Positions 1 to 64,000 of a stretch of DNA of 64,000 bases are shown here, piece after piece. The stretch lies in contig RDEW01000007.1 in NCBI GenBank assembly GCA_011109175.1, positions 681,712 through 745,711 on the forward strand, written 5' to 3'. Under the pieces are notes generated by a model. That model did no database searches and was not told the origin of the DNA. It worked only from the letters and a program-made list of their open reading frames with translations. Each line of letters begins with the position of its first letter. The first letter of the stretch is position 1. Position numbers and translations under genes: made by a program. Source of the stretch: Dicyema japonicum (taxonomy: Eukaryota > Animalia > Dicyemida).

Positions 1-3000
1 TACCTCGAATAACCAGACAACAACTGCTAATAACACAGGCACAAGCTTAAATAACCAGACAACAACAGCAACGAACACAGGCAGTACGACCATTAACCAG
101 ACTACAATAGGAACTAATACAAGAACCACGTCTAATAAACAGATTACAACAGCAACAAACACAGTCTATACGTCAAATAACCCGACTACAAATTCAACTA
201 ACATAGGCAACACCTCCAAAAACCAGACTACACCAGTAATTACTACAAGCACAACCTCCAATTATCACACTACAAAAATACCTATTACTTCTTCTTTAGG
301 TATGATTTTTGATAACAAATAGCATCGTATAATGGGACTACATCTAATAAGCAGACAACAACGTCAACTAACACAGGCACTACCGCGAATAATCAGACAA
401 CACCAGCATCAAATCCAAGCACTACCTCCAATAACCAGACAACAACATCAACAAATACAGACACTACATCAAATAACCAAACAACAACTGCATCTAACAC
501 AGGCACAAAATCCAATAACCAGACAACAACAGCAACTAGCACTAGCACAACCTCTAATAACCAGATAACAACGTCAACCTACACAGGCACTACCGCGAAT
601 AATCAGACAACAACAGCATCAAATCCAAGCACTACCTCCAATAACCAGACAACAACATCAACAAATACAGACACTACATCGAATAACCAAACAACAACTG
701 CATCTAACACAGGAACAAAATCCAATAACAATACAACAAGAGCAATTAACACAGGCTCTACGTCAAATAACCAGACAACAACTGCTAATAACACAGGCAC
801 AAGCTTTAATACCCAGTCAACATCAGCAACTAACACATACACAGACCAATAACCAGAGAACAACTGCAACAAACAAAGGAATAACTACCAATAACAAAAC
901 TACGACTGCCAATAATACAAGCACTACCTCGAAGAACAATGCAACAACAGCGACTAACACAGGCTCTACGTCAAATAACCGACTACTACTTTAACTAACA
1001 CAGGCACCATGTCGAATAACCAGACTACACCAGTATTTACTACAAGCACAACCTCCAATAATCACACTACAAATTATCCAACAACTTCTTCAGGTTTGCT
1101 TTTTGATAACAAATAGCATATAATAATGGCACTACATCGAATAACCAGACAACTATAGCAACTAACACAGGCACAACGACCAATAACCAGAGTACAACTG
1201 CAACAAACAATGGAATAACAACTAATAACAAAACTACTATAGCCAATAATACAAGCACTACCTCGAATAACAATACAACAACAGCAACTAACACAGGGAC
1301 AACGACCAATAACCAGAGTACAACTGCAACAAATAATGGAATTACGACCAATAACAAAACTACTACATCCAATAATACAAGCACTACATCGAATAACCAG
1401 ACAATAACTGCAACTAATACAGGCACTATCTCGAATAACCAGACAACAACTGCTAATAACACAGGCACAACCTTAAATAACCAGACAACATCGACAACTA
1501 AAACAGACACAACGACCAACAACCAGAGTACAACTGCAACAAACAAAGGAATAACGACCAATAACATAACTACGACAGCCAATAATACAAGCACTACCTG
1601 GAAGAACAATGCAACAACAGCAACTAACACAGGCTCTACGTCAAATAACCAGACTACAACTTCAACTAACACAGGCACCACGTCGAATAACCAGACTACA
1701 CCAGTAATTTCTACAAGAACAACCTTCAATAATCAGACTACAAATAAACCAACCAATTCTTCTTCAGGTTTGCTTTTTGATAACAAATAGCACATAATAA
1801 TGGCACTACATCTAATAACCCGACTACAACTTCAGATAACACAGGCACCACGTCGAATAACCAGACTACATTAGTAATAACTACAAGCTCAACCACAATA
1901 ATCAGACTACAAATAAACAAACTACTTCTTCTTCAGGTTTACTTTTTGATAACATATAGCATATAATAATGGCACTACCTCGAATAACCAGACAACAACT
2001 GCTAATAACACAGGCACAAGCTTAAATAACCAGACAACAACAGCAACGAACACAGGCAGTACGACCATTAACCAGACTACAATAGGAACTAATACAAGAA
2101 CCACGTCTAATAAACAGATTACAACAGCAACAAACACAGTCTATACGTCAAATAACCCGACTACAAATTCAACTAACATAGGCAACACCTCCAAAAACCA
2201 GACTACACCAGTAATTACTACAAGCACAACCTCCAATTATAACACTACAAAATACCTATTACTTCTTCTTTAGGTATGATTTTGATAACAAATAGCATAT
2301 AATAATGGCACTACATCGAATAACCAGATAACAACGTCAACTAACACAGGCACTACCGCGAATAATCAGACAACACCAGCATCAAATCCAAGCACTACCT
2401 CCAATAACCAGACAACAACATCAACAAATACAGACACTACATCAAATAACCAAACAACAACTGCATCTAACACAGGCACAAAATCCAATAACCAGACAAC
2501 AACAGCAACTAGCACTAGCACAACCTCTAATAACCAGATAACAACGTCAACCTACACAGGCACTACCGCGAATAATCAGACAACAACAGCATCAAATCCA
2601 AGCACTACCTCCAATAACCAGACAACAACATCAACAAATACAGACACTACATCGAATAACCAAACAACAACTGCATCTAACACAGGAACAAAATCAATAA
2701 CAATACAACAAGAGCAACTAACACAGGCTCTACGTCAAATAACCAGACAACAACTGCTAATAACACAGGCACAAGCTTTAATACCCAGTCAACATCAGCA
2801 ACTAACACATACACAACGACCAATAACCAGAGAACAACTGCAACAAACAAAGGAATAACTACCAATAACAAAACTACGACTGCCAATAATACAAGCACTA
2901 CTCGAAGAACAATGCAACAACAGCGACTAACACAGGCTCTACGTCAAATAACCCGACTACTACTTTAACTAACACAGGCACCATGTCGAATAACCAGACT

Positions 3001-6000
3001 ACACCAGTATTTACTACAAGCACAACCTCCAATAATCACACTACAAATTATCCAACAACTTCTTCAGGTTTGCTTTTTGATAACAAATAGCATATAATAA
3101 TGGCACTACATCGAATAACCAGACAACTATAGCAACTAACACAGGCACAACGACCAATAACCAGAGTACAACTGCAACAAACAATGGAATAACAACTAAT
3201 AACAAAACTACTATAGCCAATAATACAAGCACTACCTCGAATAACAATACAACAACAGCAACTAACACAGGGACAACGACCAATAACCAGAGTACAACTG
3301 CAACAAATAATGGAATTACGACGCAATAACAAAACTACTACATCCAATAATACAAGCACTACATCGAATAACCAGACAATAACTGCAACTAATACAGGCA
3401 CTATCTCGAATAACCAGACAACAACTGCTAATAACACAGGCACAACCTTAAATAACCAGACAACATCGACAACTAAAACAGACACAACGACCAACAACCA
3501 GAGTACAACTGCAACAAACAAAGGAATAACGACCAATAACAATAACTACGACAGCCATAATACAAGCACTACCTGGAAGAACAATGCAACAACAGCAACT
3601 AACACAGGCTCTACGTCAAATAACCAGACTACAACTTCAACTAACACAGGCACCACGTCGAATAACCAGACTAACACAGTAATTTCTACAAGAACAACCT
3701 TCAATAATCAGAACTACAAATAAACCAACCAATTCTTCTTCAGGTTTGCTTTTTGATAACAATAGCACATAATAATGGCACTACATCTAATAACCCGACT
3801 ACAACTTCAGATAACACAGGCACCACGTCGAATAACCAGACTACATTAGTAATAACTACAAGCTCAACCACCAATAATCAGACTACAAATAAACAAACTA
3901 CTTCTTCTTCAGGTTTACTTTTTGATAACATATAGCATATAATAATGGCACTACCTCGAATAACCAGACAACAACTGCTAATAACACAGGCACAAGCTTA
4001 AATAACCAGACAACAACAGCAACGAACACAGGCAGTACGACCATTAACCAGACTACAATAGGAACTAATACAAGAACCACGTCTAATAAACAGATTACAA
4101 CAGCAACAAACACAGTCTATACGTCAAATAACCCGACTACAAATTCAACTAACATAGGCAACACCTCCAAAAACCAGACTACACAGTAATTACTACAAGC
4201 ACAACCTCCAATTATCACACTACAAATACCTATTACTTCTTCTTTAGGTATGATTTTTGATAACAAATAGCATCGTATAATGGGACTACATCTAATAAGC
4301 AGACAACAACGTCAACTAACACAGGCACTACCGCGAATAATCAGACAACACCAGCACAAATCCCAAGCACTACCTCCAATAACCAGACCAACAACATCAA
4401 CAAATACAGCACTACATCAAATAACCAAACAACCAACTGCATCTAACAACAGGCACAAAATCCATAACCAGACAACAACAGCAACTAGCACTAGCACAAC
4501 CTCTAATAACCAGATAACAACGTCAACCTACACAGGCACTACCGGCGAATAATCAGACAACAACAGCATCAAATCAAGCACTACTCCAATAACCAGACAA
4601 ACAACATCAACAAATACAGACACTACATCAAATAACCAAACAACAACTGCATCTACACAGGCACAAAATCCAATAACCAGACAACAACAGAACTAGCACT
4701 AGCCAACCTCTAATAACCAGATAACAACGTCAACGCTACACAGGCACTACCGCGAATAATCAGACAACAACAGCTCAATCCAAGCACTACCTCCAATAAC
4801 CAGACAACAACATCAACAAATACAGACACTACATCGAATAACCAAACACAACTTCATCTAACACAGGATCAAATCCAATAACAATACAACAAGAGCAATT
4901 AACACAGGCTCTACGTCAAATAACAGACAACAACTGCTAATAACACAGGCACAAGTTTTAATACTCAGTCAACATCAGCAACTAACACATACACAACGAC
5001 CAATAACAGAGAACAACTGCACAAACAAAGGAATAACTACCAATAACAAAAACTACGACTGCCAATAATACAAGCACTACCTCGAAGAACAATGCAACAA
5101 CAGCGACTAACACAGGCTCTACGTCAAATAACCCGACTACTACTTAACTAACACAGGCACCATGTCGAATAACCAGACTACACCAGTATTTACTACAAGC
5201 ACAAACCTCCAATAATCACACTACAAATTATCCAACAACTTCTTCAGGTTTGCTTTTTTGATAACAAATAGCATATAATAATGGCACTACATCGAATAAC
5301 CAGACAACTATAGCAAACTAACACAGGCACAACGACCAATAACCAGAGTACAACTGCACAAACAATGGAATAACAACTAATAACAAAACTACTATAGCCA
5401 ATAATACAAGCACTACCTCGAATAACAATACAACAACAGCAACTAAACACAGGGACACGACCAATAACCAGAGTACAACTGCAACAATATGGAATTACGA
5501 CCAATAACAAAACTACTACATCCAATAATACAAGCACTACACGAATAACCAGACAATAATGAACTAATACAGGCACTATCTCGAATAACAGAACAACAAC
5601 TGCTAATAACACAGGCACAACCTTAAATAACCAGACAACATCGACAACTAAAACAGACCAAAACCAAGCAGCACACAACACCAGAATACAACTGCAAACA
5701 AACAAAGGAATAACGACCAATAACATAACTACGAACAGCCAATAATACAAGCACTACCTGGAAGAACAATGCAACAACAGCAACTAACACAGGCTCTACG
5801 TCAATAACCAGACTACAACTTCAACTAACACAGGCCACCACGTCGAATAACCAGACTACACCAGTAATTTCTACAAAGAACAACCTTCAATAATCAGACT
5901 ACAAATAAACCAACCAATTCTTCTTCAGGTTTGCTTTTTGATAACAAATAGCACATAATAATGGCACTACATCTAATAACCCGACTACAACTTCAGATAA

Positions 6001-9000
6001 CACAGGCACCACGTCGAATAACCAGACTACATTAGTATAAACTACAAGCTCAACCACCAATAATCAGACTACAATAAACACTACTTCTTCTTCAGGTTTA
6101 CTTTTGATAACATATAGCATATAATAATGGCACTACCTCGAATAACCAGACAACAACTGCTAATAACACAGGCACAAGCTTAAATAACCAGACAACAACA
6201 GCAACGAACACAGGCAGTACGACCATTAACCAGACTACAATAGGAACTAATACAAGAACCACGTCTAATAAACAGATTACAACAGCAACAAACACAGTCT
6301 ATACGTCAAATAACCCGACTACAAATTCAACTAACATAGGCAACACCTCCAAAAACCAGACTACACCAGTAATTACTACAAGCACAACCTCCAATTATCA
6401 CACTACAAAAATACCTATTACTTCTTCTTTAGGTATGATTTTTTGATAACAAATAGCATCGTATAATGGGACTACATCTAATAAGCAGACAACAACGTCA
6501 ACTAACACAGGCACTACCGCGAATAATCAGACAACACAGCATCAAATCCAAGCACTACCTCCAATAACCAGACAACAACATCAACAAATACAGACACTAC
6601 ATCAAATAACCAAACAACAACTGCATCTAACACAGGCACAAAATCCAATAACCAGACAACAACAGCAACTAGCACTAGCACAACCTCTAATAACCAGATA
6701 ACAACGTCAACCTACACAGGCACTACCGCGAATAATCAGACAACAACAGCATCAAATCCAAGCACTACCTCCAATAACCAGACAACAACATCAAACAAAT
6801 ACAGACACTACATCGAATAACCAAACAACAACTTCATCTAACACAGGAACAAAATCCAATAACAATACAACAAGAGCAATTAAACACAGGCTCTACGTCA
6901 AATAACCAGACAACAACTGCTAATAACACAGGCACAAGCTTTTAATACCAGTCCATCAGCAACTAACACATACACAACGACCAATAACCAGAGAACAACT
7001 GCAACAAACAAAGGAATAACTAAATAACAAAACTACGACTGCCAATAATACAAGCACTACCTCGAAGAACAATGCAACAACAGCGACTAACACAGGCTCT
7101 ACGTCAAATAACCCGACTACTACTTTAACTAACACAGGCACCATGTCGAATAACCAGACTACACGCAGTATTTACTACAAGCACAACCTCCAATAATCAC
7201 ACTACAAATTATCCAACAACTTCTTCAGGTTTGCTTTTTGATAACAAATAGCATATAATAATGGCACTACATCGAATAACCAGACAACTATAGCAACTAA
7301 CACAGGCAACAACGACCAATAACCAGAGTACAACTGCAACAAACAATGGAAAACAACTAATAACAAAACTACTATAGCCAATAATACAAGCACTACCTCG
7401 AATAACAATACAACACAGCACTACACACAGGGACAACGACCAATAACCAGAGTACAACTGCAACAAATATGGAATTACGACCATAACAAAACTACTACAT
7501 CCAATAATACAAGCACTACATCGAATAACCAGACAATAACTGCAACTAATACAGGCACTATCTCGAATAACCAGACAACAACTGCTAATAACACAGGCAC
7601 AAGCTTTAATACCCAGTCAACATCAGCAACTAACACATACACAACGACCAATAACCAGAGAACAACTGCAACAAACAAAGGAATAACTACCAATAACAAA
7701 ACTACGACTGCCAATAATACAAGCACTACCTCGAAGAACAATGCAACAACAGCGACTAACACAGGCTCTACGTCAAATAACCCGACTACTACTTTAACTA
7801 ACACAGGCACCATGTCGAATAACCAGACTACACCAGTATTTACTACAAGCACAACCTCCAATAATCACACTACAAATTATCCAACAACTTCTTCAGGTTT
7901 GCTTTTTGATAACAAATAGCATATAATAATGGCACTACATCGAATAACCAGACAACTATAGCAACTAACACAGGCACAACGACCAATAACCAGAGTACAA
8001 CTGCAACAAACAATGGAATAACAACTAATAACAAAACTACTATAGCCAATAATACAAGCACTACCTCGAATAACAATACAACAACAGCAACTAACACAGG
8101 GACAACGACCAATAACCAGAGTACAACTGCAACAAATAATGGAATTACGACCAATAACAAAACTACTACATCCAATAATACAAGCACTACATCGAATAAC
8201 CAGACAATAACTGCAACTAATACAGGCACTATCTCGAATAACCAGACAACAACTGCTAATAACACAGGCACAAGCTTAAATAACCAGACAACAACAGCAA
8301 CGAACACAGGCAGTACGACCATTAACCAGACTACAATAGGAACTAATACAAGAACCACGTCTAATAAACAGATTACAACAGCAACAAACACAGTCTATAC
8401 GTCAAATAACGCGACTACAAATTCAACTAACATAGGCAACACCTCCAAAAACCAGACTACACCAGTAATTACTACAAGCACAACCTCCAATTATCACACT
8501 TACAAAAATACCTATTACTTCTTCTTTAGGTGATGATTTTGATAACAAATAGCATCGAAATGGGACTACATCTAATAAGCAGACAACAACGTCACTAACA
8601 CAGGCACTACCGCGAATAATCAGACAACACCAGCATCAAATCCAAGCACTACCTCCAATAACCAGACAACAACATCAACAAATACAGACACTACATCAAA
8701 TAACCAAACAACAACTGCATCTAACACAGGCACAAAATCCAATAACCAGACAACAACAGCAACTAGCACTAGCACAACCTCTAATAACCAGATAACAACG
8801 TCAACCTACACAGGCACTACCGCGAATAATCAGACAACAACAGCATCAAATCCAAGCACTACCTCCAATAACCAACAAACAACATCAACAAATACAGACA
8901 CTACATCGAATAACCAAACAACAACTGCATCTAACACAGGAACAAAATCCAATAACAATACAACAAGAGCAATTAAACACAGGCTCTACGTCAAATAAAC

Positions 9001-12000
9001 CAGACAACAACTGCTAATAACACAGGCACAAGCTTTAATTACCCAGTCAACATCAGCAACTAACATATACACAACGACCAATAACCAGAGAACAACTGCA
9101 ACAAACAAAGGAATAACTACCAATAAACAAAACTACGACTGCCAATAATACAAGCACTACCTCGAAGAACAATGCAACAACAGCGACTAACACAGGCTCT
9201 ACGTCAAATAACCCGACTACTACTTTAACTAAACACAGGCACCATGTCGAATAAACCAGACTACACCAGTATTTACTACAAGCACAACCTCCAATAATCA
9301 CACTACAAATTATCCAACAACTTCTTCAGGTTTGCTTTTTGATAACAAATAGCATATAATAATGGCACTACATCGAATAACCAGACAACTATAGCAACTA
9401 ACACAGGCACAACGACCAATAACCAGAGTACAACTGCAACAAACAATGGAATAACAACTAATAACAAAACTACTATAGCCAATAATACAAGCACTACTCG
9501 AATAACAATACAACAACAGCAACTAACACAGGGACAACGACCAATAACCAGAGTACAAACTGCAACAAATAATGGAATTACGACCAATAACAAAACTACT
9601 ACATCCAATAATACAAGCACTACATCGAATAACCAGACAATAACTGCAACTAATACAGGCACTATCTCGAATAACCAGACAACAACTGCTAATAACACAG
9701 GCACAACCTTAAATAACCAGACAACATCGACAACTAAAACAGACACAACGACCAACAACCAGAGTACAACTGCAACAAACAAAGGAATAAACGACCAATA
9801 ACATAACTACGACAGCCAATAATACAAGCACTACCTGGAAGAACAATGCACAACAGCAACTAACACAGGCTCTACGTCAAATAACCAGACTACAACTTCA
9901 AACTAACACAGGCACCACGTCGAATAACCAGACTACACCAGTAATTTCTACAAGAACAACCTTCAATAATCAGACTACAAATAAACCAACCAATTCTTCT
10001 TCAGGTTTGCTTTTGATAACAAATAGCACATAATAATGGCACTACATCTAATAACCCGACTACAACTTCAGATAACACAGGCACCACGTCGAATAACCAG
10101 ACTACATTAGTAATAACTACAAGCTCAACCACCAATAATCAGACTACAAATAAACAAACTACTTCTTCTTCAGGTTTACTTTTTTGATAACATATAGCAT
10201 ATAATAATGGCACTACCTCGAATAACCAGACAACAAAACTGCTAATAAACACAGGCACAAGCTTAAATAACCAGACAACAACAGCAAACGAACACAGGCA
10301 GTACGACCATTAACCAGACTACAATAGGAACTAATACAAGAACCACGTCTAATAAACAGATTACAACAGCAACAAAAACACAGTCTATACGTCAAATAAC
10401 CCGACTACAAATTCAACTAACATAGGCAACACCTCCAAAAAACCAGACTACACCAGTAATTACTACAAGCACAACCTCCAATTATCACACTACAAAAATA
10501 CCTATTACTTCTTCTTTAGGTATGATTTTGATAAACAAATAGCATCGTATAATGGACTACATCTAATAAGCAGACAACAACGTCAACTAACACAGGCACT
10601 ACCGCGAATAATCAGACAACACCAGCATCAAATCCAAGCACTACCTCCAATAACCAGACAACAACATCAACAAATACAGACACTACATCAAATAACCAAA
10701 CAACAACTGCATCTAACACAGGCACAAAATCCAATAACCAGACAACAACAGCAACTAGCACTAGCACAACCTCTAATAACCAGATAACAACGTCAACCTA
10801 CACAGGCACTACCGCGAATAATCAGACAACAACAGCATCAAATCCAAGCACTACCTCCAATAACCAGACAACAACATCAACAAAATACAGACACTACATC
10901 GAATAACCAAACAACAACTGCATCTAACACAGGAACAAATCCAATAACAATACAACAAGAGCAATTAACACAGGCTCTACGTCAAATAACCAGACAACAA
11001 CTGCTAATAACACAGGCACAAGCTTTAATACCCAGTCAACATCAGCAACTAACACATACACAACGACCAATAACCAGAGAACAACTGCAACAAACAAAGG
11101 AATAACTACCAATAACAAAACTACGACTGCCAATAATACAAGCACTACCTCGAAGAACAATGCAACAACAGCGACTAACACAGGCTCTACGTCAAATAAC
11201 CCGACTACTACTTTAACTAACACAGGCACCATGTCGAATAACCAGACTACACCAGTATTTACTACAAGCACAACCTCCAATAATCACACTACAAATTATC
11301 CAACAACTTCTTCAGGTTTGCTTTTTGATAACAAATAGCATATAATAATGGCACTACATCGAATAACCAGACAACTATAGCAACTAACACAGGCACAACG
11401 ACCAATAACCAGAGTACAACTGCAACAAACAATGGAATAACAACTAATAAAAAACTACTATAGCCAATAATACAAGCACTACCTCGAATAACAATACAAC
11501 AACAGCAACTAACACAGGGACAACGACCAATAACCAGAGTACAACTGCAACAAATAATGGAATTACGACCAATAACAAAACTACTACATCCAATAATACA
11601 AGCACTACATCGAATAACCAGACAATAACTGCAACTAATACAGGCACTATCTCGAATAACCAGACAACAACTGCTAATAACACAGGCACAACCTTAAATA
11701 ACCAGACAACATCGACAACTAAAACAGACACAACGACCAACAACCAGAGTACAACTGCAACAAACAAAGGAATAACGACCAATAACATAACTACGACAGC
11801 CAATAATACAAGCACTACCTGGAAGAACAATGCAACAACAGCAACTAACACAGGCTCTACGTCAAATAACCAGACTACAACTTCAACTAACACAGGCACC
11901 ACGTCGAATAACCAGACTACACCAGTAATTTCTACAAGAACAACCTTCAATAATCAGACTACAAATAAACCAACCAATTCTTCTTCAGGTTTGTTTTGAT

Positions 12001-15000
12001 AACAAATAGCACATAATAATGGCACTACATCTAATAACCCGACTACAACTTCAGATAACACAGGCACCACGTCGAATAACCAGACTACATTAGTAATAAC
12101 TACAAGCTCAACCACCAATAATCAGACTACAAATAAACAAACTACTTCTTCTTCAGGTTTACTTTTTGATAACATATAGCATATAATAATGGCACTACCT
12201 CGAATAACCAGACAACAACTGCTAATAACACAGGCACAAGCTTAAATAACCAGACAACAACAGCAACGAACACAGGCAGTACGACCATTAACCAGACTAC
12301 AATAGGAACTAATACAAGAACCACGTCTAATAAACAGATTACAACAGCAACAAACACAGTCTATACGTCAAATAACCCGACTACAAATTCAACTAACATA
12401 GGCAACACCTCCAAAAACCAGACTACACCAGTAATTACTACAAGCACAACCTCCAATTATCACACTACAAAAAATACCTATTACTTCTTCTTTAGGTATG
12501 ATTTTTGATAACAAATAGCATCGTATAATGGGACTACATCTAATAAGCAGACAACAACGTCAACTAACACAGGCACTACCGCGAATAATCAGACAACACC
12601 AGCATCAAATCCAAGCACTACCTCCAATAACCAGACAACAACATCAAACAAATACAGACACTACATCAAATAACCAAACAACAACTGCATCTAACACAGG
12701 CACAAAATCCAATAACCAGACAACAACAGCAACTAGCACTAGCACAACCTCTAATAACCAGATAACAACGTCAACCTACACAGGCACTACCGCGAATAAT
12801 CAGACAACAACAGCATCAAATCCAAGCACTACCTCCAATAACCAGACAACAACATCAACAAATACAGACACTACATCGAATAACCAAACAACAACTGCAT
12901 CTAACACAGGAACAAAATCCAATAACAATACAACAAGAGCAATTAACACAGGCTCTACGTCAAATAACCAGACAACAACTGCTAATAACACAGGCACAAG
13001 CTTTAATACCCAGTCAACATCAGCAACTAACACATACACAACGACCAATAACCAGAGAACAACTGCAACAAACAAAGGAATAACTACCAATAACAAAACT
13101 ACGACTGCCAATAATACAAGCACTACCTCGAAGAACAATGCAACAACAGCGACTAACACAGGCTCTACGTCAAATAACCCGACTACTACTTTAACTAACA
13201 CAGGCACCATGTCGAATAACCAGACTACACCAGTATTTACTACAAGCACAACCTCCAATAATCACACTACAAATTATCCAACAACTTCTTCAGGTTTGCT
13301 TTTTGATAACAAATAGCATATAATAATGGCACTACATCGAATAACCAGACAACTATAGCAACTAACACAGGCACAACGACCAATAACCAGAGTACAACTG
13401 CAACAAACAATGGAATAACAACTAATAACAAAACTACTATAGCCAATAATACAAGCACTACCTCGAATAACAATACAACAACAGCAACTAACACAGGGAC
13501 AACGACCAATAACCAGAGTACAAACTGCAACAAATAATGGAATTACGACCAATAACAAAACTACTACATCCAATAATACAAGCACTACATCGAATAACCA
13601 GACAATAACTGCAACTAATACAGGCACTATCTCGAATAACCAACAACAACTGCTAATAACACAGGCACAACCTTAAATAACCAGACAACATCGACAACTA
13701 AAACAGACACAACGACCAACAACCAGAGTACAACTGCAACAAACAAAGGAATAACGACCAATAACATAACTACGACAGCCAATAATACAAGCACTACCTG
13801 GAAGAACAATGCAACAACAGCAACTAACACAGGCTCTACGTCAAATAACCAGACTACAACTTCAACTAACACAGGCACCACGTCGAATAACCAGACTACA
13901 CCAGTAATTTCTACAAGAACAACCTTCAATAATCAGACTACAAAATAAACCAACCAATTCTTCTTCAGGTTTGCTTTTTGATAACAAATAGCACATAATA
14001 ATGGCACTACATCTAATAACCGACTACAACTTCAGATAACACAGGCACCACGTCGAATAACCAGACTACATTAGTAATAACTACAAGCTCAACCACCAAT
14101 AATCAGACTACAAATAAACAAACTACTTCTTCTTCAGGTTTACTTTTTGATAACATATAGCATATAATAATGGCACTACCTCGAATAACCAGACAACAAC
14201 TGCTAATAACACAGGCACAAGCTTAAATAACCAGACAACAACAGCAACGAACACAGGCAGTACGACCATTAACCAGACTACAATAGGAACTAATACAAGA
14301 ACCACGTCTAATAAACAGATTACAACAGCAACAAACACAGTCTATACGTCAAATAACCCGACTACAAATTCAACTAACATAGGCAACACCTCCAAAAACC
14401 AGACTACACCAGTAATTACTACAAGCACAACCTCCAATTATCACACTACAAAAATACCTATTACTTCTTTTTAGGTATGATTTTTGATAACAAATAGCAT
14501 CGTATAATGGGACTACATCTAATAAGCAGACAACAACGTCAACTAACACAGGCACTACCGCGAATAATCAGACAACACCAGCATCAAATCCAAGCACTAC
14601 CTCCAATAACCAGACAACAACATCAACAAATACAGACACTACATCAAATAACCAAACAACAACTGCATCTAACACAGGCACAAAATCCAATAACCAGACA
14701 ACAACAGCAACTAGCACTAGCACAACCTCTAATAACCAGATAACAACGTCAACCTACACAGGCACTACCGCGAATAATCAGACAACAACAGCATCAAATC
14801 CAAGCACTACCTCCAATAACCAGACAACAACATCAACAAATACAGACACTACATCGAATAACCAAACAACAACTGCATCTAACACAGGAACAAAATCCAA
14901 TAACAATACAACAAGAGCAATTAACACAGGCTCTACGTCAAATAACCAGACAACAACTGCTAATAACACAGGCACAAGCTTTAATACCCAGTCAACATCA

Positions 15001-18000
15001 GCAACTAACACATACACAACGACCAATAACCAGAGAACAACTGCAACAAACAAAGGAATAACTACCAATAACAAAACTACGACTGCCAATAATACAAGCA
15101 CTACCTCGAAGAACAATGCAACAACAGCGACTAACACAGGCTCTACGTCAAATAACCCGACTACTACTTTAACTAACACAGGCACCATGTCGAATAACCA
15201 GACTACACCAGTATTTACTACAAGCACAACCTCCAATAATCACACTACAAATTATCCAACAACTTCTTCAGGTTTGCTTTTGATAACAAATAGCATATAA
15301 TAATGGCACTACATCGAATAACCAGACAACTATAGCAACTAACACAGGCACAACGACCAATAACCAGAGTACAACTGCAACAAACAATGGAATAACAACT
15401 AATAACAAAACTACTATAGCCAATAATACAAGCACTACCTCGAATAACAATACAACAACAGCAACTAACACAGGGACAACGACCAATAACCAGAGTACAA
15501 CTGCAACAAATAATGGAATTACGACCAATAACAAAACTACTACATCCAATAATACAAGCACTACATCGAATAACCAGACAATAACTGCAACTAATACAGG
15601 CACTATCTCGAATAACCAGACAACAACTGCTAATAACACAGGCACAACCTTAAATAACCAGACAACATCGACAACTAAAACAGACACAACGACCAACAAC
15701 CAGAGTACAACTGCAACAAACAAAGGAATAACGACCAATAACATAACTACGACAGCCAATAATACAAGCACTACTGGAAGAACAATGCAACAACAGCAAC
15801 TAACACAGGCTCTACGTCAAATAACCAGACTACAACTTCAACTAACACAGGCACCACGTCGAATAACCAGACTACACCAGTAATTTCTACAAGAACAACC
15901 TTCAATAATCAGACTACAAATAAACCAACCAATTCTTCTTCAGGTTTGCTTTTTGATAACAAATAGCACATAATAATGGCACTACATCTAATAACCCGAC
16001 TACAACTTCAGATAACACAGGCACCACGTCGAATAACCAGACTACATTAGTAATAACTACAAGCTCAACCACCAATAATCAGACTACAAATAAACAAACT
16101 ACTTCTTCTTCAGGTTTACTTTTTGATAACATATAGCATATAATAATGGCACTACCTCGAATAACCAGACAACAACTGCTAATAACACAGGCACAAGCTT
16201 AAATAACCAGACAACAACAGCAACGAACACAGGCAGTACGACCATTAACCAGACTACAATAGGAACTAATACAAGAACCACGTCTAATAAACAGATTACA
16301 ACAGCAACAAACACAGTCTATACGTCAAATAACCCGACTACAAATTCAACTAACATAGGCAACACCTCCAAAAACCAGACTACACCAGTAATTACTACAA
16401 GCACAACCTCCAATTATCACACTACAAAAATACCTATTACTTCTTCTTTAGGTATGATTTTTGATAACAAATAGCATCGTATAATGGGACTACATCTAAT
16501 AAGCAGACAACAACGTCAACTAACACAGGCACTACCGCGAATAATCAGACAACACCAGCATCAAATCCAAGCACTACCTCCAATAACCAGACAACAACAT
16601 CAACAAATACAGACACTACATCAAATAACCAAACAACAACTGCATCTAACACAGGCACAAAATCCAATAACCAGACAACAACAGCAACTAGCACTAGCAC
16701 AACCTCTAATAACCAGATAACAACGTCAACCTACACAGGCACTACCGCGAATAATCAGACAACAACAGCATCAAATCCAAGCACTACCTCCAATAACCAG
16801 ACAACAACATCAACAAATACAGACACTACATCGAATAACCAAACAACAACTGCATCTAACACAGGAACAAAATCCAATAACAATACAACAAGAGCAATTA
16901 ACACAGGCTCTACGTCAAATAACCAGACAACAACTGCTAATAACACAGGCACAAGCTTTAATACCCAGTCAACATCAGCAACTAACACATACACAACGAC
17001 CAATAACCAGAGAACAACTGCAACAAACAAAGGAATAACTACCAATAACAAAACTACGACTGCCAATAATACAAGCACTACCTCGAAGAACAATGCAACA
17101 ACAGCGACTAACACAGGCTCTACGTCAAATAACCCGACTACTACTTTAACTAACACAGGCACCATGTCGAATAACCAGACTACACCAGTATTTACTACAA
17201 GCACAACCTCCAATAATCACACTACAAATTATCCAACAACTTCTTCAGGTTTGCTTTTTGATAACAAATAGCATATAATAATGGCACTACATCGAATAAC
17301 CAGACAACTATAGCAACTAACACAGGCACAACGACCAATAACCAGAGTACAACTGCAACAAACAATGGAATAACAACTAATAACAAAACTACTATAGCCA
17401 ATAATACAAGCACTACCTCGAATAACAATACAACAACAGCAACTAACACAGGGACAACGACCAATAACCAGAGTACAACTGCAACAAATAATGGAATTAC
17501 GACCAATAACAAAACTACTACATCCAATAATACAAGCACTACATCGAATAACCAGACAATAACTGCAACTAATACAGGCACTATCTCGAATAACCAGACA
17601 ACAACTGCTAATAACACAGGCACAACCTTTAAATAACCAGACAACATCGACAACTAAAACAGACACAACGACCAACAACCAGAGTACAACTGCAACAAAC
17701 AAAGGAATAACGACCAATAACATAACTACGACAGCCAATAATACAAGCACTACCTGGAAGAACAATGCAACAACAGCAACTAACACAGGCTCTACGTCAA
17801 ATAACCAGACTACAACTTCAACTAACACAGGCACCACGTCGAATAACCAGACTACACCAGTAATTTCTACAAGAACAACCTTCAATAATCAGACTACAAA
17901 TAAACCAACCAATTCTTCTTCAGGTTTGCTTTTTGATAACAAATAGCACATAATAATGGCACTACATCTAATAACCGACTACAACTTCAGATAACACAGG

Positions 18001-21000
18001 CACCACGTCGAATAACCAGACTACATTAGTAATAACTACAAGCTCAACCACCAATAATCAGACTACAAATAAACAAACTACTTCTTCTTCAGGTTTACTT
18101 TTTGATAACATATAGCATATAATAATGGCACTACCTCGAATAACCAGACAACAACAGCAACGAACACAGGCAGTACGACCATTAACCAGACTACAATAGG
18201 AACTAATACAAGAACCACGTCTAATAAACAGATTACAACAGCAACAAACACAGTCTATACGTCAAATAACCCGACTACAAATTCAACTAACATAGGCAAC
18301 ACCTCCAAAAACCAGACTACACCAGTAATTACTACAAGCACAACCTCCAATTATCACACTACAAAAATACCTATTACTTCTTCTTTAGGTATGATTTTTG
18401 ATAACAAATAGCATCGTATAATGGGACTACATCTAATAAGCAGACAACAACGTCAACTAACACAGGCACTACCGCGAATAATCAGACAACACCAGCAACA
18501 AATCCAAGCACTACCTCCAATAACCAGACAACAACATCAACAAATACAGACACTACATCAAATAACCAAACAACAACTGCATCTAACACAGGCACAAAAT
18601 CCAATAACCAGACAACAACAGCAACTAGCACTAGCACAACCTCTAATAACCAGATAACAACGTCAACCTACACAGGCACTACCGCGAATAATCAGACAAC
18701 AACAGCATCAAATCCAAGCACTACCTCCAATAACCAGACAACAACATCAACAAATACAGACACTACATCGAATAACCAAACAACAACTGCATCTAACACA
18801 GGAACAAAATCCAATAACAATACAACAAGAGCAATTAACACAGGCTCTACGTCAAATAACCAGACAACAACTGCTAATAACACAGGCACAAGCTTTAATA
18901 CCCAGTCAACATCAGCAACTAACACATACACAACGACCAAATAACCAGAGAACAACTGCCAACAAACAAAGGAAAACTACAATAACAAAACTACGACTGC
19001 CAAAATACAAGCACTACCTCGAAGAACAATGCAACAACAGCGACTAACACAGGCTCTACGTCAAATAACCCGACTACTACTTTAACTAACACAGGCACCA
19101 TGTCGAATAACCAGACTACACCAGTATTTACTACAAGCACAACCTCCAATAATCACACTACAAATTATCCAACAACTTCTTCAGGTTTGCTTTTTATAAC
19201 AAATAGCATATAATAATGGCACTACATCGAATAACCAGACAACTATAGCAACTAACACAGGCACAACGACCAATAACCAGAGTACAACTGCAACAAACAA
19301 TGGAATAACAACTAATAACAAAACTACTATAGCCAATAATACAAGCACTACCTCGAATAACAATACCAACAACAGCAACTAAACAGGACAACGACCAATA
19401 ACCAGATACAACTGCAACAAATAATGGAATTACGACCAATAACAAAACTACTACATCCAATAATACAAGCACTACATCGAATAACCAGACAATAACTGCA
19501 ACTAATACAGGCACTATCTCGAATAACCAGACAACAACTGCTAATAACACAGCACAACCTTAAATAACCAGACAACATCGACAACTAAAACAGACACAAC
19601 GACCAACAACCAGAGTACAACTGCAACAAACAAAGGAATAACGACCAATAACATAACTACGACAGCCAATAATACAAGCACTACCTGGAAGAACAATGCA
19701 ACAACAGCAACTAACACAGGCTCTACGTCAAATAACCAGACAACAACTTCAACTAACACAGGCACCACGTCGAATAACCAGACTACACCAGTAATTTCTA
19801 CAAGAACAACCTTCAATAATCAGACTACAAATAAACCAACCAATTCTTCTTCAGGTTTGCTTTTTGATAACAAATAGCACATAATAATGGCACTACATCT
19901 AATAACCCGACTACAACTTCAGATAACACAGGCACCACGTCGAATAACCAGACTACATTAGTAATAACTACAAGCTCAACCACAATAATCAGACTACAAA
20001 TAAACAAACTACTTCTTCTTCAGGTTTACTTTTTGATAACATATAGCATATAATAATGGCACTACCTCGAATAACCAGACAACAACTGCTAATAACACAG
20101 GCACAAGCTTAAATAACCAGACAACAACAGCAACGAACACAGGCAGTACGACCATTAACCAGACTACAATAGGAACTAATACAAGAACCACGTCTAATAA
20201 ACAGATTACAACAGCAACAAACACAGTCTATACGTCAAATAACCCGACTACAAATTCAAACTAACATAGCAACACCTCCAAAAAACCAGACTACACCAGT
20301 AATTACTACAAGCACAACCTCCAATTATCACACTCAAAAATACCTATTACTTCTTCTTTAGGTATGATTTTTTGATAACAAATAGCATCGTATAATGGAC
20401 TACATCTAATAAGCAGACAACAACGTCAACTAACACAGCACTACCGCGAATAATCAGACAACACCAGCATCAAATCAAAGCACTACCTCCAATAACCAGA
20501 CAAACAACATCAACAAATACAGACACTACATCAAATAACCAAACAACAACTGCATCTAACACAGGCACAAAATCCAATAACCAGACAACAACAGCAACTA
20601 GCACTAGCACAACCTCTAATAACCAGATAACAACGTCAACCACACAGGCACTACGCGAATAATCAGACAACACAGCATCAAATCCAAGCACTACCTCCAA
20701 TAACCAGACAAACAACATCAACAAATACAGACACTACATCGAATAACCAAACAACAACTGCATCTAACACAGGAACAAAATCCAATAACAATACAACAAG
20801 AGCAATTAACACAGGCTCTACGTCAAATAACCAGACAACAAACTGCTAATAACACAGGCACAAGCTTTAATACCCAGTCAACATCAGCAACTAACACATA
20901 CACACGACCAATAACCAGAGAACAACTGCAACAAACAAAGGAATAACTACCAATAACAAAAACTACGACTGCCAATAATACAAGCACTACCTCGAAGAAA

Positions 21001-24000
21001 CAATGCAACAACAGCGACTAACACAGGCTCTACGTCAAATAACCCGACTACTACTTTAACTAACACAGGCACCATGTCGAATAACCAGACTACACCAGTA
21101 TTTACTACAAGCACAACCTCCAATAATCACACTACAAATTATCCAACAACTATCTTCAGGTTTGCTTTTTGAAACAAATAGCATATAATAATGGCACTAC
21201 ATCGAATAACCAGACAACTATAGCAACTAACACAGCACAACGACCAATAACCAGAGTACAACTGCAACAAACAATGGAATAACAAACTAATAACAAAACT
21301 ACTATAGCCAATAATACAAGCACTACCTCGAATAACAATACAACAACAGCAACTAACACAGGACAACGACCAATAACCAGAGTACAACTGCAACAAATAA
21401 TGGAATTACGCACAATAACAAAACAAACTACATCCAATAATACAAGCACTACATCGAATAGACAAAACTGCAACTAATACAGGCACTATCTCGAATAACC
21501 AGACAACAACTGCTAATAACACAGGCACAAGCTTAAATAACCAGACAACAACAGCAACGAACACAGGCAGTACGACCATTAACCAGACTACAATAGGAAC
21601 TAATACAAGAACCACGTCTAATAAACAGATTACAACAGCAACAAACACAGTCTATACGTCAAATAACGCGACTACAAATTCAACTAACATAGGCAACACC
21701 TCCAAAAAACCAGACTACACCAGTAATTACTACAAGCACAACCTCCAATTATCACACTACAAAAATACCTATTACTTCTTCTTTAGGTATGATTTTTGAT
21801 AACAAATAGCATCGTATAATGGGACTACATCTAATAAGCAGACAACAACGTCAACTAACACAGGCACTTACGCGAATAATCAGACAACACCAGCAACAAA
21901 TCCAAGCACTACCTCCAATAACCAGACAACAACATCAACAAATACAGACACTACATCAAATAACCAAACAACAACTGCATCTAACACAGGCCACAAAATC
22001 CAATAACCAGACAACAACAGCAAACTAGCACTAGCACAACCTCTAATAACCAGATAACAACGTCAACCTACACAGGCACTACCGCGAATAATCAGACAAC
22101 AACAGCATCAAATCAAGCACTACCTCCAATAACCAGACAAACAACATCAACAAATACAGACACTACATCGAATAACCAAACAACAACTGCATCTAACACA
22201 GGAACAAATCCAATAACAATACAACAAGAGCAATTAACACAGGCTCTACGTCAAATAACCAGACAACAACTGCTAATAACACAGGCACAAGCTTTAATAC
22301 CCAGTCAACATCAGCAACTAACACATACACAACGACCAATAACCAGGAGAACAACTGCAACAAACAAAGGAATAACTACCAATAACAAAACTACGACTGC
22401 CAATAATACAAGCACTACCTCGAAAAACAATGCAACAACAGCGACTAACACAGGCTCTACGTCAAATAACCCGACTACTACTTTAACTAACACAGGCACC
22501 ATGTCGAATAACCAGACTACACCAGTATTTACTACAAGCACAACCTCCAATAATCACACTACAAATATATCCAACAACTTCTTCAGGTTTGCTTTTTGAT
22601 AACAAATAGCATATAATAATGGCACTACATCGAATAACCAGACAACTATTAGCAACTAACACAGGCACAACGACCAATAACCAGAGTACAACTGCAACAA
22701 ACAATGGAATAACAACTAATAACAAAAACTACTATAGCCAATAATACAAGCACTACCTCGAATAACAATACAACAACAGCAACTAACACAGGGACAACGA
22801 CCAATAACCAGAGTACAACTGCAACAAATAATGGAATTACGACCAATAACAAAACTACTACATCCAATAATACAAGCACTACATCGAATAACCAGACAAT
22901 AACTGCAACTAATACAGGCACTATCTCGAATAACCAGACAACAACTGCTAATAACACAGGCACAACCTTAAATAACCAGACAACATCGACAACTAAAACA
23001 GACACAACGACCAACAACCAGAGTACAACTGCAACAAACAAAGGAATAACGACCAATAACATAACTACGACAGCCAATAATACAAGCACTACCTGGAAGA
23101 ACAATGCAACAACAGCAACTAACACAGGCTCTACGTCAAATAACCAGACTACAACTTCAACTAACACAGGCACCACGTCGAATAACCAGACTACACCAGT
23201 AATTTCTACAAGAACAACCTTCAATAATCAGACTACAAATAAACCAACCAATTCTTCTTCAGGTTTGCTTTTTGATAACAAATAGCACATAATAATGGCA
23301 CTACATCTAATAACCCGACTACAACTTCAGATAACACAGGCACCACGTCGAATAACCAGACTACATTAGTAATAACTACAAGCTCAACCACCAATAATCA
23401 GACTACAAATAAACAAACTACTTCTTCTTCAGGTTTACTTTTTGATAACATATAGCATATAATAATGGCACTACCTCGAATAACCAGACAACAACTGCTA
23501 ATAACACAGGCACAAGCTTAAATAACCAGACAACAACAGCAACGAACACAGGCAGTACGACCATTAACCAGACTACAATAGGAACTAATACAAGAACCAC
23601 GTCTAATAAACAGATTACAACAGCAACAAACACAGTCTATACGTCAAATAACCCGACTACAAATTCAACTAACATAGGCAACACCTCCAAAAACCAGACT
23701 ACACCAGTAATTACTACAAGCACAACCTCCAATTATCACACTACAAAAAATACCTATTACTTCTTCTTTAGGTATGATTTTTGATAACAAATAGCATCGT
23801 ATAATGGGACTACATCTAATAAGCAGACAACAACGTCAACTAACACAGGCACTACCGCGAATAATCAGACAACACCAGCATCAAATCCAAGCACTACCTC
23901 CAATAACCAGACAACAACATCAACAAATACAGACACTACATCAAATAACCAAACAACAACTGCATCTAACACAGGCACAAAATCCAATAACCAGACAACA

Positions 24001-27000
24001 ACAGCAACTAGCACTAGCACAACCTCTAATAACCAGATAACAACGTCAACCTACACAGGCACTACCGCGAATAATCAGACAACAACAGCATCAAATCCAA
24101 GCACTACCTCCAATAACCAGACAACAACATCAACAAATACAGACACTACATCGAATAACCAAACAACAACTGCATCTAACACAGGAACAAAATCCAATAA
24201 CAATACAACAAGAGCAATTAACACAGGCTCTACGTCAAATAACCAGACAACAACTGCTAATAACACAGGCACAAGCTTTAATACCCAGTCAACATCAGCA
24301 ACTAACACATACACAACGACCAATAACCAGAGAACAACTGCAACAAACAAAGGAATAACTACCAATAACAAAACTACGACTGCCAATAATACAAGCACTA
24401 CCTCGAAGAACAATGCAACAACAGCGACTAACACAGGCTCTACGTCAAATAACCCGACTACTACTTTAACTAACACAGGCACCATGTCGAATAACCAGAC
24501 TACACCAGTATTTACTACAAGCACAACCTCCAATAATCACACTACAAATTATCCAACAACTTCTTCAGGTTGCTTTTTTGATAACAAATAGCATATAATA
24601 ATGGCACTACATCGAATAACCAGACAACTATAGCAACTAACACAGGCACAACGACCAATAACCAGAGTACAACTGCAACAAACAATGGAATAACAACTAA
24701 TAACAAAACTACTATAGCCAATAATACAAGCACTACCTCGAATAACAATACAACAACAGCAACTAACACAGGGACAACGACCAATAACCAGAGTACAACT
24801 GCAACAAATAATGGAATTACGACCAATAACAAAACTACTACATCCAATAATACAAGCACTACATCGAATAACCAGACAATAACTGCAACTAATACAGGCA
24901 CTATCTCGAATAACCAGACAACAACTGCTAATAACACAGGCACAACCTTAAATAACCAGACAACATCGACAACTAAAACAGACACAACGACCAACAACCA
25001 GAGTACAACTGCAACAAACAAAGGAATAACGACCAATAACATAACTACGACAGCCAATAATACAAGCACTACCTGGAAGAACAATGCAACAACAGCAACT
25101 AACACAGGCTCTACGTCAAATAACCAGACTACAACTTCAACTAACACAGGCACCACGTCGAATAACCAGACTACACCAGTAATTTCTACAAGAACAACCT
25201 TCAATAATCAGACTACAAAAAACCAACCAATTCTTCTTCAGGTTTGCTTTTTGATAACAAATAGCACATAATAATGGCACTACATCTAATAACCCGACTA
25301 CAACTTCAGATAACACAGGCACCACGTCGAATAACCAGACTACATTAGTAATAACTACAAGCTCAACCACCAATAATCAGACTACAAATAAACAAACTAC
25401 TTCTTCTTCAGGTTTACTTTTTGATAACATATAGCATATAATAATGGCACTACCTCGAATAACCAGACAACAACTGCTAATAACACAGGCACAAGCTTAA
25501 ATAACCAGACAACAACAGCAACGAACACAGGCAGTACGACCATTAACCAGACTACAATAGGAACTAATACAAGAACCACGTCTAATAAACAGATTACAAC
25601 AGCAACAAACACAGTCTATACGTCAAATAACCCGACTACAAATTCAACTAACATAGGCAACACCTCCAAAAACCAGACTACACCAGTAATTACTACAAGC
25701 ACAACCTCCAATTATCACACTACAAAAATACCTATTACTTCTTCTTTAGGTATGATTTTTGATAACAAATAGCATCGTATAATGGGACTACATCTAATAA
25801 GCAGACAACAACGTCAACTAACACAGGCACTACCGCGAATAATCAGACAACACCAGCATCAAATCCAAGCACTACCTCCAATAACCAGACAACAACATCA
25901 ACAAATACAGACACTACATCAAATAACCAAACAAACAACTGCATCTAACACAGGCACAAAATCCAATAACCAGACAACAACAGCAACTAGCACTAGCACA
26001 ACCTCTAATAACCAGATAACAACGTCAACCTACACAGGCACTACCGCGAATAATCAGACAACAACAGCATCAAATCCAAGCACTACCTCCAATAACCAGA
26101 CAACAACATCAACAAATACAGACACTACATCGAATAACCAAACAACAACTGCATCTAACACAGGAACAAAATCCAATAACAATACAACAAGAGCAATTAA
26201 CACAGGCTCTACGTCAAATAACCAGACAACAACTGCTAATAACACAGGCACAAGCTTTAATACCCAGTCAACATCAGCAACTAACACATACACAACGACC
26301 AATAACCAGAGAACAACTGCAACAAACAAAGGAATAACTACCAATAACAAAACTACGACTGCCAATAATACAAGCACTACCTCGAAGAACAATGCAACAA
26401 CAGCGACTAACACAGGCTCTACGTCAAATAACCCGACTACTACTTTAACTAACACAGGCACCATGTCGAATAACCAGACTACACCAGTATTTACTACAAG
26501 CACAACCTCCAATAATCACACTACAAATTATCCAACAACTTCTTCAGGTTTGCTTTTGATAACAAATAGCATATAATAATGGCACTACATCGAATAACCA
26601 GACAACTATAGCAACTAACACAGGCACAACGACCAATAACCAGAGTACAACTGCAACAAACAATGGAATAACAACTAATAACAAAACTACTATAGCCAAT
26701 AATACAAGCACTACCTCGAATAACAATACAACAACAGCAACTAACACAGGGACAACGACCAATAACCAGAGTACAACTGCAACAAATAATGGAATTACGA
26801 CCAATAACAATACTACATCCAATAATACAAGCACTACATCGAATAACCAGACAATAACTGCAACTAATACAGGCACTATCTCGAATAACCAGACAACAAC
26901 TGCTAATAACACAGGCACAACCTTAAATAACCAGACAACATCGACAACTAAAACAGACACAACGACCAACAACCAGAGTACAACTGCAACAAACAAAGGA

Positions 27001-30000
27001 ATAACGACCAATAACATAACTACGACAGCCAATAATACAAGCACTACCTGGAAGAACAATGCAACAACAGCAACTAACACAGGCTCTACGTCAAATAACC
27101 AGACTACAACTTCAACTAACACAGGCACCACGTCGAATAACCAGACTACACCAGTAATTTCTACAAGAACAACCTTCAATAATCAGACTACAAATAAACC
27201 AACCAATTCTTCTTCAGGTTTGCTTTTTGATAACAAATAGCACATAATAATGGCACTACATCTAATAACCCGACTACAACTTCAGATAACACAGGCACCA
27301 CGTCGAATAACCAGACTACATTAGTAATAACTACAAGCTCAACCACCAATAATCAGACTACAAATAAACAAACTACTTCTTCTTCAGGTTTACTTTTTGA
27401 TAACATATAGCATATAATAATGGCACTACCTCGAATAACCAGACAACAACTGCTAATAACACAGGCACAAGCTTAAATAACCAGACAACAACAGCAACGA
27501 ACACAGGCAGTACGACCATTAACCAGACTACAATAGGAACTAATACAAGAACCACGTCTAATAAACAGATTACAACAGCAACAAACACAGTCTATACGTC
27601 AAATAACCCGACTACAAATTCAACTAACATAGGCAACACCTCCAAAAACCAGACTACACCAGTAATTACTACAAGCACAACCTCCAATTATCACACTACA
27701 AAAATACCTATTACTTCTTCTTTAGGTATGATTTTTGATAACAAATAGCATCGTATAATGGGACTACATCTAATAAGCAGACAACAACGTCAACTAACAC
27801 AGGCACTACCGCGAATAATCAGACAACACCAGCATCAAATCCAAGCACTACCTCCAATAACCAGACAACAACATCAACAAATACAGACACTACATCAAAT
27901 AACCAAACAACAACTGCATCTAACACAGGCACAAAATCCAATAACCAGACAACAACAGCAACTAGCACTAGCACAACCTCTAATAACCAGATAACAACGT
28001 CAACCTACACAGGCACTACCGCGAATAATCAGACAACAACAGCATCAAATCCAAGCACTACCTCCAATAACCAGACAACAACATCAAACAAATACAGACA
28101 CTACATCGAATAACCAAACAACAACTGCATCTAACACAGGAACAAAATCCAATAACAACAACAACAGCAACTAAACACAGGCCTACGTCAATAACCAGAC
28201 AACAACGTCAATACACAGGCCAACTAATACCCAGTCAATAATCAGACAACAACACATACAAACAGCACTACCTCCAATAACCAGACACAACTGCAAACAA
28301 ACAACACTACATCGAATAACCAAACAACAACTCACTCTAAACAGGATCAGATCCAAGAACAATAACAAGAGCGACTTAACACAGGCTCTACGTCAAATAC
28401 AGACAACAACTGCTAATAACACAGGCACAAGTTTTTAATACCTCAGTCAACATCAGCAACTAACCATACACAACGAAAAACCAGAGAACAACTGCAACAA
28501 ACAAAGGAATAACTACCAATAACAAAACTACGACTGCCAATACAAGCACTACCTCGAATAGACAATGCAACAACAGCGACTAACACAGGCTCTACGTCAA
28601 ATAACCCGACTACTACTTTATACTAACACAGGCACCATGTCGAATAACCAGACTACAACCAGTATTTACTACAAGCACAAACCTCCAATAATCACACTAC
28701 AAATTATCCAACAACTTCTTCAGGTTTGCTTTTTGATAACAAATAGCATATAATAATGGCACTACATCGAATAACCAGACAACTATAGCAACTAACACAG
28801 CACAACGACCAATAACCAGAGTACAACTGCAACAAACATGGAATACAATAAATAACAAAATACTATAGCCAATAATACAAGCACTACTCGAATAACAATA
28901 CAACACAGCAACTAACACAGGCTCTACGTCAAATAACCCGACTACAACTTCAACTAACACAGGCACCACGTCGAATAACCAGACTACACAAGTAATTTCT
29001 ACAAGAACAACCTTCAATAATCAGACTACAAATAAACAACCAATTCTTCTTCAGGTTTGCTTTTTGATAACAAATAGCACATAATAATGAACTACATCTA
29101 ATAACCCGACTACAACTTCAGATAACACAGGCACCACGTCGAAATAACCAGACTACATTAGTAATAACTACAAGCTCAACCGAATAATCAGACTACAAAT
29201 AAACAAACTACTTCTTCTTCAGGTTTACTTTTTGATAACATATAGCATATAATAATGGCACTACTCGAATAACCAGACAACAACTGCTAATAACACAGGG
29301 CACAAGCTTAAATAACCAGACAACAACAGCAACGAACACAGGCAGTACGACCATTAACCAGACTACATAGGAACTCAATACAAGAACCACGTCTAATAAA
29401 CGATTACAACAGCAACAAACACAGTCTATACGTCAAATAACCCGACTACAAATTCAACTAACATAGGCAACACCTCCAAAAACCAGACTACACAGTAATT
29501 ACTACAAGCACAACCTCCAATTATCACACTACAAAAATACCTATTACTTCTTCTTTAGGTATGATTTTTTGATAACAAATAGCATGTATAATGGGACTAC
29601 ATCTAATAAGCAGACAACAACGTCAACTAACACAGGCACTACCGCGAATAATCAGACAACACCAGCATCAAATCCAAGCACTACCTCCATAACCAGACCA
29701 ACACCATCAACAAATACAGACACTACATCAAATAACCAAACAACAACTGCATCTAACACAGGCACAAAATCAATAACCAGACAACAACAGCAACTAGCAC
29801 TAGCACACCTCTAATAACCAGATAACAACGTCAACCTACACAGGCACTACCGCGAATAATCAGACAACAACAGCATCAAATCCAAGCACTACCTCCAATA
29901 ACCAGACAAACATCAACAATACAGACACTACATCAATAACCAAACAACAACTGCATCTAACACAGGCACAAAATCCAATAACCAGACAACAACAGCAACT

Positions 30001-31432
30001 AGCACTAGCACAACCTCTAATAACCAGATAACAACGTCAACCTACACAGGCACATACCCGCGAATTAATCAGACAACAACATCATCAAATCCAAGCACTA
30101 CTCCAATAACCAGACAACAACATCAACAATACAGACACTACATCGAATAACCAAACAACAACTTCATCTAACACAGGACAAAATCCAATAACATACAACA
30201 AGAGCAATTAACACAGGCTCTACGTCAAATAACCAGACAACAACTGCTAATAACACAGGCACAAGCTTTAATACTCCAGTCAACATCAGCAACTAACACA
30301 TACACAACGACCAATAACCAGAGAAACTGCAACAAACAAAGGAATAACTACCAATAACAAAACTACGACTGGCCAATAATACAAGCACTACCTCGAAGAA
30401 CAATGCAACAACAGCGACTAACACAGGCTCTACGTCAAATAACCCGACTACTACTTTAACTAACACAGGCACCATGTCGAATAACCAGACTACACCAGTA
30501 TTTACTACAAGCACAACCTCCAATAATCACACTACAAATTATCCAACAACTTCTTCAGGTTTGCTTTTTTGATAACAAATAGCATATAATAATGGCACTA
30601 CATCGAATAACCAGACAACTATAGCAACTAACACAGGCACAACGACCAATAACCAGAGTACAACTGCAACAAACAATGGAATAACAACTAATAACAAAAC
30701 TACTATAGCCAATAATACAAGCACTACCTCGAATAACAATACAACAACAGCAACTAACACAGGGCTCTACGACCAATAACCAGACTACAACTTCAACTAT
30801 CACAGGCACCACGTCGAATAACCAGACTACACAAGTAATTTCTACAAGAACAACCTTCAATAATCAGACTACAAATAAACCAACCAATTCTTCTTCAGGT
30901 TTGCTTTTTGATAACAAATAGCACATAATAATGGCACTACCTCGAATAACCAGACAACAACTGCTAATAACACAGGCACAAGCTTAAATAACCAGATAAC
31001 AACAGATGCTAACACACCTACTACATCTAATACTCATACAAGAGCATATAATACAAGCACAGCATCGAATAACCAGTCTACAAATAATCCAACTACTAAT
31101 TTATCATCTTATACTACTATTTCAGATTCTACACATTTTTTTAATAGTTAAAATTCTATAATTTTTTAGCTACTATTTTTTCGAATTCTACTTTTTCTAC
31201 ACCTTTTATTCCTTCTGGTTTTTTTGGATTTTATCATTTTAGACAATTTTAGTCTATCTTCAAAGCTTCTTGCAATTATTCTTCCAATTGTTTTTATCAT
31301 TCTTTTTTCTATAATACTCTTTTTTCTGTCGGCGTCGGTTATTATTTTTTTTATTTTAGACGTAATAGGCGTAATTTCAATAAATCCTTCGTTTTGAATA
31401 ATTCGTTTTTCGAATTTTCGACTTATCTGTGA
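1..31432 (+). CDS. Giant Thr/Asn-rich mucin-like type I membrane glycoprotein (5'-partial; ~60 exons separated by 23-nt introns; roughly 10,000 aa encoded in this window)
   Basis: Removing the 23-nt GT..AG segments at 300-322, 1094-1116, 1768-1790 and 1937-1959 (and their copies) joins phase-1 exons into one reading frame, e.g. ...PITSSL-A-SYNGTTSNKQ... and ...YPTTSS-A-YNNGTTSNNQ.... Individual copies carry scattered 1-nt indels that look like read errors. The array ends at ~31,000 and is followed by unique exons, a hydrophobic TM segment (31266-31357) and a stop at 31430-31432 (one homopolymer indel assumed). Confidence 0.88.
300..322 (+). other. 23-nt spliceosomal intron, type 1 (gtatgatttttgataacaaatag), repeated once per unit
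   Basis: GT..AG ends; it is an AT-rich interruption of the ACN/AAY codon pattern; removal restores the frame (phase 1). Confidence 0.88.
1094..1116 (+). other. 23-nt intron, type 2 (gtttgctttttgataacaaatag); identical sequence at 1768-1790
   Basis: GT..AG ends, phase 1, frame restored on removal; occurs twice per unit. Confidence 0.88.
1937..1959 (+). other. 23-nt intron, type 3 (gtttactttttgataacatatag)
   Basis: GT..AG ends, phase 1, frame restored on removal; occurs once per unit. Confidence 0.88.
31147..31242 (+). other. Two terminal tiny introns of the mucin gene (31147-31169, 23 nt; 31218-31242, 25 nt)
   Basis: gttaaaattctataattttttag and gtttttttggattttatcattttag, both phase 1. Removing them links ...STHFFN-T-TIFSNSTFSTPFIPS-D-NFSLSSKLLAIILPIVF.... 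Confidence 0.75.
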
Positions 31433-31619
31433 TTTATTTGACTAATCAAAGTTATTTTTGGTTCATTTAACTTTTTTTAATTACAATTAAATTTATTTGC
31501 TCATTCTTTTTTTAATTATTGATCTGCACTCGAACTGAAGAAAAACTAAGAAATTGATGACCCATTCAGTACAATCTGTTGTTGCAAATGAATTTGTGGG
31601 GATTCGTGTGGACACGTCG

Positions 31620-34600
31620 ATCCAAGAAGAGAAGATTGAGTTAGACGAGCGTTATTATTATTATAAAAACATGCAATGTCCTTTCGATTCGATTGAGTAA
31701 AACTCTCTCGAGTTGGTAAAAATGTTGAAAGGAAAAAAGGATAAGGTTCACTTGCGTTACCTGATGGTATGAATATAATTCTTGCCATATCCGAGAATGT
31801 TGTGGCAGCTGACCCAAAAGAATAGTCGAGGCAGGTTGTCATGCAGGTATGTAGCAGGCTGACCCAAATTCCCTGGAATGGTTGGCCATCTTGGCGGAGC
31901 TCTGCAGTGGCAGATTCAGTACTGCTATATCTGTGAGTGAACTCAAGAAAATGGCTGTAGGCGAAGAGGGTACTGGTCTAAAGGCGCGGTGACCGGATGA
32001 CCACAACTGTCATAGAGAGCACGAGCACCGGAGCTGTGATACGTTGCAGCTCAAGCATGTATATGAGGTCTTTGCGCAGAATTTCTCTGCAGCGGCAGAT
32101 GTCCCACTTGAGGACCTTAGATTTACCCGCAAGATCCCTCATTGTAAGGTTAACTGATTAGTGTTGACCTGTATGAATAAGGCTGTGGCTTATGCGATGG
32201 AGGCTAAGTTAGTAGGGTCAACGGGTGACATCTCCCTAGTGCTGTATGCAGCACAGATCATCTATGAGAATTTGACGGACAAGCCAAGACCACCCAGTAA
32301 ATGGAGGGAGCAGATCTGTGCCAAGATTGCTTGGAGACAGACTGAGCTGGAAGCACTGAAGGGGCACATAAGTAGTGTGGCGAGAGGGGTTAGAAAAAAA
32401 GCACTGCCTATAGTAAAGTGGCTAATTAGTAAACTCCGTGTTCCCAAATGGGACCTCAAAGAGTTGAGGAGGGCAAAGGTGGAGTTAGAGGGGCAATAAT
32501 GGTGTATAAGAGGAAACTCTATACACATGAAAGTCGGTGTAAGAGAAGGAGAGAAAATAATCTGTTTGAGTTTAATCGCAGATTGTTTTACCGTCGCCTA
32601 CACGAAAATGGCCATAGTGTATGTTCCCAGCAGGACGCGGAAATGCTTTCCACATGGGGTAGTATGTGGGAGGCTAAACCACGCAGAGGAAATGCGTGGA
32701 ATGTCCCGTACAGCGCCGCTCCTTTCTTGGCGGAATCTTGCGGAATTTTCGATTTTCGCAAGAAATTTGAGGCGGTAGTGAGACATCTCCCTGATTGGAA
32801 GACGACCGGGGTCGATAAAGTTTATAATTTCTTTATCAAAAGATGCACTTCATTACACGAGTCTATGTGTCGTGTATTACAGAAAAGCATCACTAACCCG
32901 GAAACGATTCCTGATTGGGCATGCACAGGGACAACTTATTTGATCCCAAAGCTGGACAACCCCCAGTCTGCTGCAGATTATCGACCGATAACCTGCATGC
33001 CAACCCTGTATAAGCTGATGACCAAATTGGTGGCTAATGAGGTCAGGAGCTTTGTAGAAGCAAATGGGATTCTCTCCGAGAATCAGTTGGGAACTGTGCG
33101 AAATTGTCAGGGGGCAAAAGAGCAGGCTTTGATCAACAAATGCCTTTCTGTGTCTCACGGAAACTCACTTTTGTCTATGATGTGAAGAAGGCTTACGATT
33201 CAGTTGATCATTCTTACCTTGTCGAGTGCCTACACAGTCTGTGTATGCCTGTGTGGTTCATCAGCTTTGTAGTGGCTGTGATGAATAGGTGGAGTATTCA
33301 TCTGAACTATAATAGGCACCGGATAGGCGAGGTAAATCAAGAGGGGGATCCTTCAGGGGATAGCATGTCTCCGCTGCTCTTTGTTCTCTGTTTGGAGCCA
33401 TTGATTCGCCGCCTCAATGACCGGTTTGAGCAAATACCAGTTCATTGTGAGGGGGTTGTTTCAGTACAAATCACCTTCTTTTTATCGATGACCTGAAGAT
33501 GTATGCCCGAACAGTCGAGGAGCTCTACTCCATGGGGATCTGTGTCAAGGAATTTTTTGAGAGTATAGGACTAGATTTGAATTATTAAAAGTATGCGATA
33601 ACACGCAAGTATGTAGCGAGTTAGTAAGAGTCCTAGAGAAACACGAAGGATGTATGTATCTGGGTGTTACCGAAACTCCAAAGTCCCTTATAATGCCTGA
33701 GACAAAGCGACAAATTACTGATGGCATCTGTAAAAGAGCAGCGTTATTGTGTAAGACGTCTCTGAATGCAAGGAATTTGTTCCTAGCATTAAATGAGTAT
33801 GCTGTTTCGCTGCTAAACTACTACATAGGTGTTGTGGAGTTTGAGCCCAAAGAGTATGATGAGATGGATGTTATGATCCGTGGAGTACTCAGAGAGAACC
33901 TTGTCCATCTGCTGGCAGCCAATAAGGAGAGACTATGTTTACCCCGTGATAATAATTTGATGGAAAAGATCAACTTAAAAAGCCTTCATAAGGTCCTCTT
34001 CAGAGCATTGGACAACTCACATGTCGACCTAAAGTCGTCAACAATATGGCTAAAATACGTTGACAACTCACCTCGATCGGAAACGCTGTACACGTATATG
34101 CAGACCGCAATATTTTTTGGGATCGATCAACAAACACATGTCCCCATTGTAAGTCAAGAAGCATGTCGGTTGATCATTTAGCCACTCGATGTGGATCCAT
34201 GCTCTGCCACGACTGTGTGGAAGCATAACGAGGTAGTAAGGAGTCTTCATCTTCTACTATGCAATAAGTATGGTATCCGCCACACCAGAAAGTTGCGGAC
34301 TCATAAGGTGCAATCTGTAGTAGAGAACACCAGAGTTCAAATTAAGGTAGACAGTGTTATCCGTACCTCGGTGCTAGTCAAGCACGATAAACCGGACATT
34401 GTGGTACACGATAAGGAGTCTGGCCAATTCCTTATCATAGAAGTTGACATCACGTCTCAAGACCGTTTGCAGACTGTGGAGGTGGAGAAAAAAAGGAAGT
34501 ATGATTTCGCTTGCAAACGAGATGGGGCAGATGCTTGGTTGCAAGGTCCTCGTTATTCCTATAGTAATGACGTGGGAAGGAATTGCAACAAAGTACTACA

Positions 34601-34750
34601 ATGGTTATCTGAAGCAGTTGGGGGTAGATAGGAAGCTCCAGGCCTATCTACAGTCCACTGTATTAAAGCGGACCTTAGAGAGCCGGACACTGGAGTATAG
34701 GAGGCAGAGCCCGGAGATGCCATATGGGTAGAGGGTTCAATTAGACAAGG
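31620..34750 (+). mobile_element. Degenerate non-LTR retrotransposon with RT and restriction-like endonuclease (R4/Dong-like clade)
   Basis: Frameshifted ORFs carry YRPITCMPTLYKLMTK, ENQLGTVRNCQGAKEQ, DVKKAYDSVDH, GDSMSPLLFVLCLEPL, FIDDLKMY and YLGV. These are followed by HNEVVRSLH and KPDIVVHDK..IIEVDIT..EKKRKYD (PD-(D/E)xK). Confidence 0.85.
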
Positions 34751-34759
34751 CTAATCGAG

Positions 34760-35360
34760 TTTAAGAATGATCCAAATCCTTCTATCTAACACAGAGCTCG
34801 TTGTGAGAGTTTGAAAAACCTACTCAAGAAAATTTGAAACAAACACTCCTCAAGGAGACTCCCTCTCTCCGCTACTATTCACAATATACTTGAAGGCCGC
34901 TATGAGGGAACTGAGACCATTATATCAAGGAAAAATAGAAGAAGTGATTTATGCTGATGATGTCGACCTAATCTCTGGAGACAAAAAACTCCTGGAACAT
35001 GTACTAGAAAAAGAACCAGATATACTTGGGAAATGGATTCTCACCGTGAACAAGGAAAAAACAGAACGGACAGAAATAAGACGAATGAATAACTCACTCG
35101 AAGGGACGAATGAATAACTCACTCGAAGAGCATTGGAGACACACAAAAAAACTTGGTTCCCTATTAGGAGATAGTGAAGATATCATACAGAGAAAAACCA
35201 TGGCAATCCAAGATCTCGCGGAAAGGACTGTACAAAATGTGTGACTTTAAACCAATAAGTCTCGAGATCATAAGCTCTCGTTGGATACTCTTTGGTCACG
35301 TCCTGAGATTGGACCCGACATCCCCCCGGAATATTGCCATGGAAGATTACCTATAAATAT
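34760..35360 (+). mobile_element. 3' RT fragment of the APE-RT LINE family also found at 59460-62050
   Basis: TPQGDSLSPLLFTIYLKAAMRELR, IYADDVDLIS, LGKWILTVNKEKTE and RWILFGHVLR; strongly similar to the 806-aa ORF. Has an internal deletion and a short tandem duplication at ~35085-35130. Confidence 0.85.
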
Positions 35361-36486
35361 TATGGCTCTCGTGAAAGTGCTATTAATAATAATAGAGACT
35401 ATTTCACGATGCTCAGATTGTTTCAATGTGACTTTTCCAAGACATTCATTTATTGAATCAACAAGTATTCATCATCTGAGTAATAATGTGCTCCATATTA
35501 GGGACCTTACTCATTGAAAAAATTATATACTCTTGTGGAACTTTTATTCTCGTCCGTTTGAATCACTCTCATTTAAAAAGGTTTCTAGCCATAACAGTTT
35601 GCCCAATAAGTCCAACATAACAAATTTGTGTGTATATTTGAGTATTACCTTTGACTTGGGCACCTCACCAGGACCCTCCTTTTGGTAAATCTTTACCGAT
35701 TAGTCTGTCTTACCTCAAAAAATTGTGTAGATGTACATACAAAATTCATACAAAATGTAGATGCAATTTTAACATCGCTGTAGCATTTTTACTATCGATA
35801 TGATCTTAGGAAGATGTGATCCATACATTCCAATGTAATTTAGCTTTTTCATGACGTTGATTTTGTTCAGCCCAATACGTGCTTTCATAGGTTCAAGAGA
35901 AGGTCATCGCGCTAAAATGAGGAAACATGGCCATCTAACATGTAAAAGTTGATTCACGAGAATCAGATTAAAAGTTAGTTAATTAAAAGCTCGTTCGCGT
36001 TGTCCTGACTTGGTCGGGCTTCGCTTGAGACATACTTTCAACAATCCTCGTTGTCATTAATTTTCAGGACCTTCCTCGATCGCATTCGAATATCAACCAG
36101 GTCATCCACGGATTTGAAATTTTTTTCCGATCCTTTGGTAGTCTTCTTTAGGCATACTGGTAATGTCCATCTAGGCCTCCATCGGAAAGCAGGTCTTCCG
36201 TTCGGATTGAAATACTCTACACGGTGGGTTGCAGTTTAGTCTTAGGACATTCCCAAATAACCTCCATCTGGACTCCAAAATTTCATGGCTTGTTGGTTTA
36301 GCGTTTCATATTTTTTATAATTTTTATTTTATATTTTCCTCGGACATTGTATTTTTAGAATGGTCTAGACTGCCGCTGATGAAACGTATCAAGTTTATCC
36401 AGCTCTTGTTTACTTGTCCCTTATGTACCCAAGTTGTATAACAGAATGGACGGATAACGTGTTGTACAATTTTAGCCGTAGTCCGA

Positions 36487-36660
36487 GAGAGATCTATTAG
36501 TCGTCCCGGAGTAGCAATCAGAATGTCTGGGCATCTCACTCTATCGTTCGGTTGCGATCAAGGGGATGACCACCTAAAATAACCCACATGGACATACCAG
36601 TGACAACTGATATAGTAACGTGGTTATTCTGAATAACCAGTTCCCTTGTAGAGACTAAAT
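36487..36660 (-). pseudogene. DEAD-box RNA helicase fragment (motifs Ia, GG, Ib; DDX27-like)
   Basis: LVSTRELVIQ ... ILGG ... PDILIATPGRLIDL, with a frameshift; no DEAD motif II seen downstream. Confidence 0.55.
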
Positions 36661-39536
36661 GAGGAATTAAAAATCAACGTCTAATTTTATTGATGAAATA
36701 AAAGTGAATTTTTCTATGAAATTCTAATTTGGAAGATAAATTAAAGGAGTTACTCCGAAAAAATCCATCAGAAACGTAAGAATTTTTCTATTTGTGTTGA
36801 TATCTCAGTGGATGGGATTTTCCATTATGACATAAATTTTTTTCCTTATCACTCGGAAATAATATACCTTAATTATAAGAAAATTCAGGGAAAAAGTATG
36901 AAAATGTGTTACATTTAAGACATTGATATGCGACAATGCATCAATTCACTAAAATGTTGTATTCGGAACTGGTATTCAATCAATTTCAACGTGTATGAGT
37001 TGTATTTTTTCCTTTTTATGTCAACTTGTCCAATTGATGATTTTTTTCCGTTTAAAAAATTTAATCAAAAAGAAAAATTGCATGAACTCTGAGGAATTGA
37101 TCGAGAAGTTCCATCAGATAACATTTCTTATTAAGAACTAATTCCTTATTCCACAAGACAGGCTTATACGAGTTCTTCCAATTTTTAACAGACGGGAATC
37201 GATTCCAGAGATTATTGCATTCAATGCTTCCTTATTTCTGAAATTTCGCGCATCCTATGTCTTCAGAGTGAATCAACTAGGGAGACGAGAAGTTATATCC
37301 ACGTTATAAGACATTAAGTGTATCTATATTAGAGTACCAGATCTACGTAATCAGCCCATTGGAAACTCAATATTACGTGAAGACTTAGAGATATTGAGAG
37401 AATTATATATATTTGAAATGAGCAAATATTGAATTTTCTCTACCATCTTTTATTTTCAAGTGGTAATTTCAAAGAATCTCGTCTTCCTAAAAAGTGAACT
37501 TATCATCCAAACACATATGAGTCTTTTCAAAATGCCTTTTATTGCTCAATTAAAGTTAAATCTGGGGGACAGTTGATGGGTCCTCCTCTGAAGGGTTTGG
37601 ACGTCACCCGTCCACGGAGTCCCACATTAGCGATTCAGTACCTTCATGGAGATTTGAACCACCAGTGATCTTTGTGTATGATGGCATCCTTTTTTTAAAA
37701 GATGCCATAAATTAATAAAACACCCATTCTTATTTCAAAAAAACCAAAAATTAACGAAAAAGTAAGGGAAGTTGTTGATTTTGAGGAGTTCCTTTGTTGT
37801 ATGGGCGAATTTGCATGCCCCCAAATCTGCAATGATTGTGCAACAGTATTAGTCACACATCCTTGTTCTATAATCTGTTGAATTCTCTTTTACTGGCATT
37901 TTGACTTTGCAATCGTGAACTTGATATTCCTTCCCAAATTCTCGACTCGAATTATTAAAGCAAATAGAAAATCGTAAAAAGTATCTGCAAACAAAAATTT
38001 ATCGACTTTCCAATAACATTTGATAATTAGAAAAGCATCTCGTTTTATTAACCCACGTGCTAATTTTCTTTTCAAGTAATGGATATTTAGTTAGTGGTTT
38101 AGGGTGTGAGGTACTTCCATCCATGCATGAAATGTTAACTTTACTTTATGATGGATGAAGTCTCCTTTCTTCTTGTGAGCATGGACGAGGTGACCGATTC
38201 AGGAAACAAAATACTATGTTCAACAAGGAAATGTCGGATGATCAAAGTATTTGGTTTCAAAATCCTCTCGGCTTTGAAGATGTCTGTCTGAAGCAGTAAG
38301 AATAGGATTATAGTTAATGTAATACAATATATGTCCCTGATAATAACGGTGGTTCAGTTTGTGTGGGAGATGCTTAAACACTCTCTTAAGGACAATGAAC
38401 CATCACACTGATCTTTAACGTTCTAATTATTGAGTGATTTTAAAATATACTCCAGATTTATATAGAGGCAAGCCGTGTTTATAAGAATTAACTCATGTTA
38501 GCCACGAGATTCCTTCACTTGCAGGAACCGGGGGTAAATAGAGAATTAACTGTTACTTTGAGAGATTAATACTCAATGAAATTTGATTTTGAGTAGTCAG
38601 AATTGAGTAAATTAATTGCGAATTTATTTAATCACAGCAAAACCTCTAAAATCTACCACTTTTAGAGGGTCCCATAAATTTAAGAAGCGGATTCGAGAGA
38701 AATATCGAATCTAACGTAAACTACCAGTACTGAACCTAACTTTGCAAATTATTTGCCAAAATTCACTCTCATAACTACTCATCCTATTTAAAAAATAAAT
38801 TAATATTAGGGCAACCAGAAAATAGCGAAAAATTTAAAAAATAGGAAAAAGTAGCATTTTTCATTTCCCCGTCTAAATTAATAAATAGTGCCTATAGAAC
38901 TTATAGATTATAGAATAGAATCAGTCATTAATATTTACGGCTCTAAAATTTCGATCTTTGTCATAATTTTGGATATTGTGAAATAATTCTATCGACCCAG
39001 GCATAACTGGTAGTACAACTTGGAAAATTTACATATACTGATTGTAAGAAACTTTACTTGAGTATTTAGAAATAGATTCAATTTAACAAGGATCTGTTTT
39101 GAAGTGAATCTGTTGTAGGTCCAAAAATGCTTTTTCTATTGAATGATCTTTACGTCCTGTTCTTAGAATTATGTCTATCAGCTCAAAATAATTAGCTGCA
39201 ATAGTAAACTCTCATACAGTGTTGAACACAGTACAGATTTTTTTGTTTATAAAAATTTCAAATCCATAATTTGTTAAATAATCCCGTCGCCGCTATATTC
39301 TAAGTAACCCCGGGCTCACGAACTTGTAGGAGGCCAGCAGCTATTAAATAGGACGCCGCAGATGTCGGTCGCTCACATAGATCGATCATTCCTGGTTTTG
39401 CAGATGAACGTTGTACTAATTTACGACATTCAAAACAAGCGGTTGGAAATTCTCAACGGAAAAATCGAATAGAAATTTTTCCGTTTCTTGAACAAGAAAT
39501 TCAAATATAGCATGAAGTAACTATTACGATTTAAAC

Positions 39537-41153
39537 CAGTGGTTCTTAACGGGGGCACTGGAATTTTAATTTTTTTAATTATTATGACTATTTTCATTAG
39601 GTTTTATAAATCATTTATCACGTGCTTTTCTAATTAATTCTACTTTTCTTGTGTGTACTTTAAAAAAATTATTAACTGATATATTTATAAATATTTTCTA
39701 ATTGTATTTAATATTTTATATATATGTGATAAAAAATTAAACCGAGGTATAAAAATCTTAAGGGACGACATAAAAATTTGCTTTAATAATTTAGAAAATT
39801 TAAAAATTTTTGATTGATATTTTTAATCCATTTGAAGCTGAAAACGTTAATACATTTCCAGAAATAACAGAAAATTTATTAATTCTAAAATATGACTTTG
39901 AAGCTAAAGTCATATTTGGCAAATGTGGATATCAACAAATCTCGGTTACTCATAGTTAAAATATCATCAATTGTGGAATGAAATCGAAACACTTATAATA
40001 GCATTTCCTACAACATATCAAGGCGAAATAGAATTTAGTGCAGTCTTCAATATTTTGACGAAAAAAAGGAATAAATTACAAATTGTGATTAGCGGAGATT
40101 TGAGACTAGGTCTGTCAGCTATGGAAGCTGACATAAAGGAATTGACAAATTCTCATCAAACACAAGGCAGTAACTACGCGACCGATTCGCGTTCTATCCC
40201 ATTGTGGTCGAGACAACTCGAAGAATAAGTGGGAAATCGCTTCGCTTCCAAAAGAAACTTAAACGCATAGCTACACTAAAAAACCACGACGCATGTGAGA
40301 CCCGGTGGCCTTTCCAGTTGATCTCTTTTGCAACCGTGAGAGGAAACGCAACGTCTGTAATGTCGGCGGGGACAACTTTGGCTGGATGAACTCCCGTGTC
40401 CCTCCCTGGGGACCCTTTAGGACGATGACTGTATTCGGATTGGGATCGCACAGCGCCTGGGAGTCGATGTATGCGTCGAACACCAATGTCGTTGTGGGGG
40501 GATCGTCGATGCCAATGGCTGCATCCGCTTTCGTGCAAGAGGAGTGCGGGCAGAGCACCCCGCACGTTGCTATGAACAATATTGTCATGCGTGCTCTTTA
40601 AGCTGCAGTCTTCCCGGCAGTGCTGGAGCCCGTGGGATTGAACCGCGGAGACGGGAAAAGACCGGATGGGATAACAATATTTCCGTTCACTGAGAAAAAA
40701 TCGCTCGTATGGGACTGCACTGTGTGTGGATTCTTTCTCGAACTCGATGATGCTCAGCTCGGCGCAGTCGGCTGTTCGGCAGCCGAACTGGCCGAGAAAA
40801 TTAAGATTAAAAAATATGGTGAAATTGGAGATCGCTTTCGTTTTGTACCGGTAGCTATTGAAACGTCAGGTGCTGCGGGAAGTATCACAGCCTCTTTCCT
40901 AAAGGAAATCGGGTGGAAATTGGCACTTCGTAAGAAAGGTTGTTAAATAAAACGTGTTATAACCCTAAGAAAAAAAATTAATTAATTGTTACTTCTATTA
41001 GTAATATTTTATATACAGTTTCCACATACAATTTGAAAAAATGACCGAATAAATCCGCAATTGAAAAAATTAAATCTTAAGGGGCGCTGAAATTTTGAAG
41101 CTTCAAAATTGTATCAAAAGGGGCGCTGACTTAAAAAAGGTTAAGAACCACTG
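39537..41153 (+). mobile_element. Non-autonomous hAT (Charlie/Buster-like) DNA transposon
   Basis: Perfect 14-bp TIRs cagtggttcttaac (39537-39550) and gttaagaaccactg (41140-41153). 8-bp TSD atttaaac on both sides (39529-39536, 41154-41161). Internal transposase C-terminal remnant LIIAFPTTYQGEIEFSAV..KKRNKLQI..GDLRL (39971-40170). Confidence 0.9.
40230..40946 (+). mobile_element. 3' fragment of a CRE-clade non-LTR retrotransposon (RLE domain) nested inside the hAT element
   Basis: LEPVGLNRGDGKRPDGITIFPF....LVWDCTV..AAELAEKIKIKKY....FVPVAIETSGAAG, preceded by a degenerate CCHC region. Confidence 0.75.
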
Positions 41154-41442
41154 ATTTAAACGAATGTAACAACATGTTGTGTGAAAGGGCAATAAAAAGT
41201 AGAAAGTTTTTAAAGAAAAAACAGAAATTTCACTAATGTAAAAAAACCATATGATTATGAGCTATAACAAATAGTTGACATATTTTTGTTTTAATAATAG
41301 GAGAGAATACGAATGTATTTTTCTCCAGTCTAGGACAAAAACTTGCTTCAAAAAGATGCGAGCCAAGCGAATTAATCTGGTTGAGGCTCGAAATAGCGGT
41401 GATCAGTGGGAACACCTTCAATCTTGGACTCAACTAAAAATA

Positions 41443-41591
41443 ATAATAATAAAGCTTTTTCCACTGATGACGGCGTCACTCGTCAAACCCTTTCTGCATC
41501 GTAGATGAGTGGAACCTTCCACCAGGTGAACAGCAGCGAGATTCGAACCCGTAACCTAAGCCACTTAAGCCCGACACCTAACCACTATGCC
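41443..41591 (-). mobile_element. tRNA-derived SINE (~150 bp) with (TTA)n tail and 15-bp TSD
   Basis: Minus strand has A-box TGGCATAGTGG, B-box GGTTCGAATCT and a 3' tail ttattattatta. Flanking direct repeat actcaactaaaaata at 41428-41442 and 41592-41606. Confidence 0.8.
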
Positions 41592-42032
41592 ACTCAACTA
41601 AAAATATTTACTTTTATCAAAAAATGTTTCTTTTTTTAAAAAATAAAAATTTTAAGTGGTATATTTTGTGGTTAATAAACCTATAATGCTATTTTTTATT
41701 CCTATATTTTAAATTTTAACTGTTATAAAAATTGCCATAATCACCAAAGTCGGTTAACTTGATCAAGTGAGTGAAAGTGTAAACTCTTTTCGTGTTTTGA
41801 GTTGGTCTAAAATCTTTGAGACTGAACAAAAGAAAGAGATTGTACGTAATAGTCCTCACATGTGTCTTTATTAGGCTTTAAATTGAGATTATTGTCGATT
41901 GCTTCCGAAGCATACAAAACCCTAGTTAAACTCTTGACTATGAGGAAGTTATTCTAATTATATTTAAATATATATTTAATTTGTTAAAAATTGATCTTAA
42001 TAATAATAAATTAAATTGTGTTACATTTTGTG

Positions 42033-43902
42033 ATGGTTTTAATTAATGTAATATTAGTCCCCTTTAACAGACGACTCGGAACCTTACTCAGCCAAAATAG
42101 TAAGCCATAAAACATTCAAAGACCACACAGTTTAGCTAAAATAATACTCCTAGGATATTCAATATTGGTCACAAAAGGATATGATAATCAAGTAACGCAC
42201 TCAGTGGGGAAGAGATACAGCCAATTTGAATATTTATATTCTCTTCTAAGCAAGTATTTCTCTCAAACCCCCAAATTCCACCTAAAAAGGTAATAGGGAA
42301 ACTCAATTACCAATTTGTTCAGCGCAGACTGGATGACTTGCAGGTTATTGTCAATTAATAATATATAGAATTTTTTAAACCTAATTTTAACAACATTTTC
42401 TTCTTTCTAAGTTTTGGATTGTTAAGGAATTCCTGGAAACATTTGAAAACCGTAGAATCATTACTGGTAACCGCAAATAGCCATTTAGATGTGCATACTG
42501 AGAAATACCTTTATTTTTTCAGAAATGACAAAAAACTGGACAGTCCACAAACTGCTTGGAGATATTGGCTGGAGGGGATCCAAAAACTACTTTACAGTCT
42601 CCAAGGCTAGTCAGAACAAACAAAAGATGGACTATCTTCTCTCCTTTGTTTTTGTTATTCCTTACTTTAGACTGAGTTCTCAGCAGACCGTAGTTTGTCT
42701 TCAAACAATTTGGAAACTGTCGTTAATTTATTTGGCGATTTACAAGTACTCTTGTCTGTGTATATCCCCAATGGTTGTAGTGTCAGCTAATCATTCCACC
42801 TGTCTCCGTTCATTTTTCCATCTCTGGTATGTACTCAACCCATGTGTTTCTACCCAACGGATCAGTCAGAGACCAGATGAGCAAAGTAATAATCATTATA
42901 TTACAACAAGAACAAGTACTCTGCCTCCTTTCTAAAGAAAATGAGTTGTGAACCTGTAAGCCATTCACTTCCACCTGCCTCTGTTAACCTTATGGCCTTG
43001 CACCTCCTCAAAGCACTGAAATATCTTCACTCTCACGGATTCTTCCATGGTTCATTATAGTGTTTATTGATAGGAAATGTTCAGTTAGGGAATGTTTTCT
43101 TCATAAACGGCATTTACAAACTGGCAGAATGTGAGAGTTCTCTCGTTGGTTCCACGAGTTTGTTTAGACCCTTCTGTGTTGGACATAGGGCCATTAAAGT
43201 TTTAATATCTCTGATTCTAGAGTACTGAGGCTTTTGATATCTATTGTTATGGTCATTTGCTCTATGAGGCTTCCACGGGGAGACTTCTTACTGAACCCTT
43301 TATGGACACAGAGTCAGCCCACGTGCTAATTAGTGACCAGGATTTAGGTTTCTTTTAATATTATTCAGTCTATGTATTGTCTTCTATTCTCGGAAATCAA
43401 ACACTCAAATCAGGGATTCCTTCTATTGACAATTTGTTGGAGATCAAGTTGGTCACGTGGTCATATTTTAGGTACTTTAGTTACATCACAGACTATGTTT
43501 CGTCTCTTCACACTCGCATACCCAGAAAAATACAGGGATTATTGCAGACTCATAGTGAAAAGTGGTTGGAGAGATTGATTGCCAACAGAAAATTGGTTAG
43601 GGGAGTAATTTAAATTCAGATTAAAAAGGCCACTGTGAGAGACAGATTATCCTCTCTACCTTCTGAGGAGAAGAACCGCATTCTGAGCCTCCACAAGGTT
43701 ACTGTAGCACTGATTGTTGTAGAAACAGTCAAGGGCTTGTTTGGATGGGAGTGTAGCTAAGGAAATAACAAGTGAGTCTGGAGAAGTGGTGGAGAACACT
43801 AAACAGACTTTTATAATGGAAGCACCTAAGGAAGAACCAAAGTCATTTGAGGAATCAAGGAATATTCTTTTTGCCGATATTTGCAAAAAACGGATGGATT
43901 AA
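42033..43902 (+). CDS. PXK: PX domain-containing protein kinase-like protein (PX + pseudokinase + C-terminal WH2-like), ~13 tiny introns
   Basis: Spliced peptides KRYSQFEYLY..FPPKKVIGKLNYQFVQRRLDDLQ, WTVHKLLGDIGWRGSKNYF, LLKALKYLHSHGFFHG, CYGHLLYEASTGR and SRNILFADICKK match PXK. Introns at 42048-70, 42130-53, 42344-68, 42467-88, 42648-70, 42746-80, 42886-910, 43050-73, 43199-220, 43348-68, 43448-71, 43596-619 and 43698-722. A few 1-nt indels are assumed and the start codon is uncertain. Confidence 0.88.
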
Positions 43903-45099
43903 TGATTATTTATTAATTGGTGTTTTATTAATATTAATTTATTGTCTATATTGCAATCATCTCTCAGGGAATCATACAAATAGCACATTTAGGTACTACG
44001 GTCTCACTGTGCTTTTCATCATGACATTTCAGCAATTGTGGAATCAATTAATATCAAAGTTTGTCTTGAAATAATAGTACTGATAAATTTCAGGAAAATA
44101 CATGACTTGTGCCATCGTTTCAAGAGAAATTGACGATATTCAACAAACAATTTTCTCTTCAACTTTATTATTAATAAGGTTCACTGGCGGGAGACGTCAG
44201 GAGAGTTACCTAACAATTACCTTTTATTCGCTATCGTATCATGTTGTAGGACAGTTTTATTGAATACTTTTTGGATTTGATTTTATTTGGGATTAAAATC
44301 CTAAATGAATATGTCTATAGACAGGAGATCTCATAATCTCCCTACTTTCCTCGAATTACTGTGATTACAGATTACGTGCTCGTAGTCGAGTTAAATGTGC
44401 TGCAGATCAACATTTATGCTGGAAAATGTTCACTATTACTTGGTTTGTTACATTACTGTAGCCTAATTTTTCACATTGTATGTTCTTCAATAATTGATAA
44501 AGGACATCAGTAAATATGTTGCAATAGGAAATGATGGGTTAATTATACTAATTACAACGTTGATTGTGCTAAAATATTAAAAGACCTACTTTCATCGGTT
44601 TGCTGGATATATTAGAGAACACATATTACTAATGGCATAATTCACTAATCTGATTGTTGCACCTTATGCTTCCTTGTATTGAAAGGGACAGTCTTCAATG
44701 ATGTAAACAACGTTAAAAGTTTATGGAGTGATCTCTATCTTTCAAAACAGTTCCCCCAAGTCACTAAACCAATCTCTGATAGTAAATATTTTCAATTTGT
44801 CAAAATTTTAAAATATTTACGAAAACTGGGTTATAACTTAAATTTAAGACATTTTTTATTTAAATTAATATCAATAATTGAGATAATTTTATTAAGGAAA
44901 GAAAGAGGGTTTAATTTATGTTGTTAGCGTTGGGTCATGTGGCTCACTAGAAATGGTGTCACCCATTCCAGAAAGGAACGAAAAGAGCCAACAGGTTTCT
45001 CCCCACCGTCCGGTGGTTCCTCAACTCGTGTGTCTTTGACCCTATCTGGTGTCGCCATTTGTCCAGACTTCTGATTTTTTTGCGGAGACGTCGAAACCT

Positions 45100-47815
45100 A
45101 TCCTGTGCCATGGAGAGATTGACAATTATACAACTGAATACAAAATGGGATCAGGAGGAAAATCTTTGAACTCCGGGCACTCCTCCGCGAAAATGGGGCT
45201 GATCTCGCTTTAATACAGGAGTCAAAGCTTATCTCCCTCCATACCAACACCCTCTTTTCCCGGATACACAGTGATCCGTAAAGATCGTCAGGACTACTTA
45301 CTATTATAAAGAACGATATTCCTTTATAGATACAACTCAACGAACCTCAGAGCTTCTTGGCACCGACAAGACTTTGGAGCAGATTATTGTCAAAATCGAG
45401 TTATTCCCGTCCTTTTGGATCCATTTGGCTAATTTATATATTCCTCCACAAGGATCGTGTCCGACATCTTACACCCCTGATTTATCACGCATTTCAACAT
45501 TGAAAAATCTTCTCGTATGTGGGGATCTTAATGCACGACATCCAGTTTGGCTAACTTTCAAATCCTCTGATAACCGAGGAGAACTTATTGCAAATTATCT
45601 TCCTGTCCTGATTATACTAAACAACCCTAACTCACATACGAGGACTCCATTGAGGATGACTGATAGCTGCACATCCCCCGACTTAACACTATGCTCACCT
45701 TCTCTGGCTGGACTCATTTCCTGGAACGTCTTTTACAGCTTCTCCAGTGACCACAATCCTTCAAAAATTGAGAAGTCTTCGGCGATACAGGAGACGGCCG
45801 GCGGAATCAAAAAGATTCAAGGATTATACGAAGGTAGGCTGGTCCGGTTTCAGTAACCTTGTGGATAAATTCTTGGCCCGGAGATTATCCTCCCCAATAC
45901 GCTCTATTGATGAAGCCGCATAAATTATCAGCGCTGCCATTCAGAAAGCTGACCGTATTTTTATTCCTGCATCGTCATACAAGAAGTTTATTCCTACCCT
46001 CAGCTCTACTGGTTGAAGAGATGCCATCTGATGGACTGGAGTCTTTGACAGCCCTCAGACAACTAATAAAGGATGGCAGCATTAGTTAACCACCTCGACA
46101 GAAAAGTACATCCCGACATTTCCGGAAAACTCTTAAACAAGTCAAGTCGGAGCTGGATGATGCAGACGGAACCGGAAAGTCTTCTCCTGAACACTTATGC
46201 CACCTACATCCTATCATTACGCTGGAATTAGCTTCAAAACCTTCTCGAAACACCTGGACATTAGGGTGCGTGCCCATAAACCGAAGAAGGAACCTTACCA
46301 CCAACTATTCAGATGACTAAGTCTTGGATGTGATCACCAGATTAAAGAGCTCACGGGCGTGCGGGCCTGACAAAGTATCTTCTATTCACCTAAAACACCT
46401 AAGCCACTACGCAATTGGCTACCTCACGCAAATATACAACCTGTCCATTAACTATAATATTATTCCCAAGGTTTGGATGAATTCTATCATCAGACCGATA
46501 TTGAAGGCTGGGAAAACCAGAGACAGAACCTGCATCCTACAGGCCTATTCCGTTACCAGCACACTGTCAAAATTATGGAGAAACTTGTATTATCAGTCAT
46601 TATTCCGTATCTTCCACGTCCTATATTTCAACATGGTTTCCTCCGCGGTAGGTCCACCGCTACATACTTGGCAACTTATCGCAGTTCATTGCCGACGGTT
46701 TTAACACCCATCCCTCCCTCACAACGCACAATCTTGGTTTCTATTGACATCAACAAAGCCTTTGACACTGTTTCGAGGAAAATCTGGTTGGAAAAATATT
46801 TCCTACTAATATTCGTCCAAATATGAATTTATGGCTGGCCAATTTTTTGTCTGGAAAACGTGGAAAAGTAATTAGTCGTGATCTCAGATCTAGATCACGA
46901 TTAATACAGAACGGTGTACCCCATGGGTCTTCACTTTCATCATTTTTATTCAACTTATTACTATACGACCTACCTAATGATGGAGACGATGATTCCCTGT
47001 AATTATCCTACGCAGACGATGGAGTCATTGCAAAACGGAACCGCTCGACGCAAGTAACATCCTTAAAGACTCAGGCAAATTTGAGCATTCTACACGATAG
47101 GATCGTTGGCAATCGACTTACGATTTCTGCAACCAAGTCCATCTGTTCCACTTTCACTTCGGACCGTCGTTCCAAGGATGAACCGAGTATCTTTATTGGT
47201 CCCACTCGGATTCCAGTGACAAGTCGTCCCCCATTGCTATCTGTCCTTGGAGTCAAGTACGACAGTCTTCAATTTTCAACTCCCACGAAACAACAGACAT
47301 GATTACCAGGGCCTCCAGAAGTTAACGTTTACGCGCCCTTGTCGGAGGACCACGAGGAACATGGACTTTTCCGTTTCTACCCTCTACCAACAAACAATCG
47401 CGCCTGCCGTTGAGTATGCCTCCGTTGCATGGAGATTCGCGCTATCGGAGTCATGGTCCAAAGAATCAACTCGATACACCGAAAACAATCAGTATGCTTT
47501 GCCCACGTAATGGATCAACAGTCGACCCACCACTCATGGAAGCTAAGATCCGTAGTCGTGGCTCCGGATTTCTTCTCGTCTGTGAGGAAGATGGAAATCC
47601 GCTTCGCCTGATCCTTTCCATGGCAAGAGAAAACCGATTGGATAAGAAATTCCCCTCCCTGATCGGATTCTTCTGCAAGACCGAGAGAAGGCTCTTCCGG
47701 AAAGTAGTGGGGACGATGGAAGATCACAGACGTCGAATGGCACAATTTATTGCGAGGACTGGGATCACCTAACTGACTCTTTTGTCTTTCTTTCTCGTGT
47801 TCCCGGGGTTATTAA
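45100..47815 (+). mobile_element. Degenerate APE-RT LINE (Jockey/I-like)
   Basis: APE motifs LANLYIPP, LVCGDLNARH, SPDLTL and SDHNP. RT motifs ACGPDKVSS, IYNLSINYNIIPKVW, SIDINKAFDTVS, GVPHGSSLS and SYADDG. Many frameshifts; A-rich 3' end. Confidence 0.85.
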
Positions 47816-47829
47816 AAAAATAAATGTCT

Positions 47830-49130
47830 AATAAACATCCTGGAGAACTTGTGCTAAGGACATTCACGCAAAGGACACAACTGACAAAGGACCTTAGTCG
47901 TTATGAAGTTCCTGTAGCATGCCTATAGGAAACAAAAGTAAAAAAGAAGACTTGAAGTCGTGGGAGCATAAAGAGTTTTTTTTGCTAGAACCAGAATGCA
48001 GACATTATGGACAGGGATTTCTTATCCATCGAAGTTTTGCCAAATCGATTCACAGATGTGGAGTGCAAGTAGCAGGATCTCTCTCATTCAACTGAAGTTT
48101 GGCAGGTTATCAACGCATACAATGGGCTTAGCAATGAAGTGTCCAGATGAAGTTGAAAACTTCGGAATGTGATATAGCTCCGATTTAATATCAAACTGAT
48201 TATATACTATGTAAGCGGGAATTCAAGTGCATGCTTATGGAGTCGCGATCTTATGGAGGCACTATTCTAGTGAGTGGTCATAAATGGTTATCTTATGCTT
48301 TAAACTAGAAAGAAGTCAAGGAATGATCAAGAGAAACAAAACAAACACAACTCTGGAAGATTGGTGGTGGAAAGTCTGAACACAAATAGCTTTTCCCACC
48401 AAAGATTCGCTGATAAAGTGGACGTCTTTGTATCAAAATTGGATATGAGAAGCCCACCAAGTCAGCGGTGGGCTGCAATAACTAATGGACTTGGAAATTT
48501 TGCCTGGTCATAATTGAATGATGTCTAAAGAAGGCCATACAATAAACAAATAGAATTGCTATCGAGAACACAAAAAATTGAGACTCCGGGCTGAGAATAC
48601 ATAATGTCCAAAATAGAAAAGCATTATTAAAGAAAAAAGAAACTCTATCCACGGAACATAAAAAAATACGCTTGCTCCACGAAAGGAGACTTGAACAGTA
48701 TGAAGAGTAAGTTGAAGAACTTAATGTTCAGAGCAATCCGGTTTTTAAACAGAACGGATAAACCTGAAGGATTGATTGTAAATAACAAGAATGGAAGACG
48801 AATACTAGACAAAAAAGAAGTTGCAGAGAATATTGCTGATCACTTTGAATCGCTCTTCAAGAGTGACGACAAACGCATAACTCAATTTCTCAGACAACAG
48901 TAGTGGAGATACAAACGGATCTGCAAAAGCTGAACAACAATAGGAGTCCGGGCATTGACGGTATCAACGGGGAACTTCTGAAACATTCGCCGCCCTCACT
49001 GATCTATCACCTATGCAGCATGCTAAACAACATTTTTATGTACCACATGGCTGTCCCACTAGGAGAGGGAATTCTGATACCTATCAGAAACCTGGGAATC
49101 AGAGTTAGGCAGACGATACCATTTTAGAAT
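47830..49130 (+). mobile_element. Decayed 5' part (APE to start of RT) of the LINE family at 59460
   Basis: KDLSRYEVPVACL*ETKVK, ECRHYGQGF, KKEVAENIADHFESLF and KLNNNRSPGIDGINGELLKH..GEGILIPI parallel the 806-aa ORF. Confidence 0.75.
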
Positions 49131-49699
49131 CACGGAGACGTTCACAAACCGGAAGAAAAATGCACTATATTTGTATTATTCTTAGGACTGGTGGCTCGGG
49201 GATCAAAAATATGGTAAAAATGATAAATAAACCAGGTAGCGTAGTTAGTCTCGATTAGCTACGGGTTCGCATTCCACAAATTGGGCGAAGCGTTCTGCTT
49301 TCATGAATCACATAAGGCGCATATGGAGACATTAGTGCTTGGATGGTATCCATATAGTATCCTCCCTATTCAAATTAAGAGTTTCCCACTATTGCAGGTG
49401 TAATGGACGTACTGATGGTAAAGGATGAGCCACATTCCGACAGAGGAAACTGGATAAACCTTAAAATTGATAGATATTAGATAATTTAGTAAACTTGTGT
49501 TGTAGTTGTTCTTTAATGTAAATTCAGCCAATCAAAACAAAAATACACTTGCAGCGATGTTTTCAAATCTTCATTGTATGATTCCCTAGTTCATGTTATT
49601 TTCTTCAGTTCTAAGCGGGGCATTGTAAGGAATTTATTAAAAGAACTCAAGAGTTTCGAATCACTAAAAGTCGGCGAACAGAAAAACTGAATTATAAGG

Positions 49700-49935
49700 C
49701 CGTGATTATGTAAATTGTTTCAACCTCAACGGTGCAACGCAAAGTCCATTCCATAATGCCTACAGTCCGGTTTCAGAAAAAGAAATCTGTGTTCCTTATA
49801 GTCTTTATCAAGTTCGGATACTTTAGTTTCCAACAGACCTGCCTCCGTAATGCTGTAGATCTTGGCAAAACTAAATTTTTCGTATTTTAGAACTGATTCC
49901 TCTCACATTGAAGGTCATCAAGCTGAAATTCTATC
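49700..49935 (-). mobile_element. APE N-terminal fragment of the same LINE family
   Basis: MTFNVRGISSK...LLETKVSE...FLKPDCRHYG, compared with LSFNVRGISK..LQETKVSD..ESKHYG in the intact copy. Confidence 0.65.
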
Positions 49936-50485
49936 TTCCACGGTGTTTTTGAGACATTACCAGCACTAAGTACAAGAGAGGGACGTCACCACCTATCCAA
50001 ACGACGTATCAGCACTCATAAACATAATTCCATTCTGAGGCTTGATGTATTTATTTTGAATAAGAAGAATGTGTTCCTGATCATGAGGGGTGACTCTCAT
50101 TGCCTGTTCAATACTTCCATGCCAGAATTGAGACCTTGTCCTGAAATCGACTTTTAACTAGTAGTTTTGGTAAATGTTTTATACTTTGAGGTCCTGGAAA
50201 ACATCACGATATTTGGAAAACAAGGTTGAATAATGTTTTAAAAGTCAAACGTGTAGGTAAGTTGATATACTATGAGTCCTCCTCCGGAGGACATGAACAT
50301 ATCCCTGAGGTCCCTCATCGCCCAGTAGTTAATCAGTACACATGAAAGCAGATTACAGCCTTTAAATAAAAGTCCGCTATTATCACCTCCAAAAAAGTGT
50401 ATTAATAATGCGTAATGTGTTAAAAAAACGATTAAAATTAGTAATGTTATTGTAAATAGAATGATCATCTCTCTAAAAATTATAA

Positions 50486-52771
50486 TTAATAGCAACTAAT
50501 TTTAAAGCGTCCGAGAGATTCGAAGGGATTAAATGAAGTCAATTTTCCACTAAAAGAAATGAAAGAGTAACTTGTATCGAATACAAAAAGTAAGAGAAAC
50601 ACCGAGAACTGCTAGTATTCCAAAAAATAACCCAATACCAATAGCCGTTTTGTTGACTGTACTTTCTGAAATAATAATAAATTAATTTACTTGTCTGAGA
50701 TGAAACAGTTTTGTTGGTCGTAGGTTGACTGGTAGTTTTGTATGATGCCGATGTACTTGGGTCATTGGTTGTATAACAAACAGGGATGTTGTAGTCATTG
50801 CAATATTCGGTTTTCCAAGTTCCGTTAATTAGAATCACGATACACGCAAGTTCTTCATCAAGATGACTTGGCTGATGAACTCCCAATTTGGAGTCATCTA
50901 AATATATAACAAACATCATAAACAGGAGTGACAACATCATTCCAAAGAATTGTTGTACCATTTTTCAGTAAACGGTGATTAATAAAAATTCCCTTAAACA
51001 AAATTTCTAAATTTGGATACCAAGTACCATTTAGAATAGAATTAACAATAGTCGAAGAGATGGGAGTAATTAAAGTTTTATTTTGGTGACTACAAAGATG
51101 ATGAGCTTCATAAAAAGTCATTGGCATAGCATATATGTAAAAACTATATTTGCCAATATTTATATTTTTTCTAAATTCTTGTTTAACTGATAAATTGATA
51201 AAAATAATAAATACAGTATTTATGATTTTTGGGTCTGATATTACATTCGGCTGAACATCTAAAAATAAATTCACATGAACCTTTGATTTCCTTTTGCATG
51301 CAAATTTTGAGGGTAACATTCATCATTAGTCCATCTCCCACTTTTAAAGTTTTGGTAGACACATTTTTTATTATCGCTTTCAATTGGGTATCCATCTTCC
51401 CAATTTGTATAATTCTTAGAGTAATATTAAAATTAACTGAATAAATAAAATCATTTGGAGATAAGATCCCTTTCACAAAGTATTCCCCAAAGTTAAGCTG
51501 AACTGAATAATCGACATTTTCTTTAATTAATATATATTTTTACCAGAAAAAATACTATTTTCCATGGAATTTCTAGGCACATAAATGATTGCTTCTCTAT
51601 AATCACAAATGTCTTTAGCTTCTGCATAGGAAGTGTCCATGTCAAAAATGTAATAAGTTGATTGATTGAATTTAAAAACTTTTGAAAAATAATCTAGATT
51701 TCATGTGAATATACATTTTCTGTATGTCGAGTTACAAAAAACATATGTTGGGCTTTCATTAATCTCGTCAGTCTCACATACAAAGTATGACATGATTTCA
51801 CTGCAATCTGAACTTTGAAATTCTCCGTTCAATTTCGACCTCACAACACATTCTTCAGAAGTAGGGTTATTATCACTCCACGGTAAATATCTCTAAAATT
51901 TAAACCTCAAAAAACAGCGATGTATTGTTTTTGAGTTCTAAAAGAATGCTTATTATTGTTATTCCGATATAACTGTCATCCAATAAATATTCTGCAAAGA
52001 ATCACACCAAATTACCGTGAAATGCACAATTTTCTTCTCCATCGTTAGGAATAAACAAATACCCATTATGATCATCGTGGCATATTCTTCTCACCGTTCC
52101 ATAGTTACGAGTTGCCCGATATATGTAATATGTATGGCGACGGTGAGTCAATACATAGTCTGGTTGTACTATTTATGTTTAACTACAATTTACTGTTTAT
52201 TAGCTTTTTTGCGGTTACATTTATTCCATTTGTGGAAATTCCATCTAAAAGTTCATTCCCTCGGATACCCTGCTCGCAAATGTAATAACCTTGTGCATCT
52301 CCACGTAATGGATACCATTTGCTGCTAGCAGCATCTAATTGTGCGAAGCTGTCCCTCGACGATGGACTAAATTTCCAATTTGTGTATTTCTTGTTTTATC
52401 AAACGTTAATATTACCAATTCTTGACTAGTATGGTAGCTTACCCATTCATCTTTTCTATAAGGTTTTTTCACTCCAATAATGTGGTCGACTCTAAGACTG
52501 CCTATAAAATATCAATATTGGTTATTATACTTGCAATTACAGTATTTTCATTTTCATCAGTTATGTCAATAGGGTACTGATTACCACTACATCTGTATGC
52601 AATGTTGTATGGATGTGATATTTTATCAGAAGAAAGAGAATATGCGTGATTGTTGTAATTATAGATCTCATTTTGTTTTGAATCTGAAATAATTAAGAAA
52701 TTGTTACTTCGAAAAAAAAGTAAGACTAAAAGGGTTGAAATTTTAAAAATCCCAATTGTGCTATAATCCAT
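50486..52771 (-). CDS. Multi-C-type-lectin-domain type I membrane receptor (mannose-receptor-like, about 4 CTLDs), tiny introns
   Basis: N-terminal hydrophobic signal (KISTLLVLLFF). Repeated CTLD-like segments (..SKWYPLRGDAQGYYICE; PWSDNNPTSEECVV..FQSSDCSEIMSYFVCE; SYAEAKDICD; MTFYEAHHLC..NGTWKTEYCNDYNIPVCY). S/T stalk, TM IAIGIGLFFGILAVLGVSLTFCI and tail ...SFNPFESL. Introns include 50550-50571 (22 nt) and 50666-50690 (25 nt). The exon model is approximate. Confidence 0.72.
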
Positions 52772-53411
52772 TAAAATAAATCGTTTTTAATAGATTTTTT
52801 CTTTTTATAACGTTCTTGGTTATTTGCTAATGTAACTGCAATTTAAATTTTTCAATAATAGGTTTTCAAGAATTTTATAAGGCGGAAGTAGTCTTATTTT
52901 GGAAACCCATTTCCCCTTATGATTTATATGGAAATGCCTTTAATCAACAATTTCTCTTCTGACCTCTCCCTTCTTTTTTGCCATCAGTAAGATCCAAGGA
53001 TCTCTGAGGTTTCGTTTTAAAGGCTTAACGGAGAACTCCCAGTCCAACATCTTTTATTAAGAGTTTCTGCTCTAAATTAATAAAAATAGATTTTATTCCA
53101 AGTTCAATAATAAGCTGAAAAAACTGATACCGAACAATTGGATCCTGGCTCTCAACTTTTTTCGATCGTGGTATTTTTTATTCATTAACCCAAGCTTACA
53201 ATCTTTGTAATCTAAGCAAAACAGTCACAACTGTTTAATCACGGAAAGAACCCAAGAAAGAACGTCTGCTTCGCCGACCCAATCTATCCACCAATAGTCA
53301 TTATAAACTTCAGTTGCGAAGAGAGGTGGAGAAGTAGGTATGTTCATCACACGTTTTACTCTGGTAAAAGTAGTAATATCCCTTTCAATAACTGTGTCGT
53401 GCCAGATTTTG

Positions 53412-56150
53412 CCAAGGTCCTCGACATCTTTAGCTAAAAAGTCATCTTTTTTAAATTTTATAAAAATTCATTTTATCGGGTCTATAGGTAAGTGGAACAT
53501 TTTACCAAGGTATTCGACATTTTTAGGTAAAAAAAGTCATTTTTTTAAATCTTATAAAAATTGATTTTAAGGAGTCCTATAAGTAAGTGGAACATTTTGC
53601 CAAGGTCCTCAACATCTTTAGCTAAAAAGTCATCTTTTTTAAATCTTATAAAAATTGATTTTATGTTTATTAACTTAAAAATGAAAGATTTATTTTCAAA
53701 AGGAAAAAAAGAAAATAATTATAAATGTTAGTAAAATACATATTTTACTAAATTTTTTTTAAATTGATAACAATTCATTGAAGAATAAAACCAAATAGTT
53801 AAAGGCTACTGGCTGCTCTCAGGATTGAGAGCGCATTTCCCCTTACGATCTGTAAGGAGATGCGCTCAATGAGCCAGGCTTCTCTCTGACATCCCTCCTC
53901 CTTTTAGCGACTAACGATCCAATTTTGTTGAGCAGGGCTAACGACCTGTTTCCTATGACTCCCGAAGTTTCGACTGCGACTAGTTCAAATGTGTACTGTT
54001 CGCCGAGGCAGGTGTACTTCTTTGCTTTAAGTATTTCTGCTTTCTCTGCAGCTGAGCCTGGATTTGTCGCACTCATTGTAATATTGGAAGGGGAGAAGCT
54101 ATCTACGCAGGTGGCATCCCAGGCCAGGTACTTCCCAGCATCCCACGGGAACAGAGTCGATCCATCCGGCCTTCTGTTTGCCGTGGCAAGTCCTAGGGGC
54201 TCCATCTGGACAGGGAATCCGGCAGCTTCTAGTCCCCACGCAATAACCTTGTTGATTGCACTATGTCTCAGGCTCCTTCCAGCGCTCCTTCGGCAGGAAA
54301 GTGCGTGGAGTCCTTTCGCGTTGACTATTCCTCCACATCTACAGAGATGGATTGTGCAAACATCGATTCCGAGGCGGACGCAAACCCCAATCCTCGTGGA
54401 GTCATAGTCCAGAAAAGTTCCGAGTGAAATGCACGGGAATGCTTTGAGCCATGCACCACTTACGTTTGTTGATGCGGTAGCCAGACAAGCCAGACGATTT
54501 TAGCTCATCGATGGTCCTCGAACATACAAGTTCGTTCCAGTCCCAAATTAAATCCAATCCAAACATCGTGAGCCATGCATGCCATTGGTTCAGTGTCCGA
54601 TCTGTTATTGTAGCGTAAGATCTGGTGAACTAGACCACGGGAAGCATATTCTACTAAATTGAATATATATTCTGTCGGATCCATATTAAGTAACATTTGT
54701 TCTTAAACAATTTTCAATATATTCTCAGATAAAGCGATATATTTAGTTTTTCTAAGAATTTTTTCTCCATTTTGTAATCTTAAAAATTTTATCATTCGCT
54801 TTTTTTTATCAATTTTTTACAAAATTTCTTGGAGTCTTGTTTAGTGTCTAAATGTACTTCTAAAAACGTTGTTTCAGCCTTCAATTGAGTTATTTGTCCG
54901 TGGTAAGTCCTCATATAAATTATCCGGATTATTCCAATAATTAATTGGAAATCTCGGAATTAATCCATTTTCTTGATTTCCAATATAATTGATCGAAAAA
55001 TATTGATATGATAGATTTAGAATCGCAGGAAAATCTGATCTCGACACTATCTAATCAAAAGTGTTCTTTACAGTATGTGTAGGAATAAAGGAGATGCATT
55101 TCGACAGTTTTACAAATCTATCGTTAATTTTAAATCACATTTATTTATATCTTCATTATTTATGTCGTTGAAAATTCATAACTCCAATATTTTTGGTAAT
55201 ATTTTGTCCTAGATTGAACATGCAGCAATTTATCCGTGCGTTTGGAAATGACTTTTGAAAAGAGTTTATTGCCCCTTTTTCAAAATCTGAGACAATAACT
55301 CTTGGTTATAAATCCGGAATGAGACGTTTAATTATCTGAAGCATTGTGTCATATTAATTTTCAGTTTTTGATGTTAAAAGACATAATATTATTGGAATTA
55401 CATGGTGATTAATTATTACCGATGTTGTGATTAACTGCTTCCAAGGAAGCTTCATGTCCTCCCGTAATAAGGCTCTCTTGACAAATTCACTCCTTGGAAG
55501 ATGATTATGTTGCTTCAGGCTCCAAACTTCATCGTACGATTGAATGGTTGTTACAGATCCAAGACAGGTACGACCTGAGCACCTCCAATGTGCTTCGTCC
55601 CTTACTGTATTTTAAATGGTACAGATTTCCATCATGTTCTAAACTTCTATGTCCCTTCTGGTTAACGAGAAACAGCATGCAATAATGAATCAATTGATTA
55701 ATTAAATTATTCAAAAGTTTTATTATAATATAAGAAATTAAAAGAAAAAATCACTCATTAAATTTAGTTTTGATAAATATAATTAATTTTTATTCCGAAG
55801 TCACTTAGTATCTTAAAATCATAGGGTTTGGAAGACCTTGGTAAAATGTTTCACTTACCCATAAAACCCGTTAAAATCATTTTTTATAATATTTAAAAAA
55901 GATGACTTTTTACCTAAAAATGTCGAGGACCTTGGTAAAATGTTCCACTTACCCATAGGACCCCTTAAAATCAATTTTTTATAAGATTTAAAAAAGATGA
56001 TTTTTTACCTAAAGATGTCGTTTCGCTAAAATTTCGTGATGTTTATTAATGAACTTATCAAAACTTGAAAAAATTAATTAGAGGCCATTTTGAATGGAGG
56101 CCGTTTTGAAAAAGGCCATTTTGAATGGACACGATATTGAGTCCCCGAAT
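53412..56150 (-). mobile_element. Foldback-type Mutator (MULE/Phantom-like) element with tandemly repeated inverted arms
   Basis: ~94-bp tandem units at 53412-53665 are inverted relative to those at 55836-56020. Between them lie MULE transposase remnants (PRVIVSDFEKGAINSFQKSFPNARINCCMFNLGQNI, ~55200-55330) and a FLYWCH-like segment (FLVNQKGHRSLEHDGNLYHL..WIC, ~55560-55680). Confidence 0.72.
53790..54620 (-). mobile_element. 3' fragment of a CRE-clade non-LTR retrotransposon (CCHC + RLE) inserted in the MULE element
   Basis: SGAWLKAFP..RIGVCVRLG..CRCG..GLHALSC..RHSAINKVI..MEPLGL..RRPDGSTLFPWDAGKYLAWDATCVDS..AEILKAKKY..AVETSGVIG. Confidence 0.85.
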
Positions 56151-56639
56151 TCAAATTCTAAGTTAGAGAAACCCCCCTTAAGGTTTACAGCCAACGACTA
56201 ACCATTGGCTTTGTAAATTATGATCATTGAAGATGAGAAGGTAAATTTAAAGTTTTTATTCTTTAGAAAGTTCATCTCATTAGTACTAAGAAACATCTAA
56301 TTTGTAATCTCACTAATGCAGAAAATGTAAGAGTTCTTAGACCATTATTATAATCGCATTCGCAATAAGACAGTTATATGCTTCCGTCGCTTGTGCCACC
56401 TCCGGATGATCCCGTCTGTTAGAATCCTCCACGCTATTCTAGAGATTTCAATTTTTCGAATGCTCTCTAGATAATCTTCGTCTTCTAATGCCAACTTAGC
56501 ATGTTTTAAATCGAAGTTCATTATTGATGGCAAAATTGCTAGTGGCTTCCTTCTAAGAGCCTCTGAGCAGAGGAAGTATGATTCCATAATATCGTATTCA
56601 GGAATGGCATGATTCATCCGTAATGTGTCCAAATAATGT

Positions 56640-57870
56640 TATCCAAATTAAGTCGTGTCCGACCCTTGGAGATCTCATGAGCCAATTTTCTTCACTCTCC
56701 CCGATCCGTCGCAATTTGGAGTAGCCTTGATATAGGCATTCCCGTGACGTCTTCTACCGTGGATAGCCACCGAGTCCTCGTTCGGCCAGGTCTTTTTTTT
56801 CCAGTAATATTACTTACCATAATGGTTCTTTCCAGTGAATCAGAGCGGACAACATGCCCAAAGAACGCCAATCTGTGTTTTACGATTATTCCTTCTAGCG
56901 AAATGTCAGTCTCTATCCGTTTGAGTACATCGATGTTTGTTATTTTGGAAGTCCAAGGGATTCTTAGTAACCTCCTCCAGCACCACAGCTCAAAAGCATC
57001 AATTTATCGTCTATCCGCCTTTTTCAATATCCATGATTCTGTACGGAATCAAAAATGTATAACGGAATCAAAAACTTTCCGATAATCAATGAAGCACATG
57101 TATACATTCTTTTGGGATTCATGGGCTTTCTCCATAATCCACCGGATATTTGCTATATGGTCACGTGTGCCTCGTCTTTTCCTGAATCCTGCTTGGACAT
57201 CCGGTAGAATCATTTCGGCATTTGGCATTAGACGATGTTGTATTATCTTTAGAAGTATTTTGCTGACGTGGGGAATTAAGGCTATGTACGATAGTTTGAA
57301 CAGTCCTTGCTATCCCCTTTTTCGGTATTGGAATAAATATAGATCTTTTCCACTCGCGTGGCCAAATACCAGTTTCGAAATTTTTTGACATAGACTGGTA
57401 ATAGCTGTCACCGGTATAGCCTTCAACAATTCGCTTGAGATGTCAATCTCCGGTGCCTTGTTCCCTGTTAACTGCCGTATAGCCCACACGCATTCCTCCT
57501 CAAGGGTTTTATACCCCTCACCCAACGTTGCTTCATCAACATATATGGGTGGGCACAATTTTCTGAATATTTCTGAATATAGTCGTATATTCTCTCCAAC
57601 GATTTCGGATGTTCTGTTGGCTTAGCAATTCTACACCATCCTTGTCCTTGATTTTGCCCATCATTTTCGTAAAGGAGGCTCGTAATCTTTTTAGTTGTAA
57701 ATACGCATTCCTAGTGTGACCTCTCTTATAGTCATCTCCAATTTTTTGCAGCGTAACTTCCAGGAGTCTTCTTTATCCTTCCTAGCTGCCTTTTTGAATT
57801 CAGAGTTAAGTTTTCTTGTCTCGTCTATATTCCCAGAGACTTTAGCAGCTTTACGAGCCCAGAATAACAT
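56640..57870 (-). mobile_element. RTE-clade (BovB/RTE-1-like) LINE fragment with internal deletion
   Basis: GNKAPEIDISSELLK, GIWPREWKRSIFIPIPKKG, QAGFRKRRGTRDHIANIRWIMEKA and CFIDYRKVFDSV, then directly IDAFELWCWRRLLRIPWT..FFGHVVR. Confidence 0.88.
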
Positions 57871-58809
57871 ATGACATGAGAACAATTAGCTTTGTAGAAT
57901 TCTTAGTTATAAAATGTCACAATCCTATTAGTTTATCCGCGAATAAATTAATTTTTTTAAATTTTTGTTTTTTTAATTTTGTTTTTTTTAAATGCACACT
58001 AAAATATTATGCATAACTTTTGTTTTTGTGATTTCCATTAAAAAATAAAACTATCTAGATTTTATATTCTCAGAAAACCAACAGTACTCACTTTTTTGCT
58101 CATTTTATTTAAATCTATTTAAAAATAAATTAGCCAGAATAAAAAAAATTTTAATAATATTTTTTTAATAAAAAAATTATCTAAAATCAAAATCATTTCT
58201 ATTCTAACTATTTCTTGCTTCTCTTCAATAAAATTAATATTATGTCTCGTCCCGCACAGGTTACCCATCCCGTGGTGGTTACATTTCACCTGTCAATCGA
58301 CATGTTGCCTGTCATTCAATCAATATTAATTGGTTTCTAATCAAAGAATTTATTTTTTAAGTCTATATTTTCTTGACTCGACTCATGTTGACTATTTTCA
58401 ATTTTCCTGAACGTGCCTTTTCAACTTTAGCGATGGATTAGTCCCATGATCCTTTAAAACTCGTATCTAAATTTATTCACTAAAGCCACCTCATTTCCAA
58501 TAGAAAAATCATATTTTTGATTGAACGTTCATTCTTTTGTTCATCCGCTTAAAAAAGTCTGAATTTAGATTTTCTGGAGAAAAATTAAGATCAAAATGAT
58601 CTGAATCTAAGTTTTCTAGAAGACTTTATACAATAAATACCTGAAACATCTGAAATATGTTCCACGTCAATATCCTCTGATGATCGTGGAAAAGTATCAT
58701 CCTAACTCTCATTTTCTATGAAGTTGAAAAAAATAAACCTTTAACTCACAAATGACTGTATTTATTCCTGAAACTTATCTCAGGTTTATAAATGGAGTTT
58801 CATTTGTGG

Positions 58810-58970
58810 TCTCCCTGCAGCATCAATGGGGTCTGCCTGGAATCGTTCATTAGGTCTATTGGCAGTCACATGGTACTTAGAATCGGAAACCTGTTGTATA
58901 AATTAATTTTCTACTTTAAGTGAAATAGAAAACTTACAAATTGTGCACTCTTGGAGAATTCTTTCAATAA
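58810..58970 (-). pseudogene. Integrase-like fragment (Ginger/KRBA2-type zinc + rve start)
   Basis: ILQECTICK ... HVTANRPNERFQADPID resembles the CxxC..RPNERxQxDLID start of DDE integrases; disrupted. Confidence 0.4.
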
Positions 58971-59459
58971 TTTTCAATTTTATTAAATTTTAATTGAATA
59001 TCTTGCTCACTCTTTGATTTTCTATCAATTATAATTTTGTTACGCTTTACCTGGGGATCTCTGCAAACATGGCTGTGAAGATTTCTTCTAAATGGTCCGC
59101 GTTTCCTTTATCACCAATGGTAACCCTACCTACCGTCCTTGATGAAGTTCTTGGCAAATCGGAAGACGCCTCAAGGAAGTGTAAGACCTCGACTGGCTAT
59201 GGGAGTTGGCAAAGAATCGTCAGAGTTGGTCGAAGTTAACTAGATGTTTGATATCTCGTCTTACACGTTCTTTGTCACTACCTATGATATAGATAATTCC
59301 CTACAATAATACCCCTTTACCTTGTCAACGGTGTTTTTATGTTTTTAATCGCCCAGTAAGAGCTTGTGTGGGCACGAGGGAGGAGCAACGGGAAAGATGA
59401 GGATTTTAATGGAACGCATCAGGATCACGATCGGTTGAGTTAGTGACGTGGCTCTTTAA

Positions 59460-62050
59460 ATGCAGTCTGAAAAATACAAGATTCAATGGGATGGCCTCAA
59501 CCTACTCTCGTTTAATGTCAGGGGGATCTCGAAGACATGGATGAGGAAAACACTGTGCGATGATTTAGACAAGTACCGCGTCTCTATCGGATGTCTGCAA
59601 GAAACGAAGGTCTCTGATGGATGCTGTGAACACTATGGAACCTATAAACTTATTCTCTTCCCTAGTGAGTCTAAACATTACGGACAAGGTTTCGCAGTCC
59701 ATGAACATCTTGTACCACGGATACATCAATTTTGGAAAGTCAACGACAGGATTAGTGTTCTGCAAATTAGGATGAATGACATGTGCCCTTCCAAAAGCTA
59801 CATGACAGTCATTAACGTGTATGCTCCACATAGTGGCAGATTTTTGAAAAATCCTGAGGAACTGGATGACTTCTACTGTCAACTATTGAGGACGTACTCG
59901 GAATACGAATCTTCGTCGTTGATATTTATTGCCGGGGACTTTAACGCTAAAGTTGGGATGCGACGCAGTGGAGAGGAATCGTTCATCGGCAGGCATGGAC
60001 GGGGGTGGAGAAACACCCCGGGAACACTACTGGCCAATTTCTGTCAAGCGAATGATCTTTTCATAGGAAACACTGCCTTTATGCACCCAGCTCGCCACAG
60101 GAGCACATGGACTGGCCATAGAACGAACTCGGAAAACAAAAGTGTCAATATTTATAATCAAATTGATTACATCATTTGTCGGACCAAGGACAAACACCTA
60201 CTGAATGATGCCCGTTCTTATGGAGGGTCGATGATAAATAGTGACCATAAAATGGTTATTGGCAAGTTCTCCTTGAAGAAATACTACATTGGCAGGAAGA
60301 ACCTGAGTCTAAGCAAAACGCTACCACCTTACCATACCCATGTATATATGACTGAGAAGCTCTGGTCTCAGCCGCTGCTGGTGACAAACTACCAAAAACA
60401 TATAGAGAACCACCTATATACATTACCAGCTAATATGACTATACAAGACCTATGGGATCAGACCAAAAGCATTATTTGCCTTGCCGCAAACACCCACCTT
60501 GGAGTGAGACGGCAGACAACCGGAAATATGTCACTTGGCCATCCAGACTCCTTATTACTGGCAAAACAACAACGAGAAATATGGATACAGAGTCTAAACA
60601 CGACGGATATACATATCAAAAACAAACTACGAACTGAACGAAATATTATCAAGAGAAGAATCATGAAGCTTAATAATGAACACTCGAAGGATGTCTTCCT
60701 ATCACATCTTAGAGAGCTGGAGCAACTAAAGGACAATGCACAAATGTTCGCTGCAGTCCGACTAATGCGAGGAAAGAAAAAAGCGACAGTACATGTTATG
60801 GATGGGAAGGGGAAACTTATCTTAAAACCAGACGAACAGATCGAATTGATTGCTGCCCATTTTGAAAAACTGTTCAATGCGAACGGCCAAGAACTGGCCC
60901 CTTTCATCGGAGAACCGCGGATGCTGGAAACAATTATCACATCTAAGGAAGTTCAGAGTGCGTGCAGTAAGCTAAAGAATCACAGGAGCGCTGGACCAGA
61001 CAACATCCCTCCCGAACTGCTGAAATATGGACCTATGCGTCTATTCGAAACCATTGCGACATTGTTAAATGGAATGTTTACATCCAACTCTGTCCTACCA
61101 CTGGGGAAAGGGACATTGATACCTATACAAAAGCCTAACAAACCAAAGGGACCACTAGAAAGCCTACGCCCAGTCATATTGTTAAACACATTACGAAAAG
61201 TTCTTGCATCTGTTGCTTTGGACCGCTTAAAACATCCTGCAGGAAATTACCTATCAGCATGCCATAGTGGATTTCGTGAAGGAAGGTCGACAGCGGACAT
61301 TCTGTGGAGCCACAGGTGGCGGTGTGCAACGGCTCAAAGATACAAAAATGCCACGACCATCCTGGGGATCGATATGTCAAGAGCTTTCGACACCATTAGC
61401 CGACACAAGCTAATGGTTGTCCTTCATCAATTTGTGGACCAATCATTGCTACGGATAATCAGAGTACTTCTCTCAAGTACTGAACTGTCAGTCCGAATTG
61501 GGAGAACTCTATCCCGACCATTCAAAACTACAATCGGCACTCCTCAGGGAGACTCCCTCTCCCCCTTACTATTTGTGATATATCTCGAAGCTGCACTAAA
61601 GGATCTAAGAACTTGCTATGAAGGAAAAATAAACGAAGTCGTATACGCGGATGATGTGGATTTTATATCCGAGGATACAGAAGCTCTCACACATCTGCTG
61701 GAAAATGCACCGGACAAACTGGGGAATGGTTCCTCATCGTTAACCGGGCCAAAACGGAAATCACGGAAATCAAAAGAATGGACAACATCCTTAATGAACG
61801 TTGGCGACATGTTAATAAGCTTGGATCCCTACTGGGGGACACAGAAGACATCATCAAAAGGAAAACACTTGCAGGAGTAGCAATGCGAAAACTCAAAAAG
61901 GAATGGCTGAAAGGACTAGATGTCAATCTGCGGATACGCATGTACAATACATTTGTGAAACCGATACTGACATACAATGCTGGTACTTGGGCCTGTACAG
62001 GTGCGGAATCAATGGCTCTCGATGGGTTCCACAGAAAACAGCTTTAGAGC
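59460..62050 (+). mobile_element. Near-intact APE-RT non-LTR retrotransposon ORF (RTE-like; clade uncertain), 3'-truncated
   Basis: 806-aa ORF with APE (FNVRG, LQETK, INVYAP, GDFNAK, QIDYI, SDH) and RT (SAGPDNIPPELLK, LRPVILLN, GFREGRST, IDMSRAFD, PQGDSLSP, YADD). One frameshift near 61720 continues into 61778-62047 (KLGSLLG..PILTYNAGTWA..FHRKQL). Confidence 0.93.
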
Positions 62051-62279
62051 AGAGCTTTTCAAAAAATAATTCTCGCGGCACACTAATCGTAAAAAAAATA
62101 ATCCACGGCACACATTAAAAAATAAAAAATTAATTTTTTAAGATGTGTAAACTAAGAACAAAAATTGGTAATTTAATGCCAAAATTTTTATTAATAAAAA
62201 AATGAATTCTTAATTATTATTGTTTTTGCATATATCATCAATATCAGGTCGAATGGTTAACAAAGGCACTTCGCATTTC

Positions 62280-62461
62280 AGCACAAATCGACGAAAAACA
62301 GTGTTAACTGACAAAGGTATCTTCATTATTTTTTGTTCGTATTTATGACCAACATAGTCCGAGCAATAACACGACAAGCAGGGATTATCAAGTTTTTCGC
62401 CAATATTGTGAGGTTTTAGTTGTTTTGCTATCACTTCTGAGATCAGGTATGAACATTTCAA
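62280..62461 (-). mobile_element. hAT (Buster/ZBED5/SCAND3-like) transposase fragment
   Basis: CSYLISEVIAKQLKPHNIGEKL...KIPLSVNTVFRR resembles the ASY..AK..KPHTIGE.LI..IPLS..TV.RRI motif. Confidence 0.7.
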
Positions 62462-62592
62462 TGATTCCTTTTGTTTAAAAAAGTTTCACTGAAACATCAT
62501 TTGACTAGATCTACGATTCCGTTTACCACGTAGCACTTATGTAGAGTTGACTGACTGAGATTATTAAAATAAGAAAATAATTAAAAGTAATA

Positions 62593-64000
62593 TTATAATT
62601 TTAAATTGTTTCCGATAATTAGATGATTATTTTTTACACAATATTTATTCAAATAAGATATTTCTATTAATTAATATTATATTACTTTTCAGTCTCATGT
62701 TGTCTATTAAATTGTTTTCCCATGTTGCCAGTAATATGTTGTAATAACCCGGAGATTGATCAAAAAATTTCAAATATTTGTTCGAGTCCTCACTTGGAAG
62801 TATTCTATCAAATTCTCCCTTTCGGTTGAACTCGTCCTCACTTTGGATGAGAATCCTCGCATCGTCTGGTGTCAAGTCATTTATAATCGAGTTGGTGTTC
62901 TAAGTAAAGGCGCTTCACTACTTTTTTTTCTTGCCAATTTTTCACATAGTCAATATGTTTGTGTTTTTCTTCGCAGGTGAGGACAGACCGAAACAATCTC
63001 TCGTCGAACATTAAATGAGAGTGATTTCTGGCAATTGATAGCAGTGAATACCGATCAAACGTGCACGACATGGACCTAGTTAGTGTTCTGTCATTCAAAT
63101 TAGGCAACATCCAGCCGGCAATGTTGAACATGTCCCTTACGATGAGTTCTTTCAGATTAGCATCCAATTGGGAGGTTGAATGTAGACTGGGATAACAATT
63201 CAATCACCTTGGGGATATATTTACTTCCAACAGCCACGGTTTTAATTTCGAGTCTAAGATAATGTCAAATCCGTAAAGTTCATGCACAGAGTACCTCGAC
63301 ACACCAGTGCTTCTTATGGCAGCATTAATGGAGTTTTCAGCACTAAAACATGTTTCAGAAAGGAACCTGATCACAGTTTTTACGACAATGTCATATATTT
63401 TTTGTTTGATAACGTCTGGATTAATATACACGGATATATATCTCCAGAACTGATCAAGACTCCATTTGTCGCTGTTTACATCAAAGTCGAGGTCATTACT
63501 CCCATTGGGCCTGTAGTTGGAGTTCTTTTTGTTGACTGAATAGTTTGTCAGGTGAATAAAACGGTTTTTAACATCATTTTGAGAATATCTGGGATAATAC
63601 CAAGCTTACTTTTCCGATGCAAAGCGAACAAGCCCAGATCTATGAACGTAAATGCGAAGGGGGTTAAAGCAGGAAATATACACGTAAATTCGCAAATCAA
63701 ACTTTTTTCCGTTTATTAAAAATGGGTCGGATATGTATCTAACTGTAAACTGAAAAATACCTTTGAATTATCAACGCACTGCTTTTCGATTATATTTTGT
63801 AACCCCTGAACAACCCTTATGCCTATTCCACGTGCTGACGCTGGCTTTGCGTTATATAATCCTATACTGGCTTTAATATCCATTTTGAGTTCTTTTTGCT
63901 GTCCATTAACACAAAGTCGTAATCTTTCGGGAGACAATATGTTTTGGGGAAAAAATTGTATTCTTCCCCAAATTTTAAATAAGCCTTCTTTAGATTTCTA
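62593..64000 (-). CDS. TTLL4: Tubulin polyglutamylase TTLL4-like (5'-partial), tiny introns
   Basis: WILKP|PASARGIGI, KKFDLRIYVY..PLRIY..GLVRFAS, HLTNYSVNKKN, ELYGFDIILDSKLKPWLLEVNISP|SLHS and LTPDDARILIQSEDEFNRKGEF. Introns at 63845-67 (23), 63739-60 (22), 63589-609 (21), 63187-207 (21), 62900-21 (22) and 62664-85 (22). A couple of indels are assumed. Confidence 0.88.

Follow-up and report, generated by a model that had tools for sequence, protein, structure and literature searches.

In the stretch of 64,000 nucleotides from Dicyema japonicum analysed here (hereafter the window), positions 1-31146 of the forward strand are occupied by 16 tandemly arranged units, each of about 1,979 bp and three of them variants, and a 42-nt unit is found throughout 1-30831 (TRF). 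Inside the array, a pattern scan detected 60 conserved GT..AG segments, 45 of which are exactly 23 nt long as assembled, the others being of 21-24 nt with differences located mostly in T runs. Respective to their sequence, 42 of the 60 correspond to one of three versions and the remainder are 1-2 letters off, the intron types being GTATGA.., GTTTGC.. and GTTTAC.., with ..AACAAATAG at the 3' end. The array and its canonical unit are organised as follows:

1..31146 (+): array of 16 higher-order units with 61 exons and 60 micro-introns in total (repeat finding, pattern scan, consensus)
25435..27410 (+): canonical unit (compared with the consensus)
25435..25749 (+): exon E1
25750..25772 (+): intron a; a-type micro-intron whose donor is used in a second cDNA junction (joint in run X5)
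25773..26547 (+): exon E2
26548..26569 (+): intron b; b-type micro-intron removed in a cDNA-like contig (record 19 of run X5)
26570..27217 (+): exon E3
27218..27240 (+): intron b
27241..27387 (+): exon E4
27388..27410 (+): intron d

The consensus unit, its four introns included, totals 1,979 bp and comprises four exons, E1-E4, of 315, 774, 651 and 147 nt, i.e., 105+258+217+49 = 629 codons, all of which are symmetric (multiples of 3) and separated by phase-1 introns only; the number of units never disturbs the frame. The four exon types follow a common grammar, namely a start of the form A-x-N-N-G-T-T-S, then n x 14 residues, and a final 6-7-residue piece ...T-S-S(S/L), with a strict 14-residue register in every exon and no indels in the period. 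The consensus agrees with the original prediction, which had proposed four 23-nt phase-1 introns per 1,979-bp unit, exons of 258+217+49+105 = 629 aa, some 15-16 units and a single grammar for all four exon types; the junctions it gave at 299/323, 1093/1117, 1767/1791 and 1936/1960 are exact and its junction peptide ...PITSSL|ASYNGTTSNK... is correct. Predicted junction peptides include, for example, ..ITSSLASYNGTTSNK... Most copies show no substitution compared with the consensus and several are identical to the open consensus; the canonical unit at 25435..27410 departs from it only by an extra A at 25933, an intron b shorter by one T and a gap of 3 nt at 26810. Among the variants present in the array, which stay in register, are a deletion of 42 nt, exons that are E3/E1 hybrids and duplications spanning about 210 nt. 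The array exons total about 29,770 nt, i.e., about 9,920 codons. Since the array is still open at the left edge of the window, the gene continues upstream; neither a start codon nor a signal peptide is present within the window, outside of which the 5' end lies. The read depth in DNA run X1 (452 vs 36.6) points to some 12 canonical units for each haplotype, and as such the 5' end may be just upstream of the window.

Once spliced, the consensus unit contains no stop in 629 codons, and this in one frame only, the other two frames of that strand exhibiting 19 and 81 stops and those of the opposite strand 10-79. By comparison, the best frame of dinucleotide-preserving shuffles (n=500) has 26 stops on average and 15 at the minimum, and, before splicing, each frame of the unit contains 31-44 stops. 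Across 43 diverged 14-mers, the mean column entropy at codon positions 1, 2 and 3 is 0.51, 0.65 and 1.11, respectively, third positions being about twice as variable as first and second ones, and synonymous changes account for 35% of the differing codon pairs in this frame, a share that drops to 11% and 6.5% when the frame is shifted. Among the substitutions distinguishing higher-order copies, no purifying signal was found (22 synonymous, 58 non-synonymous and 2 stops).

Downstream of the last repeats, the array runs into a short tail, for which the following features were delineated:

30922..31146 (+): last large exon, three 14-mers followed by a unique Thr/Asn/Ser-rich juxtamembrane stretch (translation)
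31147..31169 (+): predicted 23-nt phase-1 intron of the tail (sequence; removing it bypasses a TAA that would be in frame and connects to the following open exon)
31170..31217 (+): predicted 48-nt exon, ..TTIFSNSTFSTPFIPS (translation)
31218..31242 (+): predicted 25-nt phase-1 intron (sequence; contains the haplotype difference at 31235)
31243..31359 (+): terminal coding exon (translation, hydropathy, DNA contigs; needs +TT after 31319)
31379..31384 (+): AATAAA, candidate polyadenylation signal 20 nt past the preferred stop (sequence)
31338..31431 (+): alternative ending with a 22-nt intron (31338-31359) and the tail RRNRRNFNKSFVLNNSFFEFSTYL, closed by the stop 31429-31431 (sequence)

The terminal exon encodes a transmembrane (TM) helix of 21 residues, LLAIILPIVFIILFSIILFFF, at about 31266-31327 (hydropathy of 3.3 over 19 residues), then CRRRLLFFLF, the stop codon occupying 31357-31359. 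The exon is read in this way after insertion of TT following 31319, which is present in all DNA contigs (36.6/36.6 in run X1 and 759/759 in run X3). Two haplotypes are distinguished in the TM exon, and all four of their differences are synonymous at third positions. The alternative ending was disfavoured because each of the five haplotype differences it comprises would alter an amino acid. The stop of the gene most likely lies at 31357-31359. The array had originally been claimed to run into a TM helix and tail; the helix is indeed present, with two additional micro-introns and the TT insertion being needed to reach it and with a stop at 31357-31359 instead of about 31432. A neighbouring gene, which is weakly lectin-like, has an ending resembling that of the array gene, namely a TM helix, CIRYKLLFHFF and a stop, after a 25-nt micro-intron.

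The open frame is a property of the consensus and of clean copies; it is missing from the raw assembly, where the length of only 28 of the 59 complete exons is divisible by 3. Taken at face value, the 31 out-of-frame exons would suit a transcribed but non-functional array, i.e., a decayed pseudogene or a spliced satellite RNA in which the frameshifts of the assembly are real. Recent copy variants without synonymous excess, the 2 stops included, as well as homologue and domain searches that came back empty, point in the same direction. The nature of the frameshifts nonetheless argues otherwise: in copies that are identical in all other respects, substitutions are much rarer than indels, the latter being located in homopolymers, many copies having no substitution and yet 1-3 indels, with 70 of the 83 one-nucleotide indels adjoining an identical base. 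Reads were viewed as Logan contigs, runs X1 and X3 being DNA (Illumina) and X5 a small run from 2017. The Illumina DNA contigs filled the 3-nt gap at 26810, which the consensus had foreseen, and brought further corrections at 30177, 30565 and 31319; all indels within their reach, a handful of those in the array, proved to be assembly errors, and read matching was poor at 28.1-30.1 kb. Given these corrections, the same-base single-nucleotide indels and the substitution-free copies, the frameshifts are read as long-read assembly errors. For the long E2 variant, the consensus of 3 copies (981 nt) keeps 14 stops and is still frameshifted, these copies being few and noisy. Besides, several copies match the open consensus exactly, a 14-codon register combined with third-position variability is hard to obtain without selection on the protein, and the haplotypes of the TM exon differ synonymously only; altogether, a non-functional array appears highly improbable.

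As for transcription, run X5 (labelled 'DNA?' by the tool) was taken as a transcriptome since its contigs amount to only 11.9 M letters and since it has a depth of about 0.5 on a high-copy element (31501-31700) for which the DNA runs attain 1,985 and 56,132; it behaves as such, its RNA nature being presumed. Over the array exons, the word depth in X5 is roughly 300-8,400. In record 19 of X5 (348 nt, depth 890/890), placed on 26228-26597, exactly the 22 letters 26548-26569 are absent, whereas the DNA runs X1 and X3 retain the micro-introns they cover, namely 27388-27410, 27726-27748 and 30559-30582. A second joint in X5, 25746->26567, is bordered by GT..AG at a depth of 497 and connects the end of E1 to an exon starting CATATAATAATGG, its shorter side being of 24 letters. 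Precise removal is as such seen for one intron (26548-26569), the a-type junction being weaker, while removal of the d-type intron and of both tail introns was not seen in the X5 contigs, which have no depth on 31101-31500. Of the splicing originally claimed, the exact absence of the b-type intron and the GT..AG joint of the a-type are borne out and the d-type junction was not seen; the array exons are covered in X5, where a contig devoid of the micro-intron occurs.

By tying the end of E1 to the start of a later exon, the joint 25746->26567 could also be taken as a sign that the gene is real but does not encode one giant anchored coat, the skipping or variable use of units giving rise to shorter, size-variable isoforms, or the product being a shed or secreted gel or adhesive. 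Skipping of any exon would leave the frame intact, and transcripts of the polymorphic mucins of Schistosoma mansoni (SmPoMuc) differ widely in repeat number (PMC2576457). This exon order is, however, already genomic in the unit at 2274-2296, so that the joint, with its side of 24 letters, needs no skipping, and the terminal TM helix favours anchoring, at least initially. Such isoforms or shed products are considered unlikely. Logan contigs cannot reveal whether a single transcript extends over all units.

That the array is part of a hidden protein-coding gene, as first proposed from its letters, is supported by four independent kinds of evidence, namely (i) the open consensus frame, (ii) the codon-position signature, (iii) the cDNA-like contigs lacking a micro-intron, and (iv) the haplotype differences of the TM exon, which are synonymous only. 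A non-coding satellite or higher-order repeat was rejected in view of the frame-specific ORF, the third-position excess and the spliced cDNA contig.

The encoded protein is composed of 39.3% Thr, 21.6% Asn and 11.8% Ser (51% Ser+Thr) with 1.9% Pro, and its repeat unit is close to A-T-N-T-G-T-T-S-N-N-Q-T-T-T. Each unit of 629 residues contains about 54 N-x-S/T sequons, i.e., about one per 14 residues. With a clean 257-residue exon translation, a word-indexed search returned no match at E<=0.001. An exhaustive HMMER search of 1.8 billion cluster representatives found no similar protein, only low-complexity or periodic look-alikes of 21-43% identity, and the scores of an Atlas feature search (<=0.81) were at chance level. 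Pfam gave no family at E<=1 for either the repeat exons or the last exon, SEA, vWD and EGF domains being absent close to the membrane, and no Rfam match was obtained over the whole window. In a single-sequence AlphaFold model of one exon, the best of five, strands are spaced by about 14 residues, one per 14-mer. This model and the strict, indel-free period of a protein with so little Pro would be in line with a regular beta-solenoid or Thr-ladder rod, i.e., a rigid fibre or adhesin instead of a disordered mucin-like brush. The model is nevertheless of low confidence (pLDDT 46.9, pTM 0.42), the strands appear in it alone and the other four are worse; the density of sequons and of Ser+Thr predicts dense glycans, against tight packing, and neither structural nor sequence relatives emerged from the Atlas feature and HMMER searches. 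A solenoid of this kind is consequently deemed quite improbable.

Taken together, positions 1-31359 (+) of the window probably constitute the 3' part, no shorter than 31 kb, of a single very large micro-intron animal gene with a membrane-anchored product. Its pre-mRNA would carry about 62 micro-introns, i.e., 60 in the array, nearly all of 23 nt, and the two predicted in the tail, all of them GT..AG, of phase 1 and A-rich just before AG. As the array exons are multiples of 3 between phase-1 introns, splicing would give, for the portion inside the window, a single reading frame of some 9,970 codons. The predicted product would consist of Thr/Asn/Ser-rich 14-residue repeats, then a short unique stalk, one TM helix and a short basic tail, which would make it a type I membrane protein. 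Its giant ectodomain, expected to be heavily N- and O-glycosylated, would form an extended cell-surface coat. We infer continuity into a single protein, as well as its signal peptide, glycosylation, surface location and function, the latter being conceivably that of a glycocalyx or parasite coat. Regarding the origin of the array, one exon-plus-intron module was probably duplicated into a four-exon block, which would then have been amplified; this two-step amplification, already put forward originally, is consistent with the common exon grammar and the near-identical introns. Unequal recombination that follows the register of the 42-nt sub-repeat would keep the units nearly identical.

An intron-carrying repeat had been presented as unusual, which it is less so than implied, since SmPoMuc and the Flag silk cited with it provide precedents (PMC2576457). 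In SmPoMuc, the VNTR is made of exon 2 plus introns, with units of about 1 kb, one 27-bp exon, long introns, up to about 20 units and a multigene family (PMC2576457). Like SmPoMuc, the array gene encodes a mucin-like parasite protein, at the surface or secreted, from a genomic tandem repeat holding exon and intron, its units are homogenised (concerted evolution), its exons preserve the frame and both assembly and annotation of the locus are difficult. Unlike SmPoMuc, it exhibits exons of 147-774 nt, introns of 23 nt, four exon types per higher-order unit, a coding length of about 30 kb and a Thr/Asn composition instead of that of a classical mucin; no homology to SmPoMuc or any known mucin family was detected by word-indexed, exhaustive or Pfam searches. 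Spider Flag silk and giant silk or glue genes likewise display iterated exon-intron modules, concerted evolution and long hierarchical repeats (PMC2576457; AgSp1/2, PMC6553539), but those proteins are secreted fibres, Gly/Pro/Ala-rich, with long introns, no membrane anchor and unrelated sequence. Exon-plus-intron repeat genes are in other words already known (SmPoMuc, Flag silk), and the array gene differs from them by its 23-nt introns and four-exon unit. With membrane-tethered mucins, it shares a giant Ser/Thr-rich repeat ectodomain, a single TM helix, a short tail on the cytoplasmic side and, presumably, a dense glycan brush. In vertebrate mucins of this sort (MUC1, MUC4, MUC16 type), the VNTR lies in one large exon and is Pro-rich, followed by SEA, EGF or vWD domains; in contrast, the array protein has 1.9% Pro, 22% Asn and many N-sequons, and no such C-terminal domain was found.

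In D. japonicum and myxobolids, introns shorter than 30 nt have been described in which the GT/AG signal is minimal and AG is preceded by A residues (PMC13644364), ultra-short introns having a mean of 38 bp (PMC6736024). The array introns resemble them, being of 21-25 nt with plain GT..AG, no polypyrimidine tract and A before AG, but some 60 near-identical intron copies within the tandem repeat of one gene are not described in the parts of those reports consulted. The GC content is about 0.37 in the window, 36.7% in D. japonicum and 29% in Henneguya. On this basis, Henneguya was regarded as a less likely source than Dicyema. The window also contains animal-type LINEs (Exo_endo_phos + RVT_1), which, along with the GC content, led to the rejection of a ciliate or nucleomorph origin of the tiny introns.

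It could further be imagined, as a rather doubtful proposal, that the approximately 60 interchangeable phase-1 cassettes form a splicing-based diversity generator, the length and composition of the coat varying by skipping together with copy-number recombination. If so, this would be a dicyemid counterpart of the 'controlled chaos' of SmPoMuc, and spliceosomes would have to pair dozens of identical ultra-short introns correctly. More generally, repeat masking may conceal very large surface-protein genes in micro-intron genomes, sequences repeated more than 30 times having been masked for the annotation of D. japonicum (PMC6736024). With about 60 near-identical 23-nt introns per transcript, the gene would offer a natural test-bed for the recognition of ultra-short introns, and its precise in-register variants record how such arrays evolve. 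To our knowledge, there is no molecular knowledge of the interface between dicyemids and the cephalopod kidney, and the product of this gene would be a concrete candidate for a dicyemid surface molecule facing cephalopod kidney tissue and urine.

On the + strand, A and C strongly predominate over the left half of the window up to ~30 kb (GC 0.37-0.38, GC skew ~-0.45, AT skew +0.45), beyond which base composition is ordinary. A 42-nt unit, i.e., the coding length of a 14-residue sub-repeat (14-mer), spans 8-30831 according to Tandem Repeats Finder, with nested periods of 126, ~170, ~209 and ~338. Pattern scanning recovered a short GT...GATAAC...AG segment in 60 copies within the array, and the junction coordinates originally predicted are exact. 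As assembled, these micro-introns are exactly 23 nt in 45 of 60 cases and otherwise 21-24 nt, mainly through variation in T-run length, and 42 of the 60 correspond to one of three sequences, which the pattern scan distinguishes as follows:

a-type micro-intron, starting with GTATGA
b-type micro-intron, starting with GTTTGC
d-type micro-intron, starting with GTTTAC and ending with CATATAG

Split by these segments, the array resolves into four exon types in the order E1-a-E2-b-E3-b-E4-d, confirming the repeat, and the 16 units so counted agree with the 15-16 first estimated. Variant exons comprise (i) two E3/E1 hybrids, (ii) one E1 lacking exactly 42 nt, (iii) three E2 copies with ~200 nt extra, and (iv) two short E3 copies close to the 3' end of the array.

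Exon consensus sequences, built by aligning 12-13 copies per exon type, are 315, 774, 651 and 147 nt long, each a multiple of three, and the micro-introns are in phase 1, sitting past the first codon base (G|CA). Once spliced, the 1,887-nt consensus unit contains no stop over 629 codons in a single frame, while the remaining five frames hold 19, 81, 25, 10 and 79 stops, the best frame of 500 dinucleotide-preserving shuffles averages 26 (minimum 15), and the unspliced unit shows 31-44 stops across all frames; the predicted 629-residue open frame is thereby borne out. The same grammar runs through all four exon types, as had been proposed, namely a common opening A-x-N-N-G-T-T-S-N-N-Q-T-T-T, a common closing ..P-V-I-T-T-S-..-T-S-S, and a perfect 14-residue register (E1, 7x14+7; E2, 18x14+6; E3, 15x14+7; E4, 3x14+7). 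Over the 43 14-mers that have diverged, column entropy averages 0.51, 0.65 and 1.11 at codon positions 1, 2 and 3, respectively, and synonymous changes make up 35% of differing codon pairs in frame, falling to 11% and 6.5% once the frame is shifted. Judged from sequence, such a pattern marks selection acting on the peptide, and the third-position variability together with the in-frame synonymous excess argues against a plain satellite.

In the assembly, just 28 of the 59 complete exons keep to a multiple of three nucleotides. Many copies carry no substitution relative to the consensus yet 1-3 indels, and 70 of 83 one-nucleotide indels adjoin an identical base, a pattern typical of errors left in a long-read assembly before polishing. 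In the copy at 26570-27217, the consensus predicts three missing bases at 26810, exactly where independent Illumina DNA contigs insert three; the same DNA runs further correct 30177 (+C), 30565 (-1, returning the intron to 23 nt) and 31319 (+TT). Since zero-substitution copies bear homopolymer indels and Illumina contigs correct the few sites checked against reads, the frame breaks are treated here as assembly noise. Between 28100 and 30100, Illumina contigs match much worse than over the rest of the array, with dense small indels, and this stretch is probably badly polished.

Contigs of four sequencing runs were compared over 25701-31700, namely X1 and X3 (2019 runs of genomic DNA from one sample), X5 (a 2017 run from a separate study, labelled 'DNA?') and X6 (a 2015 run from a differently named organism). 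While X1 and X3 contigs continue unbroken across the introns 27388-27410, 27726-27748 and 30559-30582, X5 behaves as a transcriptome, judging by a total contig content of only 11.9 M letters, a depth of 0.5 over a high-copy element at 31501-31700 (vs 1,985 and 56,132 in the DNA runs) and a high word depth over exons (~300-8,400). One X5 contig (record 19; 348 nt, depth 890 of 890 there) aligns to 26228-26597 without exactly the 22 letters of the b-type intron 26548-26569; at least one near-identical intron of the 23-nt type is precisely removed in cDNA. A second X5 contig shows, on weaker evidence, a GT..AG junction between the a-type donor 25749/25750 and an exon start, the shorter side being only 24 letters; since the same exon order is present in the genome at 2274-2296, this junction need not mean exon skipping. 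The contig comparison found no X5 depth over the tail at 31101-31500, possibly because three short exons with micro-introns are hard to align as contigs. X6 holds unspliced array sequence at 27130-27317 and 30400-30645 (99-100% identity, depth 2-4), which would fit parasite DNA within a host or mixed sample. The window contains at least 31 kb of a transcribed gene, whose 5' end lies beyond the window edge, and the proposal that satellite-looking DNA is a spliced gene is supported by the frame, the codon signature and the cDNA-like X5 contigs.

Past the last array intron, the frame stays open as far as 31146, across three 14-mers followed by unique sequence rich in Thr, Asn and Ser, and the unspliced reading then hits TAA. 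Two predicted introns help restore it:

31147-31169, + strand, predicted tail intron of 23 nt, GT..AG
31218-31242, + strand, predicted tail intron of 25 nt, GT..AG

With these and the two T present after 31319 in all DNA contigs, the predicted C-terminus is ...SDNFSLSSK-LLAIILPIVFIILFSIILFFF-CRRRLLFFLF-stop, with a helix of mean hydropathy 3.3 over 19 residues, a stop at 31357-31359 and AATAAA 20 nt further on. Over 31179-31517, the DNA runs carry two versions whose depths are similar; these show 6 differences across 137 nt, followed by 11 differences and 5 gaps across 184 nt. In the helix-encoding exon, all four differences are synonymous third-position changes; of the others, one lies inside the 25-nt tail intron predicted above and one replaces Ile with Thr in the 48-nt exon between the two tail introns, and past 31360 the versions diverge more, with indels. 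A longer ending (third intron 31338-31359, stop 31429-31431) is disfavoured, and the shorter one preferred from the substitution pattern, because all five substitutions past 31360 would be non-synonymous under the longer reading. As such, the anticipated transmembrane helix and tail are found in this predicted C-terminus, with CRRR following the helix, but the stop is placed at 31357-31359 rather than ~31432. In one contig of the second version (X1 record 7, joint 26148->31163), an E2-like repeat rather than the unique last exon lies upstream; the two versions may be alleles with different last exons or reflect a second paralogous gene.

The array consensus encodes ~9,920 residues and the tail adds ~50, with 39% Thr, 22% Asn, 12% Ser, 1.9% Pro and 54 N-x-S/T sequons per unit (~850 in the window). 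The ~9,970 codons and the predicted transmembrane helix fit the membrane-anchored protein of ~10,000 or more residues originally predicted, while its function as a surface coat is one we infer. The product would carry a signal peptide encoded upstream of the window, be translocated as a type I membrane protein and be densely N- and O-glycosylated, forming an extended surface brush that would protect or mediate host contact. The 14-mer may instead fold as a beta-solenoid, but its AlphaFold model reaches a pLDDT of only 47. For the array behind this putative brush, a single exon-plus-intron module would have been duplicated into four exon types that diverged before the four-exon block was itself amplified. 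Unequal recombination appears to be ongoing, because copies differ by near-zero substitutions and include in-register variants (42-nt loss, ~200-nt gains, E3/E1 hybrids). In X1, depth is ~452 at unit-specific junctions vs 36.6 summed over the tail versions, which suggests ~12 canonical units per haplotype, near the 13 assembled; the X3 ratio gives ~6, and with this disagreement the depths indicate only roughly that the array reaches little beyond the left edge of the window.

Elsewhere in the window, the following features were located:

50540-51320 (~51.3-50.55 kb), - strand, neighbouring gene in pieces, weak Lectin_C match (E 0.076) to the C-terminal end of the profile
31800-34700, + strand, LINE copy, animal-type
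45374-47772, + strand, LINE copy of the same type
59460-61880, + strand, LINE copy of the same type

In the lectin-like neighbour, a Ser/Thr stalk is followed by a phase-1 micro-intron of 25 nt at 50690-50666, then a transmembrane helix, CIRYKLLFHFF and a stop; its predicted C-terminus is in the same style as that of the giant gene, and it shows micro-introns to be a normal feature of the genome. One LINE copy retains an intact 806-residue ORF with endonuclease (Exo_endo_phos) and reverse transcriptase (RVT_1) domains, the remaining two being broken across several frames. Just 3' of the giant gene, the very high-copy element at 31501-31700 (X3 word depth 56,132 vs ~800 for unique sequence), in which 31621/31622 and 31655 are break points for many reads, probably marks the 5' end of the LINE filling 31.8-34.7 kb. 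Two mutually reverse-complementary arrays of a 94-95-nt tandem repeat (53406-53663 and 55834-56020) enclose ~2.2 kb with ORFs (e.g., 53843-54205, - strand) similar to 40620-40946, and may together form a mobile element whose inverted ends consist of repeats.

The genome of D. japonicum, as published from PacBio RS II and Illumina data, has 36.7% GC and 49% repeats (PMC6736024), and the 23-25-nt micro-introns of the giant gene resemble the very short introns of this species (PMC6736024; PMC13644364). The sequence further agrees with this species in its GC of ~0.37, repeat richness, animal-type LINEs (Exo_endo_phos + RVT_1) and errors of long-read type, as do the 2019 DNA runs and the transcriptome-like run of 2017. 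Myxobolid myxozoans also have introns <30 nt, their one long-read assembly having 29% GC (PMC13644364). Sequence, feature and domain searches found no homologue or domain for the array repeat. As in the schistosome SmPoMuc (PMC2576457) and, as cited therein, spider Flag silk, a genomic tandem repeat holds both exon and intron, and spider glue genes are likewise very long repetitive coding genes (PMC6553539). Unlike all of these, the giant gene combines (i) ultra-short near-identical introns with large exons, (ii) four exon types per higher-order unit over ~30 kb of coding sequence, and (iii) a Pro-poor, Asn-rich repeat with a strict 14-residue period. D. japonicum probably possesses here a large hidden gene for a putative surface protein, which is at the same time a natural array of ultra-short introns.
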